Positions 1 to 64,000 of a stretch of DNA of 64,000 bases are shown here, one piece after another. The DNA comes from a virus. The notes beneath the pieces are model-generated. The model was not told where the DNA came from. It saw nothing but the letters and a program-made list of their open reading frames with translations, and ran no database searches. The DNA lies in the IMG/VR virus record IMGVR_UViG_3300025065_000001, positions 16,545-80,544 of that record. One strand, given 5' to 3'. Both the position numbers and the translations under genes were made by a program. Within the stretch, counting starts at the first letter, position 1. The number at the start of each line of letters is the position of its first letter.

Positions 1-792
1 TCTGTCGGGGCAGCTCCCAATCACGCGTACTGTTCTGAATGTGGTTTCGACTACATGGCCGAAGGCAACGAAATTAGTTTCTGGTTTCGTGAATGTGATA
101 ACGGCCATCGAATCGGTGAGAACGGAACCCACCTTCGCTTAACCGACCTCCGTGCTTGGAAAGAATTATCACTCGTGAACAAAGGCGCGAGTAATAAACC
201 GAAGATACTTGGCTCTGCCAAGCAACGTCTGGGCAAAGACGCATATAACCAGCTTGCCGCTTCAAGTTCTCCTGAAGCCGTACAGTTCAGTTATATGACT
301 TGCTCCCCCACTCAAAGTGAAACAACAGGTGAAACTATGGATTTATCAGCATTAACAAACCAAGTTTCTACGTTGTCCGCAGCTAACGGCAAGCTAGAAG
401 TTAAACTCGAATCGGCAGAGGCAGCGCTTACCGCTTCTCAGTCGGAAGTTGCCGCGCTGAAAGGACAAGTAGAAGAACTAAATACGAAGATTGAAAACGG
501 TTCTGAAACCAAACTTCAATCTGATCTTTCAGCCGCTCAAGCGCAACTTGAAACGGCGAATAAAATTGTCGGCGTGTTCGATGAACAAGTTAAGCTTGCC
601 GCAAAAATGGCGGGTTTGACGTTGGCTGAAGACGCCAGCGCGGACGACAAAATTGAGCTGTTAAAACAAGCTCAAATTAAACTGGCAGCAATCCCAAGGG
701 ATGGTGTTGGCAAAGGTGCGGATACACCGGTAGCTGACGACGTTCTGGTGCTTACTGCCGCGCATAACAGTGCGTTTGTTTCTAATCGATAA
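1..792 (+). CDS. Prohead protease/scaffold (5'-truncated)
   Basis: Frame 1 is open from base 1 (SVGAAPNHAYCSECGFDY...). SVG...CxxC segment followed by a long coiled-coil C-terminus; lies upstream of the decoration and capsid genes. Confidence 0.7.
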   Translation, partial: SVGAAPNHAYCSECGFDYMAEGNEISFWFRECDNGHRIGENGTHLRLTDLRAWKELSLVNKGASNKPKILGSAKQRLGKDAYNQLAASSSPEAVQFSYMTCSPTQSETTGETMDLSALTNQVSTLSAANGKLEVKLESAEAALTASQSEVAALKGQVEELNTKIENGSETKLQSDLSAAQAQLETANKIVGVFDEQVKLAAKMAGLTLAEDASADDKIELLKQAQIKLAAIPRDGVGKGADTPVADDVLVLTAAHNSAFVSNR

Positions 793-803
793 GGGGAAGA
801 GTC

Positions 804-1196
804 ATGCAAATTGGCGATTTACAACATCAGGGTATCCGCACTGAATCCGCGGCAGCGTCATTCTATTTGGATACCTCTATTACAGGCTTCGACGCCATTG
901 GTAAGCCTGTTTCTATTACCGGTAATTTTACGGTGGGTTTCGGATCAGCAGACGATGAGATTCTAGGTTATCTCGAGTCTTATGAAGACCGTGATGTAGA
1001 AAAAGTAAAAATGGGTGCGGTTTCTTGGCATATGTGTGCGGTTTTTGAATACGCCGGTACAGCGCCAACCGTAGGTGGCAATGTAGTATCAAATGGTGAT
1101 GGTAAGGTAAAGGTTGCCGGAGCTGGGGCGGGTCGCAACGTAGTTGTTACCGCTGTTGATACCACCAACAAAACGGTATCGGTAATCTTCCGTTAA
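804..1196 (+). CDS. Head decoration/cement protein
   Basis: 130-aa beta/Gly-rich protein between scaffold and major capsid protein; SD AGGGG. Confidence 0.6.
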   Translation: MQIGDLQHQGIRTESAAASFYLDTSITGFDAIGKPVSITGNFTVGFGSADDEILGYLESYEDRDVEKVKMGAVSWHMCAVFEYAGTAPTVGGNVVSNGDGKVKVAGAGAGRNVVVTAVDTTNKTVSVIFR

Positions 1197-1238
1197 TTCG
1201 GAAGATTCAAACCGCAAATAAAAATTTGGAGATTGACG

Positions 1239-2444
1239 ATGCAAGCAGCAAATCTTAGTCAGATTAAACGCGCCCCACTTAACGTGGTTTTAGCGGGTAT
1301 TAATAGTGAGCACAGCGACGAATCTATTCGCGCTGGCGTAAAGCTGGTACAAGCAGCAAAACAATACGGTATTAACGTTCGTGATTACCTAAACCTAGCA
1401 GTTGACGTTCGTGCGTCGAATGATGAAAAGGCTGGTAAAAACTTCCGTTTGGATAACGGTAACTTTATGACCGGCTACCAAGCCGCTATCGTAGAGTTGA
1501 ACCTTCCGTTCAAAAACGCTTTTGAGCAAGGCATTACCCTTCAAGCTGCAGCGGATACTTTCAGTGCACGCCCAGGCTCTCGCGCACTTTTCCCAGAAGT
1601 TATCGATGATATGCTTCAGTGGAATACGCGCCAAGATATGTTCGAATCAACGGCCCCTATGGTGGCGCAAACCCGAACTATCACTGGTAATGAACTTATT
1701 ACCACCGCAATTTTTGACGACCAAGGCCAGCTAAATACTTCGCCTATCGCGGAACTTGCGAACATTCCGATGCAGACTATCAAAAGCTCTGATAAGTCGG
1801 TTAAGTTCTTCAAACATGGTTCTGGTATCCGTACCTCATACGAATTCGAACGTCGTGTGAGCTTAGATATTCTTACCCCATATGCTGCCCGTATAGCGCG
1901 TAACAAAGAAATCAGCAAAGTGAAGATGGCTACCTCGCTATTGATCAATGGTGATGGTGTTCACGAAGCTGCAGAAGTGGTTCCAGCTTCTAATTATAAA
2001 GATTGGGATGCGGCTAAAGGCCTTAAAGGTAACTATGTTGCCTTAGCGGACTTCTTGGCGCAACGTGCGCGTAAAGGCGTACCGGTTGATACTATCGTAG
2101 GTAACTACGATATGTGGCTAGAACTGTTCCTAATGTTCTTACCAACTCAACCTAACGGTAAGTCTACCTCTGAAATTCTTCAGGAGAACGGTGGTCCTCG
2201 CGTGGCTCTGGCCATGGACTTCTTAAGCGGTGTCAACTTCCATATTTCAAGCTCAGCCCCTACGGGTAAGCTGATTTGTTATTCGAAGGCTGACACGCTG
2301 GAAGAACTTATCGAAGCCGGTTCTGTACTGTCTGAGTCTGAGACAGCAATCAAGAACCAGTCGATTACTTACGTGAAAACTGAGAACTCAGGCTATCGCC
2401 TAGTTTACGGTGATACTCGCGTAATCTTCGATACCACGGCCTAA
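1239..2444 (+). CDS. Major capsid protein (HK97 fold)
   Basis: ~400 aa, syntenic position, followed by a hairpin. ATG lies inside the box GGAGATTGACGATG. Confidence 0.8.
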   Translation: MQAANLSQIKRAPLNVVLAGINSEHSDESIRAGVKLVQAAKQYGINVRDYLNLAVDVRASNDEKAGKNFRLDNGNFMTGYQAAIVELNLPFKNAFEQGITLQAAADTFSARPGSRALFPEVIDDMLQWNTRQDMFESTAPMVAQTRTITGNELITTAIFDDQGQLNTSPIAELANIPMQTIKSSDKSVKFFKHGSGIRTSYEFERRVSLDILTPYAARIARNKEISKVKMATSLLINGDGVHEAAEVVPASNYKDWDAAKGLKGNYVALADFLAQRARKGVPVDTIVGNYDMWLELFLMFLPTQPNGKSTSEILQENGGPRVALAMDFLSGVNFHISSSAPTGKLICYSKADTLEELIEAGSVLSESETAIKNQSITYVKTENSGYRLVYGDTRVIFDTTA

Positions 2445-2455
2445 CCAACAATAAC

Positions 2456-2471
2456 CCCCTTAATTAAGGGG
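2456..2471 (+). terminator. Hairpin after capsid gene
   Basis: CCCCTTAATTAAGGGG palindrome. Confidence 0.5.
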
Positions 2472-2491
2472 GCTACTTGGAGAATCAACTA

Positions 2492-2929
2492 ATGAAAATG
2501 ATCTTAGCTAAAACCACTAAAAATTTTATGCTAATGACGCGTTTCGGAATTATTGAAGCGTTCCGCCCTTCGGTAATTGGCCATTGCACGGAAGTGGACC
2601 AGTTTGTTTCACAGCAGCAAATAAAGGTGCTGGATAACGACTTGCCAGATAACGCCACGGATGAAGAGTTCAAAAAGTTCTTTGACGATCACGATGGTGA
2701 CTGGGAAACCGCACTGGAAAATTTCAAGCTGAGTCTTGAAGGCATTGAAGAGAGTAAGGAAGACTCTGGCGAAGGTGATAAGGAAGACTCTGATAAAGAG
2801 ACTGGCGAAGGTGATAAGGAAGACTCTGATAAAGAGACTGGTGAAGGTGATACGGACAACTCACCAGAACCGGCACCGGCACCAGCCCCTAAGAAAACCA
2901 CGACTCGCACGACTAAAGCGAAGTCTTAA
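2492..2929 (+). CDS. Hypothetical protein with acidic repeat tail
   Basis: ORF with SD GGAG; GEGDKEDSDKET repeats, then Pro/Lys-rich end. Confidence 0.6.
   Translation: MKMILAKTTKNFMLMTRFGIIEAFRPSVIGHCTEVDQFVSQQQIKVLDNDLPDNATDEEFKKFFDDHDGDWETALENFKLSLEGIEESKEDSGEGDKEDSDKETGEGDKEDSDKETGEGDTDNSPEPAPAPAPKKTTTRTTKAKS
2768..2851 (+). repeat. 36-bp in-frame tandem repeat (2.3 copies)
   Basis: GGCGAAGGTGATAAGGAAGACTCTGATAAAGAGACT twice plus a partial copy. Confidence 0.9.
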
Positions 2930-2938
2930 GGAACAACC

Positions 2939-3625
2939 ATGTTAAGTGTCCCAAATAACGAAATGTTAATGCTGACCGAGTTTCAAATAGGTGACTACAC
3001 CTATTTGCCGGACTTTGGGACCGTAAGTGTCTCCCTCAAGGACCAAGAGGGCGTTGAGGTACATTCGGTGGATGTACCTTTTGATGCTGATTACAGCATC
3101 CCTCAAGATATCCTGAAAGTCAGCAGCAGTGATATCTTGAGCTTTTTTAAGTTGACGGTTAAGTTCACTAGCGAAAATCGCCAACGTATTTATACGGATA
3201 TTGTTCGGGTTCATATGGATTTTATGTTTACATCCACACCTTCGAATCTAAGAAGCCTTATCGGGCTATACGAAGAAGAACTTCCTGATAGTGATATTGA
3301 TTTTATTTACTCGTTCAATGAGCTGGTAAATGAACTTGGCCAAGGCCTACTTGAAGATACAAACGCTCGTATCAACAAGTTAATTTTGCTACATGAAGCT
3401 GTGCGCCACCTCCCTGCGTTAGGACTGAAAACTCTAAAGTCTAATGAAATTGACGACACTAAGAAGTCTCGACTATCAAATATTGATATAAAAGCCGTGC
3501 AGGACTCTATTACCTCTCAGTATTGGGCTCACAAATTAACGTTTGAGTCCGTGGCTGAATTCCCTCAACCTCCACTACTTGAGTTTGTGAGCCGAACCGA
3601 CCCATTCACAGGTGAGGACGCATGA
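2939..3625 (+). CDS. Putative head-tail adaptor
   Basis: Position and size only. Confidence 0.45.
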   Translation: MLSVPNNEMLMLTEFQIGDYTYLPDFGTVSVSLKDQEGVEVHSVDVPFDADYSIPQDILKVSSSDILSFFKLTVKFTSENRQRIYTDIVRVHMDFMFTSTPSNLRSLIGLYEEELPDSDIDFIYSFNELVNELGQGLLEDTNARINKLILLHEAVRHLPALGLKTLKSNEIDDTKKSRLSNIDIKAVQDSITSQYWAHKLTFESVAEFPQPPLLEFVSRTDPFTGEDA

Positions 3626-4104
3626 ATATCTTCACCAGATATACTTCAGGGAATCTTAATTTGGTTGCACGTACTACGCAGCCGAATGAGAGTTTCAGAA
3701 GTCTGGTACCTGTTAGGTCCATGGTGCATATACCAAAGCGATTCAGGGTTAAAGCAGGGGACATTATTCGTAAGAATGAACACACAGCGTTCCTACTGGC
3801 CGAACACCATGCTTACGGCTTAAATAACGTTTTCCTTGGATTGGCTATTAACGCTGAGGTTGATGTTACCTATTCTATTCGCGTCCGCCATCCTGTAACT
3901 GGGTTGGAGACCAATGGCTTTAGTACTGAAAGTGAAACCCTTTCTTGTGTACAGGAAATTGAAACCCCCGCTGAGGTAAAAGGTCTTACGGTCTCACAGG
4001 AGGTCTTTTACTTTGGTTCTGAAATCCCCAGGGATGCCAAGATAAATGGCCGAACCGTAACTAAGGTTATGCCTGTTTCAGGAATTTACCGCGTAGAGGT
4101 GTAG
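3622..4104 (+). CDS. Putative head closure protein
   Basis: Position; beta-rich; ATGA overlap with previous gene. Confidence 0.4.
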   Translation: MNIFTRYTSGNLNLVARTTQPNESFRSLVPVRSMVHIPKRFRVKAGDIIRKNEHTAFLLAEHHAYGLNNVFLGLAINAEVDVTYSIRVRHPVTGLETNGFSTESETLSCVQEIETPAEVKGLTVSQEVFYFGSEIPRDAKINGRTVTKVMPVSGIYRVEV

Positions 4105-4107
4105 GCC

Positions 4108-5016
4108 GTGTCGGTTACCGCTGATTTTCAAGCCCAGTTCGAAGCTCTAGTTACAGGTTTAACAGAAGGGGAAACCGCTTTTGTTCGAAGTGAAATAGAG
4201 TCGGCCACCGTTGCTTTTCTGAATAATGTTTTCACTTCGCTAGCTGCAATGATAAGCGCTATGTCGAAGGAGGCGGAGGTAATTGGTTACGCGCCGAATG
4301 CTTTTGGCTATGAGGGAACGAGTAAACGAATAACCTCACGATGGCAAATTCGCAAAAATATAGGCTTAGGTAAAAAGCCTTTAACTCAAGAGCCGATGTT
4401 GTTCAGGGGGCTCAGTGAGAAAAAAGGCAAGACTTCTCTAGTTCAGTTGCTAAGACGATTAGGCAGCAATAATGATGTTGGTGCAAAGCTTTATACGGGA
4501 CTTGGGGGGCTTTCGTTGTCTCCGGTTGCTACGGGTTCCTCAGCTTTAAAGCCTGGGCTCAAGTTTTCAAAATGGGCGGGTAAAGCTTATAACCCTAGAA
4601 CCCGAGAATATGTGGCGTGGAAAGATGCCGTGATCCCTGCGGTAAATCATTACTTGAGACAAGGTGCGGTTAGAACCAATACAGGTGCAAGATTAGGTCC
4701 CAACTCTAGAGTATCGGTTGAAGGAAGACGAGGCCAGATATCGGTACAACGTGCCTTAGTTGAGGGGTTGGCCAGTGCCGGTATCAACGTGAGCTTCCTA
4801 TCCAAACTCAACAGCTTTTTAGGTGCTAAATCGGACTTTGATGAACTGGCCGACATACTTGAAACGTTAGGCTTAATAGACCAAAAGGAGCGAAACAAGA
4901 TAGGTCATTTGCATAAGTACAAGCACGCTATTTTGTTACCTTACTTTGGCGCCTTACTTTCTAGCACAGGAAAAAATTCTTTAACCGCTTACCTACAACG
5001 AGAGGGTGTCCTTTAA
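4108..5016 (+). CDS. Basic virion morphogenesis/neck protein (putative)
   Basis: Position in the neck module. Confidence 0.35.
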   Translation: MSVTADFQAQFEALVTGLTEGETAFVRSEIESATVAFLNNVFTSLAAMISAMSKEAEVIGYAPNAFGYEGTSKRITSRWQIRKNIGLGKKPLTQEPMLFRGLSEKKGKTSLVQLLRRLGSNNDVGAKLYTGLGGLSLSPVATGSSALKPGLKFSKWAGKAYNPRTREYVAWKDAVIPAVNHYLRQGAVRTNTGARLGPNSRVSVEGRRGQISVQRALVEGLASAGINVSFLSKLNSFLGAKSDFDELADILETLGLIDQKERNKIGHLHKYKHAILLPYFGALLSSTGKNSLTAYLQREGVL

Positions 5017-5475
5017 ATGGCCCAGTATATAAATATCCAAGCCTCTCTACTTCGGTTCTGTAGTGATAATGCAAAACTATTGCGTGCGCTTGTCGGAACT
5101 GAATTTAAGAGCCTCAACCTCGATGCCTTTTCCAATGAAGATGAGTTACCGGAAGGGGACTTTATTGGTATTGAGGATTTAGCCGTACAGTCGGCCACGG
5201 ACGATATTCCGCTAGACACACTTTCTGCGGCAGTAACGATTAGTACGGTATCCGACACTAACAATATGCGACTAACAAAAGTCGTAGATCATATTTTTGA
5301 GTGTTTAAGGCCAACGAAAGCCTTTACGCTTTTTGATGAAACTACAGGGGCTAGAAGGGGAAATATTACGTGTATGAATATGACCCAAATTCTTCCTGTT
5401 CAGGACGGAAAAAACTCTCGGGTTATTCAGTCGATAATTTTTCAGGCCTCAGCTTTAGATGAATCGACAAAATGA
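5017..5475 (+). CDS. Putative tail terminator
   Basis: 152 aa, upstream of the tail tube gene. Confidence 0.45.
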   Translation: MAQYINIQASLLRFCSDNAKLLRALVGTEFKSLNLDAFSNEDELPEGDFIGIEDLAVQSATDDIPLDTLSAAVTISTVSDTNNMRLTKVVDHIFECLRPTKAFTLFDETTGARRGNITCMNMTQILPVQDGKNSRVIQSIIFQASALDESTK

Positions 5476-5783
5476 GTAAGTCCTAAGTCCTTCAAGCTGG
5501 CGCAAACAGCGATTTGAAAAGCTTGTTGACGGGTGTATAGTGTTCGTTGGCAGTACTGATCAAGACGATTCAAAACTTTTTTGGGTAGTCTTAAGGTAAA
5601 GCTTTTTGATGATGCCGACTTAGGAACAACACGCATATCGATTGGACTTAAGTTATTGTGTAAAAAGTGGTCTAATAAGACGCGCAACTTGTCCGCATCA
5701 GATTCACCCTCAATAGGTGCTCTGGCTGCGGTCTCAAAAATGTTCGTGGGTGTGATGATTGAAATTGGTGTAAGTTTTGCCAT
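5442..5783 (-). CDS. Ribbon-helix-helix (Arc/CopG-like) DNA-binding protein
   Basis: SFTLRLPKKVLNRLDQYCQRTLYTRQQAFQIAV fits the RHH pattern; strong SD AAGGAGG. Confidence 0.65.
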   Translation of the reverse strand: MAKLTPISIITPTNIFETAARAPIEGESDADKLRVLLDHFLHNNLSPIDMRVVPKSASSKSFTLRLPKKVLNRLDQYCQRTLYTRQQAFQIAVCASLKDLGLTHFVDSSKAEA

Positions 5784-5838
5784 GTTTCATCCTCCTTCAG
5801 CAAGGTATCAATAATAACCTAAAATTTGGAGATTGACG

Positions 5839-6669
5839 ATGGCTGGTGAAGCTAAAACAACTGATTTTATGTTGGGTACTGCCACTGTAATGATTGGTAA
5901 CCCAGAAGACCTCTACAAACTAAACCCAGAACAACATTCTGTGGGCCTAGTTAAGAATTTCACAATCGAAGCAACCAAGGAACGTTCTGACCTTACCCAA
6001 GGCCGAACTAACGATGTTGTTTTCACACTAACAACCGGTGCCACGACTCGAGGCACATTCGAAATGTATGAATACACCGAAAAGAACCTTGCTTACGCGT
6101 TAGGTCTAGACGGTGGGGAGTTGGTATCTCCTGAAGGTGATGCTCACGTAGTTAAGACTTCTGCTTCTTTCTCAGCCGGTTCGGTTACTCTAGCTCTCAA
6201 TGATGGTACAGGACAGGATATTGAGGTAGGTAGTTGGGTTAGTGTTCGCGACCCTATTTCAGAAAATATTGTTTTAGGTACCGTAAAAACTACTTCAGGA
6301 CTAACGGATGGTACAGCAGCAACCGCTACTATCGAAGTAGAAGTCCCTGACAGCACTATGGCTTGGGAAGTTCCGGCTGGCGCATATGTATCCCTAGTAA
6401 CGGTACTTGATGTGGGCTCAACGGATGTTGACCGAGACTTTGCCGCTAAGGTTCAAGGCCAGCTAGCTAACGGTAAGTGGATCACACTTCTTATTCCTAA
6501 GATGCGTGTTTCTTCAGGTCTTACTATGGCATTTGGTACCGACAACTTCGGTAATACACCGTTTGAGTTTACGCCACTTAAAGTTACACCTTCCGATACT
6601 TACTATGCACCTTTCAAAGGTACCTCTGGTAAGTTAGTTCATGACTCAGTACAAAGCGCATTGTCGTAA
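5839..6669 (+). CDS. Major tail tube protein
   Basis: Thr/Gly-rich, 276 aa, precedes chaperones and tape measure; followed by a terminator. Confidence 0.75.
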   Translation: MAGEAKTTDFMLGTATVMIGNPEDLYKLNPEQHSVGLVKNFTIEATKERSDLTQGRTNDVVFTLTTGATTRGTFEMYEYTEKNLAYALGLDGGELVSPEGDAHVVKTSASFSAGSVTLALNDGTGQDIEVGSWVSVRDPISENIVLGTVKTTSGLTDGTAATATIEVEVPDSTMAWEVPAGAYVSLVTVLDVGSTDVDRDFAAKVQGQLANGKWITLLIPKMRVSSGLTMAFGTDNFGNTPFEFTPLKVTPSDTYYAPFKGTSGKLVHDSVQSALS

Positions 6670-6695
6670 AAACCCTGGGTCTAAAAACTGTTTAG

Positions 6696-6719
6696 AAGGC
6701 CTCTTCGGAGGCCTTTTTT
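6696..6719 (+). terminator. Rho-independent terminator
   Basis: AAGGCCTC-TTCG-GAGGCCTT followed by a T run. Confidence 0.85.
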
Positions 6720-6732
6720 AAGGAAATTGACG

Positions 6733-7080
6733 ATGAGTGATAACCCTCCTGTAACCTTTACTATCAGCGTTAACGACGAAGATAAAGAAGTTTTCATGAG
6801 TTTTGCGCTACTCAATACCATCACAGGGTATTTTAGAACTGCGGATGAACTCGAACAAATCTTACTAAATCCAGACGTTCGGGCGAGTGTCATTACTGAA
6901 CTCCTATCTGAAAGAAATGAGACGGGCCGAATAACCCAGAATTTCGATATTAATACAATGAAGGCAGACCCAGACCAAATACTGGACTTGCTGGAATGGG
7001 TATCGGAGCACGTTGAGACTTTTTTTATGAAGGCTCTACAAAGAGCCAAGCAACGAATGAAGAAGAAGCAGACCACTTAG
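6733..7080 (+). CDS. Tail assembly chaperone (lambda G-like)
   Basis: Between tail tube and tape measure; contains slippery T TTT TTT at 7020-7026. Confidence 0.75.
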   Translation: MSDNPPVTFTISVNDEDKEVFMSFALLNTITGYFRTADELEQILLNPDVRASVITELLSERNETGRITQNFDINTMKADPDQILDLLEWVSEHVETFFMKALQRAKQRMKKKQTT

Positions 7081-7391
7081 AAGTCTTCAATTCTTGGTAC
7101 CTAAAACTGTCGTTTGAAGAGCAGTTGTGTTTTGTTTTCGAAACGGTACCCAGCCAGCTACAGAAGATATTTTGGTCACATAGTAACCAAGATATCAAAG
7201 TTAAAACCAAGCTAACACTTGGCTTAAAGACTGTCACAATGACCCAAGAGTATGTGACGTTATTGAATGCCGCAGGGACTATCTTCGGTAAAAAAGAAAG
7301 TGGTTCAGGCAAGCCCAGACGTAAAACTACGAGCACGGTACCAAAAGATGAAATAGAAGCTGAGGCCCGAGCAAGAGCCGTTTTTGGGTAA
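7020..7391 (+). CDS. Tail chaperone -1 frameshift extension (lambda T-like)
   Basis: The -1 frame is open from just before the heptamer (stop at 7014-7016) to 7391. Confidence 0.7.
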   Translation, partial: FFYEGSTKSQATNEEEADHLEVFNSWYLKLSFEEQLCFVFETVPSQLQKIFWSHSNQDIKVKTKLTLGLKTVTMTQEYVTLLNAAGTIFGKKESGSGKPRRKTTSTVPKDEIEAEARARAVFG

Positions 7392-7410
7392 CAATTAGGG
7401 GAAATTGACG

Positions 7411-10400
7411 ATGGCCGGCAGCACTGCATCCAATACAATTAGAAATACCTTACTTAATTTTACCGTCGATCCTAAATCCAAAAAGGTAATCGAGGAACTA
7501 ACTCGCGAGTTTGAAAAGCTAGAGCGGGTCACACAAGCCGCGAGTCAACAACTTCAAGCCAACATTAAGGCCATTAAGGACACCCCACAGGGGCGCTCTG
7601 AACTCGCCCAGAACGCTAAGAATGAAGTTAACACCCAACGCAAAATCTTAAGTGAGAACCAAAAGAATGCGCGTGCGTTACTAGATCAAATTGCCTTAAC
7701 CCTTGGGAAGGGACTTAACCCTCAACAGCAACAGCAGTTAGTGAAAGGTTTGAATCAAGCCTTTGGGGAAATTACAGGTCGCTTCACTAAACAGGCGCAA
7801 GCGCAAGCCAAGAAACAAGCAAAGGACCTTGCTGATTATTACGATCTTCAATTTCGTAAAAACCCCACCGTCCCAAAAGGTAGCCAGCTCTATAAATCTA
7901 GAGTAAACGCGTTAAACGAAAGTGAATTGCGCACAGGTATTCAAAGGCAAAAGCTTTTACGTAGTGGAGCCCAAAGTGCGCTTAACGATGCTATTCGTCT
8001 GGGGGATGTTAGCCTTGAGAAGAAAGCTCAAAGTGCACTTAAGAAACTTGAATCGGGTTTAGTCGCTGCAGAAGCACGACTAAAGAAGTTTACCGAGGCT
8101 TCTAAAAAAGCAGAAGTAGCACAAGACACCCAAGCTAGAACCGTAAGACGAACCCTTAAATCCTACAATGATGATGAGTTTCGATTAAACCCTACCGTAG
8201 CTAAAGGGCAAAAGGTTAAAGCGTCTCAAATCTCTACGTTGAACAGAACTCAACTAGAGGACGCTATTGCTCGGAATAAAGTTTACGAGAATGCTGCCCG
8301 TAAAGCGTTGAAGTCCAGTCTGGCGCCGGAGACGAGAAATAAAACGCTAGAGAATAACGCGGGTAAAGCGCTAAGAGAGCTTGAAGAATCAACCAAGCTT
8401 GCCAAAGCACGTTTAAAAGAATTCGCTGATGCTGCGGCCGAGGCCAAACGCGCTGAAAAAGCCGCACAGAAAGCCCAGCGACCTTCGACACAAGTGACCG
8501 AACAACAGCGTGTAGCTCGTCGTATTGAACAGATTAGACAATCTCAAACCAATCAGCGCTTAGATGGCGGAGCCCAGCTATTCAGAAACCAAGGGCAATT
8601 ACTTCGTAACTACGCTGTGATGGGCGCCGGTGTTGGTGGCCTTGCAACGTCCGCGACTTTCTCAACAGAGTTAGATAGACAGTTCAAACAACTACAATCC
8701 ATTGTGAACCTCACCAATGAGGAAATGGAAGAGCTATCTAAAAACCTTATTGATGTTTCGGAGAAAACTAAGTTTACAGCCACGGACGTAGCGGATGCGG
8801 CCATAACGCTTGGTCAGGCTGGCTTAGGTCAAAATGATATCCAAAATGCGATAGAGGGCGTTACGCTCTTTGCTACAGCGGTAGGTTCGGACTTAAAAAG
8901 TGCCGTTGACCTAGCCACATCAACATTAGGGGTATTTAATAAAGACAGTTCGCAGATGACCAACATCGTAGACAAAATGACTACGGCTGTGAACAGCTCC
9001 AAATTGAACCTAGATAAACTCGCCTTAGGTCTTCAGTACTCGGGTAACTTAGCGGCCCAGTCGAATGTGACTTTTGAAGAAACGGTCTCCGCACTTGGCG
9101 CAATGGCTAACTCGGGTATCCGAGCGGGTTCGACACTTGGTACCGGCCTTCGACAAATTATTATATCCCTGCAGAAACCGTCAGAGTCTTTTACCGAGAT
9201 TGTACACAACCTCGGGCTCTCAATGTCTGACCTAGATATTACGACTCACGGTTTAATACCGGTAATGAAAACACTGGCCGAGAGTGGCTTTACTGTCCGT
9301 GATGCTATGGAAAGTATGGAAGTACGTGCAGCATCCGCATACGGAGCGTTTGCAAACAACATTAGCGTAGCGGAAGACTTAAGCGAACAAATGCGTATTG
9401 GGGGTTCTGCGGCCCGTGCGAACGACACGCAGATGGAAGCCTTAGCTAACCAGCTAGACCGTTTAGGCTCTATCAGTAAATCGATTGTATATGAGTCAAT
9501 GGAGCCACTACTAGACACTATTACCAAGCTTACTGAAAAGACCGCTGACTTTCTTTCAGTGGTAAGAGACCTCGGGCCAATTTTAAGCGCTTTAGCAGTA
9601 CCAGCTTCCATACTAGGGGGCGTACTGGCCACAAGAAGCGTTCTTCGTCTGGGAGCGGGGTTACTTGGCGGCGTCGATATGCTAACCGGAGGAAAAGGTA
9701 AAGGTAGCACAATCTCTAGGCTTGCTAAGGTTGCCACTGGTAGAGGATTAGGTACGGCTGCGGGGTTCGCCGCTCGTGCAATACCTGGGGTTGGGCTTGC
9801 TACTGCCGTAGGTACCGCAGGGGTTTATGGGTACCAGTACCTCGATGGCCGAGCCCGAGCTAATGATCGTGTTGATAGTACGCAAGCGGCCTTAAACCGT
9901 GGTACCTCTGAAACTAAGGTTTATGAAGACCAGCTTAAGAAAGTTGGGTCGGCTATCGATACGCTTATCTTAAAGCAAAATGACCTTACAAATAACGAGT
10001 CCCTTCAGCGCGAGATACGTCGTCTTAACGATGAGTTTCGTCAGCAAGGGTTGTACATCGATGATTCGATAGACAGCTACGACAAGCTTATTACCAAGAT
10101 GAAGGAGTTTGAGGACGCTACTCGTGATGGGGTGGGGTACCTTCAAACCCAAAACCGAAATAACTTTGTTGATAACTCTGAGGCTAAATTAAATGAGCTG
10201 TTTTCAATCGGCTTTTTCGATTCATCTGAGCGCAGACTATTAGCCCAAGAGAAGGGAACGGATGTTAGCGTTGGTAGCGGTAAAACCGCGACCCAACGAG
10301 GCCGCTTTGCCAGCCGAGGAAATGTTTATAGAAGTCTGATAGATACCGCGCTGCCGAATTTCGGGGATGATCTTGCGAGTATCAACGAGCTTATCCGCAA

Positions 10401-12732
10401 CATTAACCCCCAAGAGGCCGGTGCTTATGGTCGTGCACAAGAGGCACGCACGCAAACACAAGCATTGCAAAGCCAGTTATTCAATATCCTAAACCAATCC
10501 CCGCAAGAACTAGATTCTCTCATGGCGCAATTTGGCTTATCGGGTGATGCACGGGATAAAGCCGAAGAGTATATAAACAACCTTGCTCAAGAAATGCTTA
10601 ACCGAGCGAACACGTTACTGGAAGTGGAGAACAACCAGAAACAATACGATTCGTTAGACCCGAGTATCAAAGAGGAAGAGCGAAAGATTGCCCAAGTGGT
10701 AATTAAAAACCGTCGCGAACTGTTGAATGATATCGCTGAGACCAGCGAGGAAATCAATGCGTTAACAGAGAAAAACAAAGACTACGAGACCAGTGACTAC
10801 TTAGGCACATTCAAGGACATAAACACACTGGTTCGTGATCAGATAAAAGCCTTGCTCGAAGATGAGAAAGAGGCCATTGCGGAATTGGAAGCGCAAGGGG
10901 TTTCTAACCCTAGACTTGTGCTTCAAGAGCAAGGTTATTACCAAGCTGCAGGGGAAGCGAGAGGTAAGCTTGAGCGCTCTCTACAATCGGCTGCGAAAGA
11001 TGCAAGGCCGGATGCTAATTTATATTACCCCGCACGACTGGCTGAGTTAGATAAAGAGCTGGATGTACTGCGTGATCAACTTCGCCAAGTTACAGACCGA
11101 GAAACTTCAGATGAAATAAAAACTAAGCTCAAAGAGCTTAATCTCGAGCGAGAACGTGTGGCCAATGAGCAAGATACGCTTTTCGCGGCCATTGATGGTA
11201 ACTCTCCTGTTTCTGTTGCCCAGCGAGACAGAGAGCTCAATGCTCGGGTTACCTTGGGCAACCAAGAATTCGATACGATACAAGCCAAGACTTTTGCCCG
11301 TAGTCGTTTAGAACGTTCCATTGGTCAACAACAAGACCTAGACGTCCGCGATTTTAAATTGCTTGGGGATGATGATGAGTTATCGCGCCTCTTAACGGAT
11401 GTTATCGGAACCGAGCGCGGTGAGATAAACAATGCCTTGGCCAAAGCACGACAAGAAGCTGAAAAACTTCGAACCCAAGCGGAAGATACCCGCTATGAGG
11501 CCCAGCGCTATATTGATATCTCAAACAACGAAGGTTACACCGACGAAACCCGAGAGCGTGCTGCGGGTATTGCTAATGATATTGAGAGCCAAGCAGTACA
11601 ACTTGAGAAAGAGGCTATCGCTTTAGAAGAACAAGCCGTTCGACAAGCGAAAGAAGCCTTAACTGAGTTTGCTAATTATCTGCAAGAAACCATTATTGAT
11701 AACCCCGCGCTAACGGATGGCCGCTCAAAAGCTAAAACAAGGAAGTCAGTTGAAGATCTTGAGACACAAAATATTGGGTTGGACGCTAATCTCGAAGACC
11801 TGTCACAAGCCTCTAAGGAAGCGGATAGAGGCCTACGTGAATTTAGAGACCAGATGGGAGACACGATACGCAAGATAAATCAGAGTATTTATGAAAGCGA
11901 CCAATTCCGTAGAACCCAAGCCGCGATTTATGGCACTAAATATTCACCTCTAGGGGAGCAAGGTGTTGATGAAACCTACGGTGGGCAGGGAGGCAAAGGT
12001 GTAGCTTCTCAGTTCGCAAACGCTGGCTCTTATATCGTTGATGAAGTCAATAATAGTTACGAAAACTTTGACGTCTTGACCCAAATGACCTTAGAAGCTA
12101 CGGACGCGGCCAAAGGTTTAGGGGATGCGTTTGGTGCAACGTTCGCGGATATTATAACGGGTGCGGCGGAGGGAGAGGACGCCTTTAGAGCCTTAGGTGC
12201 GACTGTACTGACGGAAATGGCCAATATCGCGACCCGCGCTCTCGCCAACCAAATGATCTCGTCAATATTCTCTGGTCTAGGCCTAATGGGTGGCGGCGGA
12301 GGTTTAGGTAGTTTATTCGGTGGAGCCGGAGCGATGTTTACCGGCGGCCCAGTAATAGCCGGTAGCTATAAGACTGGGGGATTAATTACCAGTGGAATGT
12401 CTACTCGAGATTCAACCTACGCCAAAGTAAGCAGAGGGGAATTTGTATTACGTAAAGCTGCGGTAGATGCCCTGGGTTTAGAGACAGTTAAGGCTTTAAA
12501 TTCTGCCGACCCCAGCAGCGTTTCAGATAAAGAAATGATGACAAGTAGCGCAGCCCAGTCTATGTCTACAACAAACAGTAAAGATTCAGGAACCGTAAAC
12601 GTTTATGTAGTAAGCGAGAAACAGTTACCTCCGATGGGGCCAAATGACGTAAAAGCAGTAATTGGAGACGATATCGCCCGAGACGGTGAACTTGCTTCAC
12701 TAATCGCATCTGTAGCAATGAGGACTAAGTAA
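7411..12732 (+). CDS. Tape measure protein
   Basis: 1773 aa, helical; TP901-type core (TKFTATDVADAAITLGQAG...GIRAGSTLGTGLR). Confidence 0.92.
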   Translation: MAGSTASNTIRNTLLNFTVDPKSKKVIEELTREFEKLERVTQAASQQLQANIKAIKDTPQGRSELAQNAKNEVNTQRKILSENQKNARALLDQIALTLGKGLNPQQQQQLVKGLNQAFGEITGRFTKQAQAQAKKQAKDLADYYDLQFRKNPTVPKGSQLYKSRVNALNESELRTGIQRQKLLRSGAQSALNDAIRLGDVSLEKKAQSALKKLESGLVAAEARLKKFTEASKKAEVAQDTQARTVRRTLKSYNDDEFRLNPTVAKGQKVKASQISTLNRTQLEDAIARNKVYENAARKALKSSLAPETRNKTLENNAGKALRELEESTKLAKARLKEFADAAAEAKRAEKAAQKAQRPSTQVTEQQRVARRIEQIRQSQTNQRLDGGAQLFRNQGQLLRNYAVMGAGVGGLATSATFSTELDRQFKQLQSIVNLTNEEMEELSKNLIDVSEKTKFTATDVADAAITLGQAGLGQNDIQNAIEGVTLFATAVGSDLKSAVDLATSTLGVFNKDSSQMTNIVDKMTTAVNSSKLNLDKLALGLQYSGNLAAQSNVTFEETVSALGAMANSGIRAGSTLGTGLRQIIISLQKPSESFTEIVHNLGLSMSDLDITTHGLIPVMKTLAESGFTVRDAMESMEVRAASAYGAFANNISVAEDLSEQMRIGGSAARANDTQMEALANQLDRLGSISKSIVYESMEPLLDTITKLTEKTADFLSVVRDLGPILSALAVPASILGGVLATRSVLRLGAGLLGGVDMLTGGKGKGSTISRLAKVATGRGLGTAAGFAARAIPGVGLATAVGTAGVYGYQYLDGRARANDRVDSTQAALNRGTSETKVYEDQLKKVGSAIDTLILKQNDLTNNESLQREIRRLNDEFRQQGLYIDDSIDSYDKLITKMKEFEDATRDGVGYLQTQNRNNFVDNSEAKLNELFSIGFFDSSERRLLAQEKGTDVSVGSGKTATQRGRFASRGNVYRSLIDTALPNFGDDLASINELIRNINPQEAGAYGRAQEARTQTQALQSQLFNILNQSPQELDSLMAQFGLSGDARDKAEEYINNLAQEMLNRANTLLEVENNQKQYDSLDPSIKEEERKIAQVVIKNRRELLNDIAETSEEINALTEKNKDYETSDYLGTFKDINTLVRDQIKALLEDEKEAIAELEAQGVSNPRLVLQEQGYYQAAGEARGKLERSLQSAAKDARPDANLYYPARLAELDKELDVLRDQLRQVTDRETSDEIKTKLKELNLERERVANEQDTLFAAIDGNSPVSVAQRDRELNARVTLGNQEFDTIQAKTFARSRLERSIGQQQDLDVRDFKLLGDDDELSRLLTDVIGTERGEINNALAKARQEAEKLRTQAEDTRYEAQRYIDISNNEGYTDETRERAAGIANDIESQAVQLEKEAIALEEQAVRQAKEALTEFANYLQETIIDNPALTDGRSKAKTRKSVEDLETQNIGLDANLEDLSQASKEADRGLREFRDQMGDTIRKINQSIYESDQFRRTQAAIYGTKYSPLGEQGVDETYGGQGGKGVASQFANAGSYIVDEVNNSYENFDVLTQMTLEATDAAKGLGDAFGATFADIITGAAEGEDAFRALGATVLTEMANIATRALANQMISSIFSGLGLMGGGGGLGSLFGGAGAMFTGGPVIAGSYKTGGLITSGMSTRDSTYAKVSRGEFVLRKAAVDALGLETVKALNSADPSSVSDKEMMTSSAAQSMSTTNSKDSGTVNVYVVSEKQLPPMGPNDVKAVIGDDIARDGELASLIASVAMRTK

Positions 12733-13118
12733 TGTCGTTGGAACAATTTAATTTTATTTACCATAAGGTCTCTCACCGCTATAGGGACCGGTCAACTAAA
12801 CTCTCATTAGGTAATCAATGGGATTATGTAACTAAACCTACAGCGCCCGTTAGTCGGATATTCACACTTAAATATTCAGTAATGAAATATTTTGAAAATC
12901 CCCAGCTTCTAGGGCCAAAGGAAAGACGTTATAGTGCAGATCATTTGGATGAGTTTTACCAACGTCACGAAACATGGAAAGAATTCCTTTTCCAACATCA
13001 TAAGTTTGGTAATGTTGTTGTTCGATTTGACCAAGCGCTAGAGTTACCAGAAGGGATTACTGGCGGAGACGGGGCGATAGAACCCTTTACGGTAGTGTTG
13101 CGTGAGGTAGCACTTTAA
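12732..13118 (+). CDS. Distal tail protein (lambda M-like)
   Basis: Follows the tape measure gene; 128 aa. Confidence 0.55.
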   Translation: MSLEQFNFIYHKVSHRYRDRSTKLSLGNQWDYVTKPTAPVSRIFTLKYSVMKYFENPQLLGPKERRYSADHLDEFYQRHETWKEFLFQHHKFGNVVVRFDQALELPEGITGGDGAIEPFTVVLREVAL

Positions 13119-13155
13119 TTAATAAAATATTTATTAATTAATTTAAACAATATTA

Positions 13156-13184
13156 TTGACAATAAAATTGTGTGTCCGTAATAT
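13156..13184 (+). promoter_or_regulatory. Sigma70-type promoter
   Basis: TTGACA (13156-61), 17-bp spacer, TAATAT (13179-84). An AT-only palindrome lies upstream at 13115-13141. Confidence 0.75.
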
Positions 13185-13190
13185 TGACCT

Positions 13191-13269
13191 CGGTTAGTAG
13201 TCCAAGTGGCTCCTAATTATCGTCAATTTCCAAATCAACGCCTCAGCCTTGCTGGGGTGTTCTGTTTTT
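13191..13269 (+). ncRNA. Putative trans-acting antisense sRNA (~80 nt)
   Basis: Lies between promoter and terminator; contains ATCGTCAATTTCCAAAT, the reverse complement of the start-associated box of 27 genes. Confidence 0.7.
13237..13269 (+). terminator. Intrinsic terminator of the putative sRNA
   Basis: AACGCCTCAGC-CTT-GCTGGGGTGTT, an 11-bp stem with 2 G.U pairs (valid only on the + strand), then CTGTTTTT. Confidence 0.7.
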
Positions 13270-13338
13270 GGGCGTTTGAAAAATATTCAATCTATTCCTC
13301 TTTTCGGTATACTAAGCGAAAATTGAGGGAAATTGACG

Positions 13339-13827
13339 ATGAAAGAACTTTCACAAGAAATTCAGTCTCAACGGCATTCGCTGACCCCTGAAGACTTAAC
13401 CACCTATCTAGAACTCATTATCGAAGACCCTGATGGTCAGCCGGTTATCATTCGTCTTACGGATAGAGAAACCCGTGAGTGGAAAGGTACCACATGGGTG
13501 CATTCTCCTTTTAAAGTGACTGGGGTTGGAAACAAATCCAGCGGTGAGAAAAATCGTCCTAGTTTATCCCTCCCCAATGAAGGGGGGCTTTATAGTTACT
13601 ACTTGAACCAAGGTCTTTTAGAGGACTCCGTGGTAACCCGTTATAAAGCTCTCCCGCATGAGAAGGGGGGAACCCTCACTTCCAAACACGTATTTTATGT
13701 TTCACATGCCAGTAATATCAGTGCCTCTATCCTAACTCTTCAGTTGCGAAGGCTTTCTGACGGTAACAAAACAAAATTCCCACCCCGCAGATATGTGCAG
13801 CCAGAGTTTAGAACGGTAATCGTATGA
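13339..13827 (+). CDS. Minor tail protein (lambda L-like)
   Basis: Position; WKGTTW...PFKVTG...RPSLSLPN pattern. Confidence 0.6.
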   Translation: MKELSQEIQSQRHSLTPEDLTTYLELIIEDPDGQPVIIRLTDRETREWKGTTWVHSPFKVTGVGNKSSGEKNRPSLSLPNEGGLYSYYLNQGLLEDSVVTRYKALPHEKGGTLTSKHVFYVSHASNISASILTLQLRRLSDGNKTKFPPRRYVQPEFRTVIV

Positions 13828-14321
13828 TCAAAGAATTAAATACCTTTTGCGGCCATGTGTATGAACAAGGCATTCAGGATTGTTATACCTTGGTTCGCGA
13901 TTTCTACAAGGTCCGTTACCAGATGGACCTTACTAATTACGCTAGACCTAACAACTGGATTCTCGACCCTAATTTAGATTTCTTTACCAACCTATTCCAG
14001 CGTGAAGGTTTTGAAGATACCAATAATTGCCCTCACAAAGTTAGGTTCGGCGATGTATTGATGATGCGAATTGTTGGAAGTGAAGTCGTAAACCACGTAG
14101 CAATTTATGTTGGCCGACAGAAAATACTTCACCACTTACAAGGCCGCGTAAGCGAAATCGTTGACTATGACGATAAATGGCGTTTCCGTGTGGTTCGTGT
14201 TGTAAGACACCCAGAAATTGAGAAAACGACGGATGCTGTAGCCCTTCACAATCTGCATAAAGGTTTACCCATTCACCTACGTGCAAAATTACGGAGTGCG
14301 AATAGTGAAAAAGTTGAGTAA
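13824..14321 (+). CDS. NlpC/P60 tail tip protein (lambda K C-terminal-like)
   Basis: QDCYTLVRDFY and NHVAIYVG...ILHH motifs. Confidence 0.8.
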   Translation: MIKELNTFCGHVYEQGIQDCYTLVRDFYKVRYQMDLTNYARPNNWILDPNLDFFTNLFQREGFEDTNNCPHKVRFGDVLMMRIVGSEVVNHVAIYVGRQKILHHLQGRVSEIVDYDDKWRFRVVRVVRHPEIEKTTDAVALHNLHKGLPIHLRAKLRSANSEKVE

Positions 14322-14640
14322 TTTGTGGAATGACACGGCTGAGCGCTGTGGCTTTATTCTTAAGTCCGGTGAAATTGTTGAGGTAGATAATATTGCCGAG
14401 GACCCTAAGAATGAATTTGAGGTCTCCGAGGCAGACTTTGAAAAGTATTATGCCAATGCCGTAGCGTCTTGGCATTCTCATACGGATGATTTCTCCAATC
14501 TAAGTTTATCTGATTATTATACATTCCTGTCTCTACCGGAGTGGGATCATTGGATAGTGTCTAAATACAAATCGGTAAAATTCTCCGTGAAATCCGAATG
14601 TGTAATTTTAGAAGAGGTAGTACCCCATGGTGACGATTAA
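14305..14640 (+). CDS. JAB/MPN-domain tail protein (lambda K N-terminal-like)
   Basis: ERCGFIL...WHSH...LSLSD motif; GTG start after GGAG. Confidence 0.75.
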   Translation: MKKLSNLWNDTAERCGFILKSGEIVEVDNIAEDPKNEFEVSEADFEKYYANAVASWHSHTDDFSNLSLSDYYTFLSLPEWDHWIVSKYKSVKFSVKSECVILEEVVPHGDD

Positions 14641-15391
14641 GTTGGTTGGGTTTAGCAATGCTATCCCTAAAGTTATTAAGACCGTTGCGGCAAATTATAG
14701 AGAGGCCCTTGAAGCACTGAAGCTACAAGAGGCTTTTAACCCTCGCAAGGCTAAAGTTAGATATGTCTGTGAAGTCGAAGGGCTTAATTCCACCTTGGAC
14801 TTAGACGAGCCGGTTATGGATGGGGTTATGACGTTACGCCGCAAGCAAACACTTAAGACACTTAAGGGCTTTCAGGGTAGTGGTGGTAACAACGGCTGGG
14901 TAAAAATAGTTGTTGGTATAATCTTGATCACCGTGGCGATATTAGCACCGCCGGTAGCCGCAGGGTTCGCGGCCTTAGGTTCGGCGGGTATGGTAAGCAT
15001 AAACCTTCTCGTGGCTAACTTAGGTTTAGCGCTTATTGTAGGCGGGTTAGCCCAAGAGCTGATGCCCACACCAGAGAATAATACTTCGGATGAAACGAGT
15101 AATACCGCTACCTCATACCCCAACACCATACGTTCAGGTACCCCCGTGGCGATGATTTTTGGGCGCCATAGATTCGGTGGCCATCTATTTCAGTTCAATA
15201 TTGAAAGTGTTGGTAGGTCGTCAGCAGATATTCGAAATTTTACTAACGTTGTTTGGGATGAAGTTAGTGACAACAGACGAGATTCTTGGTCTACTCTATA
15301 CTTCAATAGTGAGTCTCAAGAAGTAGGCCAAACTACTTCGACCCCCCGAGGGCGCGAGACTGATGGTATAAGAGCAACACAAGTTTTTTAA
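14627..15391 (+). CDS. Tail assembly protein (lambda I-like)
   Basis: GSGG followed by hydrophobic segments; NTIRSGTPVAMIFGRHRFGG. Confidence 0.75.
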   Translation: MVTIKLVGFSNAIPKVIKTVAANYREALEALKLQEAFNPRKAKVRYVCEVEGLNSTLDLDEPVMDGVMTLRRKQTLKTLKGFQGSGGNNGWVKIVVGIILITVAILAPPVAAGFAALGSAGMVSINLLVANLGLALIVGGLAQELMPTPENNTSDETSNTATSYPNTIRSGTPVAMIFGRHRFGGHLFQFNIESVGRSSADIRNFTNVVWDEVSDNRRDSWSTLYFNSESQEVGQTTSTPRGRETDGIRATQVF

Positions 15392-15423
15392 AATCTGGCT
15401 AAATTGACGATATTGGGGCTTCC

Positions 15424-18400
15424 GTGACGCATAACACGTTCAAGGGCCGCGGAGGGGGTAGTGGACCCTCGAATGACGCGGACAACCTATTTTCTACAGA
15501 CGCATTTGAGTTTGTCCTTGGGATATCCGAAGGGCCGATAGGCGGCGTTGTGGGAGATACCCCCGAAGAAAAGCTTCGCAATATCTTTATCGACGACACC
15601 CCAGTCTTTAACAGCCTCAATCAAACAAACTTTGATAACGCCAGCTTAATGCTGCGTTTCGAGCAAGGTACCTTAATTTCAGCTAAGGACGACCCCGAAG
15701 AAGGGCAGACCCCTATTTGGTTTGGTCTGGGTGGCCAGAACGTCATTCAGCAAGTGTCGGCAAACCTAGCATATCAGGCTCCAATAACTAGAGTTACTGT
15801 ACCCACTGTAGCGGGATTTGACGAAATTGAATTGCGGTTCACCGTGTCTCAGTTAGTCAAATATACGGATGATGGCTCTAAAAGGCATAGTGCGAATTTC
15901 AGAATCCAATACAAGAACCTATTGGATGATAACTGGAATACAAAAACTATGACCATTTCAGGTAAAACCACGGTTAGTCCTTTTGTGAAAGTTCACAATA
16001 TACGGATGGCCAGAACCAAGCCTGAAGACCAGTTTGAAATTAAAGTTACTCGTCTTACTGAAGATTCTAATGAGGAAGAAGTAGCGGCGATATCTTGGAC
16101 CAGTTATGAACTACTTACCAAATCTGGGGATGCCTACACCGACAATGGGGTTGAATATAGCGACCCCGATTTAGAGTACCACCCTGGACTTGCGATGATG
16201 CACGTTGTGGGTGTTCTCGGCCAGCAGCTCACCAGTATCCCTAACGTAAGCGCGAATTACGATGGTATTAAGTGTTCAGTTCCTTCGAACTATGACCCAA
16301 AGACTAAAACCTATGAAGAAAGCTCAGCATGGGATGGGCAATTTAAAGCTGAAAAGTCTACTACGGATAATCCTTTTTGGATTGCACACGAGCTGGTTAC
16401 TAATCCAGTGTGGGGTATTGTCAAAGCCAATCCACGGGTAAAGATAAATCGCTATAACGTCTATCGAATGGCGAAATATGCGGACGGTTATGACCTTCAA
16501 ACCAACGAAAAGAACTTAACTAATCCGATTACAGGTCAGGAGAAAGCCCCGCGCTACGCCTTCAATGCCGTATTAACTGAGCCTCAAAATGGTTGGGACG
16601 TTCTTCGTTATGTTTTAGGTAGTGCTTTCGCTAGGCCTATTGAAGAAGACTCGGGCGAAATAAAGTTTATCGCGGATTTGCCGGATCTTCCTGTTGCGTG
16701 GGTTACTCCTGAAATGTGCGTGGCCGAGACCGATGGCTCCCCGTTTTCTTATAATTTCTCTGCCTTATCTGAGCGTCACAATGCGGTGACTTCCAGTTAT
16801 ATCGACGCATCTTTGGACTACCAACAACAGTACGTTGCTGAGATACGTGATGAAGACTCCATTCTAAAATACGGGCTAAACACACATGAGTTTGATGCTA
16901 AAGGCGCGACTGATGTGTGGGAAGTGAAACGACGAATGACGTTTTACATATCATCCGTAACGACTGAAGTTAGAACGGTTTCGTTCTCTGCCCCTCAACT
17001 GGGGATGGAGTTTGAACCGATGGATATTATTAACATCGTAGATCCTGAAACAGGCCATGCCTATTCTGGTAGGGCTGTGAAGTTAGAGAGCAAGGCTGTC
17101 ACACTTCGAGACCCTGTGTATTTTGATGAAGGCGGCACCTATAACGTAAAAGTTATGGGTAAGTACGAGAATTTTGACTTCACTATCGATGTGCTGTCTT
17201 CGGATGTTGGCCGACCTATTTACCGGCTAAAACTAAAACAGCCAATGCCAGAGCTTACACTTTTTAATAAGTATGCACCGGTTGTTGTTTCGGCATCTAA
17301 GAATGGTCAGCTTATAGGTCTACCTAAGCCTTGGCGCATCATAAGTGTTACTGAAAACGACAGCGTACCCGAGCTCTACGATTTCTTTTGTCAGGAAGTA
17401 AACCTAAACAAGCATGGTGACGCTGACAACCTAATTATTTCTGAAGCTCCTAAATACTCGTTTCTTCTGAGACCACAAGTTCGCAAGGTTAAGAACCTTC
17501 GCGTTTTGGATGAAGAGCATATTCAGGTTCGTGGAGTAGAGCAGATAAACCTTTGGATTGGTTGGGAGCTAGAGGCCCCTTTACCGCCAGGGGGTTATTT
17601 TGAAGTTCGTATTACAGAACAATCGGTTAATGGCCGAGAGTACACCACGAAAACCAACAACCTTTATTTCGAGATTCAGAACGTAAAATTAGGCGATATC
17701 CAAATTGAGGTACGTAGTGCCCAAGGGGACAACGCTAGTCCATGGACCGTTCTGCAATGGTCTACAACTATGGTATCCGCTGAAGATTTGAGAGACGCGG
17801 GTATCACCCCAGAAATCACTATTCGCTATGAGAACTATGCCCTAACTATTGATAGTAAAGTAATGTTTGACTTTGGCTCTACAGAAGTTAACCGCGTTAA
17901 CTTACTTGAGACAAATGGTGTGTTGGGTATTCAGTTTAAGATATACGACGATGTGGACCCAGATAACCGCGTACACCTTTTGACCAAGACCGCAAAGTCT
18001 TCGCTAATTATCCCTAAAAGCGAGTTCGAGGTTGCTGTTGAAGGTAAGGAACTGCCTTCTGATTTATATATTACAGCACGCGTTGTGGATCTTGTCGGAG
18101 GCTTTTACCCCGACCTATTCCAAAGCCCTCTAGCATTCCAAGTAAGTAACCCCGCGCAAGAGATAACGAACTTAAGCTATCAATACGTTTTCTCTGATGA
18201 AGACCCGCATTTGGTAACGTGGGATGATAACAACTATGGGTATGAAATCACGCTTTATAAGCCGGATGGCCAGAGCGAGATTTCTAGTTACAAGATATAT
18301 GACAGTAGCCAAGTATTCGGGTTCTTACGAGCAGCCGAAGGTTATGTCGTAAAAGTTAAGGGTTTTACTAATACACTTAGCTACGGCAAGCCTAAGACGA

Positions 18401-19986
18401 TAACGTTCACGGTTACCGCACCACCAACCCCACCAGAAGAACCTACTATCACTAACGAAGGCGGCATTATCACGCTTACGCCTCCGAAAGTTGATAAGAC
18501 TTCTAGTTACTATGAGTTCAAATACCATAGCGAGAATGTGATCACGGAAGCGACGGACTACTCGAACGGAAGTACGATCACTCTTTATTCCTCTGCAGAA
18601 GGTCAAGTCTTCCATATTTGGTACCGCTTAGCCTCTAAAGAAGGTTTTGGCGCATGGGTACGTAAAGAGATTACGGCAACAGAAGCCTTCCAAGTAGACC
18701 TTGGGAGTGTTGTAAATGAGGTGCTTAACTACGAGGGCCCAGATTGGGGTAAATCCCTAAGCGACAGCATCACACAGATGCTTGCGGATATGACTATCTG
18801 GGATGAGAGAACCACAGCGTTAGGTGATACCTATGAGAACCTAATCCTAACTCAGTCAAGTCTTGACGATGCCAATAAGATTAACTCCCTCGATATTATG
18901 GCGCTAAGGGGTAAGGTCGGAGATAAAACCGTTCAGACCCAAATTGTCGAAAATAATATCGTCCAGATTGGCTATGAAGATGATGAAGGTAATTGGGTCA
19001 TGGGTGCACCATTGGCCCGTGCTTTCACTGAGCTAAAAATCAAAAATCTAGATGGTGATTCCGTCTCGGTAGTCAGCTACATGCAAGCGTTAGAAAACGC
19101 TATGGGTAACCTAGAAGCAACCTTTACCCTCGGTGTAGTTGATGAAGAACAAACGTTTACAGGTTTAGAGATTACAGGGGGCAGCGGGGTCAGCGCGATT
19201 AAGCTTTATATGGATAACCTAACGTTCGCCAATAAAGCCGGAAAAGACTTTTTTACCTACGACTCTGCTTCTCAGAAGCTCGTAATGACTGCGGATGTTG
19301 AGGTTAGAGGAACGTTAGTTTCAACCCGAAAAATTACGGTTACACCAAATGTTATGGAGATTGAAGACCCTAATGGCTTTGGTCCAGATAATCTTTGGAT
19401 ATGGAAAGGTACCCCAATTCTCAACGGTTCTGACCCTAATTACAGTGCCCTTACAAAACAGAACGCATCCCTAGGCTGGCGAGACCTTAACGGTAACGAA
19501 TATTTCGGTGGTTCTGTGACTACCGGCCAGTTGATAAATGGGGGGGATAGTACCTTATTGTCTCTCAACCCTTCGGTTGAAGTCGGTCCATTTACTACTA
19601 ATGGTAACCCTAAATTGGTGAGCTGTAGCTTAAACTGGCGCGGGACTTACTCATGGGACGAAGCGTGCCCAACTAATCAAGGGTTTGTTCCTGAAGCAAC
19701 GATCATTTTAGAGCGTAGTTTAGGGGGTGGGGGGTGGTCAGAGCTTCAACGCCAAGTCTTGACAGGGACAGTCACATACCGCGAGTTTGATGATCCTGAA
19801 CACGGCGTTACAACCTGTACCATGGCTGAAGTTTCTGGGGGCTCATTTACCTTCACAGATACTAGCACCTCCCTTGCAACATTCACTTATAGGCTACGAG
19901 TGACAAACCAGCAGCGTGCATTACTACAACAATTTATAGACTTACAGCGTTTGAGTCTCGTTAGTGTAGAAGAGAGACCCGCCTAA
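15424..19986 (+). CDS. Central tail fibre/tip attachment protein (lambda J-like)
   Basis: ISEGPIGG and WDGQFK...TDNPFW motifs, FN3-like region; 1520 aa. Confidence 0.88.
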   Translation: MTHNTFKGRGGGSGPSNDADNLFSTDAFEFVLGISEGPIGGVVGDTPEEKLRNIFIDDTPVFNSLNQTNFDNASLMLRFEQGTLISAKDDPEEGQTPIWFGLGGQNVIQQVSANLAYQAPITRVTVPTVAGFDEIELRFTVSQLVKYTDDGSKRHSANFRIQYKNLLDDNWNTKTMTISGKTTVSPFVKVHNIRMARTKPEDQFEIKVTRLTEDSNEEEVAAISWTSYELLTKSGDAYTDNGVEYSDPDLEYHPGLAMMHVVGVLGQQLTSIPNVSANYDGIKCSVPSNYDPKTKTYEESSAWDGQFKAEKSTTDNPFWIAHELVTNPVWGIVKANPRVKINRYNVYRMAKYADGYDLQTNEKNLTNPITGQEKAPRYAFNAVLTEPQNGWDVLRYVLGSAFARPIEEDSGEIKFIADLPDLPVAWVTPEMCVAETDGSPFSYNFSALSERHNAVTSSYIDASLDYQQQYVAEIRDEDSILKYGLNTHEFDAKGATDVWEVKRRMTFYISSVTTEVRTVSFSAPQLGMEFEPMDIINIVDPETGHAYSGRAVKLESKAVTLRDPVYFDEGGTYNVKVMGKYENFDFTIDVLSSDVGRPIYRLKLKQPMPELTLFNKYAPVVVSASKNGQLIGLPKPWRIISVTENDSVPELYDFFCQEVNLNKHGDADNLIISEAPKYSFLLRPQVRKVKNLRVLDEEHIQVRGVEQINLWIGWELEAPLPPGGYFEVRITEQSVNGREYTTKTNNLYFEIQNVKLGDIQIEVRSAQGDNASPWTVLQWSTTMVSAEDLRDAGITPEITIRYENYALTIDSKVMFDFGSTEVNRVNLLETNGVLGIQFKIYDDVDPDNRVHLLTKTAKSSLIIPKSEFEVAVEGKELPSDLYITARVVDLVGGFYPDLFQSPLAFQVSNPAQEITNLSYQYVFSDEDPHLVTWDDNNYGYEITLYKPDGQSEISSYKIYDSSQVFGFLRAAEGYVVKVKGFTNTLSYGKPKTITFTVTAPPTPPEEPTITNEGGIITLTPPKVDKTSSYYEFKYHSENVITEATDYSNGSTITLYSSAEGQVFHIWYRLASKEGFGAWVRKEITATEAFQVDLGSVVNEVLNYEGPDWGKSLSDSITQMLADMTIWDERTTALGDTYENLILTQSSLDDANKINSLDIMALRGKVGDKTVQTQIVENNIVQIGYEDDEGNWVMGAPLARAFTELKIKNLDGDSVSVVSYMQALENAMGNLEATFTLGVVDEEQTFTGLEITGGSGVSAIKLYMDNLTFANKAGKDFFTYDSASQKLVMTADVEVRGTLVSTRKITVTPNVMEIEDPNGFGPDNLWIWKGTPILNGSDPNYSALTKQNASLGWRDLNGNEYFGGSVTTGQLINGGDSTLLSLNPSVEVGPFTTNGNPKLVSCSLNWRGTYSWDEACPTNQGFVPEATIILERSLGGGGWSELQRQVLTGTVTYREFDDPEHGVTTCTMAEVSGGSFTFTDTSTSLATFTYRLRVTNQQRALLQQFIDLQRLSLVSVEERPA

Positions 19987-21269
19987 TGAACTATCTCCGA
20001 AATTTTACCTCCGTCTCTATAAATACGAATGAAAACGTTGTTCAAATTAATGACAACGTTTCAAACTTTGCGATTAAAACAAATAGTCAGTTATTTATAG
20101 AAGGATATTCCATACCCGTTACGGTGGAGAGCTCTAACACTCAGGATAGAACGCTAACACTTACAGCGCCTTGGCCAAACGCTAACGTTGTAGAAAAAAC
20201 CGCAAAGATAATCCCGTTAGGGGACGCCGACGTTTATTTAAGTGCCGTTGAAGCTAACAGAGCTGCTTACGACGCATTAATTGAGGCTATAAATAATCCT
20301 GCGGGGGATTTGCAACCCGCGGTGGAGGCAGCGCTTAATTATTTATACACGCAAGTGGCCCAGAGCGCTCCGGTTGAGAAAGAAGAAAATCTATCTCATC
20401 GATTGATTGATTACCCAACATATAAACCTACAGAAGAGTTGCCAACCGAATCCCCCAACGATAAACGGCTTATGCTGTTTGATAATGTGCGAGGTTTATT
20501 CCATGTGGCTTTTACAGACCGTTGGTTCACGGTACCAACTAATCTAGAAAGTCGAAGGTTCGCGGTATTTTACAGGGGACTAATTCTTCGATTTAAAAAT
20601 AACAGTTCCTACACTGGCACTATAAAGATGCGTGTATATCCGATGGGGGTTGGTGGCTTAGGCTTACCAAATAACCCGACTTTGGCGAACCATCAATGGC
20701 ATGTATATGAAACTACCGTTACTGAGCTTTATAAAATCGGTGAGTTTGGGAGCCAGTATTTCGAGGGGATCATTGACTATGTTCAGCTCGAGACAGGGTG
20801 GCAAACCTTCGACACAGATATGTCTGACTGCAGCTCATTAAATGCTAGCTTTGATACCGCGTTCGGTACGCTCAAAAGCCCCTTTAAACAATTTCACCGT
20901 CGAGCGGATGGCTTTTGGTATAGCGAAGATATGATGCCAACTACACCGAATGCTATGGGCGCAAGCTGGGCTCAAGACCCGAATAACCCTCGCGTGTTTA
21001 CGGTAACGGGTGCTACGAGTGGAACTGACGCTTTACGTTTCTTCGGAGACGCATTCGATGAATTCCAATTTGAACTTATCTTAGACGTATCTTACGTCAG
21101 TGGCACCCTCGCACTAACAGTCTCCAACAGTGACCCGAACAAGGTTTATTACCCTGGACCTGCAAGATTTATAACCGATGAAAGAATTTACTTTAAAAGA
21201 GCCGGTTCAGAAGTTACCGCAGCTCTGACCGTAGAGTCCATTAAAATGAGAATACCCCATTATGAATAG
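19986..21269 (+). CDS. Putative tail fibre/receptor-binding protein
   Basis: Follows J; N-terminal fibre-attachment-like segment, beta-rich C-terminus. Confidence 0.5.
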   Translation: MNYLRNFTSVSINTNENVVQINDNVSNFAIKTNSQLFIEGYSIPVTVESSNTQDRTLTLTAPWPNANVVEKTAKIIPLGDADVYLSAVEANRAAYDALIEAINNPAGDLQPAVEAALNYLYTQVAQSAPVEKEENLSHRLIDYPTYKPTEELPTESPNDKRLMLFDNVRGLFHVAFTDRWFTVPTNLESRRFAVFYRGLILRFKNNSSYTGTIKMRVYPMGVGGLGLPNNPTLANHQWHVYETTVTELYKIGEFGSQYFEGIIDYVQLETGWQTFDTDMSDCSSLNASFDTAFGTLKSPFKQFHRRADGFWYSEDMMPTTPNAMGASWAQDPNNPRVFTVTGATSGTDALRFFGDAFDEFQFELILDVSYVSGTLALTVSNSDPNKVYYPGPARFITDERIYFKRAGSEVTAALTVESIKMRIPHYE

Positions 21270-24174
21270 ATTGTTCGACGTTAACTTAAACAAAGCTGCA
21301 GAATGGACCGATGGTGAAGAATGGGATAACTGTAACCCTGCTCAAGACCTAGAGGAAATTTATAAACGTATCTATTCAACCAGCGACTACAACGACCCAG
21401 ACTATCGTGTAGACCCTGGGGATAATTTTTATATTGGCGCTAAAGCTGAACAGGTACGTAACTGGACGCCAAGAACTCTCCCCTGGAACCTTAACCTAAC
21501 CAAAGGCCAGAATGGTAACCCCTTATCATTCTACTTTGGGTTACAGGTTGGCGAGAGAGAAATAGATACCAACCTCAATTCTCATAGCCCATGGATTCAG
21601 TTCGTGAGTGGGGAGTTAATTGTCCTAGGTGGTAATTATCATCGTTTCTTTGGGATAAAACTAAAGGACTCTGATCCTTTCATCACCCTTGAAAAAGATA
21701 ATAAAGGTAGCGAGATTCACGGCGCGGTACTTAAAAATGCTGGGTTAATTGCCACCAATGGCTTTTCTATGACCGACTGGATATTGAGGGATTTGACCTT
21801 TATCGAGACCCCTTTTAAAGCTTTAGATATCCCTATCGGTTCATCAAATGTAAGTATTCAGGACTTCAATGTCTCTGGTTTTGGGGATTGTGGGGTAGCT
21901 ATTCGTTCCGGCCATACAGGGATTGAGGTGATTGGTGGAAAAATAAAAAACGAAAACCACTACTTCAGCCAGAACGAGACCTTACTACATGGACTGGTTT
22001 TAGAGTCTGGGTCAAAGGCTCTCGTAAGATATGTGAAAACGATGGGCTTCAGCGGCAACGGGTTTAGGTTCGATTGCCCTGTAGACGTTAGGAATTTGAC
22101 TTCCGAATACGATGGCGCGGGTATTGAATTTGAAGAAGAATCCAGTGCTAGAAATTGTATGGTCTCGTGGACGCGTCAGAAAGCGGGGGATAGTTTTGCT
22201 TATTATCTTCACAAAGGCGGGGAGCTAAACAACTGTGGTTGTAATTTGGAGGAAACGAGCGGTTTAGGTGTAGTCGTCGTTGGCCCTAATGCCACGCTAA
22301 CGATTAATGGGGGAGATTACCGAGCTCACGCGCCGTTACCTTTTGCCTCGGCTCAAGGCCCATGCACGATTGTCTTGAACAACGTAATGATGAATGGAGT
22401 TCTATATAACGAAACCTTAGAGCTTCTAGAAGGGGAATCTTGGCGTGGGGAAAAAGCTGAGGTAACGATAGACACCTTAGAGGTTTATGCCAATAAGACA
22501 CTAAACCTACCATACATGCACATCCCGAATCTCAATGATGCAATATCAATACAAGGTACTGAAAGACCCTTCCAGAGTGTAGTAACCCTGCCAAGTGGGG
22601 CAAGGATTTTGGCAACCGAAGAAGGTTCACTTCGCTATATGCCTGCCGAGGCTTGGCTTCATTTAGACCCTGGGGAAACAGCAATTGATTACTTTAGGTA
22701 TTCCACCGAAAGCATCATTTATATGCACAAGTTTATTATCAATCCTTCACCGGAGGTGGGGCCTAAGGTTGTTCAGCCTAATAGTTTTTCGGGCTCTGGG
22801 TGGTCTAGGAATGGTAATACTTATAGCACGCTAGGTACCAGTAACTCTCTAACAGCTTCATATAATTTTGAAGAAGGTGAGATATACCAAATCTACTTAA
22901 AGCTAAGGGAAAAGCAAAGTGGTTGGGTTAAGCCCAAGCTGGGCAGTGTTTTAGGCCAATATAGCCATAGCTTAGAAGGTAGCGAGGTTTGGTTAATCCG
23001 TGCACCGGCAAATGCCACACAGATTGAAATAACGGCTAGTGGCTATAAAGGTCTTCTTGAAAATATTTACGTTCGTAAATTGCTTAGAACGGAAACCCCT
23101 GCAGTTCCTACACTCACAGGCGAAGTCTCAGGGGCCACCGTGAATCTTTCGTGGAAACTGCCGCCAATCGATAGATTAAAAAATAGATACACAGCGGACG
23201 TTCATATTCAAAACCAAGAGTTGGCACAGAACTCTGCGGATGGATACCGCAGTAGTAATTCAGATCGTCACTACTTATTTGAGAACGTATGGGTACAGAA
23301 CCGAAGAAACGGTGTAAACCTACGTGGATGTGAGTCGGTTGAAATTGACGGTATGGATTTTGTTGGGGGATACACAGGGCAGTACGATACTTGGCAAACC
23401 GCGATGGTTTCAGAGTACCGCAATCCTTACACCAAAATCCAGCAGATTGGTAACGTAACTGCTGACTTGTTACTTGAATCGAATAGAGGTAACTACAACG
23501 CTCAGTTTGGTAACAGTGACATATTTGTCATTAACGCTCCGTACTGGGGAGCAGGTAGTTGGGGTACACCAACAGAAATTTACACAGCCCACATCTATAA
23601 CTTTGAGGGTAGAAACTCTTCAGACGCAATCATTGACTGTAAGCGTATTACTGAGGTCAATAACGGTAGATTCGAAGGCTCATGTAAAGTCGTCCGTACT
23701 CACAGACGCGGTGCAGCAATGCTTAACAACAGCGAGTTTATTTCGACATTTGGTACCCGCGAAACTTTCGCACCCAATCACTCACCGGCATACCAAGAAA
23801 TTTGGAACTGTGTTGCAGACGGCGTGCGATGCGTTACCAAAGAGCAAATGCGCAACCAGAAGAAAAACGGAGACTATTACTTCTCTGGTAGAAGTCTTCT
23901 GGCGGGATTCCAAGCCTCAGTCGAAATTCTAAAAACCTACCCGACTATCGACGACCTCAATCGTTTCGCTATGACAGATATGCAGTTTGAAGTGTCTAGT
24001 AACGGTGGTTCTAGCTGGTCACCTTTAACCGTTCCGAACGTTGAACTTCCTGGGGTTATAGGCTGTTTCAAACGTTCACTTTCTTTTACTTCAGGCACAT
24101 ACAAGATCAGATGCCGATGCCTCAACGGTGCGTTAGTTGGTACTTGGTCTAACACAATTTCAATTACAGTATAG
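21262..24174 (+). CDS. Parallel beta-helix (pectin-lyase-like) tailspike/depolymerase candidate
   Basis: Two regions with beta-helix-like periodicity and a terminal FN3-like segment (YKIRCRCLNG...WSNTISITV). Confidence 0.5.
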   Translation: MNRLFDVNLNKAAEWTDGEEWDNCNPAQDLEEIYKRIYSTSDYNDPDYRVDPGDNFYIGAKAEQVRNWTPRTLPWNLNLTKGQNGNPLSFYFGLQVGEREIDTNLNSHSPWIQFVSGELIVLGGNYHRFFGIKLKDSDPFITLEKDNKGSEIHGAVLKNAGLIATNGFSMTDWILRDLTFIETPFKALDIPIGSSNVSIQDFNVSGFGDCGVAIRSGHTGIEVIGGKIKNENHYFSQNETLLHGLVLESGSKALVRYVKTMGFSGNGFRFDCPVDVRNLTSEYDGAGIEFEEESSARNCMVSWTRQKAGDSFAYYLHKGGELNNCGCNLEETSGLGVVVVGPNATLTINGGDYRAHAPLPFASAQGPCTIVLNNVMMNGVLYNETLELLEGESWRGEKAEVTIDTLEVYANKTLNLPYMHIPNLNDAISIQGTERPFQSVVTLPSGARILATEEGSLRYMPAEAWLHLDPGETAIDYFRYSTESIIYMHKFIINPSPEVGPKVVQPNSFSGSGWSRNGNTYSTLGTSNSLTASYNFEEGEIYQIYLKLREKQSGWVKPKLGSVLGQYSHSLEGSEVWLIRAPANATQIEITASGYKGLLENIYVRKLLRTETPAVPTLTGEVSGATVNLSWKLPPIDRLKNRYTADVHIQNQELAQNSADGYRSSNSDRHYLFENVWVQNRRNGVNLRGCESVEIDGMDFVGGYTGQYDTWQTAMVSEYRNPYTKIQQIGNVTADLLLESNRGNYNAQFGNSDIFVINAPYWGAGSWGTPTEIYTAHIYNFEGRNSSDAIIDCKRITEVNNGRFEGSCKVVRTHRRGAAMLNNSEFISTFGTRETFAPNHSPAYQEIWNCVADGVRCVTKEQMRNQKKNGDYYFSGRSLLAGFQASVEILKTYPTIDDLNRFAMTDMQFEVSSNGGSSWSPLTVPNVELPGVIGCFKRSLSFTSGTYKIRCRCLNGALVGTWSNTISITV

Positions 24175-24185
24175 AGAGAATAAAA

Positions 24186-25004
24186 ATGGCTTTACAGTTT
24201 AAAGGTTCAAGTTCTTTAGTGTTACCAGATATAGTTATATCTGGGGATTTTACAATTAACCTTCCAACCATTCACTACACACCTTCACCTACGGGCGACC
24301 CTCAAGTAATTATATCAACTGTTGCTTCTAATAGTGTCGTAGTAGGTATTTATGATGGGGGGAATGCCTACATAAACGCGGGAGGAAGCTCAGCAACAAT
24401 TCCTACAGGTTTTCAGGATGGTGATTTAATTGAAGGGGTTAAAGTACAAAGAGTCGGTGACACTATAACAATCACCTACAATAACGGTACAGAAACACTT
24501 TCTAATTCTGTTACAGCCAACTTAGGGTTTACACTTTTAAGGATTGGTAACGATAAAAATAACGGCAGACCTTTACACTCTACTGTGTCAGGGGTGCTAG
24601 AAATAATTCGTAGTAACGATACCAATGTTACTTATGACTTCGATACTGAAGTAACCCCTAATGTATTAACCGATACTACATCAGGATTAGACGGTACTTA
24701 CGGAGACTCAGTGGCAGAATTTGTGGAACTAGGTGTAGTAATTAAGCAAATTACATTTGACTTACCCTCGCAAATGCAAGGCGTAAGCGGGTTATACTAC
24801 CTTGTTACTTCCGTACCGTTAGGGGCTTCTATTTTAAACGGTGAAAATTTAGATACCTCCGAATCCACCCTTAACATGAGTCTAACTAGCGTAGAAGGTA
24901 TAGCTGTAGGAATGCCTCTAATGCTAGTAGCTACTGATAAATTAGAAGCTACGGATGCTAGCGACATTATAGGCTGGTCAGTAGCCACAGTCACAGGGGA
25001 ATAA
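24186..25004 (+). CDS. Beta-sandwich (lectin-like) virion protein, putative
   Basis: Thr/Val/Gly-rich composition; lies in the receptor-binding block. Confidence 0.4.
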   Translation: MALQFKGSSSLVLPDIVISGDFTINLPTIHYTPSPTGDPQVIISTVASNSVVVGIYDGGNAYINAGGSSATIPTGFQDGDLIEGVKVQRVGDTITITYNNGTETLSNSVTANLGFTLLRIGNDKNNGRPLHSTVSGVLEIIRSNDTNVTYDFDTEVTPNVLTDTTSGLDGTYGDSVAEFVELGVVIKQITFDLPSQMQGVSGLYYLVTSVPLGASILNGENLDTSESTLNMSLTSVEGIAVGMPLMLVATDKLEATDASDIIGWSVATVTGE

Positions 25005-25006
25005 CC

Positions 25007-27388
25007 ATGGCGAATTCAGCGTTATTTAGTGAAGGTTCTTCTTATTTTGAAGAGTCAGCAGGACTTTACACTGTGAATGAGGGGCTTACCCACAACAAAT
25101 GCTACGCTCGAACTACGGAATTTGGTGGCTTATTTGGTAAAGGTCAAGCTACGGTTTCTGTGGCAATTACCACTGGTGCAGCGTCAGCGTCCTATCGTTT
25201 AGTTGATGAAGACGGAACAACGCCTGTAGGTGATGGCTCTTATACCACTTTTAGTAGCGGGGAAGCCTTCAACCTGGTCATTCCTGCAAATGCTCAGTGG
25301 TATAAGCTTCAACTGCTATTAGATGGTGAAACAGTCACACACTCTAGTCGATTTGGTTGTGGTGGTGTGACAATGATGAACGGTCAATCTCTTATTCAAA
25401 GAGTAATTACCGTGCCAGAAAGCAACACGATTACTGCAACGAGTTTAGGTATAGTTGCCACGCCATTTCACACAACCTTTCTTAGTACAAACACATTAGA
25501 CGCTCAATGGCTGCAACAAGCTGATGATGGTGTTATTCAGTCGGCATTTATTGCTGAGTATGTAAACAGAAAAGTTGAAGAAACTGGCGTCATGTGGGCT
25601 ATCTGTGGTCACGCAAAAGGTGGCGAGGTTATAGGAAACTTTATTCCTAACGGCTCAGAATGGCCCAAAATGGAAATCGTATATGCTGAGACTGACTGGC
25701 ATGAATGGATATGGTTTCAAGGTCACTCTGATGTAAATACAACATCGTCTACCTACACAAGTCGTTTAGAGCTTCTTAACAACGAAGTGGACCAAAGAAA
25801 TAATCTACAAGCCGTTAAGCTTATTGGTTCTATACCCAACATAAACAATACTGGGGCCAATAGCGGTTATGATGAAAGACTGAACAAGATCAGGCTTGCG
25901 CAAAAAGCTTACTGTGATGCAAACGGTATTGCTTACACGCAACCTAATGATTTAAAAACAGTAGATGATGGTGTTCATCCTACTGAAGCTGCTAACGTAG
26001 TTATGGCTCACCATTTTCTACGTGGACTTAAAGGAACTGATTTAGGGCCATTGCTCACTGGTTTTACACGTAATGGGGCAGAGTTAACACTTTATTTTAA
26101 TTTTGCGGATGGTAGTGACCAATTTGAAATATCTGGTGACATAAGTGATGTGATAAAAGTAGCTCGTTCCACCACTAGGTTTTCATACTTACCAATACAG
26201 TCAACATCGGTAAGTGGAAATACTATAGTTATTACATTGGTTGATGACCCTGCAACCGATGACCTAGTTATTTGGACGGGCTCTACAAACACCAATGACG
26301 GTAGTTCGTATATTCGCGATAACTACACGTATGATGGTTATGGTACGGGTCGCTCCATGGTTAGCACCATAGATATCGTTGACGGTGAAATGGTCTACTC
26401 TGAGACTGAGGCTCGCGTCATAGACACTACGTCCCCAGTTGTTATAAATAACGGTCCGAGCACGGTAACTATTTATGTTGGAGACAGTTATACCCCAAAC
26501 TTCAGTACCAACGAAGGGACGCTTTCAATTGATAACCCTGTAGATACTAGTACTGCCGGAACCTACACCGTAACTGCAACGGCAACAGACGCGGCAGGGA
26601 ACACAGGTTCTGCGACTCAAACCGTTATTGTCGAGGAAGTCCCTGTGATTACACCACCAACCGTGGTTCTAGGACCAAACCAGTCCGTCGAGTCTGGGCA
26701 AACTGTGTATTTAGATGCCACACAAAGTACGGCGGGTTCTCATCCGATTGCCAGCTATGAATGGACGCAGACCGCGGGGGATACTGTAACTTTAGTCAAC
26801 GGTAATACTGCCAGCCCGAGCTTCATCGCGCCAAGCGAGAATGACGCACAAACAATTACGTTTAGTGTCGTGGGCATCGACACAGAGGGAACCCGAAGCA
26901 CTGCTAAAACGGTTTCAATTGCCGTGGCCGCGTTCAACTTCGACGGTAGTATCTTGGAGTTAATCGACTCGGTAGCCTTTGAGTTGATCACAGATGGTAA
27001 CTTAATGATTTACCCTGGCAGAGCGAACCGTGAGATTATCAAACTTCGTCCGAGTAGCGAGTTAGGTTTGGTAGTTGATGATGATGGTTGTATAGACTTC
27101 GAAGCCACCGCTAACACAATTAGCAAGCTAGAAGTAATCATATATAACACTTCTGAAAAAGCGCGAATCGACTCAGACACCACCGCTATTGTTTTCGAAG
27201 GCACAGAAGCCCATTGCCGCTTTGGAGACTTCCAACCTAAGAGCGCGAGAGAACCTTTTGATGTTGCAGTAGTTCTCTACATTGAGGGTGATGGAAGAGG
27301 CGTTGTTGTCTACTCAACCAGTGAAGCGTTATCGACGCAGGGAGCCTCACCAATAAGCGCTTATGTGCAAGCTAACTTAGGTGCATAA
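25007..27388 (+). CDS. SGNH/SASA-type carbohydrate esterase with Ig/PKD-like domains
   Basis: GQS, FQGHSD and DGVHP catalytic blocks; DTSTAGTYTVTATATDAAGN (Ig-like) and SYEWTQTAG (PKD-like). Confidence 0.7.
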   Translation: MANSALFSEGSSYFEESAGLYTVNEGLTHNKCYARTTEFGGLFGKGQATVSVAITTGAASASYRLVDEDGTTPVGDGSYTTFSSGEAFNLVIPANAQWYKLQLLLDGETVTHSSRFGCGGVTMMNGQSLIQRVITVPESNTITATSLGIVATPFHTTFLSTNTLDAQWLQQADDGVIQSAFIAEYVNRKVEETGVMWAICGHAKGGEVIGNFIPNGSEWPKMEIVYAETDWHEWIWFQGHSDVNTTSSTYTSRLELLNNEVDQRNNLQAVKLIGSIPNINNTGANSGYDERLNKIRLAQKAYCDANGIAYTQPNDLKTVDDGVHPTEAANVVMAHHFLRGLKGTDLGPLLTGFTRNGAELTLYFNFADGSDQFEISGDISDVIKVARSTTRFSYLPIQSTSVSGNTIVITLVDDPATDDLVIWTGSTNTNDGSSYIRDNYTYDGYGTGRSMVSTIDIVDGEMVYSETEARVIDTTSPVVINNGPSTVTIYVGDSYTPNFSTNEGTLSIDNPVDTSTAGTYTVTATATDAAGNTGSATQTVIVEEVPVITPPTVVLGPNQSVESGQTVYLDATQSTAGSHPIASYEWTQTAGDTVTLVNGNTASPSFIAPSENDAQTITFSVVGIDTEGTRSTAKTVSIAVAAFNFDGSILELIDSVAFELITDGNLMIYPGRANREIIKLRPSSELGLVVDDDGCIDFEATANTISKLEVIIYNTSEKARIDSDTTAIVFEGTEAHCRFGDFQPKSAREPFDVAVVLYIEGDGRGVVVYSTSEALSTQGASPISAYVQANLGA

Positions 27389-27390
27389 TT

Positions 27391-27414
27391 ACAATGGCCA
27401 AGGATGGCCATTGT
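27391..27414. terminator. Hairpin before lysis module
   Basis: ACAATGGCCA-AGGA-TGGCCATTGT. Confidence 0.5.
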
Positions 27415-27487
27415 TCATTTACAGTCTTGCTTAAGGGTAGTATGCTTGATTGAAAATTAGGCTAATTGACGATACTTAGGCGGCAAG

Positions 27488-27880
27488 ATGGGCATACTCG
27501 ATCCCTCTAAGCTCAATATAAAAGTTGAGCAAATCCCTACCGAAAGTGAAGTTATTAAAATCTTCAATGAACGACATAAACTTGTCGCTCTATTTATCTG
27601 TTCGCCTATGGCCGTTAAGAAAGGCCGATACACTTTTACTTCAGTGCTTCTAGACGTTAGTTATGAGGATAGTGTCTGCCAGATACTCAACTCATTTCTA
27701 GCTGCGGAAAAGAGTGGAGATTATCGCAAGTTCTTAAACTTCAAAACGCGGTCCTCCGATGTATCTTATTTTTCTATAAATACCCTTCGCTTAAAGCTCT
27801 CATACTTTGGCGTCTGGGTGCTAATTATCTTGAGTTCACTTGGTATTAATCTCGGTTTAATGAAGTATTTGGGGCACTAA
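27488..27880 (+). CDS. Membrane-anchored hypothetical protein
   Basis: C-terminal hydrophobic helix; box upstream. Confidence 0.5.
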   Translation: MGILDPSKLNIKVEQIPTESEVIKIFNERHKLVALFICSPMAVKKGRYTFTSVLLDVSYEDSVCQILNSFLAAEKSGDYRKFLNFKTRSSDVSYFSINTLRLKLSYFGVWVLIILSSLGINLGLMKYLGH

Positions 27881-27881
27881 G

Positions 27882-28340
27882 ATGGACTCAACAACCTTGC
27901 TAGCACTCTTAGGGGTGATGGCCACTATTAGTGGTGTAGCGGTAACAATCGCGCTATTTATCATATCGGGAATAAAATCTGATATGAAAAGCGCACATGA
28001 AAGTTTTTCACAAAGTAATAAAAACCTGTGGGAAACCGTAAATAAAAATCACGCCACGGCAAACTCCTTAGCCACAAAAATCGCGGGAGAACTCGCAGCA
28101 TTCAAAGAGCACGTTGCATTAGCTCACCCGAGGGAAGAACGCGTTAATGAAAAGCTTGAATTCAACAAGCAGCATATCGACCAAGCCCTCTCAGGTATAA
28201 ACCACCGTCTTTCGAAACTGGAATCTGACCAAAGTATCGTCATTCAGCATATGACCCAGATCAGTAACCAGCAATCACAAACAATGTCCTATTTAAAAGA
28301 ACTGGTTAAAAACAAAAATTCTGAGGCTAAAAATGGCTAA
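27882..28340 (+). CDS. Putative holin/lysis membrane protein
   Basis: N-terminal TM helix plus coiled coil, directly before the endolysin. Confidence 0.45.
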   Translation: MDSTTLLALLGVMATISGVAVTIALFIISGIKSDMKSAHESFSQSNKNLWETVNKNHATANSLATKIAGELAAFKEHVALAHPREERVNEKLEFNKQHIDQALSGINHRLSKLESDQSIVIQHMTQISNQQSQTMSYLKELVKNKNSEAKNG

Positions 28341-28902
28341 CTACTCCGCAGACCCAAGAGTTCAGGCTTATATCGCGCAAATTGTGAAACTAGAAGCGGG
28401 GTACGTAGATAATCCTCGCGATAAAGGTGGGCCTACGAACTGGGGAATTACTGAAAAGGTTGCACGCGCTCACGGTTACACTGGCGCTATGAAAGATATG
28501 CCGCAATCCAAAGCCCGAGAAATCTACTTACAGACCTATTGGTTTGGCCCTCGTATCTCGGAGCTGGCTTCGGTAAGCCCTGAGATAGCGTGGGAGGTGT
28601 TTGAAGCTGGGGTGAATCTTGGTACCGGTACAGGGATTAAGTTTCTGCAGCGTGCGTTGAATGCCTTTAATAAGATGCAAACCATCTACATCGATATAAA
28701 GGTGGATGGGATATTTGGTAGCAAAACTCTAAAGGCCCTGCAGCTTTACTTTGCTTATCGTAAAGGCTTGGCCGAACCGGTTCTATTGAAAGCGCTCAAT
28801 TGTTTACAAGGGGCCTATTATTTAGAACTGGCCGAATCCCGAGAGACAGATGAAACGTTTGTCTTTGGTTGGATAAATAAGCGCATAGCGCTAAGAGATT
28901 GA
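28333..28902 (+). CDS. Endolysin, glycoside hydrolase family 108 with peptidoglycan-binding domain
   Basis: EAGYVDNPRDKGGPTNWGIT; LQRALN...VDGIFGSKT; FVFGWINKRI. Confidence 0.9.
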   Translation: MANYSADPRVQAYIAQIVKLEAGYVDNPRDKGGPTNWGITEKVARAHGYTGAMKDMPQSKAREIYLQTYWFGPRISELASVSPEIAWEVFEAGVNLGTGTGIKFLQRALNAFNKMQTIYIDIKVDGIFGSKTLKALQLYFAYRKGLAEPVLLKALNCLQGAYYLELAESRETDETFVFGWINKRIALRD

Positions 28903-28921
28903 CGATAATTGGAGCTACAAC

Positions 28922-29266
28922 ATGAAAGCCGCATTAATACTTCTTTTTAGAAACTTTGGTGCCGCATTGCTGACACGACATATGGTTTTGTTGTTGTTAA
29001 GGCTAGCGGCAAAATTCACTGAAAACAAAATCGACGACAATGTTGTTGGTTTGATCGACGCAGGGTTTAAAAACGATATCAACTCAATGCAGTGGTATAT
29101 TGAAGCGATATCTGACCAAATAGAAATCGAGCTGAGGAAAAGGCGAGAGGCTGAAGAAGCTGAGGCCGAGGCCAAGAGGAAGAAAGCTGAAGCTGAGAAA
29201 CCTGTACCTAGACCTGATAACCCTGTCCCCGAACCTGAACCTCGAGAACCAACTAAACAAAAGTAA
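28922..29266 (+). CDS. Lysis-module protein with Pro-rich tail
   Basis: Hydrophobic N-terminus, TENKIDD, charged/Pro-rich C-terminus. Confidence 0.5.
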   Translation: MKAALILLFRNFGAALLTRHMVLLLLRLAAKFTENKIDDNVVGLIDAGFKNDINSMQWYIEAISDQIEIELRKRREAEEAEAEAKRKKAEAEKPVPRPDNPVPEPEPREPTKQK

Positions 29267-29281
29267 CTAAACCCTAGAAAC

Positions 29282-29310
29282 AAAAAAGCCACTCTAAGAG
29301 TGGCTTTTTT
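29282..29310. terminator. Bidirectional terminator between the genome arms
   Basis: AAAAAAGCCACTC-TAA-GAGTGGCTTTTTT. Confidence 0.85.
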
Positions 29311-29345
29311 ATGGGTTTCACTTAATTTGTGTCACGAAACTAAAC

Positions 29346-29549
29346 TCGTGTCGTACTCGTGTCATTTCGTGTCCCTTTCGTGTCACCTTTCGGTACTGGT
29401 AAAAGAGGTAAGTTGTTGATTTGTACCCTCTTTGTACCTTCTTGTTTGGTGGAGCTGGCGGGATTTGAACCCGCGTCGATTATTTCCTAAATAGCTGATA
29501 AGCTTGGTTTTTTATTCGTGCCATTGGTATCTCGTGCCGCACTCGTGTC
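29346..29549. mobile_element. attP region with integrase arm-type repeats and IHF site
   Basis: TCGTGTC at 29346, 29357, 29367 and 29378; TCGTG(C/T)C at 29516, 29532 and 29543; IHF consensus AATCAACAACTTA on - at 29409-29421. Confidence 0.75.
29447..29477 (-). other. att core: 3' end of tmRNA (ssrA fragment)
   Basis: GACGCGGGTTCAAATCCCGCCAGCTCCACCA, the T-arm/acceptor end typical of gammaproteobacterial tmRNA; no full gene present. Confidence 0.85.
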
Positions 29550-30725
29550 ATTTTGGATTTTTTTCTCGTAATCCTCGATGAATTTACCGTAGTGTCGAAA
29601 TAGCATTTCTGGCGAAGAGTGGCCCATCCAATTTGCCAACTGCCACAAGTTAATTCCCTCACTAATATGTCGAGTCGCGAAAGTGTGACGCATTTGATAC
29701 GGGTACCGGTATCTTACTTTTGCAGCGGTAAGAATTCGACTCCATTTGTGTTTACGAAATGAGTCTGGGTTTATCCGGTTCAACTCCCCCTCTGGCAGTT
29801 CCATTCCAAACTTTAAGTTTTTAGGGAACACAAAACCGCGACCCAGATAGGAAAGTTCTCTTTGCCGGTTAAGGGCATTCATCGCGCTTTCATTTAAAGG
29901 TATGGCACGTTTACCGGCTTTTGATTTTGGACCCTTGATCTCGTTATGCACAATGGCCGCTTTTACGACTAAGGTGTTGTGAATGAAATCGACTTCGTTC
30001 CACTTAAGCGCCGACCATTCACTAGGCCGCATCCCCGTATTGAAAACCAGCTCAACAATATTTAGCTCTTCCGGTCTGCAATGCTCATAGATTGCTTCGA
30101 CTTCTTGTGGTGTGAACGGGTCGATATCATCGTGGCCACCGTCTAAATCTACCTTGTTATCTTTTTCTACGTAGTTAGAAAGCTTCACACCATCAATCGG
30201 ATTGGTTGGTACCAGTCCGTCAGTCACAGCTTCGGCCAGTGCAGTACGTAAAAAGCTGAACTTGTTTCGCAGTGTTTTAGGTGAGTTCCCAGACTTGAGA
30301 ACAAAGCTTTTCAAAACTTGCGGCGAGAGCTCGGTCACAGGGATAGGGTGGAGTTCCTTAACCGAGGTCTTCAGTTTTTCGTAGCCTTTAATAGTAGAAG
30401 GTGAGAGCCCCCGTTTCTTGACGCTCTCAATATATTCCTCCAAGTACGCTTCAACAGTCTTGCCCCACGCTACAGCGCCACCGAATATTTTTAGCTTTGG
30501 TGAGCTGGGGAAGTAGTCCGCGTATCGGAAAGTTTCACGCTCAATTTTATTTAATATCTCACCGCGTAAGTTACCCGCGTATTTGATATTTGATTTGTTG
30601 ACTGGAACCTTAAGGAGTTCGCGGCAGCGAACCCCTTTATATTCGAAGTTAATTTGAATACGGTCTTCTTTGGCCCCAGGCCTAATAGTTACCCCGCGAG
30701 GGAGTTGCCCCCATTTCTTATCCAT
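29487..30725 (-). CDS. int: Tyrosine integrase
   Basis: TGMRPSE, RHTFAT, MGH and HYG catalytic motifs; N-terminal arm-binding domain; adjacent to att. Confidence 0.95.
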   Translation of the reverse strand: MDKKWGQLPRGVTIRPGAKEDRIQINFEYKGVRCRELLKVPVNKSNIKYAGNLRGEILNKIERETFRYADYFPSSPKLKIFGGAVAWGKTVEAYLEEYIESVKKRGLSPSTIKGYEKLKTSVKELHPIPVTELSPQVLKSFVLKSGNSPKTLRNKFSFLRTALAEAVTDGLVPTNPIDGVKLSNYVEKDNKVDLDGGHDDIDPFTPQEVEAIYEHCRPEELNIVELVFNTGMRPSEWSALKWNEVDFIHNTLVVKAAIVHNEIKGPKSKAGKRAIPLNESAMNALNRQRELSYLGRGFVFPKNLKFGMELPEGELNRINPDSFRKHKWSRILTAAKVRYRYPYQMRHTFATRHISEGINLWQLANWMGHSSPEMLFRHYGKFIEDYEKKIQNDTSAARDTNGTNKKPSLSAI

Positions 30726-30937
30726 TGTTCTACCGCTTCTAAGTCAATCCAAAGTTCGCGAATATGGGGTGGCTTAATAGCATGTACGCCTTTTACCCAG
30801 TGTCCGCGTTTAATTCTCTGTCGTACCGTTTCTATGTCTTCACCAGACAGTTCACAATATTTAGTGAGTGGTACGGTTCTTAGGCTAGTAGTCACATTAA
30901 TAGCAACAGGGTAGTTATCATTAGCTGAGTTCGTCAT
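30689..30937 (-). CDS. xis: Excisionase
   Basis: VPLTKYCELSGE...RIKRGHWVKGVH...LWIDLEAVEQW; overlaps the int start. Confidence 0.8.
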   Translation of the reverse strand: MTNSANDNYPVAINVTTSLRTVPLTKYCELSGEDIETVRQRIKRGHWVKGVHAIKPPHIRELWIDLEAVEQWIRNGGNSLAG

Positions 30938-30962
30938 ATCGTCAATTTCCAAATTTTAAAAG

Positions 30963-31151
30963 TTAGATTCCAAAGGGTTTAGGGTCTCTTGCGTGATATT
31001 TACAAAGAAACTCGTATTTTACTTCAGGACCAAACATTGTAAGGGGTTCGTCACTCACAACATCCGGAGGAAGAAATTTTTTCACCGTCGCATACTCATT
31101 ACAGTATTTACAGTAGCGGACTTTGAAGTGAGGTTTATCTTTCATAACCAC
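30963..31151 (-). CDS. Small Cys/His (Zn-finger-like) protein
   Basis: YCKYCNEYATV...CKYH. Confidence 0.55.
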   Translation of the reverse strand: MVMKDKPHFKVRYCKYCNEYATVKKFLPPDVVSDEPLTMFGPEVKYEFLCKYHARDPKPFGI

Positions 31152-31363
31152 AAATCCCTAGAACATGCGAGGTTATCGAATCTGAAGGTTAAAGCATCGT
31201 GAGCGTTTCTAACGTGGTCAAAACAAACGCTCTCAAAAACAACAGCATCGTCGTTTTTAGTTATCTTTTCGAAAGGCCCTCGGATTGGTGCTTGCTGAGT
31301 TACCGTCGCATACTCATGGCAGTATTTACAGTAAGGGACTTTAAATCGTGGTTTCTCTATCAT
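31142..31363 (-). CDS. Small Cys/His protein, paralogue of the previous gene
   Basis: YCKYCHEYATV...CFDH. Confidence 0.55.
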   Translation of the reverse strand: MIEKPRFKVPYCKYCHEYATVTQQAPIRGPFEKITKNDDAVVFESVCFDHVRNAHDALTFRFDNLACSRDLWL

Positions 31364-31410
31364 AAAATCAATTCCCAAATCAAAGGCTGGCTTTCACCAG
31401 CCTATAAAAG

Positions 31411-33435
31411 TTAAACAGCTACGCGGTTCTCGGCATCTAGTTCTTTATGTGATGCCTGTAAAACCTGTCCGATATGAGGCGTGATACGTTGGATACATTG
31501 CCATGTGAAGCTGGCTCGTGTGTCGTCCATCGCGCTATCAATCTCGTCTAACATCATTAAAGGTAATACACGGTGAGTCAAAATACGACCTAAACCTATG
31601 CGTAGCGTTAAATTAGCAAGGTCTTTACCCGAACCTGATAGCGTTCTTAGCGGCTGGCCATCAACAACAACCTCGAAATCCTGTCCCACTTCAACGGACT
31701 GGAATTCGCCACCGGTCATTTCACTCATAAGCATCGAGGCCACTTTATTAAGCGAAGGCAATAGGTGACTCTGAACCTTAGCTTTCACCACTTTAAGTGC
31801 TTCACGGGCCCGAGACAGTTCCGATAAACGCTCTTCCTCGGCAGCTACACCATCAATACTTTTATTATAGGTGGCCAAAGCCTGTTCGTACTGCCCCGAA
31901 AGGTGCTCGTAGTTCGCCCATTCTTGACGGGCCGACTCTAGTTGGCTAATAACATTACGTAAGGTCGCTTCAGTATTCTCAGGGAATTGCTGTGTAATAC
32001 TGTTAAGCGTTTCTTGCGCTTGGTCATACCTAGCTGTAGCCTCAGCATAAGCTTGCATTAAACCTTCAAAATGCGTTGCTTGACTGTCATACATCCGCAT
32101 CTGGTTATCATACTGGTCTTTTATCCGCTTACAGGTACCTTCCCAGTTCTTAATTTGCTGGTCATTCATCTGAGAAATATTCGATACATGGCTCTTATAG
32201 TCCTTGTTCTCTTTCTCAAACTGCAGTATTGCAGACTTAGCCGTGCGAACTTCATGAAGCGCGGTTCTCAAATCATCAATATTTAAGCTCTGCAGCTCTT
32301 CTAATACCGTGTCATGCCTCTTGTTTATTTCAATTTGGGCAGCGATATCATTCCATTGCTTAATGGTTAAGCTCGGTGCCTTTTCCCTTAAACGTAATTT
32401 TTCCAGTTCTGCAATCTCTGCCGACAAATGGAAGTGATGGTTACATTTAGGACACTCAATCGTGTGTGAAGCCTTGAGCTCTTGGATACGAGTATAACGC
32501 TCGTGTTCGGCCCAAGCTTCATAAAGCTCTCCTATTTCGGGCCACTCGGCGTTAGGTTCACAAGGCTTGTACTGTGCCTCGAGACGCAAGAACTCAGCTT
32601 CAACCTTCACCGCTTTATCAAGGTTATTCTGAAGGTTCAGTTCCACGGTGGTTAACTGGGATACTGTGCTTGGCATACCGTTAGTTAACGTCGGGAACTC
32701 AGGGGCTTTCATCGTAGGCGATAGAAGCTGTGGTTTTTCTGGGTAAATCGGCTCTTCGGGTTGTACAGGTTTTGTTGGCTCCGTTGGTACCGAGACCGCT
32801 TTTGCCGTTAACCAGTTCTCAAGACTTGTTTTATACGTTGCTAGCGCATTCTCGATATCGGCCTTAGGAGTTTGAGGTTGAGTCGGCGCCACAGGTTCTA
32901 CCAAGTTCTTTTTGTGAGTGTCGATAACCGCACGCAGTTCTCTAATCTCTCCGGCCATATTATTAGCAAGCCCATCCATCTGTGTAAGGCCAGCTACCGA
33001 ATCAATCATTTGTTTACGTTCAGTTGGGCGCATATCCGCAAGCGCTTGGATATCACCTTGAGCGCACCAGTGAGCAATACGGAATACATCAAAGCCATAA
33101 CCCAGGGTTCTAACTACCCACTGATTTACAGGCTTGGTACCACTTACGATAGGCTCATTTTTATGGAAGACTTCAGACTTAGATTTGGTACGGTTGATAG
33201 TGTACGTCTCGCCATTGATAGCAATAACAACCTCTACCTTCATTCGCTTGTAATCGCCAGCAATGCCGCGTAGTGCTTTGTTACCGAAGAGGGCAAAGCC
33301 TACCATTTCAAAGTTAAGTGATTTACCTTTGCCGTTCGCTCCGGTGATCAAGGTCGAACCCGCATTTAGTTCCAACTCGTTTTTAATTGTTTTGCCGTTC
33401 GAGAACGTTAAGTCATATTTAATTAAAGAAAGCAT
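31411..33435 (-). CDS. SbcC/Rad50-like SMC ATPase
   Basis: Walker A GANGKGKS, zinc hook CPKC, signature LSGSG, Walker B MMLDE. Confidence 0.9.
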   Translation of the reverse strand: MLSLIKYDLTFSNGKTIKNELELNAGSTLITGANGKGKSLNFEMVGFALFGNKALRGIAGDYKRMKVEVVIAINGETYTINRTKSKSEVFHKNEPIVSGTKPVNQWVVRTLGYGFDVFRIAHWCAQGDIQALADMRPTERKQMIDSVAGLTQMDGLANNMAGEIRELRAVIDTHKKNLVEPVAPTQPQTPKADIENALATYKTSLENWLTAKAVSVPTEPTKPVQPEEPIYPEKPQLLSPTMKAPEFPTLTNGMPSTVSQLTTVELNLQNNLDKAVKVEAEFLRLEAQYKPCEPNAEWPEIGELYEAWAEHERYTRIQELKASHTIECPKCNHHFHLSAEIAELEKLRLREKAPSLTIKQWNDIAAQIEINKRHDTVLEELQSLNIDDLRTALHEVRTAKSAILQFEKENKDYKSHVSNISQMNDQQIKNWEGTCKRIKDQYDNQMRMYDSQATHFEGLMQAYAEATARYDQAQETLNSITQQFPENTEATLRNVISQLESARQEWANYEHLSGQYEQALATYNKSIDGVAAEEERLSELSRAREALKVVKAKVQSHLLPSLNKVASMLMSEMTGGEFQSVEVGQDFEVVVDGQPLRTLSGSGKDLANLTLRIGLGRILTHRVLPLMMLDEIDSAMDDTRASFTWQCIQRITPHIGQVLQASHKELDAENRVAV

Positions 33436-34460
33436 TATTCCGCCTCCGCGCTTAGGTCCATAAACTGGCCCCAAAGTTGATTCGTAGTTTCAGTTGAAAC
33501 GTCGTGTTCCGCCATTGTCGATTTGAAGATGCCTTCTAAGTCGAAGCTATCGAGGTTAACTTCCAGTTCGTCGTCTTTATTTTCCGACACGCGTTTGAAA
33601 GTCAGGCTCAAACAATCCACTTCGGCAATCGGGGCCTCCGTTGGTAGAAGCGTGATTCGAAGGTTCATGTTTTTGAACTTATCAGGGTCAGCTTCTAAGG
33701 CCGTGGTTGCTTCTTGAAGAGAGAGCGTTATGTAGAGCTGGTTATTTGGGTCCTCGGCATGCGAGTAGGGTTGCATAGAGCCGGTAACCCAGACTGGCGT
33801 ATCACCTTCCATAAAAATACGGGGTGTATGATAGTGGCCAGTGATAACCGCAAGTGCGGTTTGCATTTCTTCAAACGGGATCAAGTTATCTGTCGCTGAG
33901 CTATCTTCACTAAAAGCAAGAATGTCCCAATGGCCAAAGGCGAAGAACCCTACCGGTGGCTTAATCTCGGCAGCAATTTCTTTCGCAGTTTTAAAGGGGT
34001 GCCACGGGTAGAAAACAAAATGCTCTTTCTCAATGGTTAGGTAAAGGGCCTTTTCTGCAACTACGTGAATATTTGGCACATGAGCCACAAGCTGTGTAAA
34101 TACATCAAACGAGCTCTTGAACTGGGTGTCCCTCGAGGCATCATGGTTGCCGCGAATTATCACGAACTGACGGTCACGGTAAGTGCTGGCCGCGAGACGA
34201 TAAACGTCGGCCGCAAATAAAATATCTTCTTCAGGAACGCGAAACTTATCAAACAAGTCTCCCATACAAACGTGAAGCTTATACCCTGGCGCATTTACAA
34301 TGCCGGCAAAGGTATCTTTCACCATTTCTTCGCGCTCACCTTTGCGGTGTGTAGGCACGCCAGTATTGAATTTACGTGCTAGGTGAGGGTCACCTAACGT
34401 CTGAACAAAAGAGGGGAGTTTAATTAAATCGTTTAGCGATTCGATTGGTAACATTTGCAT
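33435..34460 (-). CDS. SbcD/Mre11-like metallophosphoesterase nuclease
   Basis: GDPH, GDLFD, GNHD and GHYH motifs. Confidence 0.9.
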   Translation of the reverse strand: MQMLPIESLNDLIKLPSFVQTLGDPHLARKFNTGVPTHRKGEREEMVKDTFAGIVNAPGYKLHVCMGDLFDKFRVPEEDILFAADVYRLAASTYRDRQFVIIRGNHDASRDTQFKSSFDVFTQLVAHVPNIHVVAEKALYLTIEKEHFVFYPWHPFKTAKEIAAEIKPPVGFFAFGHWDILAFSEDSSATDNLIPFEEMQTALAVITGHYHTPRIFMEGDTPVWVTGSMQPYSHAEDPNNQLYITLSLQEATTALEADPDKFKNMNLRITLLPTEAPIAEVDCLSLTFKRVSENKDDELEVNLDSFDLEGIFKSTMAEHDVSTETTNQLWGQFMDLSAEAE

Positions 34461-34470
34461 CGTCAATTTC

Positions 34471-34845
34471 CTAAATAATAATTGAGGGGACTTGGCCCTC
34501 AGTAAAGTTAACTCTAATTTTCCAGTTTAAATCTGGGCTAAAATACGGCCAGTATTCGAGTACAAATCTTTTAATATCTGGATAGACACTAACAGCGTGT
34601 CCCAGCACAGCAAAGCATAAAACTCGGTAAGCCGCATTAGGGTTCCTAAGTTCATTGAAGTCCTCAAACTCTTCGGATTCTTCATCTGGTTCCCAAGGTT
34701 GAACAATTCGGGGTAAAAAGTTCTGGTCTGTTATATGTCCTCTTCGCCACAACAAAACCAGCTTTGCCAGCCTAGCATTCCTCCAAATTAAAGTATTAAT
34801 TTCAGTTTCAGCGTGTAAGGCCCATCCACAAGTAACCTCAAGCAT
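34471..34845 (-). CDS. Hypothetical protein
   Basis: ORF filling the operon gap; start uncertain. Confidence 0.45.
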   Translation of the reverse strand: MLEVTCGWALHAETEINTLIWRNARLAKLVLLWRRGHITDQNFLPRIVQPWEPDEESEEFEDFNELRNPNAAYRVLCFAVLGHAVSVYPDIKRFVLEYWPYFSPDLNWKIRVNFTEGQVPSIII

Positions 34846-34849
34846 AGGT

Positions 34850-35257
34850 TTATCTCCACGTAAATTGAAACTGCGTGAGTTCTTCAAAACGCATAGACTT
34901 CTTAGGCCAGCTTAGAATTAGGGATGCTGGTACTTTAAACCAGCCATCAATACTTATGAAATGGAGGTAGAAATAGTAGAGGCCCCCAGCTTTGGTTACC
35001 TTGGTTGCTTCGCGCCATTGACGTTTCTCAATTCGAGAGAAATCAAAGCGTGAACTTTCAGCAATACTTTTTACTTCCGCGTAGGCCGTTAAACCTTTTT
35101 CGGTAACAAGATAGTCTGAGGGTTTTGATGAAACGATACGTTTGCGAACGCGAGACTTGTTTACATCAGCATGGTCTTCGAAGCGATATACATGAGCGCC
35201 CAGCGCTTTCATATTCTCTTCGAAGATATCTTCGGAGGGTTTACCAGTGTTTTGCAT
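34850..35257 (-). CDS. PD-(D/E)xK Holliday junction resolvase (RecU-like)
   Basis: GKPSE...PSDY...AEVKS...Q motif. Confidence 0.7.
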   Translation of the reverse strand: MQNTGKPSEDIFEENMKALGAHVYRFEDHADVNKSRVRKRIVSSKPSDYLVTEKGLTAYAEVKSIAESSRFDFSRIEKRQWREATKVTKAGGLYYFYLHFISIDGWFKVPASLILSWPKKSMRFEELTQFQFTWR

Positions 35258-35282
35258 CGTCAATTTCCTAATTGTATAAAAC

Positions 35283-35789
35283 TTATTTTGTTTTATTTAG
35301 AGTTAATACTCTTTTAGGTTTATCACCTTTATCATCTGATGTTGACTGGCGTGTGCCGCGTCCCACTTTCTGATTTATGATAATCCCTTGCTTCTTGTTC
35401 TTACGTCGAGAGCGTAAGTACATAGAATGTAGTTCAACCATTCTCTTACGAGCATGGTCTGCTTCGGATTCGGTTACTCTACCGTCAGGCTTTCCCCAGA
35501 GGTTAAAGCGCTGGGCACCAGTACGAATACGATTGAGGTATTTTATAGAATTAACGTGAAAGCCTATCGCATCGTATAGTTCTCTTGAGCTGACTTTCTT
35601 AGGAGAAATAACCGCACGAAGTTGCTCATAAATATCCCTACTTAACGGTTTGTTAGTTAAGATTCGGAATTTATTTTTACGACAATAGGTGACCACCCAA
35701 AGCCAGCAATGGATAGGTTTTTCAAATTGTAATTTTTTAGAATTATATTTAAGGCTTACACCTTCAATTCCAAAAGTGGCGTTATCCAT
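35283..35789 (-). CDS. ProQ/FinO-domain RNA chaperone
   Basis: KPLSRDIYEQL...SSRELYDAIGFHVNSIKYLNRIRTGAQRFNLWGKPDGRVTESEADHARKRM follows the FinO-domain pattern (PL..GI...L; Y L; G..R.DL.G...G.V....A.HA); basic C-terminal tail. Confidence 0.8.
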   Translation of the reverse strand: MDNATFGIEGVSLKYNSKKLQFEKPIHCWLWVVTYCRKNKFRILTNKPLSRDIYEQLRAVISPKKVSSRELYDAIGFHVNSIKYLNRIRTGAQRFNLWGKPDGRVTESEADHARKRMVELHSMYLRSRRKNKKQGIIINQKVGRGTRQSTSDDKGDKPKRVLTLNKTK

Positions 35790-35813
35790 GCTCAACTCGT
35801 CAATTCATATTTT

Positions 35814-35837
35814 AAAAAGGCTCCTAGTGGAGCCTTT
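35814..35837 (-). terminator. Hairpin terminator
   Basis: AAAGGCTCC-TAGT-GGAGCCTTT, with a T tract on the - strand. Confidence 0.6.
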
Positions 35838-35883
35838 ATAATTATTATATTAATTAATAGGTATTATGCTTAATAATACAGCG

Positions 35884-38800
35884 TTATGCAACGTTAGTAG
35901 TAACGACAAACAATTTATTATTAAGTAAGTTGATAAGTCGGTTTTGAATTTCTGGATGTAATTTAGAAATATATGGATGTAATTCAGAAACTTGCGGAGA
36001 CCCAGCCAAAGCTTGAAATACATAGGCTTTCAAATTTCCTGGCACTTCTTCAAGACCTGTGAACATCGTACTGTGGGAGAGCTCTTTAGCCCTTCTCACA
36101 TCCTCAACCCAGCGATTAAAACGTTCATCATCTAAATAATATTTATAAACTGAACGGACACCTACACGTTTCTTTTCTCTACGATATTTCATACCAAACG
36201 AAGTAAGAACGCGGCGAACGAACTCATGACGCTTCTTGTCGGTATCACATAAAGGCATGCGGATACCTTGAAGGATTTCTAAATCCCTTGCATGGGCTAA
36301 TAGAAAATCAAAAGCGCGGTCTTTTTCTAAATCCGTTATTTCACGGCCATCGTAGGTGGGGATATCATTTAGAAATATCACACCTAAATGGTAGAAGAAG
36401 CCACGGCCCAAGCCTTGGTGATCTGCAAACGCCGTTTTATCTTTATCGTGTCGCTTAGTATCAAAGCGGTTAATCATATCGATAAGGAACAGGTCGTCAT
36501 TGTTAGCACCCAGCATCAAACCCTTGCGTCTACCATTGAGAGCCTGTGTTGACATAGTAACTACATCGTTCAGTTCATCCCCAGCCTCGAGGCCAAAGAG
36601 TCGCGCTTGGCGTTTCTTAAGTAGCTGGCGTTGTTCCTCTGCGTTTTTCAAAGTCTGGTTATCTAAAATTTCAAATTCTTCGTCCGTTAACAGCTCAGTA
36701 TCCCTAAGCTTTTGTTTTTCAACTTCTCGAATCTGATCTGTTAGTTCATCCATCAACATTTTCAAATTGTAGCCCTCATCCGAGGCCAGCGTATAAAGCG
36801 TGTTAATGTTGTAACCTTCATTTTCTAAAGCGTTTATCAAATTTTTAGAAAAGTGATTGAGTTTATTATTTTCAAAACTCTTAAGTTGGCCATACCAGTC
36901 TGACCAACCATGGTCGTTTATTTTCAAACGTTCTGTTGCATAATCATATTCAGAAATAAACTGCACGCAGAGTTTGTTATCTATAGTGTTACGGTTCCCG
37001 TATATCTCTTTTTGAACGATTTCTAAAGGCGCGGTTGGATAACGTCTCGCGTTATCGAGGTACATAACATGGTAGTCGGTACATTCACGAACGCGGCTCA
37101 TATGCTGCAAACAATCCGAAGGTAAATTACCCGCCATCTTTGTGAAAAACGCGAACGTCTTTTTAAAACGCGCTCCGGCTGCGGTAGCATCGATGGAGTG
37201 ACCGGTACCCATAGAAGGTGAAGACATAAAAATATCATCGTCTCTCAGATTGCCATTCAAGTCTCGAATAAAGGCTTGTACTTCTGGGGTCTGGGAATTG
37301 TTACTCGTTATTGTGATAACGCGACGACCATTAATCTCCGTCATGAAGTGTTCGTGCTCTAGCTGGCTATCTCCACCCATTTCCTCAATAATTGTGGCCG
37401 CTTTCTTAAGTACGTCCACTTTAGAATTTGAAGCATAGAATAGGCCTGTAGTCTTGGCCTCACACATCAAAGCTTCTACGAACGCTGAAGTATCCCCTTT
37501 ACCATCGGTATCTTGGTACAGCGTCACTTGGCGCTGTTGCTCCTTTGCGGGACGGTACTTATTAACGATAACGTTAATCGTGCGGTCTTCAGGAAGGATA
37601 CCAAATTGCGGGTCTCTCATTAGGTCCACGAACTCTTTGTTTAAGTCAGCATCCATACAGATTACGAACTTGGCCCCAGCGATAATCTCACGTAAGACTT
37701 TTAAACATGCGGCCGGTTTATCAACGGTTGTTGCTTTAATCGCACGCACAAGCTGACAAACCTCATCCATGATCACAATGTCGTAGTTCTGACCTTGCAG
37801 CTTGTATATCGAGTTAAGACAAATACCTAAGCGCTTCTGCATACGTAACGAGTGCAGCCGTTCGCTTTCGATTTCGTTATAGTCTGCAAGATTGAACTGC
37901 TTAGAGAGTGAGTTAACCAACGAGATTAGCTGGCTGATAGCGATAACTCGACCATCAAAGTCTTGTACTTGTTGCTTCAACATATAAGTCTTACCGGTAC
38001 CTTTCTCACTTTTTACCAGTGTAATACCTGGTCGTAGTCGTAGCTCCGGTAGATAGCGTTGGTCTATTACCATAGCTTTATTATCAAATTCTTCCAGTCT
38101 AGATTCGGTGGCCTCGGTCTTACTCATAAAGGTTTCAATAGACTCACGCAGCTCAAAGTTTCGCTCCCCCTCCACAAACGAGTGAATCGTAGGATTGTAG
38201 TCACCGTAGCGGCCAGCGTTAGCGTAGAACTTGGCTTTTGAATAACCTTTCTCAGGGCGTAGTGGGTCTTGTAACTGAGCGCCATCATAAAGCGTTGGAT
38301 TTAAGAACGCTTCAAGCACACTGGTAATACGACCATCTTCAAACTCAAGAATATCGGCAGGGTGAAGTATTTTGTTCTCATGTGCCTTAACAATCTTCAT
38401 GGCCTCGTCACGAGAAAGCGGCATCTGAGTATAATGTGTCGTGTTCACCATTCGCTGAACTTTGATTTCTCTGAATTCAGAGACACGGTTTATAACATCC
38501 TCAGATTGCTTTTCCAGCTCAACCACACGACGGAATTCTTTATCTTGGGTTGGGGTGTAGTCTTTGAGTAGTGTGGTTTTTAACGAGCGCTTACCTCTTC
38601 GGTTAATCTCACCTTTTGGTAACTTCTGGTAGAACGATTCTTTTAGTTTGATGAAGGCACCGGCTTCGAAACATAGACGTTCAGGCTGGAAAACCGAGGT
38701 ATCAAAAATCGTTCTTGGTAGTCGTCCACCGCTAGCACTTACTTTAATGTGGCCTAACCCAGCCATCCAGCAGCGCTTCTCAAGCATTTTACCAAACCGA

Positions 38801-39387
38801 GCAATATCTTCCCCTTTATCAACGAGCATATAAATGTGGAAGCCATCCGCAGGGCGAATTACTTTATTGGTTTCTTTGTCAAACAATGACGTTGAAGTAC
38901 TGTAAGTTCTGATATAGTCCGTGTTGTTTAGTTCTAATTCTGGAACCGCACTATTCAGATGAGTTAGGAAATCTTCAGGATTGGTGATTTTTAGCTTAGC
39001 GTGCTCGTCTTTATCATAATCGAATAGGATTAGACTTGGACCTTTTGTGATCATAGATTTCGAAGAACGTGTGCCATACACACCGGTTTCATCTACGTGC
39101 ACTGGGTATTCATAGCCACGGCGCTCAAACTCGTTACTGGTTAGGACCTCTACAAACTCGTGGTCCGTATCCATAACGCCAGGGGTAAAACACTGGTTAG
39201 GCTCTAAGCTTTTTATAAAATCGGGTAACTGTGAGAGTGTTAGCTGCACTCGTTTTGCTGTACCTGTCACCATCTTAGGTGCATCACTTACAATTTTACC
39301 ATGCTCCATTCGTAGCTCTTTGGTGAGCACTCCGGTGGAGTTCGTAAAAAGTGTCAGGTAAAACGGTTGTTCTACTTGGTTAGCCAT
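35884..39387 (-). CDS. Replication origin-binding helicase with N-terminal primase-like region
   Basis: Walker A SEKGTGKT, MDEVCQL, SPSMGTGHSID, QHMSRVR (UL9/CyRepA1-like SF2); N-terminal DYD...GFHIY. Confidence 0.7.
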   Translation of the reverse strand: MANQVEQPFYLTLFTNSTGVLTKELRMEHGKIVSDAPKMVTGTAKRVQLTLSQLPDFIKSLEPNQCFTPGVMDTDHEFVEVLTSNEFERRGYEYPVHVDETGVYGTRSSKSMITKGPSLILFDYDKDEHAKLKITNPEDFLTHLNSAVPELELNNTDYIRTYSTSTSLFDKETNKVIRPADGFHIYMLVDKGEDIARFGKMLEKRCWMAGLGHIKVSASGGRLPRTIFDTSVFQPERLCFEAGAFIKLKESFYQKLPKGEINRRGKRSLKTTLLKDYTPTQDKEFRRVVELEKQSEDVINRVSEFREIKVQRMVNTTHYTQMPLSRDEAMKIVKAHENKILHPADILEFEDGRITSVLEAFLNPTLYDGAQLQDPLRPEKGYSKAKFYANAGRYGDYNPTIHSFVEGERNFELRESIETFMSKTEATESRLEEFDNKAMVIDQRYLPELRLRPGITLVKSEKGTGKTYMLKQQVQDFDGRVIAISQLISLVNSLSKQFNLADYNEIESERLHSLRMQKRLGICLNSIYKLQGQNYDIVIMDEVCQLVRAIKATTVDKPAACLKVLREIIAGAKFVICMDADLNKEFVDLMRDPQFGILPEDRTINVIVNKYRPAKEQQRQVTLYQDTDGKGDTSAFVEALMCEAKTTGLFYASNSKVDVLKKAATIIEEMGGDSQLEHEHFMTEINGRRVITITSNNSQTPEVQAFIRDLNGNLRDDDIFMSSPSMGTGHSIDATAAGARFKKTFAFFTKMAGNLPSDCLQHMSRVRECTDYHVMYLDNARRYPTAPLEIVQKEIYGNRNTIDNKLCVQFISEYDYATERLKINDHGWSDWYGQLKSFENNKLNHFSKNLINALENEGYNINTLYTLASDEGYNLKMLMDELTDQIREVEKQKLRDTELLTDEEFEILDNQTLKNAEEQRQLLKKRQARLFGLEAGDELNDVVTMSTQALNGRRKGLMLGANNDDLFLIDMINRFDTKRHDKDKTAFADHQGLGRGFFYHLGVIFLNDIPTYDGREITDLEKDRAFDFLLAHARDLEILQGIRMPLCDTDKKRHEFVRRVLTSFGMKYRREKKRVGVRSVYKYYLDDERFNRWVEDVRRAKELSHSTMFTGLEEVPGNLKAYVFQALAGSPQVSELHPYISKLHPEIQNRLINLLNNKLFVVTTNVA

Positions 39388-39437
39388 CGTCAATTCAATC
39401 CAAATTGTAGCGGCCCTCTAAGTGAGGGCCGACTTCA

Positions 39438-40046
39438 TCAAAGTTTACTTAGGTCTGCAGGGGTGTAATCAACAGACTTAAGCACTTTGCCAGCAGCATA
39501 GCTTTTACCATCTTTATCGGTACTCTCTTTTTTGACCTTAACGGCCCAGAGCGCGGTACCTTCATTTTTATTTTTATTGGTAAGTTTTACAGGTTTTGCT
39601 TCAACACTAACACCCAAGGTGGTGTAGTGGTCGAGTGTCGCTTGCACGTTATCATCGTTACATAGCTTACTCATATTCGAGTGATGGACAATATCCCAAG
39701 CTTTTAGGATATCGAAGTTTATTTCTTCGGAAGCCGATAGAAGTGTTTCTATGATGTTTAGTTCCCAAGCAGGCATGTGATTTAGGGTATGGTAGGACTG
39801 AACATACTTACCAAACAACACATATAGACTATCTACAATAGCATCTATTTTATCTACTCGGGTTTCTGCGCTGAAAAGCTCACGCATTTCCTCGCGGTAG
39901 AGGTCGAAGTGTAAGTTTAAAGATTCCGTGGTGAATCCAACATCAATAGGTAAGTCAAAAGCGGTTCTAAAATCTACAATATTCGCAAAGAACTTCTCGA
40001 AAATTTCAGCCGTTAAAAAGTTATATTTAATACCATGAAGTAGCAT
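39438..40046 (-). CDS. MazG-like nucleotide pyrophosphohydrolase
   Basis: EEMREL...DAIVDSLYV...VHHSNMSK...GKVLK. Confidence 0.8.
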   Translation of the reverse strand: MLLHGIKYNFLTAEIFEKFFANIVDFRTAFDLPIDVGFTTESLNLHFDLYREEMRELFSAETRVDKIDAIVDSLYVLFGKYVQSYHTLNHMPAWELNIIETLLSASEEINFDILKAWDIVHHSNMSKLCNDDNVQATLDHYTTLGVSVEAKPVKLTNKNKNEGTALWAVKVKKESTDKDGKSYAAGKVLKSVDYTPADLSKL

Positions 40047-40135
40047 CGTCAATTTCCTTTAATTTTTAAGTATGAGACCAGCATTATAAAAAGTAATCAA
40101 GTGAGTTGCTGGCAAACTAACTGGATTTTTATTAA

Positions 40136-40357
40136 TCAGATTAGTCTTCCTGAATCGTTTTTCTCAATGGTTGTAAGGTCGTTCTCCGGTTTTGGTTCTT
40201 GAAACGGTTCATAAGGTTCTGAACCTAGAGCCATTTTCTTAGATTTAGCGATTCGCTCTCGTATATAGCGGGGGATAATATAGAGCGCTGTAATTAACAG
40301 CGCTACCCATAAACCCCAAACGTAAAACTCTAGTTCGGTATTCAAAATTCTCTCCAA
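40136..40357 (-). CDS. Small single-TM protein
   Basis: Hydrophobic helix FYVWGLWVALLITALYII. Confidence 0.5.
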   Translation of the reverse strand: MERILNTELEFYVWGLWVALLITALYIIPRYIRERIAKSKKMALGSEPYEPFQEPKPENDLTTIEKNDSGRLI

Positions 40358-41028
40358 GGTTCTGCGTCCGGCATATCAACTTCTTCCCACTGCGGGTCGT
40401 CAAACTCCGGTCCTAGTTCCTCAAACTCGGGTTCGTTAGCGGAAACCACGAATTCAGACATTATCTTGTGCACCAAATCATAAGTTAGGTCACAATCAGC
40501 AACGGCGCGATGTAGCGTTCCTTTGGGCGTAATGCCTTCTAGTGCTGCGGCATCTACAAGCTTAAAGCTGCGGTTGCGACCATGAAGGTGATTGTAGATA
40601 CGCGCTCGTCTCGAGTACTCGGTCATAGCACAGAAGTACTCTTTAGCACCAAAGTAACCGTTACAGTTAATATTCCACGCCGCATTGGTTTGCACTAGCA
40701 TTTGGATATCGAAGTTCGCGTTATAAATGATCACGGTCTTTCCCTTTACCGCTTCCATCAGCTTATAGCGAACCTCCGGCCAAGTAGGTGCCAAAGCACA
40801 AGACTGAAGGCTAATGCCGTGAACAGCTTGTGCTTTAGGGTCGATATCCCGAGTAGGGCGTACCAGCGTATCGAGTAATACTTTTCCGGTTAGGCCATCT
40901 TTTACCGCAATTTCTACGATTTGATGGCCATGGCCTATACCTGTCGTTTCAGTATCTAGCGTGCACCAGTGTTTTCCAAGTAGATACGAAAACGGAGCTG
41001 GTAAATTATTTCCGGTTGCTGGGGCCAT
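40342..41028 (-). CDS. DEDDh 3'-5' exonuclease (DnaQ-like)
   Basis: LDTETTG, YNANFD, HRAVAD. Confidence 0.9.
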   Translation of the reverse strand: MAPATGNNLPAPFSYLLGKHWCTLDTETTGIGHGHQIVEIAVKDGLTGKVLLDTLVRPTRDIDPKAQAVHGISLQSCALAPTWPEVRYKLMEAVKGKTVIIYNANFDIQMLVQTNAAWNINCNGYFGAKEYFCAMTEYSRRARIYNHLHGRNRSFKLVDAAALEGITPKGTLHRAVADCDLTYDLVHKIMSEFVVSANEPEFEELGPEFDDPQWEEVDMPDAEPWREF

Positions 41029-41209
41029 GTGTGTCTCTCAGTAAAGGATGTTGCGGGTTTAGTTCCCGCAACGCATGTTCAAGTAATAAGGCGCGTTCTA
41101 TCTGGCTACTTATTTGTGTGATAAGTCGAGACTTATCACACAAAGAACCACAACAGAATTCAGCCTCAGGGGTAAGCTGTACTATCACCCCAGGAATATG
41201 CGAACTCAT
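41006..41209 (-). CDS. Hypothetical protein
   Basis: Short ORF overlapping both neighbours. Confidence 0.4.
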   Translation of the reverse strand: MSSHIPGVIVQLTPEAEFCCGSLCDKSRLITQISSQIERALLLEHALRELNPQHPLLRDTHGPSNRK

Positions 41210-44082
41210 GCGGCCACCTCCACAGGAACTACAGGTTCGTGTCCCATTAGATAAGCAACAACATTATGTCGGTATTCCGTGGTGAGCTTAGTATCTTTCA
41301 GTTCCTTTGGAATATACCCTTCAAGCTCCGGTGCTTCGTCTAGTTCGACTTGACCGAACGGGGCCTTCGTTGGGTGATACGGCTCGAGCGTGCGACCAAC
41401 TGAAACGGTACCATCTAGTTTCAGCCAGCTCACTAAGTCAGGGTGACTACACATCACTTCGAGTATGCGTTGACCAAAATCAACAGCTTGGTCCCATCGT
41501 ACACTAAATACTAATTCGTCGTGAATAGGCATTACGATATCTGCGTCCCATTTTGTATCTGGGGCATTAATCTCGTGCCATAGTTTGAGCATCGAGCGCT
41601 TAGCTAACGTTGCACAACCACCTTGAATTTTAGCATTTACCGCTTGGTTCCCAGCTCGGCGTTGAATCTTCTTAGCGATAAACGCCCCGAACTGTGACAA
41701 TACCGGATCGTTATACGCATCCCACTTGGCCGTGAAGTGATAGAACCAATCGTTGGTACCTTCGTATTTATAACGTCTGTGACCATCGAAGATATCAACG
41801 TAACCTTGTACTTCAATCTCGCGCTGGGTGTTTATTCTCCATTGCTCTGCAACAGGGAAGGTATCTCGATAGTTGTCGGTACCCGCCCACATTTCATCCG
41901 ACGTCCAACCTAGCTTATCCTGTACCGTCATTAGAGAGCCCGAGTACCAGTAACCGAAGTTAGAAGGTTTACCGGCTGAACCACGCCACCATTTAGCCAC
42001 TTCATAAGGTTCAAGCGCTGCGTTTTTAACTGGGTCAATAAGCACTCGAGAGTACTGCAGTTTGAACGCTTCTAATTCTTGGCCCTCGAGGTTCTTAATA
42101 CTAGCCAACATACCCGAAGTAAAATCAGGGTAGAAAACCTTGATTGCTGAGGTTGCCGCGCCTAAATGCAAATCATCATAAGGTATCTGGCCATAAGCCT
42201 TCTGGAAGTTAGGGTCTTTACTTAACTCCCCAATCAACACAAGTTCTACCTGAGACCAATCCACAGCAACCAATAAATGGTCGTCACGATGTGGTAAGAA
42301 GAACCCCCGAATATAGGTAGATTCACCACGTTTACTTAGCTGCATCGGGTTAGGGTTCTCAGCGGCCATCCGGCGCGTGTTAAGTCGCGAACTAATAATC
42401 GGGTACATACGGTCTGTCTCAGGGTCCGTAAGTAGCAAATAGTTCGTGATATACAACTTCATTCGCTGTTCTATCTGAGCCAGCTTATTAATTGCTGTTA
42501 TTACTTGCTTAGCTGTCTCAGTCGGATACTGATCACAACACTGTTGCGCAAGAACTTGTAACGTTTCTTCCGGCAGCTCAGCTAACTGGCCATAGCGTTT
42601 CCATTCCTTAACCCAAAGCGCGGGGTCAGAGCCTAAACGTTCAGCAAACTCAATCAGCTTACCGCGTGCCTCGGCATCCGTTTTGATATCACCTTTGATA
42701 TAAACGAACGGCAGATACAGTAAGTCGTGAAATAACGTGCGCTGTACCATGTAATGCGAGAAGTTACCGCGTAAGTCGAGTTCCTTCTTCTTGAGCTTGA
42801 ACTTTTCTTCTTCCATCCAGGGTATTGAAACCGGTCCTGAGGTTAGCGTGGCAAAATCGAAGTCTTCAACGGGGGCGTCGTGTACTTCGTGGGCTAACAT
42901 AAAGTCCGCATAACCATCTTTTAGAAACAATATCTTGTCACGATAGCGCTGGTACGAAATACCTTCCTTTCCAACATACCATTTAGGTTGTTTCTGATAG
43001 AGACGCGGGGCAGGGGCCTCGGGGAACTCTAAGGTTTGAAGTAGTTCGCCTAGCTCTTTAATTACTTCGATGTAGTTGGAGCGTTCCGTTTCACGGCGGG
43101 AAAGAACCGCGTCTTTGTTAACCCGCCAACCTTTTACCCAGCAATCCGAGTAAACGTAACACATTGGGTTTTCTTGCTCGAAGAACGTGCGTAACACTTC
43201 AGGATTCGTGTTCTGCATGAATTGGCAAAGCCAATCGTAAAGACGTACACACCAGTAAGCATCGTCCGCACCGTAATGAAGGACTTCTTCACCGGTGAGT
43301 AACCCCATATGGGATTTACCCTGAAGCGCATCTTTAAATGACGTCTGCTTGTAGCCAAAGATACGTTCTGTGATCTGCTTTAGGTTGTACCCGTAGTTAA
43401 TCGACTTCACATACCCATTGTAGCTATGGTCGGCCTTCGACTCTTTGGCCAATACCTTTTGCATAAGTTCTTGCTGAGCGGTATCTAACTTTCTAAAGTC
43501 TTGAACCCCCGCGAAGGTACGGCGTATTTGAGGGATAAGTTTCTTAATCCCTAGTAGGTCCGACTGGCGGAACACTTCAATATCATACTGGTCCGAATTA
43601 TAGGCCGATACCGCCATTTGAAGCGTATCTACATAGTTCCAACCTAAGTCTATACCTAAGCTTTTAAAGCACATCGTCCGTTCAAAGGGATAGTTATGAA
43701 TTATCTTCAACGGGTGATCTGCCATATATTGAACAAAGCTACGGATAATATCTGGCGGTATACGATTGTCTGCATCAGCGTGGGCGGCGTTTGCATAATA
43801 AACGGTAGTATCCCCTCGGATATACAGAGAAAAGCCCGTCACCGTTGTTCTGTTGATATCAAAGACCAGCTTCTTAGGGTTGCGATAGTCCTCATCATCT
43901 TTGTTTAACTTCATGAATTGGTTCAGGCCTTCATGCCTGTCAGCATCATGGGTTTCAATATCGAAACCCACAGGCTGTCCCATCTGGTTAATTTTGGCTT
44001 TGATTTCCTCGAGAACATGGACATTACGAGCATCAACCAATTGCTCGACTAGTCCAGTTCTCTCGTTAATTTGCGAGTACAT
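41206..44082 (-). CDS. Family A DNA polymerase
   Basis: Exonuclease FDIET/HNYPFE/YGADD; motif A DWSQVEL, motif B KPSNFGYWY, motif C IHDEL. Confidence 0.93.
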   Translation of the reverse strand: MYSQINERTGLVEQLVDARNVHVLEEIKAKINQMGQPVGFDIETHDADRHEGLNQFMKLNKDDEDYRNPKKLVFDINRTTVTGFSLYIRGDTTVYYANAAHADADNRIPPDIIRSFVQYMADHPLKIIHNYPFERTMCFKSLGIDLGWNYVDTLQMAVSAYNSDQYDIEVFRQSDLLGIKKLIPQIRRTFAGVQDFRKLDTAQQELMQKVLAKESKADHSYNGYVKSINYGYNLKQITERIFGYKQTSFKDALQGKSHMGLLTGEEVLHYGADDAYWCVRLYDWLCQFMQNTNPEVLRTFFEQENPMCYVYSDCWVKGWRVNKDAVLSRRETERSNYIEVIKELGELLQTLEFPEAPAPRLYQKQPKWYVGKEGISYQRYRDKILFLKDGYADFMLAHEVHDAPVEDFDFATLTSGPVSIPWMEEEKFKLKKKELDLRGNFSHYMVQRTLFHDLLYLPFVYIKGDIKTDAEARGKLIEFAERLGSDPALWVKEWKRYGQLAELPEETLQVLAQQCCDQYPTETAKQVITAINKLAQIEQRMKLYITNYLLLTDPETDRMYPIISSRLNTRRMAAENPNPMQLSKRGESTYIRGFFLPHRDDHLLVAVDWSQVELVLIGELSKDPNFQKAYGQIPYDDLHLGAATSAIKVFYPDFTSGMLASIKNLEGQELEAFKLQYSRVLIDPVKNAALEPYEVAKWWRGSAGKPSNFGYWYSGSLMTVQDKLGWTSDEMWAGTDNYRDTFPVAEQWRINTQREIEVQGYVDIFDGHRRYKYEGTNDWFYHFTAKWDAYNDPVLSQFGAFIAKKIQRRAGNQAVNAKIQGGCATLAKRSMLKLWHEINAPDTKWDADIVMPIHDELVFSVRWDQAVDFGQRILEVMCSHPDLVSWLKLDGTVSVGRTLEPYHPTKAPFGQVELDEAPELEGYIPKELKDTKLTTEYRHNVVAYLMGHEPVVPVEVAA

Positions 44083-44508
44083 TTACTGCCACTCTTGGTC
44101 TTCTTCTTCAGAAGACCTCACAGGTATAGCCGATTCATCAAACAACTTGCCTAACTCGGCCATAACGCGCTGTATGCCGCCTTCATTATGTTTTGCTGCA
44201 AAGTATGCGTCTTTAAGTGCAATAACTTGTTTGGGATTAAGATACCCTAGCTCGGCAAGAGCTATCTGCACCCCTTGGTCATGTAATTTAACGATTCGTC
44301 TTGATATCTCTTGGAATACTGAGTAGTTCTCTGAGGATATACTCGACTGCTCAATAATATCTTTATTGAATTGGGTTTTTACCCTAACGGTATTTTCATA
44401 GTCTTTAGGTTCTACAACCAGAGGCCTACCAACTTCCGGCATTGGTGTACCTGAACTTGCTTCTGGTAAAACTTCATCAACTTTTTGCATTGGTGGAACA
44501 AATGGCAT
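44083..44508 (-). CDS. Hypothetical protein
   Basis: ORF with box at its start. Confidence 0.6.
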   Translation of the reverse strand: MPFVPPMQKVDEVLPEASSGTPMPEVGRPLVVEPKDYENTVRVKTQFNKDIIEQSSISSENYSVFQEISRRIVKLHDQGVQIALAELGYLNPKQVIALKDAYFAAKHNEGGIQRVMAELGKLFDESAIPVRSSEEEDQEWQ

Positions 44509-44519
44509 CGTCAATCTCC

Positions 44520-45407
44520 TTACTCTTCGTTATTCAAATTAAACGCCGCTTTAAGGTCCAGCGCTAACGATAGAAGTGCACTGGCTCCGAGATAGATTTC
44601 TGAATCGAGACGCGCTTCCTGTTGGTCCTTAGGAATATCGTCGCTTTCTTCAATCAAGCGGTCTGAATACTTGATACGCTTAACAGAACCATCTTCACAG
44701 AGCATAGCGGTCAATTGGTCGTCATAACTGACAGCAAGTTTCTGAACGAGCTTGCCTGAGTCTAAACACAGTTGAATTTCTTCTGAGTCGAGTTCTTGAT
44801 TTTTTGCACGGATAACCGCTTTGGTCTCATCTGTGGCTTGAAGCTCAGTCTCTTCGAGCAATTCAAATTTGTCAGGGTGGCCATTAACAATCCAGCTTGT
44901 TAGGTCTGAAGCGAGAGACCGTCTTGCGAATGGAACTACGGGTAAACTACCTAGCGCTTTACGAAGTACCGCAAGGAAGATTTCGGCCTCACCATCTGAA
45001 GAGGCATTCACTAACACTAGTTTATGCTCTGGGATGATTGTGCCAATAGTTGAGGTTTGGTCTGTGAACGCACGCGGCGTTAGGTGCGTAACTATTTCTT
45101 CTTTTAAGTCTTGACGCTGTTTTTTCCCAACCGGTGATCCCGTTTCCGCTTCAACAAGCTTAACTTTTTCTTCTAACTCACGGTTGATAACTCGCGCAGG
45201 GAGTATCTTGCTTTCTTTCAAAAGCTTAACCGTGTAAATACCTTGAACCTCATGAGCCAGTAAAGAACCAATGATAGGTGCAAAACCTAGAGAGGCTAGG
45301 GTATGTGAACCGCAAGGGTGGAAGGGGATTGCCTCTAGCGCTGGCACTAGGTTAGACAAGTCTACATTTTGAGTGAGTGAATAAATCTTTGCGTTTTTAA
45401 AATACAT
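44520..45407 (-). CDS. rdgC: Recombination-associated protein RdgC
   Basis: MYFKNAKIYSL...FHPCGS...ESKILPARVI...LRKALGSLPVVP...GKLVQKLA. Confidence 0.92.
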   Translation of the reverse strand: MYFKNAKIYSLTQNVDLSNLVPALEAIPFHPCGSHTLASLGFAPIIGSLLAHEVQGIYTVKLLKESKILPARVINRELEEKVKLVEAETGSPVGKKQRQDLKEEIVTHLTPRAFTDQTSTIGTIIPEHKLVLVNASSDGEAEIFLAVLRKALGSLPVVPFARRSLASDLTSWIVNGHPDKFELLEETELQATDETKAVIRAKNQELDSEEIQLCLDSGKLVQKLAVSYDDQLTAMLCEDGSVKRIKYSDRLIEESDDIPKDQQEARLDSEIYLGASALLSLALDLKAAFNLNNEE

Positions 45408-45431
45408 CGTCAATTTCCTGTTTTTAGTTAG

Positions 45432-45587
45432 TTAAGCTGGTAGTTGCTGTTTCATTTCTTCAACATCGGCCATAGCATCACCACAACAATCTCTAAGGCA
45501 TGGCTTCCAATGTCGTTCCGCGAATTCTTGAACAATCTCTAGGGCCTTCGCAACTTCCTCAAGAGACTCTTTAGTTTCCTTTGACAT
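45432..45587 (-). CDS. Small hypothetical protein (51 aa, not in the ORF track)
   Basis: Hand-translated MSKETKESLEEVAKALEIVQEF...KQQLPA; fills the operon gap. Confidence 0.5.
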   Translation of the reverse strand: MSKETKESLEEVAKALEIVQEFAERHWKPCLRDCCGDAMADVEEMKQQLPA

Positions 45588-45589
45588 AA

Positions 45590-45748
45590 TTAAAAGCCTT
45601 TCGAAGGATCATACACACCCCTAGGCTCTCGGCTCGGGAGGTCTTTTAAACGCATCCCTGCGGTACTATCACGCTTCGTAAAACTTGTAACTGGTAAGCG
45701 GTTCTCTTTGTTCTGAGACTCTTTAAAACGGTTGAATTCTTTACCCAT
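45590..45748 (-). CDS. Small hypothetical protein
   Basis: ATG after AAGGAG in the junction repeat. Confidence 0.5.
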   Translation of the reverse strand: MGKEFNRFKESQNKENRLPVTSFTKRDSTAGMRLKDLPSREPRGVYDPSKGF

Positions 45749-46028
45749 GCTCGTGCTCCTTGCGTAGTTGTTCAAGCATAGGTTTGAGCCCTATAACCTG
45801 GTCACCTTCAACCACCAATCGATACAGCATGGCAATATTCTGAGTGATTTCTTGTTTCAAATTTGAGTAAGACTGACGCCCTTCAGCGCAATGAACGGCA
45901 TCCTTAACAACCTCGCCACTTTCTTCTGCAACTTTGCAAACAACGTAATTTGGCTGTGGAAATTTTGACATTGCCTTTTCAGCCTCGGTAACCGCATCAA
46001 GAATTATTTGTTCAAACAGTTTATTCAC
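45741..46028 (-). CDS. Small MazG-like protein
   Basis: KVAEESGEVVKDA...EITQ. Confidence 0.55.
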   Translation of the reverse strand: MNKLFEQIILDAVTEAEKAMSKFPQPNYVVCKVAEESGEVVKDAVHCAEGRQSYSNLKQEITQNIAMLYRLVVEGDQVIGLKPMLEQLRKEHEHG

Positions 46029-46389
46029 TGGCTTGCTCCTTGCGTAGTTGTTCTATTTCCCAATTGCAAGCATCGGAGACAACATCATAACTAGTCTCGT
46101 AAGCAACCTTCTTCAGCGCTTCAATCTTCTTCTCTATGGCGAATTTTTTTAAAAGCTTTTCACCTAAAGCCCAAGTTGATTCTCGCCCTGTAGCAAGTGT
46201 TAACATTGACAGCTCATCTTCGAGTTCACTGACTCGCTCCTTAGCCTTTGACAACCTATTAGGCATATCTACGAGGCTACTCCTATCGAACAAATTGGAA
46301 CAAAAATGAGTTACAGCCTTTATTTGTGATGCTGTCAGGTCTTCAGGGAGAAAATTCATCATTTCCTCAATAAATTTAGCTTTGTCCAT
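46021..46389 (-). CDS. Hypothetical protein
   Basis: Coupled ORF ending QLRKEQASE. Confidence 0.6.
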   Translation of the reverse strand: MDKAKFIEEMMNFLPEDLTASQIKAVTHFCSNLFDRSSLVDMPNRLSKAKERVSELEDELSMLTLATGRESTWALGEKLLKKFAIEKKIEALKKVAYETSYDVVSDACNWEIEQLRKEQASE

Positions 46390-46648
46390 GCGCTTTCTCC
46401 TTACGCGTCAGTTTCTTTTGCCACACGAAGGGATGCCAGTCTCTCGAGTAAGCAAAGTGGGTTCTCATGGGGTAACTGAAGGGGTCTCGGATTGAAAACC
46501 GACCCAGCGAATAAAGCTTCCAAGTGCCGTACTGGCGCAAATTGTTTAAAAGCTGTACGTTAAAGCGCCAAAACTTACTAGATTTATTGTCGATAATTCG
46601 AGGTCTAAACTTCATAATGTAAAATATATAAATTGCTCTAACCATCAC
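46376..46648 (-). CDS. Hypothetical basic protein
   Basis: Start follows the junction repeat; exact start uncertain. Confidence 0.45.
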   Translation of the reverse strand: MMVRAIYIFYIMKFRPRIIDNKSSKFWRFNVQLLNNLRQYGTWKLYSLGRFSIRDPFSYPMRTHFAYSRDWHPFVWQKKLTRKEKAHGQS

Positions 46649-46929
46649 TCTTGCTCCTTGCGTAGTTGTGGAGCCCATTGGGCCTTAGGCTTATGTTCAG
46701 TTAACTTCCCACTTATATTCTGCTCATACAAAACAAAAACAGTATTATTGTGCTTTGCGCTTTGCCCCGTCTCTTTTGCTTCATCTATTGCGCCTTGACA
46801 AGTGCTGCCTGTAATATTTACGTCAATACCGTAATGAGAAAAAAGTGCGTTGCTTATAACCTCTAAAACTTCGCTTTTTCCTGAGCCAGTTTTTCCGCTT
46901 ACCGTTATTTCTATAATGTTACTTTTCAT
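46645..46929 (-). CDS. Small protein with P-loop-like motif
   Basis: ITVSGKTGSGKS; ends QLRKEQE. Confidence 0.55.
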   Translation of the reverse strand: MKSNIIEITVSGKTGSGKSEVLEVISNALFSHYGIDVNITGSTCQGAIDEAKETGQSAKHNNTVFVLYEQNISGKLTEHKPKAQWAPQLRKEQE

Positions 46930-46931
46930 CA

Positions 46932-47105
46932 CTATTGCTCCAACTCTTGAACCCATGAATCCATCACATCCGAGCGGTACTCATTAATTAAGTCCTTCTG
47001 TTCCTGCTCCGACATTGCATCCCATTGCTCTTTGGTAACGTCTAAGTCCGTACTACACTCAGAACCCTCGGCGTTTGTTCTTACAAAGAAGTGCATGGTT
47101 TTCAT
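46932..47105 (-). CDS. Small acidic protein (57 aa, not in the ORF track)
   Basis: Hand-translated MKTMHFFVRTNAEGSECSTDL...WVQELEQ. Confidence 0.55.
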   Translation of the reverse strand: MKTMHFFVRTNAEGSECSTDLDVTKEQWDAMSEQEQKDLINEYRSDVMDSWVQELEQ

Positions 47106-47109
47106 AATC

Positions 47110-47316
47110 CTATACCCTCATCCAAGTTTGATAATCGGCTTCAGTAAGCCTTTGTTCTTGCTCTGCTTCTCGCTTCTCATGTTGAGCTAAGTCGCTCTTA
47201 TGCTCAGAACAAGCGAACGTACTAGCAAAGCCATTCTCACGATAAACCGCTCTTTCAGTTTTAGGGGCGCAGAACGAGCACCACGGGCCGAGCTGATTAG
47301 CTTTTAGTTTTTTCAT
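47110..47316 (-). CDS. Small Cys/His protein
   Basis: WCSFC...ACSEH; ATG after AAGGAG. Confidence 0.55.
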   Translation of the reverse strand: MKKLKANQLGPWCSFCAPKTERAVYRENGFASTFACSEHKSDLAQHEKREAEQEQRLTEADYQTWMRV

Positions 47317-47803
47317 GGTCTTGCTCCTTTCGTAGTTGCCTAGCGGTAACCCCAACAATATTAAAAATTTTGTCCCCTAAAACATCAGGATTTATCTTAA
47401 CCTCGTTGTCTAACTCGTTAATACATGATTCATAGACCAGTGAAGCCAGAGCCTTTACTTTATTTCTAAGTTCGGACACTTCTCTTGTAAGCTTGTGGTT
47501 TCTATCAATAACCGACACGTTTTGACGCATACGAACGTGAGCCCTTTCGCATAACCCTTGAATCTCGGTGTTATCCGTTAAGTGCTTAACTCGGATAAAC
47601 TCATCAAGCAAAAGGTCGTTTTGGTCAGTTGATAAAGTAAGCTCTTTCTCCAAAACAGCAAATTCCTCTAATAAGTTCTTATAATCCTCTTTGCCCTTAC
47701 TTAGCTCCCCGTCCATTTCGTTCAGAGCTTCTACAACGCTAGTCATTGGCATCCTAAAACCGTTGCAATAAATGAAGCCATTATTAAATTTGTATTTGCT
47801 CAC
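47297..47803 (-). CDS. Coiled-coil hypothetical protein
   Basis: Ends QLRKEQDHEKTKS. Confidence 0.6.
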   Translation of the reverse strand: MSKYKFNNGFIYCNGFRMPMTSVVEALNEMDGELSKGKEDYKNLLEEFAVLEKELTLSTDQNDLLLDEFIRVKHLTDNTEIQGLCERAHVRMRQNVSVIDRNHKLTREVSELRNKVKALASLVYESCINELDNEVKINPDVLGDKIFNIVGVTARQLRKEQDHEKTKS

Positions 47804-48318
47804 GCTACTTTCTCCTTCTCAAGCTGGTCATTCTCCCACTTTGAGAGGTAGTCGAACGCGCCGAGGTTTTCGTAAATTTTGCCGAGGGTCTCGAGGTCGA
47901 GGTTTTCCGTTTCATCTATAACCGGAATAGCGACCCAGGCCATCGTGATAACATGAAGTGGGTTCTGTTTTTCTTTGAATGCCACATGAACATCAATGAG
48001 ATATTTATTTAAACGCTCGTCTGATTGGCGGTAACGCGATTGGAAATAATGGGGCTCACTTACGACGTACTCTTTTCCGTTCTGGTCACGACAGACCACA
48101 GAGCATTCGTAATACCAATTGAAACAACCTTTCTCAACGCTCTCGGCCACATCCACCGTTACGTTAAGCTCCTCACCCGTCTTATAGTCAATAAGCGTGC
48201 AATACTTCGTTTCACCCAACACCATCGCGATAGCAAAGTTCTTCACTTTGTCGCGAACCACAAGGTCTAGGTACTTTCTAGGGTTGTATTTCTTATTACG
48301 CTTGGCTTTCTTTTTCAT
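47800..48318 (-). CDS. Hypothetical phage protein
   Basis: KRNKKYNPRK N-terminus; variant box GGAAATTGACTGATG. Confidence 0.6.
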   Translation of the reverse strand: MKKKAKRNKKYNPRKYLDLVVRDKVKNFAIAMVLGETKYCTLIDYKTGEELNVTVDVAESVEKGCFNWYYECSVVCRDQNGKEYVVSEPHYFQSRYRQSDERLNKYLIDVHVAFKEKQNPLHVITMAWVAIPVIDETENLDLETLGKIYENLGAFDYLSKWENDQLEKEKVA

Positions 48319-48922
48319 CAGTCAATTTCCGGTTGTCTATCTTCTTGCTGCGACGCTTTTTAGGCTTCTCCCAGTTAAGGCGCCCAACGTTCGAGTCTAC
48401 GAGTAAAATCCCTGTAGGGTCCCAGCAGAACCACGCATACTCGCAGCTATCACCACCCCCACCACTAAAGTCAGGGCGAGGTACCGCGACAATAATTTTA
48501 TCGGGCGGATTATCAGCCCAGAACTGTTCACGCTTCTTTGTCCCTAAAGCGTTAATACGCATTAAGAAGCATACAAACCCGTGGTCCGCGGCCTCACTGC
48601 GTGCTTTGGTGACAAACTCTTCGAAAAGCGAGAATGGGGGATTAGTTACGATAATATCGAAGTGTAATGGGCTAAGGTCTGTCTCTAGGTAGTTCAAACC
48701 TTCCTGAATTTCGCAGTAATACTTTTCAAAGTCCTGTGGTACCAAGTCGTAGATATTTCTTTTCAGACCACGACACGGCTCTAGGAACCTAGCTGGCCGG
48801 TTGTCGTAGGACGCAAAGTGCCTAAGTGCATCCCAGTCAATATACTTGAATAAGGCTTCGACAAGTTCTCGCGGGGTAGGGTAGTCTTCGAACTCAGCGA
48901 CCTTTTTATTTGTGCTACTCAT
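48296..48922 (-). CDS. DNA amino-methyltransferase (N6A/N4C)
   Basis: YPTP, LEPC, TNPPFS, EYAWFCW. Confidence 0.8.
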   Translation of the reverse strand: MSSTNKKVAEFEDYPTPRELVEALFKYIDWDALRHFASYDNRPARFLEPCRGLKRNIYDLVPQDFEKYYCEIQEGLNYLETDLSPLHFDIIVTNPPFSLFEEFVTKARSEAADHGFVCFLMRINALGTKKREQFWADNPPDKIIVAVPRPDFSGGGGDSCEYAWFCWDPTGILLVDSNVGRLNWEKPKKRRSKKIDNRKLTDEKESQA

Positions 48923-48953
48923 AATCGTTCTCGAGGGGCCGAAGCCCCAGCCA

Positions 48954-49757
48954 CTATAAGTTGATAGGAATTGCTAAAGCGTCGAAGACAGCTTTGGCCG
49001 CTACGGTGTCTTGCTTACCGATAATCGTACCAGCGTGAATTTCGCTTTGTGGTACGTGGAAGAAACCGATGATCTTCCAGAACTTCTTCAGCTCATCACG
49101 ACTCTCAACAAATCGAGTAGCCATCGCTTTAGTGAAACCCGCTTCAGCTTCAACTTGCTCCGCTGTGATAGGGTCGTCACTCTGCAGAGCATCTTCTAAG
49201 AAGCACTTGGCTGAGTCACTTAGCTTTTGGTATGTACCGTGACCAAAACGTGAGAGGCCGGTAATGGCATCCGATTTATCACCTACCAGGGTTTTGTAAA
49301 GGCGCATATCATCGGGCTTGAATTCTTTAAGCTTCTCACTAACGTATTCCATGGTTACCGTGTCGCTGAGTAGCTGGCGATAATCTTGGTCGTTACTGTC
49401 AATAAAGATTTCAGTCTCAGGGGATTTAGTATTTACCAGCTCGGCAATAACATCATCCGCTTCTCGGCCTTGGCATCTAATCTGGATGCAGCCAGAGTGA
49501 GTAAGCAATTCACGGAACTTATCCATGAAAAGGTAAAATTCGTCTGTAGAATCTGAGCTGGCTTTATATGCTGGGTGGATATCTTGGCGAGGCTTCTTAG
49601 CGTTCTCACCATCCCAAACCCAGATCAACGAGCCATAAGGAGAGTTATTTGCACAGGCCTGAACATAGGCATGAATAGCCCAGTTAGGACCATCGCTTTC
49701 AAACTTGCGGCGAAGAAGGTTATTACCATCACAAATGTGTAGTTTTAGCTTTGTCAT
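48954..49757 (-). CDS. 5'-3' exonuclease (flap endonuclease family)
   Basis: DGNN, WDG, YKA, EADDVIA, SNDQDYRQL, LVGDKSD. Confidence 0.88.
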   Translation of the reverse strand: MTKLKLHICDGNNLLRRKFESDGPNWAIHAYVQACANNSPYGSLIWVWDGENAKKPRQDIHPAYKASSDSTDEFYLFMDKFRELLTHSGCIQIRCQGREADDVIAELVNTKSPETEIFIDSNDQDYRQLLSDTVTMEYVSEKLKEFKPDDMRLYKTLVGDKSDAITGLSRFGHGTYQKLSDSAKCFLEDALQSDDPITAEQVEAEAGFTKAMATRFVESRDELKKFWKIIGFFHVPQSEIHAGTIIGKQDTVAAKAVFDALAIPINL

Positions 49758-49776
49758 ATCGTCAATTTCCGAGAGT

Positions 49777-49805
49777 AAAAGGGCCGGACTAGCCGACCCT
49801 TTTTT
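49777..49805. terminator. Hairpin terminator
   Basis: AAAAGGGCCGG-ACTAG-CCGACCCTTTT (imperfect stem, flanked by A and T tracts). Confidence 0.6.
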
Positions 49806-49820
49806 AAGTTAATTAAAAGG

Positions 49821-50921
49821 TTATTGTGCTGCGATTTGGCCTTGTGCCGGACCAATCAGTTTGAATTCCAAGGTACCCCACTTGTAAGTGATACCTTTAG
49901 GAGCAACCGGTTGGTTAGACACTTCAACAATCACTTTCTGACCTAATAAACCAGCTTGCTTACACGCATTGTGGAAGTTCTGCCAGTTCTGCCATCCCGT
50001 CTTAGCCGTAGTATGACCAATCATAATACCTGCTTGGGCAATTACCGTGCCTTGTTGGTCAGCAATGTCGTTGATTAAACGCATTGGTAACTGAACACTT
50101 GGGAACGGTACGTTAGGTTTTTTCGGGTCTGTGGTGGTGTGGTAGGCTGTCATTACCGCATTCGCCCAAGGTTGACCATCTGAACCAATCAAACCATCGT
50201 ATGTGTGGACATAGTTGGTTTGATCACCTGTAGCCCCTGCTACGGTCCAGCGAACCATTTGGCACAACATATAGCCCACGTTCTCAGTCATATCAATCTC
50301 AACCTGGAAGGGGTTAAGAAGTGTTGACGGAGCACTACCTAAAACCATACCGTGGTAGCTTGGCTTCAGCCAATCTTGAACCAACAGGTCAGAGTTAGAC
50401 ATGGTATCCATCGACATTTCGCGCTGACCAATAAACTTAGCCAACTCTGGCGGTAAGTTCGCTGGTAGGTCCATGCCGGTGTTTCCAACTGGGTTCACAG
50501 CCATAGGCGTTTGCTGAACCTGAGCCGTTTGCTGAGCTTGAGCCGTTTGCTGCGATTGCTGGGCTTGCGCTGCTTGTTGTGCTTGTAACTGTTGTTGTAA
50601 GTGCTGTGGAATAGCACTTGTTTGCTGCGTATTAACCGGCGTGGTATTAGCTTGCTGGTTAACAACTTGGGGGTTAGCTTGGTTCGTGGTTTGTTGTGGT
50701 GTGGCTTCCGCAGTCTGAGTATAAGTCTCAGTCTGGTTAACAACCTGAGGGTTAGCTTGAGCCTGTGTAGCTTGCTGCTGCGTAGTCTCGGCTTGAGCGG
50801 TGTTAGCTTGCTGGTAGTCTTGACCTACGGCTTGCTGGGTAACTTGAGTTTCTTGCTGAGTAGTAGCGGCTTGAGCTGCGTTATTTTGAGCAGCGGCGAT
50901 CATTTGTTCGATATTGTTCAT
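49821..50921 (-). CDS. Gln-rich protein, possible ssDNA-binding protein
   Basis: ~140-aa Q/T/A low-complexity N-terminus plus a globular domain; lies in the replication cluster. Confidence 0.45.
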   Translation of the reverse strand: MNNIEQMIAAAQNNAAQAATTQQETQVTQQAVGQDYQQANTAQAETTQQQATQAQANPQVVNQTETYTQTAEATPQQTTNQANPQVVNQQANTTPVNTQQTSAIPQHLQQQLQAQQAAQAQQSQQTAQAQQTAQVQQTPMAVNPVGNTGMDLPANLPPELAKFIGQREMSMDTMSNSDLLVQDWLKPSYHGMVLGSAPSTLLNPFQVEIDMTENVGYMLCQMVRWTVAGATGDQTNYVHTYDGLIGSDGQPWANAVMTAYHTTTDPKKPNVPFPSVQLPMRLINDIADQQGTVIAQAGIMIGHTTAKTGWQNWQNFHNACKQAGLLGQKVIVEVSNQPVAPKGITYKWGTLEFKLIGPAQGQIAAQ

Positions 50922-51054
50922 CGTCAATTTCCTGATTGTAGATTAATTACATTTTGATTAATTACTGTTTGTGCGGCTTTCGCCCTTCGCTTTTCTCCGA
51001 AGTCCAGCTATAGCGCAGTTTAATGCGGTATAGATGGTAACCTTAGCTTATTAA

Positions 51055-51324
51055 TTAACCTTCGTCAACTAATGTTGCTAATTCTTTTTCAGCGTCGTCT
51101 AAGACCATTCTTATTGTCGCTAAATTATTCTTTGCTTCTGCAAGGAACGTTGCTAATTCCTCACCTTCAAGAGTTTGAAGCGTGTTTTGCATTTTTAGTA
51201 TCCCATACTCCATTAGATGCTCTGCTTTGTCCGAAGGGTTTTTCATCGACTTAGATAAAAAATCTAACTGGGACTTCAGAAGCGTGGGAAGTAACATAAC
51301 CTCAGTCGGCTTAAACTTCGGCAT
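51055..51324 (-). CDS. Hypothetical protein
   Basis: ATG after GGAG. Confidence 0.5.
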   Translation of the reverse strand: MPKFKPTEVMLLPTLLKSQLDFLSKSMKNPSDKAEHLMEYGILKMQNTLQTLEGEELATFLAEAKNNLATIRMVLDDAEKELATLVDEG

Positions 51325-51414
51325 TTTTATTCTCCATAACGGTTTGATGGAATGCGTCTGTATACAGCGCGAGTTGTACAGCGAGTGCAACTTTTGTCTT
51401 TTTCATAATGGTCC

Positions 51415-52893
51415 TTAAGCGGCTTGCATTATTGGGGTTACAAGGTCAACCGTTACACCTTCTTCAACTTGTGTACGGTCATTCGATTTATTCAGCAGTT
51501 TCTTAGCTACGTGAAGCTCTAGGCCACCACGATAGACAAGCAAGGTAATTCGCACGGCTTTCTCTCGAACACCCCGAAGCGCTCTTCGATAGTTCTGGAT
51601 GAATGTCGTGTCTTGCCAGTCGAAAGAGGTAAATATCATGTGGTCTACATGACCCCAGTTAAAACCAACACCAGCTACTTCAGGGCTACAAATCAACACA
51701 TCAATTTCACCTTGGCGAAACTTGTGGTCTATTTCTCCGCGTCGGCTGGTTATGCTGCCGTTTATATACTCAGCACGTAGCCCCATTTTTTCGCATATCT
51801 TCTTATAGCGTGCATGGGCCGCAACAACCGTTTCGAAGATAATCAAAGGTTCTTCGTTGAACTTGTGCGTCTCAAGGTGCTGCATAAGGTGTGCGTCTTT
51901 ACCATCAGAGTCGTTATGCTTTAAACCGTACTCCTCAGGGCATTGCATGATCTTAAAGCATCGCTGCAGCGTTACCGCTTCGTTCTCAGCTTCTAAGAAA
52001 TCATCTTCTAGTTCAGTAATACCTTTTTGCTTAATGTCATTGAACGCTTTTGCCTGAGACGGTGACATAGTGCACATTTCGGCAACGATGATTTTCTTTT
52101 CCTTGCCGTAAGCTTGCTCATATGTAACCCGACGACTGTGCTTATCGATAAGCGCTTGCAACCTGTCATGATTCTTCCACATGAAAGGCTTTCCATACTC
52201 ATCCAACATGGCGTGCCACATCATGAAGTTGTTGTACGTTGGATAGTACAGGGGATTAATTAACTTCAAACCTGGATACGCTGAGCACAACCGGCCATTG
52301 ATAAAGGTTCCCGTCATGATCAACAAGTCACCCCCGCGCTTCATGTACTGGTACATTTTGTGGGTGCGCTGGGGACCAATGAACGTATTGGGTTTTCTGT
52401 AATGAGGTTCGCCATGGGTGCTAAAGCCCAAGTGCCACTCATCACCACATAGGTGATAGGTGTCAGGGTATCGTTCAACAATCTCCTTGTGATTGTTAGC
52501 AAAGGCATCGAACCCCATCATAAATACTTTGGTTTCTTTGTTCGCGAACTGTTTAGCGCGTTGAGCTGGCGTACCATCTATCACCATAATTTGGTGAGGC
52601 TCTAAGTCTGACCACAACAATAATTCATGGTAGTTCTTTACGAGCAGAGATTTAGGCATCGTCCAAATAACGCGGCCATCTTTAGAGTGATGGTAAACCC
52701 AGAGGCAACCGGCCGGAGTTTTACCGGTACCGGCCTCGGATAAGTCCATAGAACGAGAGTTCGCCAGTGAAAAACCTAAATGCTCGATTTGATAGGGGCG
52801 CAATGACAGTGAATCTCTTCTGTCATACACATCATTCATATCGAACCAGATTTCGTTAGCTGGCTGCTTTGGTATCTTTTGAATGCTGGTCAT
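51415..52893 (-). CDS. SF2 (SNF2/DEXH-like) helicase
   Basis: LRPYQ, AGTGKT, DEWH, MTGT, VAGVGFN. Confidence 0.85.
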   Translation of the reverse strand: MTSIQKIPKQPANEIWFDMNDVYDRRDSLSLRPYQIEHLGFSLANSRSMDLSEAGTGKTPAGCLWVYHHSKDGRVIWTMPKSLLVKNYHELLLWSDLEPHQIMVIDGTPAQRAKQFANKETKVFMMGFDAFANNHKEIVERYPDTYHLCGDEWHLGFSTHGEPHYRKPNTFIGPQRTHKMYQYMKRGGDLLIMTGTFINGRLCSAYPGLKLINPLYYPTYNNFMMWHAMLDEYGKPFMWKNHDRLQALIDKHSRRVTYEQAYGKEKKIIVAEMCTMSPSQAKAFNDIKQKGITELEDDFLEAENEAVTLQRCFKIMQCPEEYGLKHNDSDGKDAHLMQHLETHKFNEEPLIIFETVVAAHARYKKICEKMGLRAEYINGSITSRRGEIDHKFRQGEIDVLICSPEVAGVGFNWGHVDHMIFTSFDWQDTTFIQNYRRALRGVREKAVRITLLVYRGGLELHVAKKLLNKSNDRTQVEEGVTVDLVTPIMQAA

Positions 52894-53197
52894 AATGGTT
52901 AGTTAATTTCATCAAATTAAGTAAATTAGTCGTGGCCTGTTGACTGGCCCCCTTCTCAAGTAACGTTACAATTTCTTGTAAATCGTTTCTCAGGTCTGGG
53001 AACACTCTCTCGATTGGGAACTCAGATTGAAGAAGTATCTCGAGTAAAAATTCCATTGGGACCTCTTTAGTCCCAGAAAGAGCTAAAGAAACTTTGGCTT
53101 GATTGCTACCTAGCGAGTCAGCAAGATCTTTCTGTTTGAGGCCTTTTTCTCGTATCGCATTCTTCAAAAGCGCGAGTCTTTCTGAAAATTTCAACAT
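52856..53197 (-). CDS. XRE-family HTH regulator
   Basis: IREKGLKQKDLADSLGSNQAKVSLALSG. Confidence 0.75.
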   Translation of the reverse strand: MLKFSERLALLKNAIREKGLKQKDLADSLGSNQAKVSLALSGTKEVPMEFLLEILLQSEFPIERVFPDLRNDLQEIVTLLEKGASQQATTNLLNLMKLTNHYDQHSKDTKAAS

Positions 53198-53227
53198 GGC
53201 TATCGTGTCTCTTATCGTCAATTATTC

Positions 53228-53920
53228 TTATGCTACTTTGTCAAACGAACGGGTACCTTTGCAGTACTCGGATAATACGTAACTTCCCAAGTGTTCTAGG
53301 GGCAAGCTGATTAAATCTCTTAGTGGTATAAGTTTACTAAGATTCGTTTCTAAACGCTGAACGTGCTTTGGAAGCACAATTGAAGAGTCACCACAAAAGA
53401 TAACCGTTCTTGGAGACGTCTTTGCAGCCGTAGCCAGCTTTATCACGGATTCGTTGTCTGTGTTCTTTAAATCAACAAACACCATTGGGTGAATGTTTGT
53501 TTTATCAATATGTTTGATAGCGTGGTTCATGCCCACAACGAACAAAGGCTTTACCCACGTATGAAGTGGAGAGTTCAACCGTTCTAAACACGCAAGCCAT
53601 ACCGCAGCATCTGGAAGTTGTTCTTCGTCTAGGAAGTAAGTTTTTCCATTAGGTATTGGTAACATAGCTTGAACGAGCGGGTCGGCTATAAGGTTGTTGA
53701 ACTTACTTAAGTGGACCTTACTTAGCTTACGTGTAGCTAAATTCACATTGATATTATGTGAGCACTGGTTTCTCAGTGGTTTAACCGTAAGATTTGATTT
53801 GGTGCTTAGGCCTATAAAGTTCCAGCCATAGGGACAAGTATCTTGGTAGATATAGCTAACACCCTCGTCCTCGTGAATACCATAGTGCCCAAGGGGGGTG
53901 GGTTTTTTTTGCTGTTGCAT
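53228..53920 (-). CDS. Hypothetical protein
   Basis: ORF with box at its start. Confidence 0.55.
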   Translation of the reverse strand: MQQQKKPTPLGHYGIHEDEGVSYIYQDTCPYGWNFIGLSTKSNLTVKPLRNQCSHNINVNLATRKLSKVHLSKFNNLIADPLVQAMLPIPNGKTYFLDEEQLPDAAVWLACLERLNSPLHTWVKPLFVVGMNHAIKHIDKTNIHPMVFVDLKNTDNESVIKLATAAKTSPRTVIFCGDSSIVLPKHVQRLETNLSKLIPLRDLISLPLEHLGSYVLSEYCKGTRSFDKVA

Positions 53921-53946
53921 CGTCAATTTCCTGATTGTCTGAGTAA

Positions 53947-54225
53947 TTAAAAATTAGATTTGATAATATTTATTACCCTAGTGTTAAAGAATTCTGCCAG
54001 ATTTTGTAAGTCTGTCAAAGTTATTTCTTTGGTCCCCCGTCTTAAGCGACTGAAACTACTTTCAGCCATTCCGAGTTTCTTCCTTAACGCCTCACCATCA
54101 TCATCAAACGTAAACGTGGTGTGGAAGTCTATTCGCATCCCAATAGCCTTGTGCAGGGGGGATACAACCTCAAGTTGGAGCGATACCTGCTCCAACTTGG
54201 GTTGGTTTTTAGTGTTTAACGACAT
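53947..54225 (-). CDS. XRE-family HTH protein
   Basis: LRKKLGMAESSFSRLRRGTKEITLTDLQNLAEFF. Confidence 0.7.
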   Translation of the reverse strand: MSLNTKNQPKLEQVSLQLEVVSPLHKAIGMRIDFHTTFTFDDDGEALRKKLGMAESSFSRLRRGTKEITLTDLQNLAEFFNTRVINIIKSNF

Positions 54226-54481
54226 TAGAAAGATTCGGGACGTCTAATCCCGTTTGCTGATAACGCGTTAAACGGTCTTGCATGGCCTCAATTTCACTCA
54301 CTAAGGAGTCGGGATAAGGTTGCTTAATCCCGAGCGTATCGGCCATTTTGTTAGCGGACTCAATATCCTTCAACAAAGCTTTAAAGTTAGCACTCGAACC
54401 TAGGTTACGAAGCTGGGACAACTCAGCTTGCACTTTCTTTAGCTTTACAAAGTAATCCGCTTGTAAGTTTTGTGGCATATT
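54209..54481 (-). CDS. Hypothetical protein
   Basis: ATG after GGAGG. Confidence 0.5.
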   Translation of the reverse strand, partial: NMPQNLQADYFVKLKKVQAELSQLRNLGSSANFKALLKDIESANKMADTLGIKQPYPDSLVSEIEAMQDRLTRYQQTGLDVPNLSNVVKH

Positions 54482-54498
54482 GTTTAGGTCCTCCAAAG

Positions 54499-55134
54499 TC
54501 AATAAAGCGCTAGGATAGTTTTTAAATCGTGGTGTCTTGCCTGAACTCTCGTTCCTGTTACCGCTTCAAAATGGTTTAAGGGTAAACGGTACTTCCTAGC
54601 AAAGTACTGGCAATATTCACTACGCTTAACAAGATACTTTTGGTAACGGTCACCTTTAATCTCTTCATGCCTACGCTCTCCATAGACACTTTCAAAGTAA
54701 CTATAAACGTGTGCCGGAAGATGCCAATATCGTGAGGGGTAGTGAAACATAGGGTTCGCCCAATTCAGCGTTTCACTATCCATCGTCTTTTGTTTTCCTG
54801 GGGGCCAGAGCGGATAAGTTATCAATAAGTAATCAGGATAAAGTAAACACCACATCATTTTACTTACCTGAATATTTATCTTTTGGCCTTTCACATCGAT
54901 AATTAGACGAGACTTTTCAAGCCTCGTCTCTAGGTTCCCCCAAGTCTTCACATGCCAGAAGTCTTCTCGCGCTAACTTCAGTTCCTCATCCCAGTCTAAA
55001 TCTGGGAACTTATTTTCAACATACGCTTTCAGCTTTTTGTAAATAAGGTGAACGAAAGGCGCATCGAAAGACTTATCCCAATAGAACAAGCTACGCTGTA
55101 ATCGAAAAACATTATCACGACGTAGCTGGGCCAT
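54499..55134 (-). CDS. Hypothetical protein
   Basis: Translationally coupled to the ligase gene (TAATG). Confidence 0.55.
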   Translation of the reverse strand: MAQLRRDNVFRLQRSLFYWDKSFDAPFVHLIYKKLKAYVENKFPDLDWDEELKLAREDFWHVKTWGNLETRLEKSRLIIDVKGQKINIQVSKMMWCLLYPDYLLITYPLWPPGKQKTMDSETLNWANPMFHYPSRYWHLPAHVYSYFESVYGERRHEEIKGDRYQKYLVKRSEYCQYFARKYRLPLNHFEAVTGTRVQARHHDLKTILALY

Positions 55135-56309
55135 TACAGGTCCTCACGAATACGAGAATTAGTGATATGGCAGGGCTTACCTTCTTTAGTGTATCCATAT
55201 GAGAACACGGTGAGTTTCTTGCCGATATTCTTATGCCCGTTCATAGCATGATCGTGTTTCTCATTCGCATCACCTGGCGCCGTAACATCAAAGGTCTTGC
55301 CATCTGCCGTTTGACAGACATATATACCTACCTCGGTACCTAGGCGCTTATTAGGCTTACCTTTGCGAATCCCGATAATCTCAAACTCCGCGTCTTCTTC
55401 GTCCTTACGCTTCATCAAAGATGCGCTGCGTTTATCCGTTTCGTAAGGGGCATCCCCTTGGCGAACCATCGTACCTTCATAACCGTTAGAGGTCCAAGAA
55501 GCATGGTAGTTGTCGATACCCGCCTGATCATTAACTTTGTAACAGGCCGTTAAACACAGGGTGGGGTAGGAGCTTTCAGTTATACGAGAGTCCAAGTAAT
55601 CAAATCTATCAGCGTAAGGAAGATCAAGAACAACGTCATAAATATTGTACGACAGGTATTTACTGTCTTCTTGTGGCTTCTTGATGAGGCTAGAAATATT
55701 TTCAAAGGCTTTACCATGGCAGTAAAGCTCACCATCCAAGGTTGTGCCATCCCAAATACCTCTGTCATAAAGAAACTGTAAGCGTTCCATGATGTGAACA
55801 ACCGTGATTGGCTTCCCGCCACGAGAGTAAAGGAACACCTTTTCTTCTTGTATGGTGGCAAGACAGCGGTGGCCATCCATTTTAGGCTGAACAAATATAG
55901 GGAATTCCCAGTCTTTTACTTTATCAATTGGCTGGGCCAACATAGGTTTTACCAAGCCTAAGGCATTGGTGACCGCTGCACCTTCCTCAGGTTGCTCTTC
56001 AACATAGCCTTTATCCAGTTGTTTTTTGACTTTGCTTTGCGCTTCAAACACGGCTTGCATAATTGGCGTGGTTTCATTACTGCGGCCAATGTTCTTGCCT
56101 TCAGTGTAATCCGTTGCGGTTTCAACGCCTTTACCACCTAAGACCTTGCGAGAGGTAACAAGCGTGCTAGCGGTATCGTCGGGGTTAAGCGTAACCTTGA
56201 TATGCCAAGAACCTACTTTTCCGCCCGAATGGACTTTAAATAGTGTTTGTTCAAAGCGAACGTCGGCATCTAAAGAAGTAGTGCTAGAGGTATTAGCAGG
56301 GATATTCAT
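55134..56309 (-). CDS. ATP-dependent DNA ligase
   Basis: PMLA, QPKMDGHRC, LDGELY, YEGTMVR, MKRK. Confidence 0.92.
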   Translation of the reverse strand: MNIPANTSSTTSLDADVRFEQTLFKVHSGGKVGSWHIKVTLNPDDTASTLVTSRKVLGGKGVETATDYTEGKNIGRSNETTPIMQAVFEAQSKVKKQLDKGYVEEQPEEGAAVTNALGLVKPMLAQPIDKVKDWEFPIFVQPKMDGHRCLATIQEEKVFLYSRGGKPITVVHIMERLQFLYDRGIWDGTTLDGELYCHGKAFENISSLIKKPQEDSKYLSYNIYDVVLDLPYADRFDYLDSRITESSYPTLCLTACYKVNDQAGIDNYHASWTSNGYEGTMVRQGDAPYETDKRSASLMKRKDEEDAEFEIIGIRKGKPNKRLGTEVGIYVCQTADGKTFDVTAPGDANEKHDHAMNGHKNIGKKLTVFSYGYTKEGKPCHITNSRIREDL

Positions 56310-56539
56310 ATCGTCAATTTCCAAATTTTAAAGTTAAGCCAGTAGGCAAAGTTAAAACTACGCTTTCAACTTTTGTATATCAAGTTAAAAACGAAGTCCG
56401 TCTACAAAAACACAATTTATTTGTGTTTTTAATATTTATTAAAAAAATATGCTTTCTTTAATTTATTTAATTGGTTAGAATTTGTTCGTTTTGTTTTGTA
56501 GTAAAAGATTTACATTATGGCCTTGATGGAGTACTCGCC

Positions 56540-56860
56540 GTGTCTAAGAAAATTGACGATAATATAGAACCACCATGGGAGCTAGAGCGCCGTAGGCGAA
56601 TAGCTCGAAAATTTAAAAATATGCGCCAGAATTATCGATTGACGCAAGAAGAACTCGCTATTGCTGCGGACGTTCACAAGAATACTATTTCAAATGCTGA
56701 GCGATACGGCAAAATCTCCACTGAAGAATTCTACAAATATCAACAAATTGCAAAACGCGCTCACATGAAGAAGGGACTCGGTGCGGTAGTGAGTAAAATT
56801 ACCTTATCGGATATCCCATTCTCGGATTTTAAAAGATTCTTAGCGACGTTTTGGGAGTAA
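56540..56860 (+). CDS. XRE-family HTH regulator
   Basis: MRQNYRLTQEELAIAADVHKNTISNAERYG; likely GTG start at 56540 after GGAG. Confidence 0.8.
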   Translation: MSKKIDDNIEPPWELERRRRIARKFKNMRQNYRLTQEELAIAADVHKNTISNAERYGKISTEEFYKYQQIAKRAHMKKGLGAVVSKITLSDIPFSDFKRFLATFWE

Positions 56861-56863
56861 TTT

Positions 56864-57622
56864 ATGTATCGTCACTTCTTTAAAACTTATGGTTTACGGT
56901 TCGCGCTATTCGTTTCAGCATTGCTAATTTTCACGGCTGTTCTAAACAATTTTCTAGTTGAGGGCAAATGGCAACTAAACTCACTGTCCGATATGCTCAG
57001 CTACTACGCGGTGATGTTTTCATGCGTTATCTTAGCTGGCGTAATGGTTAAGGGTTTCAATAATCGTATCGTTTTGGCTTTGATCATAATTGCTTCAATC
57101 TCTGAACAGGCGATTGCCAGCCTAATGTTTACGCTAAGTCCTACACTCCATACCGCTATTGCCATGATTTATGTGCCAGGTATTCTAACCATGGTGATGT
57201 ACCAGTATCGGGTTAAGTTCCAGTTTTGGGTGGCAAACAGACTCATCAAGTCTGAGCGCTTTCGTGACACCGGCTTTAATTTGCTAGAAAAGACCGAGGA
57301 CACGAATCTAGGTACATGGTTGTGTATGGTGTATAAGCTGTGCTGGTTTATCTGTTTTGCTATTGCGGTTTACTACCACATATTCACGATACATTTTGGT
57401 ATTCATGAAACAGGCCCACTACTTTATGGTTATCGTCTCGTTGATATTGAGTACGCGCTACACTTACCTAGCTTCTATTTTCTGTTTAATATCGTCTTTA
57501 TTACTCAGACTGTTATGTTGCTTATGCTGTTGTTCCACGCAAGTATTCAAGAGTTCTACGTTAAAGATCTTGCTGGGGCTATACCTAAGAAATTGGAAGT
57601 ACTATTTAAAAGAGCGGCTTAG
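56864..57622 (+). CDS. Multi-pass (~6 TM) membrane protein
   Basis: Several long hydrophobic helices; starts 3 bp after the HTH gene. Confidence 0.8.
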   Translation: MYRHFFKTYGLRFALFVSALLIFTAVLNNFLVEGKWQLNSLSDMLSYYAVMFSCVILAGVMVKGFNNRIVLALIIIASISEQAIASLMFTLSPTLHTAIAMIYVPGILTMVMYQYRVKFQFWVANRLIKSERFRDTGFNLLEKTEDTNLGTWLCMVYKLCWFICFAIAVYYHIFTIHFGIHETGPLLYGYRLVDIEYALHLPSFYFLFNIVFITQTVMLLMLLFHASIQEFYVKDLAGAIPKKLEVLFKRAA

Positions 57623-57632
57623 CCGCTCTTTT
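57608..57632. terminator. Bidirectional terminator
   Basis: AAAAGAGCGGC-TTA-GCCGCTCTTTT. Confidence 0.85.
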
Positions 57633-57643
57633 AGTTTCTAGAC

Positions 57644-57796
57644 TTAAAAACCAACCGTAGGCTTTTTAGGCTTGAGTGATTCGGTTTTAGGGTTGTCCGC
57701 TGGCTTAGGGACAACAACGTTGCTATCAACCTCAGCCATAGCCATTGTTGAACCCATACCAAGTACTAGCGCGATTGCAAATCCTAATTTTTTCAT
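57644..57796 (-). CDS. 50-aa secreted peptide precursor (not in the ORF track)
   Basis: MKKLGFAIALVLGMGSTMAMA/EVDSNVVVPKPADNPKTESLKPKKPTVGF; Sec signal with A-X-A site; SD GGAG 7 nt upstream. Confidence 0.8.
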   Translation of the reverse strand: MKKLGFAIALVLGMGSTMAMAEVDSNVVVPKPADNPKTESLKPKKPTVGF

Positions 57797-57912
57797 TGTG
57801 TTTCTCCATAAGAGGTTTGGTTGTTTTCTATGGAGTCAATTGCAAAGCCTGTGCCCAACCGAAAGACTAGGGGTTTTAGACAGTTTCAGGCTGTAAGAAG
57901 TGATATACGAGG

Positions 57913-57943
57913 CGAAATGTTGCCTAACTGCGGCAACATTTCG
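57913..57943. terminator. Inverted repeat (terminator or operator) upstream of the peptide gene
   Basis: CGAAATGTTGCC-N7-GGCAACATTTCG. Confidence 0.55.
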
Positions 57944-57949
57944 ATATCA

Positions 57950-58789
57950 CTATAACAGTATTGGTAGTTCTGTTGCCAGTTCCCGACGTTTTAGCAGTGG
58001 GACTTGGTTTTTTATCCAAGTCTTAATTTTTTGAATCCGACTGCCAGCACGCTCTTTTTTATGGTTCGCTACTATCGATAAAGCTTCTAATAACGCCCAT
58101 CCTTCACCGTCAGGGCCAACGTAACCCCAGCAAGAATCATCAATGTCGTGACCTTCGATAACATAACCATACACATCCCCTTCTAGATACGCTGCATAGG
58201 TTTTAACTTCGCTATCTAAGTATTCATAGACCTTTTGAATGCGTGCTTTTGTTAACCGCTTAAAACCATACTCTTCACGAGCTTTCTCTTTGGTAACGTA
58301 GATAAAACCGACTTGGCCAGAGTCCCAAGAACACGAGAAACCCCCTGTATTCATCGTTATTCCAGAATGGTCGTACAGGTAGAGTGGGAGGATGAGGTAG
58401 TATTTATCAAGTCGCGCTTCAATCTTCTTCTCAACCAGTTCTTGGTAATCTTTAGTCCCTTGGGCATCCCAATTTGTTGAAGGCCAGTTATGTTCTAGTC
58501 TTTCCAACATCGCCTCAAATCCTGGCTCAACTTCTTCTACCATACCGATACGATAGTCTTGGTAGCTTACTGAAGGTTGTTCGTCACCTAAATTGTATCT
58601 ACTATGCCAGCACACCATTGTGCCCACGTTATCCCACTCACGAGGGCTTTCAGCATCCCCATCACGCTCGATTTTAATTGTTATATCTTTTATCTGAGTT
58701 TCAGACTCACCAATTAAATCAAGGGTGTTAAAATCTAGGTTTAATTTCTGGCAGTTTGCCTTCAGTTGTTTTGATAGTTCAGGGTGCAT
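57950..58789 (-). CDS. Conserved phage hypothetical protein
   Basis: SPREWDN...LPLYLYDHSG...WDSGQVG...DSCWGY motifs. Confidence 0.65.
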   Translation of the reverse strand: MHPELSKQLKANCQKLNLDFNTLDLIGESETQIKDITIKIERDGDAESPREWDNVGTMVCWHSRYNLGDEQPSVSYQDYRIGMVEEVEPGFEAMLERLEHNWPSTNWDAQGTKDYQELVEKKIEARLDKYYLILPLYLYDHSGITMNTGGFSCSWDSGQVGFIYVTKEKAREEYGFKRLTKARIQKVYEYLDSEVKTYAAYLEGDVYGYVIEGHDIDDSCWGYVGPDGEGWALLEALSIVANHKKERAGSRIQKIKTWIKNQVPLLKRRELATELPILL

Positions 58790-58846
58790 CGTCAATCTCC
58801 AACAAGTTAATTTCAAGAGGGGGAGAACATTCCCCCTTTCAGGGTT

Positions 58847-59197
58847 TTAAATTTCGCAACTGGGCTGGGCGTCATGCCAAGCTTCAAAAACGCGTAAACG
58901 AATCGCTTCAGGTATTTCTATCTTGTCCGCACAGCTCGTTATATATGAGACTGCTCTCATGTTTTCAGTGAACACGAACAAGGTAGGCTTCAACGAGTTT
59001 CGAGCTCTAGACGCTGCCCCCATATCAATATTGTTATCAATAAAAACCACTTGGGGGTCTATTTCATTGAGGTGAGCTTCAATGAACTCTTTCAGGCTAG
59101 GGTTAATCAAGCTCATGTAAGCTCGAACGCAATGGCCTATAAAAGCACTGTTGATCTCTTCAAGAATTGCTTTAGTGTCTGCGGTACTAATTTGCAT
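58847..59197 (-). CDS. Hypothetical protein
   Basis: Box at its start. Confidence 0.55.
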   Translation of the reverse strand: MQISTADTKAILEEINSAFIGHCVRAYMSLINPSLKEFIEAHLNEIDPQVVFIDNNIDMGAASRARNSLKPTLFVFTENMRAVSYITSCADKIEIPEAIRLRVFEAWHDAQPSCEI

Positions 59198-59399
59198 CGT
59201 CAATTTCCTTCTGTGATCGAGTGAAGAACTCTTCACTCGTTAAATTACGGATATCTACAATTTGTTGTTGTAGTCTCTGTATGGCTTCGTTCTTAGCACG
59301 GTTTAGTGTTTTCTCCCCCGTCTCATAAGGTCGAGGAATAAAGTAACCAGCAAGAATTTCTTTTGTCCGAAGCAGGGTGCCTAGGTCTTTACCACTCAT
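59187..59399 (-). CDS. Hypothetical protein
   Basis: Coupled short ORF. Confidence 0.45.
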   Translation of the reverse strand: MSGKDLGTLLRTKEILAGYFIPRPYETGEKTLNRAKNEAIQRLQQQIVDIRNLTSEEFFTRSQKEIDDAN

Positions 59400-59842
59400 T
59401 CGCTGTCCCATCCCCAGTTACGCGCTTCAGGGCAGACTTCTTCTCGGGTTACTGCACTGTCCGTGTAATTACTGAACCACTCAGATAAAGCCGTTTCGTC
59501 GAGTTCGGCTAACGTGTCCCACTCATAGACAGTGGTGCTTTCCTGCTCGAGGTAGAAACCGTTCTCTTTGATATACTCTTTGCAGTGTTCAATCCATTCG
59601 TCCCAGTCTGAAATCCAGTCCATTTCTTCAACATTAAGATACGCATTACCAAAAGGACGTCCGTTAGTATCATTGAAAGACTTTTTCCAAAACTCTTCAC
59701 TATCCCCGACGCCACCTTCTAATTCAGCAATCGTCGCTTTTAAAACACGAATAATCTCGCTCTTCATCTTAGTCGTGTCGTCGGTAGCCTCTCCTGCATG
59801 GGAGACTGATAATTCAAAATCAAAATTACTTATACGTGTCAT
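59396..59842 (-). CDS. Acidic hypothetical protein
   Basis: Box at its start. Confidence 0.55.
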   Translation of the reverse strand: MTRISNFDFELSVSHAGEATDDTTKMKSEIIRVLKATIAELEGGVGDSEEFWKKSFNDTNGRPFGNAYLNVEEMDWISDWDEWIEHCKEYIKENGFYLEQESTTVYEWDTLAELDETALSEWFSNYTDSAVTREEVCPEARNWGWDSE

Positions 59843-59893
59843 CGTCAATTTCCAACAAGTTAATTAAAAGGGGAGAACATTCCCCCCTAAGAT

Positions 59894-60085
59894 TTAAACC
59901 AATACCCAGTGGCCGTAATAAAGTTCGGCACCAAATTCGGTTTCTACTCGGCCCTCCATGTGCTCATCACAAATGTAATTTGTGATTTCGGGTAAGCATC
60001 GGCATGTGAGTAGTCGGTCAACATCCGCAGCTACCTTTCTTTTAGGATGTTTCTTCATCACCCACTCAACTTTTAAAATAGCCAT
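59894..60085 (-). CDS. Hypothetical protein
   Basis: Short ORF within the operon. Confidence 0.45.
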   Translation of the reverse strand: MAILKVEWVMKKHPKRKVAADVDRLLTCRCLPEITNYICDEHMEGRVETEFGAELYYGHWVLV

Positions 60086-60087
60086 GG

Positions 60088-60705
60088 CTAACCCTCATAC
60101 CGCACGATTTTCGTGAACACCTTACAGGTGCTAAACGTGTCGCTGGGTAACGTCTCGACTTCCTCATAACTGGGGTGGTCGAACGACGTTGGTACCACCG
60201 CAACAAGTACCCCTGTGAAGCGGAGTAACTTGCGTGCGGCCTCCATATGCTGTTTCACCTGTTTGAACGGGGGGTTCATTATGATCTTTTCATAACGATA
60301 CCCTGCGTTGTAACGAGCCTCGGCCCAGCTAAGGAAGTCTTCGTGATGCACCAAGGGGACAGCCCCCTCGCAATCGGCACTACAAAAACGCTGTAACAAA
60401 GCTTCAACCAACGAATACTCACGTTCGACAATCGTAATAAGGTCAGCATCATGCCCCTCGGCTTTAACAGCCTGAACCAAATTACCGGTACCCCCCGAAG
60501 GTTCTAGAACACGATCGTCTGATTCCAACTCCAACAGCTCGACCATACGCTCAGCTATCGCCGGAGGCGTAACGTGGCATTCAGTTGAAGCATGAACCAC
60601 GACAGGCTTTGGGGCCTCAGAGAACTCGATAGGCTCGAGTTCTACTTTTTCCGGTGCCTTAACATGCTTGGGTTTATTGGGTCTTACATACACTGATGAA
60701 TCCAT
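60088..60705 (-). CDS. DNA adenine methyltransferase-like protein
   Basis: TPP, VLEPSGGTGNL, IMNPPF. Confidence 0.8.
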   Translation of the reverse strand: MDSSVYVRPNKPKHVKAPEKVELEPIEFSEAPKPVVVHASTECHVTPPAIAERMVELLELESDDRVLEPSGGTGNLVQAVKAEGHDADLITIVEREYSLVEALLQRFCSADCEGAVPLVHHEDFLSWAEARYNAGYRYEKIIMNPPFKQVKQHMEAARKLLRFTGVLVAVVPTSFDHPSYEEVETLPSDTFSTCKVFTKIVRYEG

Positions 60706-62090
60706 TAGGCTGTCTCCACTTCTACATACTCAAGAGCCGTTGAATTCGGCGCGGCGTGCGTCTTTGAGTCTGTTAGGTAAACCGCAGCCCATTCGCCTTT
60801 CCAAAAATCCTGGCCTTTTGGAACAATTCGACAAACTTTTACTCTGAACTGGCCACAGATACTCGGCTTCACGCCACGCTGCTCACTATGGGTAGTTGAA
60901 TACTCCGCTTTCGTCATTGAGACGATAGGATACTTGTTCACGTTGCCCCACATTTTCACCGTCACGCTTTTTACTTCTTCCGGTGAAAGGTTAAGAATAG
61001 GTGGGGCCTTAGGCTTAGGGACCGGCACTTCATAGCCCACCTCATACATCAGGTCGCGCCATTCCAGTTCTTCCAGTTCCAGTGTCGAACCCTCACCAAT
61101 GTGGATAGGTAAGTCGTTGTCACACTCCGCAATCCAACCAACGTCAGATTTTGTCGCTTTAGGTTTATCAGCGCCATGCGTTCTAAGGAACGTCTGCAAT
61201 ACAGGGGCGGTAAGCTTACCGGTAAAGTATTCAACTTCCCCTAACTGAGCCCGTTCGTAAGTAAGACGGTTCAAGATATGGTTTATCTTGCGGTGTAAGT
61301 TTTGGTCGTTCTTACGCTTGGTACCTAGCTCAATATTCGCGTCGATAATTTCGCTTAAAGGTTTCTTATCTTCCTTAATGTCGCGATAACTATCTGAAAT
61401 GCAGATATCCCAACGATAATTTGCAATCATTAAAGCAAACTCTTTTTGCTTCTCGGAATCCTCCATACCTTTGCAGCGTTCCCAAAGAGAAAGGCAATCA
61501 CCAGCAGCGTGCAAATAACGCTGTTGCTTTCGCAAGTCCGTAAGTAACGTTTTAATACGTCTATAAATAACGTCAGGGCGATTTTTGTGGTTGGCGTGAG
61601 CAATGGTACCCATCATGCGCCAGTTCCAATAGCGGACCGCTGAGCTAGCTTCTTTGGCGCGTTCTTCGTTACGCTCTTGGGCTTCTTGCGCTTTCTGCAT
61701 TTTACGCTGGCTGTGGTGGCCCAAAAGAATAGGTTGATCACCATATTCCATACTGTTCGCCGCAGCACTAAAACCTCGCGCTTGGTCAGCACGCTTTTCA
61801 GCAAGCGCTTTTAAGCGTTCGGCTTTCGCTTCTGCACGCTCGGCCATCGTCGTGTCTTCAGGTTCAATCGTACCGGCCAAGCGAATACATAAGTCTTCCG
61901 CTTCAGGGGACCATGAAGGTTTTACGAAAAGCTCTTGTTTTGGCGCCCAACCAAAGCCGAGTGCTTTTAGCTCATCATAAAGGTCTTTATCTAAGCGGTG
62001 GAGAGGGTAGATACGCAACTTGTTATCTTCAGGGGAGTAAGTAGCGCGTTCGATATCTTCGTGTTTTGTAGCAACAGTTTGATTATTCAT
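60705..62090 (-). CDS. DUF3560-like protein
   Basis: ATYSPEDNKLR...WAPKQELF...GDQPILLGHHSQRK. Confidence 0.7.
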   Translation of the reverse strand: MNNQTVATKHEDIERATYSPEDNKLRIYPLHRLDKDLYDELKALGFGWAPKQELFVKPSWSPEAEDLCIRLAGTIEPEDTTMAERAEAKAERLKALAEKRADQARGFSAAANSMEYGDQPILLGHHSQRKMQKAQEAQERNEERAKEASSAVRYWNWRMMGTIAHANHKNRPDVIYRRIKTLLTDLRKQQRYLHAAGDCLSLWERCKGMEDSEKQKEFALMIANYRWDICISDSYRDIKEDKKPLSEIIDANIELGTKRKNDQNLHRKINHILNRLTYERAQLGEVEYFTGKLTAPVLQTFLRTHGADKPKATKSDVGWIAECDNDLPIHIGEGSTLELEELEWRDLMYEVGYEVPVPKPKAPPILNLSPEEVKSVTVKMWGNVNKYPIVSMTKAEYSTTHSEQRGVKPSICGQFRVKVCRIVPKGQDFWKGEWAAVYLTDSKTHAAPNSTALEYVEVETA

Positions 62091-62224
62091 AATCGTCAAT
62101 TTCCAAATTGTAAAAGTTAATTGAAGGGGGGAGAACATTCCCCCCAGGTTAAACGGCTGCAGCAATCGCTTTTGCTTCAGCCAGGACTTTTTCTTCTTCC
62201 GCAAGCTCTTGTTCCGCTAGGTCT

Positions 62225-63028
62225 TCATGCGGCCACCTGTTTAGTTCGGCCATACGTTTTATGGCGTAGTTCTCGATAACCGTGACTGCTCAAGATATTT
62301 CTAGTCTCGGAAGTGATAGACCATGTAGAACAGAACTCAGTTCGTAGCCCGATACCTTGATAGTCTTTGCGCTGATCACCCGTATTTATCATTCGGTCAA
62401 CAACCAATAAGTCGTGTGGATACCCCTTCACGAACCATTCTATTTTATTGCCGAACTCGGTTAATACGTCTTCAAAAAACATCATGCCTGTGTCGTAGGC
62501 CAGCGTGTCTTTGGCAATAACGAAACTATATAGCGCGGCCAGAAAGATATCGGCATTGGCAATATCGCCACCCCAACGCCAGTCATGATCTGGGTGGGTC
62601 GGGGTTCGAGACTGACTTAAAATTATTCGGTGAGGTTGGGCGCTTAACATCAAGTCAGTTAAAGCTTTCGATAAACTCACACCGCGAGGGACAATAAATT
62701 TCTTACTGCTTTGGTGAAGCTTTACGCGCCATTTGTGAGCCGTGCGGTTACCTAGGTCGATAAGCTTCTCACTCATCATTTGTAACTTTTCTTCCCAGCT
62801 CAAAACTGAATACTGTTCAGAATACACACTTATGGCTTGCTTAAGCTGAAAATCAAATAGTTGGCGTAGCTTGTCGTGAAGCTCTTCAACGGTACCCGTA
62901 CCATCTGAGCCAAATCGAGAGGTATTATCTTCTAAGAACTTTACGAAGCGCGGTTGTGTAATCGCGTCAGCAATTACAAATAGCATCGTGGCCGTAGCCT
63001 GTTTATTGATACGTTTAACATCAGTCAT
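62225..63028 (-). CDS. Hypothetical protein
   Basis: Box at its start. Confidence 0.55.
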   Translation of the reverse strand: MTDVKRINKQATATMLFVIADAITQPRFVKFLEDNTSRFGSDGTGTVEELHDKLRQLFDFQLKQAISVYSEQYSVLSWEEKLQMMSEKLIDLGNRTAHKWRVKLHQSSKKFIVPRGVSLSKALTDLMLSAQPHRIILSQSRTPTHPDHDWRWGGDIANADIFLAALYSFVIAKDTLAYDTGMMFFEDVLTEFGNKIEWFVKGYPHDLLVVDRMINTGDQRKDYQGIGLRTEFCSTWSITSETRNILSSHGYRELRHKTYGRTKQVAA

Positions 63029-63086
63029 ATCGTCAATTTCCAATTTTAAAAGTTAATTAAGAGGGGGGAATATTCTCCCCCGAGCG

Positions 63087-63365
63087 TTACGACTTTTCAG
63101 GTCGTTCGAACTTCTCACCACAATAGCAGCAATGGCTTGCTAGTATCGTTATTGAATCTTTCTTAAGATTCTTTTGCGGGGTACCGTCTCGCTTCATAGG
63201 CCGATACTCGTAGTCAATTTTAGGACTGGTTGGAGCATACTGACCTTCCGCAAGGATATAAGCTCGGCCCTGCCATTCGGCTTTAAATTCTTCCACGTTG
63301 TCCGGCAATTGCTCTTTAATATGCTCGGTTACTTTTTCCATCGTTTCTTCAAAACAATTACACAT
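63087..63365 (-). CDS. Cys-rich hypothetical protein
   Basis: MCNC...HCCYCGEK. Confidence 0.6.
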   Translation of the reverse strand: MCNCFEETMEKVTEHIKEQLPDNVEEFKAEWQGRAYILAEGQYAPTSPKIDYEYRPMKRDGTPQKNLKKDSITILASHCCYCGEKFERPEKS

Positions 63366-63376
63366 CGTCAATTTCC

Positions 63377-63619
63377 TTAGCTTGCAGCCCGTATAGGGCT
63401 ATGGGGTGTTACTTCATACCAATCATAGAGCTTCATAGTCTCTCGACTATAATCTCGCTCCCACGTTCGGCCATTTGCATCTACTAAACAGTAAGGCACT
63501 TTACGTCGCTCACACATGCTATCTGCGTGCTCTTTTGCTTTCTCAGGATTCGGAGCAAAGAACTCTTGCATACGGCGCTCATGCGTAAACCTGTCGTGAT
63601 ACACCAGTTCGTACTTCAC
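63377..63619 (-). CDS. Hypothetical protein
   Basis: ORF within the operon. Confidence 0.5.
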   Translation of the reverse strand: MKYELVYHDRFTHERRMQEFFAPNPEKAKEHADSMCERRKVPYCLVDANGRTWERDYSRETMKLYDWYEVTPHSPIRAAS

Positions 63620-64000
63620 TTAAGCCACCTTGTCTAATTTTTTACTTTGTTGAAAATAGCGGAACAACTCGCCGCCTACCCATTCACCTTTCGGCACTGA
63701 CACACCATTACCAATCTGGCGATATGCCGATGTAGCCGAGACAGGGAACGTAAACCAGTCTGGTACACCCTGCAGCCTCGCATACTCACGCACTGAGTAA
63801 GGACGAACACCCATTGGGAATCGCTTGTCAGCAACCAAGCGCGTCGATTTATCCTTGGCGTAGTGAGCAACACAAGTCGGCGCTATATCTCCTTTGCGGG
63901 GGTCGCTGATTATTGGGAGGTCACGGTACTTACCCGACATTCGCGCTTTAATAGCGCTGGGCAAGGTTACTTCTGGGTCATGCTCGACAATTTCAGCCAG
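63620..64000 (-). CDS. DNA cytosine-5 methyltransferase (C-terminal part, truncated by the window)
   Basis: RPYSVREYARLQGVPDWF...YRQIGNGV (motifs IX-X). Confidence 0.85.
   Translation of the reverse strand: MAEIVEHDPEVTLPSAIKARMSGKYRDLPIISDPRKGDIAPTCVAHYAKDKSTRLVADKRFPMGVRPYSVREYARLQGVPDWFTFPVSATSAYRQIGNGVSVPKGEWVGGELFRYFQQSKKLDKVA

Follow-up and report, generated by a model that had tools for sequence, protein, structure and literature searches.

A start-associated box in a marine temperate phage as a candidate common target of one phage-encoded antisense RNA

About one third of the genes of the marine temperate phage IMGVR_UViG_3300025065_000001 (80,544 bp) carry the same short box at their starts, which raises the question of what recognizes it. 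The window analyzed here is a stretch of 64,000 nt of this record. A first-pass annotation counted 27 sense copies of a 9-mer, against about 0.5 expected by chance, and favored recognition as RNA by a complementary small RNA (sRNA) over a DNA stoperator.

Sequence and placement of the box

We performed an exact search for the 9-mer ATTGACGAT. The window contains 28 copies, against a mean of 0.45 in dinucleotide-preserving shuffles (maximum 3; none of 100 shuffles reached 28). Both figures of the annotation thus hold, as 27 copies are sense copies at gene starts and the 28th is inverted at 13219-13227(-). The whole phage genome (80,544 bp) contains 42 copies of the 9-mer and 33 of the extended box GGA(A/G)ATTGACGAT. 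Only positions -4 to +9 have a high information content, corresponding to GGAAATTGACGAT(G), a box of 13-14 letters. The spacer ATTGACG is invariant in 41 of 41 copies, and no conservation was detected past +9 in an alignment of the 41 copies.

The sense copies fall into two classes. Twenty-two of the 27 (class 1) end in ATG or 1-3 nt before ATG, as the annotation had described for almost all copies, and the other five (class 2) lie 12-20 nt upstream of a separate Shine-Dalgarno sequence (SD). All copies outside the RNA gene described below are in sense orientation, on the plus strand from 1232 to 28898 and on the minus strand from 30938 to 63372. The reported flip with the genome arm therefore holds, with two exceptions, the inverted copy at 13219 and a copy at 56552 in a small plus-strand unit. 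Variant boxes noted near 48320 and 35797 are real. The features are summarized in Table 1. At some early genes, an additional AATTAACTT element resembling the T7 epsilon enhancer lies upstream, and a G-rich hairpin was also seen upstream of some early genes.

Table 1 Boxes and elements of the candidate RNA unit in the window.
Feature	Position	Strand	Remark
Class-1 box, major capsid gene	1228..1240	+
Class-1 box, tail tube gene	5828..5840	+	function by synteny
Class-1 box, tail chaperone gene	6722..6734	+	function by synteny
Class-1 box, tape measure gene	7400..7412	+
Sigma70-type promoter of anti-box RNA, TTGACA-17-TAATAT	13156..13184	+	10/12 matches
Candidate sRNA, ~79 nt: 5' hairpin, seed, terminator hairpin, U tail	13191..13269	+	prediction
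Seed, single-stranded, sRNA nt 29-46, AUCGUCAAUUUCCAAAUC	within 13191..13269	+
Inverted box copy (anti-box), exact mirror of box	13219-13231		in single-stranded centre of unit
Predicted terminator hairpin and T run	13237-13261	+
Class-1 box, minor tail gene directly downstream of sRNA	13328..13340	+	cis pairing with anti-box predicted in read-through RNA
Class-2 box, 12 nt before GTG of J-like gene	15399..15411	+
Class-2 box, upstream of 130-aa gene at 27488	27461..27473	+
Class-2 box, upstream of 114-aa gene at 28922	28894..28906	+
Class-1 box, excisionase	30938..30950	-
Class-1 box, SbcD-like nuclease	34459..34471	-
Class-1 box, RecU-type resolvase	35256..35268	-
ProQ/FinO-domain protein, 168 aa, probable sRNA chaperone	35283..35789	-	Pfam PF04352
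Variant box GAATTGACGAG, ProQ leader, 6 nt before ATG	35796..35806	-
Class-1 box TTGAATTGACGATG, origin-binding helicase	39386..39398	-
Class-1 box, MazG-like gene	40045..40057	-	weak match
Class-1 box, 141-aa gene	44507..44519	-
Class-1 box, RdgC	45406..45418	-
Variant box GGAAATTGACTGATG, 172-aa gene	48318..48330	-
Class-1 box, 5'-3' exonuclease	49758..49770	-
Class-1 box, 366-aa gene	50920..50932	-
Class-2 box, 17 nt before in-frame ATG	53214..53226	-
Class-1 box, 230-aa gene	53919..53931	-
Class-1 box, ATP-dependent DNA ligase, first gene of leftward early arm	56310..56322	-
Class-2-like box, 15 nt before ATG 56576 of HTH repressor-like gene	56548..56560	+
Class-1 box, 279-aa gene	58788..58800	-
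Class-1 box, 116-aa gene	59196..59208	-
Class-1 box, 148-aa gene	59841..59853	-
Class-1 box, DUF3560 gene	62092..62104	-
Class-1 box, 267-aa gene	63029..63041	-
Class-1 box, 92-aa gene	63364..63376	-

Most functions that the annotation had assigned to the boxed genes were matched to a protein family: capsid, tape measure, J, SbcD-like phosphoesterase, origin-binding helicase, RdgC, 5'-3' exonuclease, excisionase, ATP-dependent ligase, RecU-type resolvase and, weakly, MazG. The lysis genes, "L", tail tube and chaperone have no family match, and their assignment is by synteny only.

The box contains TTGACG, but a reading as a promoter -35 element was rejected, as a -10-like hexamer follows 16-18 nt downstream in only 3 of 41 copies. 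The box was also rejected as the general ribosome-binding site of the host, provided that the host belongs to Alteromonadaceae: 80 genomes of this family contain 0-2 copies each, about the chance level, indicating that the box is not the usual ribosome-binding site there. One 4.8-Mb Alteromonadaceae metagenome-assembled genome (MAG) contains nine copies on five small contigs, which are presumably phage fragments.

The box could instead be only a very strong translation initiation region (TIR) optimized by the phage itself, or the site of a RegA-like protein enhancing or repressing translation, kept uniform by selection or gene conversion. GGA(A/G), a 7-nt spacer and ATG fit such a site, as does the upstream enhancer-like element of some early genes. 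The box also marks independently initiated genes (33 of 60 genes with a gap of more than 20 nt) and is nearly absent from coupled ones (1 of 37). Against it, ATTGACG is not required for SD function, and Alteromonadaceae genomes do not use the box.

An RNA unit carrying the mirror of the box

The inverted copy lies in a unit running from promoter to terminator at 13156-13269(+), between two tail genes, and is on the strand that gives an anti-box RNA, predicted to be about 80 nt long. The unit is kept in five sequence-distinct relatives with its promoter, 5' hairpin, exposed anti-box, terminator and compensatory stem changes, and equivalent promoters occupy the same place in four other lineages. 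Folding of seven variants from five lineages gave the same fold, with the seed unpaired in all. In a structure alignment of six sequences, 94% of the cells are paired, and compensatory changes occur at 8 of 22 pairs, compared to 3.0 +/- 1.3 in shuffles (none of 500 reached 8). Approximately 20% of these cells are G.U pairs, where the opposite strand would have A.C mismatches, indicating that the folding is strand-specific. No match to the C4 family (RF01695) or any other Rfam family was detected by cmscan of the whole window at gathering thresholds. A 13-bp dyad, TTATTGACAATAA, over the -35 region of the sRNA was set aside because it is not conserved in the relative L034.

Metatranscriptome contigs from four seawater runs of four studies were compared with a 4-kb stretch that includes the unit; such contigs give no ends, strand or level, and contig-free parts are not evidence of silence. 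The deepest contig covers about 13207-13475, two contigs begin at 13207/13208, just past the predicted transcription start, and three of the four runs have no contig upstream of ~13207. This is a weak hint that transcription starts at the unit. The contigs read through the terminator into the minor tail gene, so they represent a promoter-proximal RNA and not a discrete 80-nt species.

We evaluated the complementarity of the seed to the TIRs of the phage. In 35 of 108 TIRs, a run of 13 or more contiguous pairs with sRNA nt 27-45 was found, compared to none with the reversed sRNA and 2 of 1320 internal gene windows. A seed duplex energy of -18 kcal/mol or lower was obtained for 39 TIRs, compared to 0.85 for shuffled seeds. 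Duplex folding of the whole sRNA with 55-nt TIRs was dropped, as controls scored as low; contiguous-pair scores and seed-only energies were used in its place. The exposed seed is thus predicted to be complementary to the ribosome-binding regions of several distant mRNAs.

In the read-through RNA 13191-13365, the anti-box is predicted to pair with the box of the next gene in cis (MFE -53 kcal/mol, z -4.5). This pairing, and the RNA contigs that do pass the terminator, are what would be expected if the box were a plain ribosome-binding site and the anti-box a cis anti-SD within the minor tail operon leader. However, a terminator with compensatory changes separates the anti-box from the supposed cis target gene, and a role in cis only does not predict RNA wobble rules at the boxes of 40 other genes, described below, or give any role to a co-inherited ProQ. 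We consider this explanation unlikely.

Co-variation of box and anti-box in relatives

A megablast search with 20 kb returned no match among isolated phages, and relatives were recovered by protein search. One of them, Pseudoalteromonas phage KB12-38, is cultured with its host and carries the box system. The box and anti-box are GGAAATTGACGAT and AUCGUCAAUUUCC in the phage itself, GGAAATCGACGAT and AUCGUCGAUUUCC in G001, and GGATTGACA and UGUCAAUCC in KB12-38, and the two co-vary across five lineages. The sequence of L041 (box GGAATTGACGATG) ends before the sRNA locus, and this genome is excluded from the anti-box comparison. For each genome, the cognate sRNA is the best pairing partner of the TIRs; JWF pairs with none.

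Co-variation of box and inverted copy would fit a DNA operator equally well, since one protein reading all sites would give the same result. In that case, the box would be an asymmetric stoperator-type operator, at which the HTH (56576-56860) or an RHH repressor binds double-stranded DNA and blocks or stalls RNA polymerase across the prophage, and the inverted copy at 13219-13231 would be merely another site. A 13-bp asymmetric site that is present in many copies and oriented along with transcription resembles the L5 stoperators (PMC3203893). The phage is also temperate, with an integrase, an excisionase and this repressor-like HTH, and its relatives are classed as proviruses.

In G001, where the sRNA has G, 21 T-type and 19 C-type boxes were found, whereas in genomes where the sRNA has A, the ratios of T to C boxes were 42:0, 29:0 and 25:0 (96 of 96 T). 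KB12-38 has at least seven GGATTGAT boxes opposite an sRNA G. RNA pairing predicts such an asymmetry, with a C/T mixture opposite G and only T opposite A; the asymmetry comes from two lineages, G001 and KB12-38. Core transitions preserve pairing in 54 cases and break it in 9, on 21 and 18 sites, respectively. Some boxes in G003 and G004 carry pairing-breaking variants such as GGAAACTGACGATG, and most boxes of G004 exceed its seed by one base. In pattern scans of viral contigs, the C-type boxes among the matches listed were on single-match contigs, the anti-box matches listed were mostly one unrelated coding sequence, and at least four true sRNA loci were obtained, all listed ones from already known lineages.

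The G.U argument of the annotation, that A-to-G deviations tolerated by wobble favor RNA, is confounded in that form because GGAG makes a better SD and the start codon requires the G of ATG. The G.U share of the box deviations (32-67%) exceeds a null of uniform substitution but comes close to one of transitions only; the share by itself decides nothing, and only the position-specific asymmetry is informative. In this cleaner form, C/T against T, the argument stands.

The asymmetry in G001 may partly reflect mosaic recombination, as its late-arm boxes are mostly C-type and its early-arm boxes mostly T-type. This mosaic look would also suit boxes that serve as gene-boundary microhomologies for modular exchange among related phages, with regulation secondary, and boxes do lie at gene boundaries and are common to relatives differing in gene content. 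However, a 13-bp homology is short for this purpose, and the SD/ATG register, the conserved RNA unit and the ProQ link are all unpredicted by it. We regard such an origin as highly improbable.

The ProQ/FinO gene of the phage matches PF04352 with an E-value of 7.3e-13 (48.9 bits, cut-off 27), and among solved structures E. coli ProQ is the closest (5nb9, E 1.6e-6). It is retained in KB12-38, G001, G003, G004 and G005. ProQ is present in six of six box-bearing genomes and none of six box-less relatives, and a search of the box-less loci with an RNA model detected no sRNA. FinO/ProQ genes exist on phages, but no function has been described for any of them (PMC9977716).

A DNA operator leaves this co-occurring RNA chaperone gene without explanation. 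The same is true of the C/T mixtures that occur precisely where the sRNA has G, with T only where it has A, and of the conserved promoter, hairpin and terminator around a single inverted copy, strand-specific by G.U pairs. The fixed start-codon register of 22 of 27 copies, in which the box itself is SD and ATG, also argues against it. We thus disfavor the DNA operator and think it quite unlikely. The RNA recognition favored by the annotation is supported by the conserved unit, the co-variation, the wobble asymmetry and the co-occurrence of ProQ.

Comparison with known systems and the proposed mechanism

RocC/RocR of Legionella pneumophila and FinO/FinP of F-like plasmids each consist of a FinO-domain protein and one dedicated sRNA with a terminator hairpin and 3' U tail, and such an sRNA pairs in trans with the ribosome-binding regions of several shared-target mRNAs and represses their translation (PMC9977716). 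The phage likewise has a FinO-domain gene, the same predicted sRNA architecture and a common target box at its TIRs. The terminator hairpin with 3' U tail, the element that FinO domains bind, is predicted in the phage RNA. RocR has four chromosomal targets and FinP one in cis, whereas the phage has about 40 nearly identical sites in one third of its own genes, including virion genes. Unlike in RocC/RocR, both candidate partners are encoded by a phage, and binding and repression in the phage are predictions by analogy.

The start-associated sequences (SAS) of cluster K mycobacteriophages are asymmetric 13-bp motifs including the SD core, located a few bases before mostly ATG starts of 11-19 genes, in one orientation and rare in the host; their authors allowed for either an RNA or a protein as the partner. 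The phage box has the same properties, being asymmetric, about 13 bp long, near start codons, in one orientation and rare in Alteromonadaceae. Its sequence is unrelated to the SAS consensus GGGATAGGAGCCC. SAS occur only in the non-structural half of the genome, whereas both arms of the phage carry boxes (capsid, tail tube, tape measure, J and early genes). About half of the SAS have ESAS inverted repeats, and no 17-bp ESAS-like pair was seen at the phage boxes. No sRNA or ProQ is known for SAS, whereas a cognate candidate RNA gene was identified for the phage box. The function of SAS was still unverified in 2025 (PMC12699233). That SAS work in the same way as the phage box would be a conjecture. 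Stoperators of L5 (cluster A) share the many genome-wide copies of a 13-bp asymmetric site oriented with transcription. They are DNA sites for a repressor acting on transcription, as contrasted with SAS (Pope 2011, PMC3203893), and have neither the start-codon register nor a complementary RNA gene.

The phage RNA lies upstream of a boxed minor tail gene, an arrangement shared with c4 of P1/P7, which lies upstream of its own target in the same transcript. With CI RNA of P4 and sar of P22, c4 belongs to the antisense immunity RNAs of temperate phages, which are small, are made in the lysogen, pair with phage mRNA (c4 over the ribosome-binding site) and keep lytic functions off. Each of these RNAs acts on one or two targets within a single operon, unlike the phage box set, and to our knowledge none of the three has a dedicated phage-encoded chaperone.

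From the sequence evidence, translation is likely repressed by the phage sRNA together with the phage ProQ, through masking of SD and AUG. The box would be the common target site of one phage-encoded, trans-acting antisense sRNA of ~79 nt, transcribed from its own sigma70-type promoter. The exposed middle AUCGUCAAUUUCC(AAAU), between the 5' hairpin and the intrinsic terminator, would act as the seed; in ~38 of ~107 phage mRNAs, it can anneal to the SD, spacer and start codon through 13-19 contiguous base pairs. At class-2 sites, pairing would extend into the CUCCUAAUU stretch of the sRNA, thereby covering the SD that lies separately downstream. With SD and AUG occupied, the 30S subunit should be unable to bind, and the RNA would repress translation globally, at early, replication, lysis and virion genes. 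A single RNA could thus probably turn off translation of much of the phage at once. The phage ProQ/FinO protein is the probable stabilizer and matchmaker, by analogy with FinO for FinP and RocC for RocR. We infer discrete accumulation of the sRNA, pairing in vivo, ProQ binding and a repressive outcome.

The purpose would presumably be prophage silencing, exclusion of related superinfecting phages or lytic timing. The timing logic of a repressor over early and late genes alike is not obvious. As a tentative and rather doubtful extension, the sRNA and phage ProQ may hold the translation of ~40 genes off in the lysogen and also switch off incoming relatives with the same box. The seed/box pair might then mark out an immunity or exclusion group whose evolution proceeds via G.U intermediates, a non-coding box unit (genome 9386-9404) might be a decoy that releases the block on induction, and SAS-type motifs in unrelated phages (cluster K, with a single inverted copy) might be of the same kind.

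FinO-domain chaperones with an antisense sRNA controlling one to four targets are already known in plasmids and Legionella. If the proposed mechanism is true, one RNA gates one third of the genes of a virus via a tag in their ribosome-binding sites, a simple route to whole-genome post-transcriptional regulation. It would offer a concrete, testable mechanism for start-associated motifs, unexplained since 2011, and add an RNA-level layer to prophage silencing and possibly superinfection exclusion. A regulator and its ~40 targets could then shift specificity together through G.U intermediates.

A shared box at translation start sites

According to IMG/VR, the phage genome is 80,544 bp long with terminal repeats, and the window comprises its bases 16545–80544. 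The 9-mer ATTGACGAT was found 28 times in the window, against a mean of 0.45 and a maximum of 3 in dinucleotide-preserving shuffles, in line with the approximately 0.5 chance copies estimated in the first-pass annotation. It is the commonest 9-mer of the whole genome (42 copies), which contains 33 exact copies of the full box, GGA(A/G)ATTGACGAT. The information content was nearly maximal from −4 to +9 and approximately zero outside this range, with a weak AT-rich bias just upstream.

All window copies except one, which is inverted relative to its arm, were oriented in the same sense as the local genes. The 27 sense copies counted in that annotation were recovered as 22 class 1 and five class 2 copies. 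The class 1 box ends in the ATG (GACGATG) or 1–3 nt ahead of it (GACGATATG), and the class 2 core, AATTGACGAT, is located 12–20 nt upstream of a separate Shine–Dalgarno sequence (SD) and start codon. Among the boxed targets, family searches confirmed genes for the capsid, tape measure, J, an SbcD-like nuclease, origin-binding helicase, RdgC, 5′-3′ exonuclease, excisionase, DNA ligase and a RecU-type resolvase.

We compared box occurrence with gene organisation using a simple ORF-based annotation with about 107 genes. Among the 37 genes that overlap or abut their upstream neighbour, one has the box, against 15 of 22 with an upstream gap of 21–60 nt and 18 of 38 with a gap of more than 60 nt. 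Thus, the box marks genes in need of independent initiation. Coupled genes carried ordinary, varied SDs.

The only host clues were an Alteromonadaceae metagenome-assembled genome (MAG) with a 96%-identical fragment and the marine metagenomes in which related sequences occur. If the host belongs to this family, the box can be ruled out as its ribosome-binding site, as 80 other Alteromonadaceae genomes contained 0–2 boxes each, approximately the chance level. The MAG itself contained nine boxes on five small contigs, which we take to be phage fragments. The box was also ruled out as a promoter, because a −10-like hexamer lay at the right distance in only 3 of 41 copies.

Two further start-region motifs were observed. 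The leader CAACTACG(C/A)AAGGAG, a conserved start region distinct from the box, is found ahead of four small genes in tandem, and a fifth copy is a looser match. It may be the signature of an array of paralogous genes or of a second regulon. In an early-gene cassette, a G-rich hairpin (GGGGAGAAC../..GTTCTCCCC) is followed by AATTAACTT(T)TAAAATTT, which resembles the epsilon enhancer of T7 gene 10, and then by the box. Analogues of this cassette are present in the cultured box-bearing relative Pseudoalteromonas phage KB12-38 (GGGGTAACGTTACCCC, 18 copies; AATTAAACTAAAAC, 10 copies).

Features of the box system and neighbouring elements (window positions unless stated)
Feature	Position	Strand	Remarks
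Candidate promoter	13156–13184	+	TTGACA-17-TAATAT
Dyad TTATTG-A-CAATAA	13150–13162	+	perfect, 13 bp
Predicted RNA	13191–13269	+	about 79 nt
Inverted box copy	13219–13227		core 9-mer
Terminator with T run	13237–13261	+	follows promoter
Read-through transcript	13191–13365	+	predicted fold, MFE −53 kcal/mol, z −4.5
Class 2 copies	15403, 27465, 28898, 53222, 56552		
ProQ/FinO-domain protein	35283–35789		PF04352, E 7e-13; nearest solved structure, E. coli ProQ
Second shared leader	45756–47338	−	
Early-gene cassette	58800–63080, also 56331–56337	−	
Probable lysogeny switch region	56540–57622	+	inside leftward early arm; HTH gene at 56576–56860, ATG at 56576
Possible decoy	9386–9404 (genome; L008 ~1499–1517)	−	outside window

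A candidate sRNA gene around the inverted copy

The inverted copy is located in a 221-nt gap between two tail genes, together with a candidate promoter and a terminator. The RNA predicted from this gap, which matched no Rfam family, folds into a 5′ hairpin, an unpaired 18-nt stretch (AUCGUCAAUUUCCAAAUC) and the terminator. The box, along with the ATTT often found ahead of it, is complementary to AUCGUCAAUUUCCAAAUC. At 35 of 108 translation initiation regions (TIRs), 13–19 contiguous pairs with nt 27–45 of the candidate sRNA are possible; such pairing was found at no TIR with the reversed sRNA and in 2 of 1320 internal gene windows. The energy of the seed-only duplex was −18 kcal/mol or lower at 39 TIRs, compared to a mean of 0.85 TIRs for shuffled seeds. 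At class 2 sites, the bases 3′ of the box (GATAATT..GGAG) extend the complementarity into CUCCUAAUU of the sRNA, and therefore the separate SD would be covered too.

For the read-through transcript, the predicted fold pairs the anti-box in cis with the minor tail gene's own box and encloses the terminator. The dyad in the table lies across the −35 hexamer of the sRNA promoter and is not conserved in the lineage of the box-bearing genome G001 (L034).

Protein searches returned KB12-38 (capsid 58% identical), the virulent Achromobacter phage JWF group (approximately 50%) and uncultured viral contigs with tail-tube identities of 96%, 68%, 62%, 52% and 35–44%. The RNA unit lies at the same place in five sequence-distinct lineages: the phage's own group, L034/L036, L037/L038, L039/L040 and KB12-38. 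In each lineage, the unit comprises a sigma70-like promoter (16–17-bp spacer), a 5′ hairpin, an exposed anti-box and a terminator, and the sequences of the 5′ hairpin and terminator differ between lineages. When six sequences were aligned, 94% of the cells were paired, and two-sided changes occurred at 8 of 22 pairs, compared to 3.0 ± 1.3 in shuffles (0 of 500 reached 8) and 0–1 in slid controls. G.U accounted for about one-fifth of the paired cells; as these would be A.C on the opposite strand, the structure can be assigned to the anti-box strand. When KB12-38 was left out of the covariance model, the model still recovered the KB12-38 unit (E 0.07) and matched nothing in box-less loci.

Small parts of the 4-kb stretch around the RNA unit were found in six seawater metatranscriptome runs, four of which, from four studies, were mapped onto it as contigs. 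The deepest contig in each of the four covers approximately 13207–13475, and two of these four contigs begin at 13207/13208, 16–17 nt past the predicted start. In three of the four runs, no contig lay upstream, and depth drops downstream. Taken together, these contigs hint weakly at promoter activity in nature. They also show read-through into the minor tail gene, and they reveal neither a discrete sRNA nor the strand or level of transcription.

Recognition at the RNA or DNA level

As read from the genomes, the box and the putative anti-box change together across the phage itself (GGAAATTGACGAT and AUCGUCAAUUUCC, respectively), G001 (GGAAATCGACGAT and AUCGUCGAUUUCC) and KB12-38 (GGATTGACA and UGUCAAUCC). 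When the TIRs of five genomes were crossed with five sRNAs, each genome paired best with its own sRNA, and JWF TIRs paired with none of the five. JWF lacks the box, ProQ and a gap at the syntenic site. A different repeat, the palindrome GGTTCGTAACGAACC, occurs about 11 times in its genome.

This co-variation alone fits recognition of the box either as RNA or as DNA. Three observations favour RNA, as the first-pass annotation had proposed. First, the sole inverted copy sits within a conserved, strand-specific transcription unit. Second, the box variants show a wobble asymmetry, based on two lineages. In G001, whose sRNA has a G, 21 ATTGACGAT and 19 ATCGACGAT boxes were found, whereas three genomes with an A at this sRNA position gave 42:0, 29:0 and 25:0. 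In KB12-38, at least seven start-site boxes are GGATTGAT opposite an sRNA G, with the remaining match kept. This pattern agrees with the pairing rules, in which G pairs with C or U and A with U only. Within the part of the core that excludes the SD and start codon, 54 transitions preserve pairing (A to G opposite U or C to T opposite G) and nine break it, with near-equal numbers of available sites (21 and 18, respectively). Third, a ProQ/FinO-domain protein is encoded in all six box-bearing genomes and in none of six box-less relatives, and a variant box lies in the leader of the phage proQ itself.

The C/T mixture of G001 may have arisen by recombination, as this genome looks mosaic and its C-type boxes are mostly in the late arm; even so, the mixture is in the direction viable under RNA pairing. 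Some box variants in G003 and G004, two further box-bearing relatives, break pairing, and the G004 seed is one base shorter than most G004 boxes. We consider the RNA-target model as such likely, and any single biological role less so.

Proposed mechanism and role

The sRNA, transcribed from its own promoter, would pair with the box on phage mRNAs and mask the SD and AUG, which would block initiation. By analogy with FinO/FinP and RocC/RocR (PMC9977716), the phage ProQ would stabilise the sRNA via its terminator and 3′ tail and speed annealing. RocC/RocR is the nearest known system by mechanism, and the start-associated sequences of cluster K mycobacteriophages are the nearest by appearance. 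The function of the latter is still not known (PMC12699233), and in four cluster K genomes, a single inverted copy lies at a distance from all gene starts (PMC3203893). By analogy, this copy could lie within an antisense RNA gene. Full-text literature searches returned no paper on an sRNA that targets dozens of start sites in the genome of the phage encoding it, and no function for a phage-encoded ProQ.

A non-coding stretch outside the window contains ATTTGGAAATTGACGATAA, which matches the sRNA seed perfectly over 19 nt and is not followed by a start codon. It is flanked by a weak TTGACC-15-TATACT on the upstream side and, approximately 110 nt downstream, by a terminator. This stretch may be an sRNA decoy.

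A rightward unit, probably the lysogeny switch region, consists of a repressor-like HTH gene, with a class 2-like box before its ATG, and a gene for a 252-aa protein without family matches. Judged from its sequence, the phage is temperate; it carries integrase, excisionase and repressor-like HTH genes, and its relatives are classed as proviruses. Therefore, the most likely uses of the system would be the silencing of leaky prophage expression and the exclusion of related incoming phages, or the damping and timing of the lytic programme.

Follow-up and report, generated by a model that had tools for sequence, protein, structure and literature searches.

The 64,000-nucleotide window analysed here, part of an 80.5-kb phage genome, appears to contain a stand-alone gene for a non-coding RNA of ~78 nt, whose unpaired central segment mirrors a tag carried by the translation starts of ~40 genes of the same phage. 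Judging from the sequence, the starts of these genes, a third of the genome, are probably masked by this one small RNA, and we lean, with slightly better than even confidence, towards a gene acting in trans as an antisense RNA that would occlude the Shine-Dalgarno sequence and AUG of box-bearing mRNAs. The initial annotation, which had read the element as a global antisense repressor of phage genes, is partly supported as a whole by the comparisons described below.

The promoter, 5' stem-loop, unpaired seed and intrinsic terminator of the unit all lie within positions 13156–13269 of the window, and on rechecking its sequence and coordinates proved to be as first described. The predicted promoter P1 (13156..13184, + strand) comprises TTGACA (13156–13161), a 17-nt spacer and TAATAT (13179–13184), and its score of 10/12 is the joint highest among the promoter-like sites found in a scan of positions 5000–20000. 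The sequence upstream of the -35 hexamer (13119..13155, + strand) is visibly A/T-rich and UP-element-like, and may act as such an element. The RNA is predicted to start at ~13190–13192 and to be ~78 nt long. Folding places a 5' stem-loop, SL1 (GGUUAG.AGUC loop GGCU.CUAAUU), at 13192..13218 and an unpaired seed of 18 nt, AUCGUCAAUUUCCAAAUC, at 13219..13236, both on the + strand. These are followed on the same strand by the intrinsic terminator (13237..13269), an 11-bp hairpin (13237–13261) with two G.U pairs and then CUGUUUUU, which with its 11 pairs, six of them G-C, is the strongest terminator-like site in positions 5000–20000. The + strand folds into the stem-loop, 18 unpaired nucleotides and the terminator at -22.6 kcal/mol (z -3.75), versus a z of only -1.27 for the minus strand. 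Both scores and folds are in agreement with the near-consensus sigma-70 promoter and the G.U-dependent, + strand-only terminator of the initial annotation. A second promoter-like site seen in the sequence, P2 (13286..13313, + strand; TTCAAT, 16-nt spacer, TATACT), would start the mRNA of the downstream tail gene at ~13320, beyond the seed. With a predicted promoter of its own, a terminator with a U tract and an accessible seed, the segment 13156–13269 qualifies as a putative sRNA gene.

The upstream neighbour (128 aa) has a sole match, phrog_34212, of unknown function, and the downstream neighbour (162 aa, 13339–13827) matches no family; the names M and L formerly given to these genes are positional guesses only, and neither neighbour has an informative family match. 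A blastn search with positions 12000–15000 against 50,697 phage records returned no match, and no tRNA or tmRNA was found. Nothing in Rfam reached the gathering threshold, the best hit in 13100–13400 at a permissive E-value scoring 14.8 bits where the cut-off is 56. A 61-codon + strand frame running across the unit (13206–13391) was rejected as coding because the terminator loop differs among relatives by an indel of 2 nt.

Read as reverse complement, positions 13219–13235 of the seed give exactly the gene-start box GGAAATTGACGAT (ATTTGGAAATTGACGAT), with 17 of 17 positions matching on the minus strand. The 17-nt box has 18 matches in the window at no more than three mismatches, versus 0.21 expected, and the 13-mer GGARATTGACGAT has 32 at no more than two mismatches, versus 2.4 expected. 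The tag takes the form GGA(A/G)AUUGACGAU(G) and spans the Shine-Dalgarno sequence, spacer and start codon, with an SD-like GGAG or GGAA inside the box and a distance to the ATG of 0–3 nt in most copies. The complete 80.5-kb genome has 61 sites that can form 11 or more uninterrupted pairs with the seed; 45 of them adjoin an ORF that starts with ATG and encodes 35 aa or more, and ~40 of those 45 are box-type gene starts offering 12–19 contiguous pairs. About 29 of these starts lie in the window, close to the ~27 target genes counted originally. Comparison of the RNA with the phage 5' regions, as the initial annotation had proposed, gives seed duplexes of -15 kcal/mol or stronger at 34 of 123 ATG-ORF start regions, while shuffled seeds give 0–1.

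The box-tagged genes include head, tail, tape-measure, replication and early genes. Predicted targets on the + strand are the starts of the major head protein gene (1224..1240; 18 contiguous pairs, duplex of -23.5 kcal/mol), of a 276-aa structural-arm gene (5824..5840; 19 contiguous pairs, -23.5 kcal/mol), which is located upstream of the tape-measure chaperone gene and has phrog_28493 (unknown function) as its sole match, and of the tape measure gene (7400..7412; box match). The start of a 391-aa gene of the early arm (56310..56326, minus strand) offers 18 contiguous pairs. The nearest target is the box and ATG of the adjacent downstream tail gene (13328..13341, + strand; gene at 13339–13827). 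The copy at 13219–13235 is the sole well-matched one to oppose local transcription, as had been claimed; the only other opposed match, at 7844, is internal to the tape-measure gene, has two mismatches and is probably fortuitous.

Some pairing beyond the box was also considered. The 3' extension of the seed, CCAAAU, pairs with only a subset of boxes, and its equivalent in the related genome G003, CCACGU, is partnerless. Three sites in the phage studied here, with 11–12 of 18 matches and one gap, could extend the pairing into the 5' stem, and were rejected as a second class of targets: clade G001 has no such site and G003 a single weak one, and the likeness may reflect common origin. Extended pairing into the 5' stem is thus suggestive at most. 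A candidate "sponge" RNA on the minus strand at genome positions 9260–9520, beyond the limits of the window, is 91–96% conserved within the close clade only and, except for the box itself, is absent from G001 and G003, so it is no core part of the system.

Comparison with relatives points to selection on the unit itself. Against three relatives, the sRNA is 97–100% identical, versus 77–84% for the flanking genes, and the proportion of alignment columns identical in all is 0.97, versus 0.67–0.68. Five clades, whose upstream proteins range from 95 to 45% identity, keep the unit in the same place and with the same layout. The initial annotation had held that related phages keeping the boxes but lacking the unit would speak against it; none was found, all five box-bearing clades retaining the unit, and three distant relatives that have no boxes lack it. 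With a covariance model derived from the three nearest clades, each genome yields a single strong copy, and the two distant clades are picked up with scores of 47 bits (E 6e-9) and 26 bits (E 8e-4). The P1 hexamers are kept in the five clades as TTGACA, TTGACC, TTGACG or TTTACA with TAATAT, TAGTAT or TAATCT, while the P1 spacers of the distant clades are unrelated; the region upstream of the -35 hexamer is A/T-rich in all five, with differing sequences. Of the P2 hexamers, TATACT is present in every clade, and TTCAAT is missing from one of the five.

The stems are maintained by compensatory change. All cells of the paired columns hold standard pairs, and 8 of 21 pairs changed on both sides, a number matched by none of 500 shuffles (0/500), with slid-partner controls giving zero. 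In SL1, 10 of 10 pairs are 100% paired across nine sequences, four of them having changed on both sides, and the sole substitution within SL1 among close relatives falls in the loop. The terminator has compensatory changes in four pairs and changes of length in its loop only. At five positions G.U or U.G is the commonest pair, and thus the fold exists on the + strand only. Each clade, folded separately, gives a stem-loop, 16–18 open nucleotides and a terminator (z -3.5 to -5.8), the U tract of the terminator being weak in clade G004. The earlier prediction that these two structures leave the seed single-stranded holds in all five clades, for the centroid as well as the minimum-energy fold, and no block of the RNA is better conserved among them than the seed core AUCGUC(A/G)AUUU. 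The alignment establishes, for the sequences compared, both the compensatory changes in the stems and the strand specificity of the unit.

These data bear on whether the inverted copy could be a functionless relic, either a degenerate 5' remnant of a minus-strand gene that has been lost or a gene leader inverted by chance. On the minus strand the copy does resemble a box-type leader with an SD-like GGAG after it, with likeness to the leader at 28894–28925, and the reading frames downstream of it are tiny and not conserved (the minus-strand frames past the box have 3–10 codons and were rejected as coding). Identity of 97–100% next to coding DNA at 77–84%, retention in five clades with compensatory changes, and conservation of the + strand promoter and terminator leave such a relic barely credible. 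Judged by the alignments, the unit is under purifying selection; an origin through inverted duplication of a leader is possible, the present element being under selection.

Co-variation of seed and box in related phages, put forward earlier as a check, was found across clades at two positions, on the basis of four genomes and few evolutionary events. The base preceding GACG is T in all boxes of G000 and G003, whose seeds carry A, and C in all boxes of G004, whose seed carries G; in G001, where it is mixed (16 T, 10 C), a G in the seed can pair with either. After GACGAT, both G and A occur in the boxes of G000 and G001, whose seeds carry U and can pair with either; the boxes of G003 (22 of 22) and G004 (11 of 12) have G there, and the seed has C. 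The wobble-capable letters of the seed therefore coincide with the positions at which the boxes of the same genome vary. In the G001 genome, its own seed finds 55 sites and the G000 seed 33. The seed thus tracks the box of its own genome at both positions.

Co-variation would also be expected if a DNA-level reader kept all box copies alike, whatever their orientation. Such a reader would be a protein recognizing the box as an asymmetric site, the inverted copy being one more site. The precedent is provided by Cluster A mycobacteriophages, whose stoperators (mentioned in PMC3203893) are many co-oriented 13-bp asymmetric sites spread across a temperate genome, through which one regulator silences that genome as a whole. 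The ~40 co-oriented copies of a 13-bp asymmetric motif, the concerted change of copies within a genome, as in operator sets, and a box-like site near an HTH gene would all suit this explanation. Stoperators, however, are DNA sites at which a repressor protein acts on transcription, and are not locked to start codons, whereas the boxes here overlap the Shine-Dalgarno sequence and AUG, and the regulator appears to be an RNA. The start-codon-locked position and the SD-like GGAG or GGAA point to translation; the inverted copy lies inside a promoter, stem-loop and terminator with G.U-dependent, one-strand compensatory pairs, for which a DNA site would have no need; and the wobble-compatible letters of the seed obey the rules of RNA pairing. 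We therefore regard a DNA-level role of the box as very improbable.

Some indication of transcription is provided by four marine metatranscriptome runs, in which the deepest contigs over positions 12000–15000 begin at 13206, 13207, 13208 or 13239 and have a depth of 5–11, versus 0–3 upstream (the contigs are unstranded, DNA carry-over is possible, and the studies may belong to one campaign). The contigs beginning at 13206–13208 (three runs), which carry no strand, start ~15 nt past the predicted RNA start; transcription starting near P1 is thereby weakly indicated. Uncovered parts of 12000–15000 in these metatranscriptomes do not constitute evidence of silence. The same contigs cross the terminator and reach 13400–13502, and termination is therefore incomplete. 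In the minimum-energy fold of 13192–13360, seed and adjacent box are paired with each other and enclose the terminator hairpin, and the predicted read-through RNA folds the seed onto the start of the adjacent gene in all four clades tested (z -3.3 to -6.2). P1 would then not express the tail gene, since the seed of the read-through transcript folds back on the start of that gene. These models also support a role in cis on the start of the adjacent gene. A cis alternative had not figured in the interpretation of the initial annotation.

The unit could thus be a leader or attenuator and nothing else, with the seed serving as anti-Shine-Dalgarno for 13328–13341, the terminator attenuating the tail-gene transcript, and the complementarity to ~40 other genes arising as a by-product of a common start tag. 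A cis element would look alike and share most of the co-variation, since the read-through fold occurs in every clade tested. The pairing of seed and adjacent box in the predicted folds of four clades, the metatranscriptome contigs running from ~13206 across the terminator into the gene, and the fit of the 5' part of the G004 seed to the AUGAU of the adjacent gene are what a leader of this kind would produce. In G003, however, the seed has a mismatch to the box of the adjacent gene (GGAAACTG) and an exact match to 17 other boxes, and in L052 the box of the adjacent gene is one base shorter than the complement of the seed. Both seeds fit the genome-wide box better than the adjacent variant, which argues against a purely cis role. 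Moreover, the wobble letters follow the mixed genome-wide targets and would be unneeded for a single cis partner; a strong promoter placed directly before a strong terminator, with P2 past the seed, corresponds to the organization of an sRNA gene; and omission of P1 would be enough to limit the next gene. A role restricted to cis is for these reasons considered unlikely.

According to the preferred trans-acting reading, a strong host-type promoter would drive transcription of the ~78-nt RNA from the + strand, and its seed would pair in trans with the tagged start regions over 13–19 bp, excluding 30S subunits. The outcome would be a single post-transcriptional brake over much of the phage genome. 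Read-through copies would bring the seed into the next mRNA, where it would fold back on the start of that gene. Both pairing and repression of translation in vivo are what we infer from these features. Pairing in trans might also have an outcome other than occlusion, such as cleavage or processing by RNase III, stabilisation, or temporal re-programming of the lytic cycle. Duplexes of 13–19 bp are long enough for RNase III, as is generally known for antisense RNAs, and boxes on both early and late genes would fit a general processing signal equally well as a repressor. A duplex over the Shine-Dalgarno sequence and AUG would, however, block translation by default, and no result of the analysis indicates cleavage or activation, so that we give these outcomes a distinctly low probability. 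As to the purpose of the RNA, our guess is that in lysogens it could silence both prophage mRNAs that arise by leakage and the early mRNAs of related phages that superinfect.

Two observations touch on this model. One sRNA would face ~40 abundant lytic messages, which poses a problem of stoichiometry for action in trans. A box-like site is also found on the repressor-like HTH gene, which fits poorly with a simple lysogeny-lock model.

The presence of a tyrosine integrase gene (29487..30725, minus strand; Pfam PF00589, PF12167, PF13102) indicates that the phage is temperate. IMG/VR classifies three relatives as proviruses, and two relatives have provirus status in the IMG genome records that underlie IMGVR_UViG_2895548450 and 2895532408. 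The genome also encodes a ProQ/FinO-domain protein (35283..35795, minus strand; PF04352, E 7.5e-13, 48.9 bits with a cut-off of 27). Homologues were found in clades G001 (71% identity) and G003 (48%), both represented by near-complete genomes, and none in G004, a 45%-complete fragment. FinO-family proteins bind the terminator hairpins of antisense RNAs (PMC9977716), and the phage protein is accordingly a candidate chaperone that may assist the sRNA by holding its terminator hairpin. Scans of genome contigs for the host with one protein profile and one sRNA pattern gave no match; the FinO domain suggests that the marine host is proteobacterial.

The RNAs c4 (immI) of phages P1 and P7 and CI of P4 are small phage-encoded RNAs that confer immunity through pairing with phage ribosome-binding regions, and their targets include sites downstream in the same transcript. 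To our knowledge, the antisense RNAs well known to block ribosome-binding sites act on one or a few messages. The predicted pairing of the seed with the downstream ribosome-binding region of the read-through transcript, modelled in four clades, is c4-like. However, c4 and CI each have no more than two target sites, within one operon, and are processed from a longer transcript, whereas the RNA described here would address ~40 dispersed genes and has its own predicted promoter and terminator; no Rfam match pointed to homology with c4.

Likeness is also seen to FinP/FinO of F plasmids, RocR/RocC of Legionella and Inc/FopA (PMC9977716). In these systems, an RNA with a terminator hairpin and U tail uses an unpaired stretch to block a ribosome-binding site, and the FinO-domain protein is encoded on the same mobile element. 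The phage likewise encodes a FinO-domain protein, which by analogy may partner the RNA. FinP and Inc each control one target, and RocR controls a few competence genes of the host, whereas the regulon here would be the phage's own genome under a uniform tag; no homology of the unit to RNA families of the FinP, RocR or Inc type was found.

The phage thus appears to have standardised ~40 translation starts, of structural and early genes alike, so that a single ~78-nt RNA could address them all, seed and tags having changed together across lineages. If the RNA acts in trans, it would constitute a second, post-transcriptional layer of prophage silencing or immunity beside the protein repressor, encoded in less than 120 bp and of reprogrammable specificity. 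Experiments are feasible if the two IMG provirus records come from cultured strains.

The closest known analogue of the box, by likeness and not by membership, is the start-associated sequence (SAS) of Cluster K mycobacteriophages, described by Pope et al. (2011; PMC3203893), the role of which was still "not known" in 2024 (PMC11373665). Both are 13-bp asymmetric motifs with an SD-like core and conservation extending beyond it, located in one orientation a few bases from many start codons, and both have a single inverted copy away from gene starts (noted for SAS in PMC3203893). The SAS motif, GGGATAGGAGCCC, is unrelated in sequence to the phage box, and is found at non-structural genes only, whereas the box also marks head, tape-measure and tail genes; the hosts of SAS phages are actinobacteria, whereas the phage analysed here has a marine and presumably proteobacterial host. 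In the literature found on SAS, no anti-SAS RNA is described or proposed.

As a tentative and rather doubtful generalization, unrelated temperate phages may combine a uniform tag, placed at the ribosome-binding sites of much of their gene complement, with a constitutive mirror sRNA, a tag-and-mask arrangement that would provide genome-wide silencing in lysogens and superinfection immunity. A FinO-type phage chaperone would possibly be included in the present case, and specificity would come from the co-variation of seed and tag, for example between A-seed and G-seed groups. If true, tag-and-mask would also explain the Cluster K SAS and their single inverted copy, making testable the old puzzle of start-associated sequences conserved beyond the Shine-Dalgarno sequence with one stray inverted copy. 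In Adephagia, the one inverted SAS is located in a 430-nt gap between genes 92 and 93, where it lies within the apical loop of a long hairpin (z -6.8).

The 80,544-bp IMG/VR virus record, of which the window comprises bases 16545–80544, carries direct terminal repeats. Genes for the major head protein, a tape-measure chaperone, the tape measure and minor tail proteins form a + strand arm; on the minus-strand arm lie those for a DNA polymerase of family A, a helicase of the origin-binding type, a tyrosine integrase and a ProQ/FinO-domain protein. Three relatives of the phage are classed as proviruses, indicating that it is temperate. The DNA and RNA runs containing it are of marine origin. A blastn search with positions 12000–15000 found no near relatives among 50,697 deposited phage records, and no host was found in genome contigs scanned with a protein profile and the pattern of the small RNA (sRNA) encoded in this region.

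The initial annotation had proposed an antisense sRNA gene between two tail genes, and every feature it described was found in place. The names M and L given to the flanking genes reflect position only. The predicted ~78-nt + strand RNA has its own promoter, P1 (TTGACA-17-TAATAT, 13156–13184), an anti-box, or seed (13219–13235), matching at 17 of 17 positions the reverse complement of a tag (the box) that lies over many gene starts, and a terminator hairpin (13237–13261) followed by a U tract. The + strand folds into a stem-loop, 18 open nucleotides and the terminator (−22.6 kcal/mol, z −3.75), while the minus strand has no stand-out fold (z −1.27), consistent with the claimed folding on one strand only. 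Among well-matched box copies, the anti-box alone opposes local transcription, as had been noted. A 61-codon + strand frame across the unit was rejected as coding because 2-nt loop indels in relatives break it. No Rfam family matches the sRNA.

The gap containing this unit is common to eight close relatives. Compared with three close relatives, the sRNA is 97–100% identical and the flanking genes 77–84%; positions 13100–13399 are the only 100-nt bins in which at least 85% of columns are identical in all four genomes. The few substitutions among close relatives fall in the loops of the 5' stem and of the terminator or close to where the RNA is predicted to start. Distant relatives were sought by searching a profile of the upstream protein against viral and metagenome contigs. 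Besides the clade of this genome and its close relatives (G000, upstream protein 86–95% identical to that of the window), this yielded clades L052 (a 1.8-kb contig, 66%), G001 (L025–27, 65%), G003 (L028/29, 46%) and G004 (L030, a 45%-complete fragment, 45%). In all of them the gap comprises, in order, an A/T-rich stretch, a promoter, a 5' stem-loop, the anti-box and the terminator, with the promoter hexamers kept and the spacers unrelated, and a TATACT promoter-like site of the next gene lies downstream of the terminator. In relatives at 34% protein identity or less the genes abut, and unit and boxes are both absent.

A covariance model of the unit, based on the three nearest clades, identifies a single strong copy in each genome and recovers clades G003 and G004 at 47 and 26 bits, respectively. 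The 9-sequence alignment, which was fitted to this model, has standard pairs in every pair cell, and both sides have changed in 8 of 21 pairs, a level reached by none of 500 shuffles; slid partners give 0 double changes. Each clade folded alone adopts the identical layout of stem-loop, open seed and terminator (z −3.5 to −5.8). The commonest pair is G.U or U.G at five positions of the stems, which fixes the strand of the sRNA. The existence of a conserved, structured + strand RNA carrying the anti-box seed is well supported and, in our judgement, highly probable.

The box, GGA(A/G)ATTGACGAT, occurs in 32 copies in the window at up to two mismatches, versus 2.4 expected; the exact box with ATG is present in 25 copies in the whole genome, versus 0 for the reversed control. 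Directly 3' of it comes G, ATG or TATG, so that an SD-like GGAG/GGAA, the start codon and the fixed 7-nt spacer between them all fall under the box. Its orientation switches with the gene arm. In the genome, 61 sites can pair with 11 or more contiguous bases of the seed; beside 45 of them lies an ORF that starts with ATG and is 35 aa or longer, and about 40 of these 45 are box-type gene starts with 12–19 contiguous pairs. Of the 123 frames that start with ATG and have 60 or more codons, 34 are predicted to form a seed duplex at least as stable as −15 kcal/mol, versus 0–1 for 20 shuffled seeds.

Boxes were tallied in G000 and in full records of clades G001, G003 and G004. The letter before GACG is T in 33 of 33 boxes of G000 (seed A), T in 16 and C in 10 of G001 (seed G, pairing with U and C), T in 22 of 22 of G003 (seed A) and C in all 12 counted in G004 (seed G). 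After GACGAT, G000 has G in 25, A in 7 and T in one (seed U, pairing with G and A), G001 has 19 G and 7 A (seed U), G003 has G in 22 of 22 (seed C) and G004 has 11 G and one A (seed C). The G004 box is shorter by one base (GGAATCGACGATGA), with the seed complement shifted over the AUG. In these tallies, which cover four genomes and few evolutionary events, the seed uses wobble-capable letters exactly where the target set of its own genome is mixed, as predicted for one RNA pairing with many RNAs. Part of this co-variation would also be expected from any reader that keeps the box copies uniform. In the G001 genome, 55 sites were found with the G001 seed versus 33 with the G000 seed. Within G001 (L036–L039, whole record) the C variant ATCGACG clusters in the structural arm and the T variant in the early one; history or constraint seems to differ between these arms.

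The best explanation of the unit, held with modest confidence, is trans antisense repression, in which the sRNA would pair with box-bearing starts. Such repression might serve as a lysogeny lock, in immunity or in timing. It is unlikely that the unit acts solely in cis on the start of the adjacent gene, as might be supposed from the predicted fold of P1 read-through RNA, in which, for each of the four clades tested, the seed pairs with the neighbouring box and the terminator hairpin lies enclosed between them. The G003 seed mismatches the adjacent box yet matches 17 others, the adjacent box of L052 is one base shorter than the seed's complement, and the wobble pattern relates to the whole target set. 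Moreover, the second promoter-like site P2 (13286–13313) lies past the seed, so that tail-gene mRNA made from it would lack the seed. In four marine metatranscriptome runs (four studies that may be one campaign), contigs without strand information, possibly including DNA carry-over, start at 13206, 13207, 13208 or 13239 and end at 13400–13502; they are the deepest in the 3-kb stretch (5–11 versus 0–3 upstream). Since their 5' ends lie ~15 nt inside the predicted RNA, they hint only weakly at P1 activity in nature; a 78-nt product would be lost from such libraries. Strand-less and open to DNA carry-over as they are, the contigs running past the hairpin show that the terminator leaks. Our conclusion is that the unit is a gene for an sRNA, with leaky read-through transcripts that mask themselves in the predicted fold.

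The c4 RNA of P1/P7 and the CI RNA of P4 share their mechanism with the proposed sRNA but have one or few targets, as do FinP/FinO and RocR/RocC. No phage RNA directed at a genome-wide start tag was found in the literature searched. The box has an analogue in the start-associated sequences (SAS) of Cluster K mycobacteriophages. Their original description noted that they are conserved beyond the SD, that what reads them was unknown, "either RNA or protein," and that one copy only is inverted and away from any gene start (PMC3203893); their role was still unknown in 2024 (PMC11373665). One inverted SAS was confirmed in the Cluster K phage Adephagia, in the 430 nt of non-coding sequence that separate genes 92 and 93. 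A long hairpin there (L056 38610–38730, record 58609–58729; −67.9 kcal/mol, z −6.8), adjoined by a second strong hairpin, presents it in an apical loop of 10 nt and is a candidate anti-SAS RNA.

The minus-strand gene at 35283–35795 encodes a 170-aa product matching PF04352 (48.9 bits versus a cut-off of 27), with homologues in G001 and G003. FinO-family proteins of plasmids and phages bind the terminator hairpins of antisense RNAs (PMC9977716), and we infer that this ProQ/FinO-domain protein may be a partner of the sRNA.

Outside the window, a non-coding unit on the minus strand (L057, genome 9260–9520) has a promoter-like TTGACC/TATACT pair, a strong terminator and a 19-nt stretch that matches the sRNA seed perfectly and is not followed by a start codon; GGTTCTTGGGT-type repeats lie downstream. 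It is kept at 91–96% in four close relatives, is absent from clades G001 and G003, and could be a decoy for the sRNA. In three genes (28894–28925, 27461–27490 and 56548–56577 (+)) the box core is located 13–15 nt upstream of the ATG, next to bases like the complement of the sRNA 5' stem, of the type GACGATAATT-GGAGC-AC. This likeness, not reproduced in clade G001, could reflect extended pairing or the birth of the sRNA gene by inverted duplication of such a leader.

Upstream of many early genes a repeated module runs from a G/C hairpin of the GGGGGGAATGTTCTCCCCC type through AATTAACTT and TAAAAT or TACAAT to the box. It is located on the minus strand at window positions 58805–58850, 59858–59900, 62105–62150 and 63042–63085 and, outside the window, at genome positions 1611–1650, 4876–4920, 5737–5780 and 7131–7175. 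Its hairpin looks like a terminator, and its A/T part could be an early promoter starting the message right at the box. Within this module, TTAACTTT is similar to "epsilon," the translational enhancer of T7 gene 10.

A two-gene + strand island (56471–57622) within the minus-strand early arm contains a weak XRE-type HTH match (22.2 bits, below the Pfam cut-off of 23) and encodes a 252-aa protein without a family match; it is probably the repressor region. The leader of this island carries a box-like site.

What the first reader, a model, noticed from the sequence alone, without database searches (positions are those of the whole stretch)
28895..28918. Boxes set back from the start codon extend their complementarity to the sRNA
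Seen: the sRNA complement reads GAAATTGACGATAATTAGGAGCCAC. Where the box does not include the ATG, the downstream bases keep matching. 28895 GAGATTGACGATAATT-GGAGCTAC pairs fully (Watson-Crick or G.U) with one bulge and covers the SD. 27464 AATTGACGATACTTAGGCGGCA matches 19/22. 15401 AAATTGACGATATTGGGGCT (gene J) and 56550 AAATTGACGATAAT (early HTH codons) extend partly. Inference: similarity beyond the 9-mer core to this single locus is what base-pairing predicts. Lysis-module genes and J may be the most tightly controlled targets.
Basis: partly seen in the sequence, partly recalled or inferred. Interest (0 to 1): 0.72.

Follow-up and report, generated by a model that had tools for sequence, protein, structure and literature searches.

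The report
Extended sRNA pairing at set-back boxes
In a temperate marine phage, several gene starts whose conserved 'box' lies 12-17 bases upstream of the start codon keep matching the phage's own small antisense RNA across their ribosome-binding site, more than comparable gene starts do, which supports RNA-RNA pairing as the way one small RNA controls about 40 phage genes.

Summary
The sequences are exactly as described. The window is 64 kb of an 80.5-kb temperate siphophage with 41 sense copies of ATTGACGAT at gene starts. One antisense copy lies in a promoter/terminator-bounded ~80-nt sRNA (13190-13270), and the phage encodes a ProQ/FinO-domain protein.

- **Set-back boxes:** eight boxes are set back from the start codon (class II).
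- **Control test:** I kept each core and swapped its downstream part for 70 natural SD-containing gene starts of the same phage. Sites 28898 and 27465 beat all 70 controls. J (15403) and 56552 are marginal (3/70). Sites -3732, 53214 and -14504 are not better than controls.
- **Ranking:** 28895-28918 is the best non-self target in the genome.
- **Replication:** in a sister clade (69% aa identity), with its own sRNA and different flank sequences, four of five set-back sites show the same property. It is absent from Pseudoalteromonas phage KB12-38.
- **Flank switch:** class I sites pair through the sRNA's 3' flank. Class II sites pair through its 5'-hairpin arm, which carries an anti-SD (CUCC).

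The base-pairing inference is supported. "Lysis genes and J most tightly controlled" holds only for 28898. No experiment shows the sRNA or any repression. The scan noted the same idea on the overlapping window of this genome (e1-6061506).

The parts
13156..13184 (+). sigma-70-type promoter of the sRNA (TTGACA, 17 nt, TAATAT)
   Evidence: A promoter of this type also stands before the sRNA in relatives L001-L008, L021-L023 and in KB12-38.
13190..13270 (+). Candidate ~80-nt sRNA: 5' hairpin, single-stranded anti-core, terminator hairpin plus U run. The ends are predicted, not mapped.
   Evidence: Folds. Consensus structure of 8 sequences from 4 clades has 5 compensatory pairs. No ORF on the minus strand. 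No Rfam family.
13206..13218 (+). 3' arm of the sRNA 5' hairpin, GUGGCUCCUAAUU. It carries an anti-SD (CUCC) and is the part that pairs with the downstream extension of set-back boxes.
13219..13227 (+). Anti-core AUCGUCAAU, predicted unpaired.
   Evidence: unpaired probability about 0.8-1.0.
13237..13272 (+). Intrinsic terminator (11-pair stem, loop 3, U run).
   Evidence: The stem is kept with different sequences in the other clades.
28895..28918 (+). Class II target with the longest complementarity (22 WC + 2 G.U + 1 bulge). It covers the SD of gene 28922-29266 and overlaps the endolysin stop codon TGA 28900-28902.
   Evidence: ddG -30.3, 0/70 controls as good. Best non-self duplex in the genome-wide scan. 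Identical in three close relatives at 82-94% regional DNA identity.
28922..29266 (+). Target gene: 114-aa protein with a hydrophobic N-terminus and a charged, Pro-rich tail. No family match. It is the last gene before attP.
27464..27485 (+). Class II target, 19/22 identity to the sRNA complement, upstream of ATG 27488.
   Evidence: ddG -24.5, 0/70 controls as good. Conserved in close relatives.
15401..15420 (+). Class II box before the J-like tail gene (GTG 15424). The extension is weak: one bulge, then 5 WC + 2 G.U.
   Evidence: 3/70 controls as good. J identity from phrog_31. ATTGGGGCT is kept in close relatives. The sister-clade J site gave 0/70.
56550..56574 (+). Box inside the first codons of a repressor-like HTH gene (56540-56860). 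Downstream identity to the sRNA complement is 9/13.
53214..53222 (-). Set-back box before HTH regulator gene 52856-53188. No extension beyond the core.
28333..28902 (+). Endolysin (GH108 + PG_binding_3).
35283..35795 (-). ProQ/FinO-domain protein, the likely chaperone partner of the sRNA.
   Evidence: PF04352, E=7.5e-13. Present in 4/4 relatives that are at least 90% complete and annotated in KB12-38.

Best explanation
The site at 28895-28918 and the other set-back boxes are a second architecture of target (class II) for the phage's multi-target antisense sRNA at 13190-13270.

- **Class I (33 sites).** The box abuts the start codon (GGAA-ATTGACG-ATG). The sRNA pairs through its single-stranded anti-core plus its 3' flank (UUUCCAAAU), which covers the SD and the start.
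- **Class II.** The box lies 12-17 nt upstream of the start and the real SD follows it. Pairing starts at the same anti-core and then runs the other way, into the 3' arm of the sRNA's 5' hairpin (GGCUCCUAAUU). That arm carries an anti-SD, so one duplex again covers the SD.
- **Expected result.** Translation is blocked, probably with help from the phage's FinO-domain protein bound to the terminator hairpin.

Shown: the complementarity, that it exceeds SD-containing controls, the switch of flank between classes, and conservation of the property in a sister clade.

Inferred: that the sRNA exists as a discrete RNA, that pairing happens in vivo, that it represses translation, and that it acts in lysogeny.
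For: - **Chimeric controls:** 28898 and 27465 beat 70/70 natural SD-containing controls; J and 56552 beat 67/70.
- **Sister clade** (69% aa identity; L021/L023 = G001/G002), with its own sRNA: J 0/70, terminase-side site 0/70, 27465 equivalent 0/70, -14504 equivalent 1/70. The flank sequences differ from ours: J is ATTAGGAAC vs ATTGGGGCT, and the 27465 equivalent is AATTGGGTGACG vs ACTTAGGCGGCA.
- **Flank switch:** upstream identity 6.0/11 in class I vs 3.75/11 in class II (p=0.002). Downstream identity 3.1/13 vs 5.5/13 (p=0.001).
- **Ranking:** 28885-28920 is the best non-self duplex in a scan of both strands of the genome.
- **sRNA unit:** promoter and terminator. The architecture is kept in four clades with compensatory stem changes. 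The anti-core is unpaired.
- **Covariation:** the sister-clade sRNA has G where ours has A. Its boxes read C (18) or T (21) at that position; ours read T in 41/41. KB12-38 has a 2-nt deletion in both its box (GGATTGAC, 26 sense copies) and its sRNA.
- **Chaperone gene:** a FinO-domain gene is present.
- **RNA-level constraint:** at 28898 the box and extension are kept at nucleotide level although they code for the endolysin C-terminus in the sister clade and are non-coding in ours.
Against: - No experiment or strand-specific RNA data show the sRNA. Metatranscriptome contigs only show RNA from about 13207 onwards that runs through the terminator into the next gene.
- The extension must invade a conserved 5' hairpin of the sRNA.
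- Sites 53214, -14504 and -7156 show no extension, and -3732 is only suggestive.
- AATT(A/T)GGAG is the phage's generic SD context, so part of the match is expected anyway.
- KB12-38 has the sRNA and boxes but no class II extension.
- In the sister clade the 28898 equivalent has a degenerate core and is only 7/70.
- Covariation of all copies would also occur if a protein read the box.
Confidence: 0.6

Rival explanations
1. Generic gene-start context. The downstream match only reflects that any set-back box must be followed by an SD, and this phage's SD context (AATT[A/T]GGA[G/A]) happens to equal the sequence next to the core in the sRNA complement. There is no selection for pairing.
For: The same AATT(A/T)GGA context precedes most class I cores. 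Three to four of eight sites are no better than controls. J is only marginal. KB12-38 shows no extension.
Against: Natural SD-containing gene starts placed at the same spacing pair worse than 28898 and 27465 in 70/70 cases, and worse than four of five sister-clade sites in 69-70 of 70. Matches continue 3' of the SD (CTAC vs CCAC at 28898). Anchored 9/13 identity occurs at two sites.
Confidence: 0.18
2. Relic of common descent. The sRNA gene arose by inverted duplication of a class II leader such as the one at 28898, and the flank similarity is leftover homology without function.
For: Site 28898 and the sRNA complement are 22/24 identical with one indel. A 1-mismatch copy of the box (ATTGACAAT) even forms the sRNA's own -35 region.
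Against: The property, rather than the sequence, is kept in a clade at 69% protein identity, and other sites (J, 27465 equivalent) reach it with different bases. The sRNA 5' arm is invariant across both clades except for one G.U-neutral change.
Confidence: 0.07
3. Protein-read motif. The box and its flanks are a DNA or RNA site for a phage protein, and the copy at 13206-13230 is just one more site in reverse orientation. Flank similarity then reflects a longer footprint.
For: All copies co-vary between clades, as a change in protein specificity would also produce. Stoperator-like arrays in cluster A mycobacteriophages are also orientation-biased; they are mentioned in PMC3203893, and the orientation bias is my own knowledge.
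Against: - The box has a fixed register with the start codon.
- The single reverse copy sits inside a conserved promoter-hairpin-terminator unit, with the motif in the unpaired stretch.
- Class I and class II share only the core but each matches a different flank of the same locus.
- The C/T dimorphism occurs only where the sRNA base is G.
- The motif is not palindromic.
Confidence: 0.1

Closest known systems
RocR sRNA with the FinO-domain chaperone RocC (Legionella pneumophila); PMC9977716, PMC9674577
   Same: A trans-encoded sRNA with a terminator hairpin bound by a FinO-domain protein. It pairs with a shared complementary sequence in the 5' regions of several mRNAs and represses their translation. 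Here there is an sRNA with a terminator and U tail, a FinO-domain gene, and a shared box at the targets.
   Different: RocR has four chromosomal targets; here there are about 40 targets, all in the phage's own genome. Two pairing registers using opposite flanks of one seed are not described for RocR in the text read. RNA-protein binding is untested here.
FinP/FinO of F-like plasmids and Inc/FopA (PMC9977716)
   Same: An antisense RNA of a mobile element plus a FinO-domain protein blocks the ribosome-binding region of a target mRNA.
   Different: Those RNAs are cis-encoded, fully complementary to one target, and have a single register.
Start-associated sequences (SAS/ESAS) of Cluster K mycobacteriophages (PMC3203893)
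   Same: An asymmetric conserved motif containing the SD, within a few nt of many start codons, in one orientation, with a single reverse-oriented copy per genome in several phages. The reader of the motif is unknown, 'either RNA or protein'.
   Different: The sequence is unrelated (GGGATAGGAGCCC). SAS are restricted to non-structural genes. No sRNA or FinO protein has been linked to them. Here the motif is in both arms of the genome.
Antisense immunity RNAs of phages P1/P7 (c4) and P4 (CI) (own knowledge, not checked here)
   Same: A small phage RNA pairs with repeated target sites in phage transcripts to keep lytic functions off in the lysogen.
   Different: Those RNAs act on two or three sites within one operon and are processed from it. 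Here there are about 40 dispersed gene starts, a separate promoter/terminator unit, and two target architectures.

Membership tests
FinO/ProQ-dependent trans-acting sRNA regulon (RocR/RocC type) | sRNA ending in an intrinsic terminator hairpin with a 3' U tail | tested here: met
   Predicted terminator 13237-13261 plus U run. The hairpin is kept with compensatory changes in four clades.
FinO/ProQ-dependent trans-acting sRNA regulon (RocR/RocC type) | FinO/ProQ-domain protein encoded with it | tested here: met
   PF04352, E=7.5e-13, at 35283-35795. Present in 4/4 complete relatives and annotated in KB12-38.
FinO/ProQ-dependent trans-acting sRNA regulon (RocR/RocC type) | Accessible sRNA segment complementary to the translation-initiation regions of several mRNAs | tested here: met
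   The unpaired anti-core is complementary to 41 sense boxes. Flank pairing exceeds controls.
FinO/ProQ-dependent trans-acting sRNA regulon (RocR/RocC type) | The sRNA accumulates as a discrete transcript | tested here: inconclusive
   Metatranscriptome contigs cover 13207-13475 at higher depth than their neighbours but bridge the terminator. Contigs cannot show ends or strand.
FinO/ProQ-dependent trans-acting sRNA regulon (RocR/RocC type) | The protein binds and stabilises the sRNA; the targets are repressed | not testable with these tools
   Needs RIP/CLIP, EMSA and reporter assays.
Start-associated sequences (Cluster K mycobacteriophages) | Conserved asymmetric motif within a few nt of start codons, in one orientation | tested here: met
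   definition from PMC3203893.
Start-associated sequences (Cluster K mycobacteriophages) | Motif GGGATAGGAGCCC, restricted to the non-structural half of the genome | tested here: not met
   The motif here is GGA(A/G)ATTGACGAT and occurs on both arms, including capsid and tail genes.
Phage antisense immunity RNAs (P1 c4, P4 CI) | RNA processed from, and acting within, its own immunity operon (own knowledge) | tested here: not met
   The unit has its own promoter and terminator between tail genes. The targets are dispersed over the genome.

The most novel reading that the evidence does not exclude
One phage sRNA reads two architectures of gene start with one seed and two alternative flanks: the 3' single strand for box-at-ATG genes, and the anti-SD arm of its own 5' hairpin for box-then-SD genes. 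This grades silencing gene by gene, with the post-endolysin/lysis leaders bound most strongly. It would form an RNA-based, genome-wide immunity layer of a temperate phage, one that could also act on superinfecting relatives carrying the same box. The single reverse copy of the SAS motif in Cluster K mycobacteriophages might be the same kind of RNA.
Probability: 0.3. Interest if true: 0.82.

Novelty: new variant of a known kind. Interest (0 to 1): 0.62.

Why it matters
Flank complementarity that goes beyond the shared core, and that switches side with the position of the box, is a sequence-only observation that favours RNA-RNA pairing over a protein-read motif. If true, it gives the larger system (one sRNA, a FinO-type chaperone, about 40 self-targets) a testable mechanism. 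It predicts which leaders are bound most strongly and defines compensatory-mutation pairs (28907-28918 with 13206-13218) for a clean test. It also suggests how to approach the unexplained start-associated sequences of other phages.

Tried and rejected
- **Promoter reading of the box (TTGACG as a -35).** No enrichment of -10 hexamers 16-18 nt downstream: 3 of 42 vs 2.4 expected. Rejected.
- **Known RNA families and tRNAs.** None in the window.
- **DNA similarity to deposited phages.** No match.
- **More distant kin.** Acinetobacter phage Mystique and Xylophilus phage Lumi show no sRNA unit at the syntenic position. The system is limited to this marine clade plus KB12-38.
- **KB12-38.** It has the sRNA and boxes, but its set-back site 39384 is not special, so the two-register design is clade-specific.
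- **RNAduplex on 69-nt targets.** It gave unrealistic long-range loops (second column). I relied on cofold ddG and on a 35-nt vs 36-nt scan instead.
- **Ungapped identity.** It under-scores 28898 because of the bulge.
- **Metatranscriptome contigs.** They cannot show a discrete sRNA, its ends or its strand. The parts without cover are not evidence.
- **ARAGORN on the att region.** It calls nothing, because only the 3' end of the tmRNA-like gene is present.
- **G.U-asymmetry test on the flanks.** Not pursued, because GGAG vs GGAA is confounded with SD strength.

Full report
**What the window is.** The window is bases 16545-80544 of a single-contig virus record of 80,544 bases.
- It has a siphovirus-like late arm on the plus strand and an early arm on the minus strand. 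The late arm includes a J-like tail gene and a GH108 endolysin at 28333-28902.
- It carries a tyrosine integrase at 29487-30725, so it is temperate.
- Its nearest deposited relative by protein is Pseudoalteromonas phage KB12-38, at 37% identity for the minor tail protein. There is no DNA-level match to deposited phages.

**The box and the sRNA, on which the finding depends.**
- ATTGACGAT occurs 28 times in the window against 0.45 expected, and 42 times in the whole genome.
- Forty-one copies lie in the sense of the local genes. In 33 of them the box runs into the start codon (GGA[A/G]-ATTGACG-ATG, or with 2-3 extra bases).
- The one antisense copy (13219-13227) lies in the gap between two plus-strand tail genes. 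There is no ORF on the minus strand there.
- On the plus strand a TTGACA-17-TAATAT promoter (13156-13184) and an 11-pair terminator with a U run (13237-13272) bound a unit of about 80 nt.
- Its fold is a 5' hairpin, an unpaired stretch holding the anti-core, and the terminator hairpin.
- The same unit, at the same syntenic place, occurs in four groups: eight close relatives, a clade at 69% protein identity (L021-L023), a 42% relative (L024), and KB12-38.
- The consensus fold keeps both hairpins, with five compensatory pairs.

**The box and the anti-box change together.**
- KB12-38 has 26 sense copies of GGATTGAC. Its sRNA reads the complement, with two bases missing on both sides relative to ours.
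- The 69% clade's sRNA has G where ours has A. Its boxes read C (18 copies) or T (21 copies) at that position. Ours read T in all 41.
- That is what G-C/G.U versus A-U pairing allows.

**Chaperone gene.** A ProQ/FinO-domain protein is encoded at 35283-35795. It is also found in all four relatives that are at least 90% complete and is annotated in KB12-38.

**The promoter reading fails.** Reading the box as a -35 element is not supported: -10 hexamers are not enriched downstream.

**The observation itself.** All four quoted strings are correct.
- In the whole genome eight boxes are set back from a start codon: 28898, 27465, 15403, 56552 and 53214(-) in the window, and -14504(-), -3732(+) and -7156(-) before it.
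- In the seven with a start codon, the distance from the core's end to the start is 12-17 nt. The seventh, 56552, is the exception discussed below.
- At 28895-28918 the target differs from the sRNA complement by two transitions that both keep a G.U pair, and by one bulged sRNA base. The duplex covers the GGAG that serves ATG 28922.

**Is it more than an SD-containing gene start would give?** I called genes crudely, giving 106 genes with 93% of the genome covered. The 70 gene starts without a box served as natural SD-containing controls.
- *Chimeric test.* For each set-back site I kept the 20 nt upstream and the core. I replaced everything downstream by each control's own leader at the same spacing. 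I then computed cofold ddG with the sRNA, which charges for opening the sRNA's 5' hairpin.

| Site | ddG (real) | Controls (mean +- sd) | Controls as good |
|---|---|---|---|
| 28898 | -30.3 | -17.9 +- 3.6 | 0/70 |
| 27465 | -24.5 | -12.8 +- 3.3 | 0/70 |
| 15403 (J) | -22.6 | -14.6 +- 3.5 | 3/70 |
| 56552 | -16.6 | -10.5 +- 3.6 | 3/70 |
| -3732 | -19.3 | -14.5 +- 3.4 | 7/70 |
| 53214 | -13.6 | -13.2 +- 4.3 | no better |
| -14504 | -17.4 | -15.4 +- 3.9 | no better |

- *Plain identity.* Sites 27465 and 56552 have 9/13 in register. One of 70 controls reaches that, even at its best offset. Site 28898 has the best gapped score of all.
- *Genome-wide scan.* A 35-nt sRNA segment was scanned against every 36-nt window on both strands. 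It puts 28885-28920 first among non-self sites.
- *Flank switch.* Class I and class II use opposite flanks. Upstream identity is 6.0 vs 3.75 of 11 (permutation p=0.002). Downstream identity is 3.1 vs 5.5 of 13 (p=0.001).

**Independent replicate.** In the 69% clade the sRNA's 5' arm is almost unchanged, but the leaders differ in sequence. Tested with that clade's own sRNA:

| Sister-clade site | Controls as good |
|---|---|
| J | 0/70 |
| Terminase-side site | 0/70 |
| 27465 equivalent | 0/70 |
| -14504 equivalent | 1/70 |
| 28898 equivalent | 7/70 |

- The 28898 equivalent has a degenerate core (AACGACGAT).
- At 28898 the box and extension are conserved at nucleotide level (GACGATAA.TGGAGCTA). 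Yet in the sister clade they encode the last six residues of a longer endolysin, while in ours the endolysin stops inside the box. This points to an RNA-level constraint.
- In three close relatives at 82-94% regional identity, both lysis-region leaders are unchanged over the predicted duplex.
- The J leader keeps ATTGGGGCT, while the next bases vary.
- KB12-38 does not show the property. Its sRNA 5' flank has no anti-SD and its set-back site is ordinary.

**Mechanism proposed.** Pairing would start at the unpaired anti-core.
- For class I leaders it zips 3'-wards over UUUCCAAAU, covering the SD and the first bases of the start codon.
- For class II leaders it zips 5'-wards into GGCUCCUAAUU, the 3' arm of the sRNA's 5' hairpin. 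The CUCC in that arm mimics an anti-SD, so the SD that follows the box is covered.
- The FinO-domain protein would hold the terminator hairpin and tail, as in RocC-RocR (PMC9674577, PMC9977716), and help strand exchange.
- The unit has its own sigma-70 promoter and terminator inside a late operon of a temperate phage. I infer from this that it is expressed in the lysogen and silences leaky or incoming box-bearing mRNAs.
- All of this beyond the complementarity is inference.

**RNA data.** The only RNA data are seawater metatranscriptome contigs.
- In three runs they begin at 13207, 13208 and 13239 and run through the terminator to 13400-13475. Their depth is 6-11, against 2-4 nearby.
- This is a weak hint that the promoter is active and that readthrough occurs. 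It is not evidence for a discrete sRNA.

**What does not hold.**
- 'Lysis-module genes and J may be the most tightly controlled' is true only for 28898. In the common ranking, 27465 is about 7th and J about 13th of 41 sense boxes.
- Only the endolysin is an identified lysis gene. The proteins behind 27465 and 28898 have no family match, though each has a hydrophobic segment.
- The 56552 box lies in codons 4-7 of the repressor-like HTH gene if GTG 56540 (SD GGAG) is the start.

**Comparison and novelty.**
- The closest known system by mechanism is RocR/RocC. The closest by appearance is the start-associated sequences of Cluster K mycobacteriophages. Their reader is unknown, and several of those genomes carry one reverse-oriented copy (PMC3203893).
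- Searches of the held literature found no description of this phage group's motif or sRNA.
- Earlier notes of this scan reached the same overall reading of the sRNA (e1-6061504) and raised the same two-class idea on the overlapping window (e1-6061506). My tests were run independently of them.
- I rate the finding a new variant of a known kind. It is a supporting but informative facet of a larger, more interesting system.

Noticed in passing
window 29447-29478 and 29330-29400: The reverse complement of 29447-29478 reads like the 3' end (T arm plus acceptor, ...CCACCA) of a tmRNA/tRNA-type gene (own knowledge). It lies next to the integrase and is preceded by about six CGTGTC repeats that look like arm-type integrase sites. 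This is a likely attP in an ssrA-like gene. The same sequence sits at the end of the sister-clade contig (L032).
   Followed up: partly
window 45432-47316 (minus strand): A second start-associated motif, CAACTACGCAAGGAGCA, precedes at least four consecutive small genes (starts near 45748, 46028, 46645, 47316). None of them carries the ATTGACGAT box.
   Followed up: no
window 56310, 62092, 63029, 30938, 59841, 58788 (minus strand) and others: Many early class I boxes carry a longer conserved upstream part, TTAATTAACTT(TTA)AAATTTGGAA. It is often preceded by a GGGGGAATGTTCTCCCC palindrome. TTAACTTT resembles the T7 gene 10 'epsilon' enhancer (own knowledge). KB12-38 has an analogous ATTAAACTAAAACT.
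   Followed up: no
G001 (L025-L028), whole record: In the sister clade the strong (C, G-C pair) and weak (T, G.U pair) box variants are unevenly spread. Late plus-strand genes have 8 C and 2 T. Early minus-strand genes have 10 C and 19 T. This hints at graded pairing strength by module.
   Followed up: partly
window 13155-13163: The sRNA's own -35 region, ATTGACAAT, is a one-mismatch copy of the box in sense orientation.
   Followed up: no
7156 bases before the window start (minus strand); KB12-38 41504 (plus strand): A box with a perfect upstream flank (CAATTTGGAAATTGACGAT) but no start codon behind it. KB12-38 has a similar start-less box 53 nt before a normal one, and it ranks among the best predicted partners of that phage's sRNA.
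   Followed up: partly
window 13207-13475: Seawater metatranscriptome contigs from three runs start at 13207, 13208 and 13239 and bridge the sRNA terminator into the minor tail gene. The terminated sRNA may therefore coexist with a readthrough leader whose anti-box could pair in cis with the box at 13332.
   Followed up: partly
window 35796-35804 (minus strand): The leader of the ProQ/FinO-domain gene carries a one-mismatch box (ATTGACGAG) 6 nt before its ATG. This may be feedback on the chaperone.
   Followed up: no
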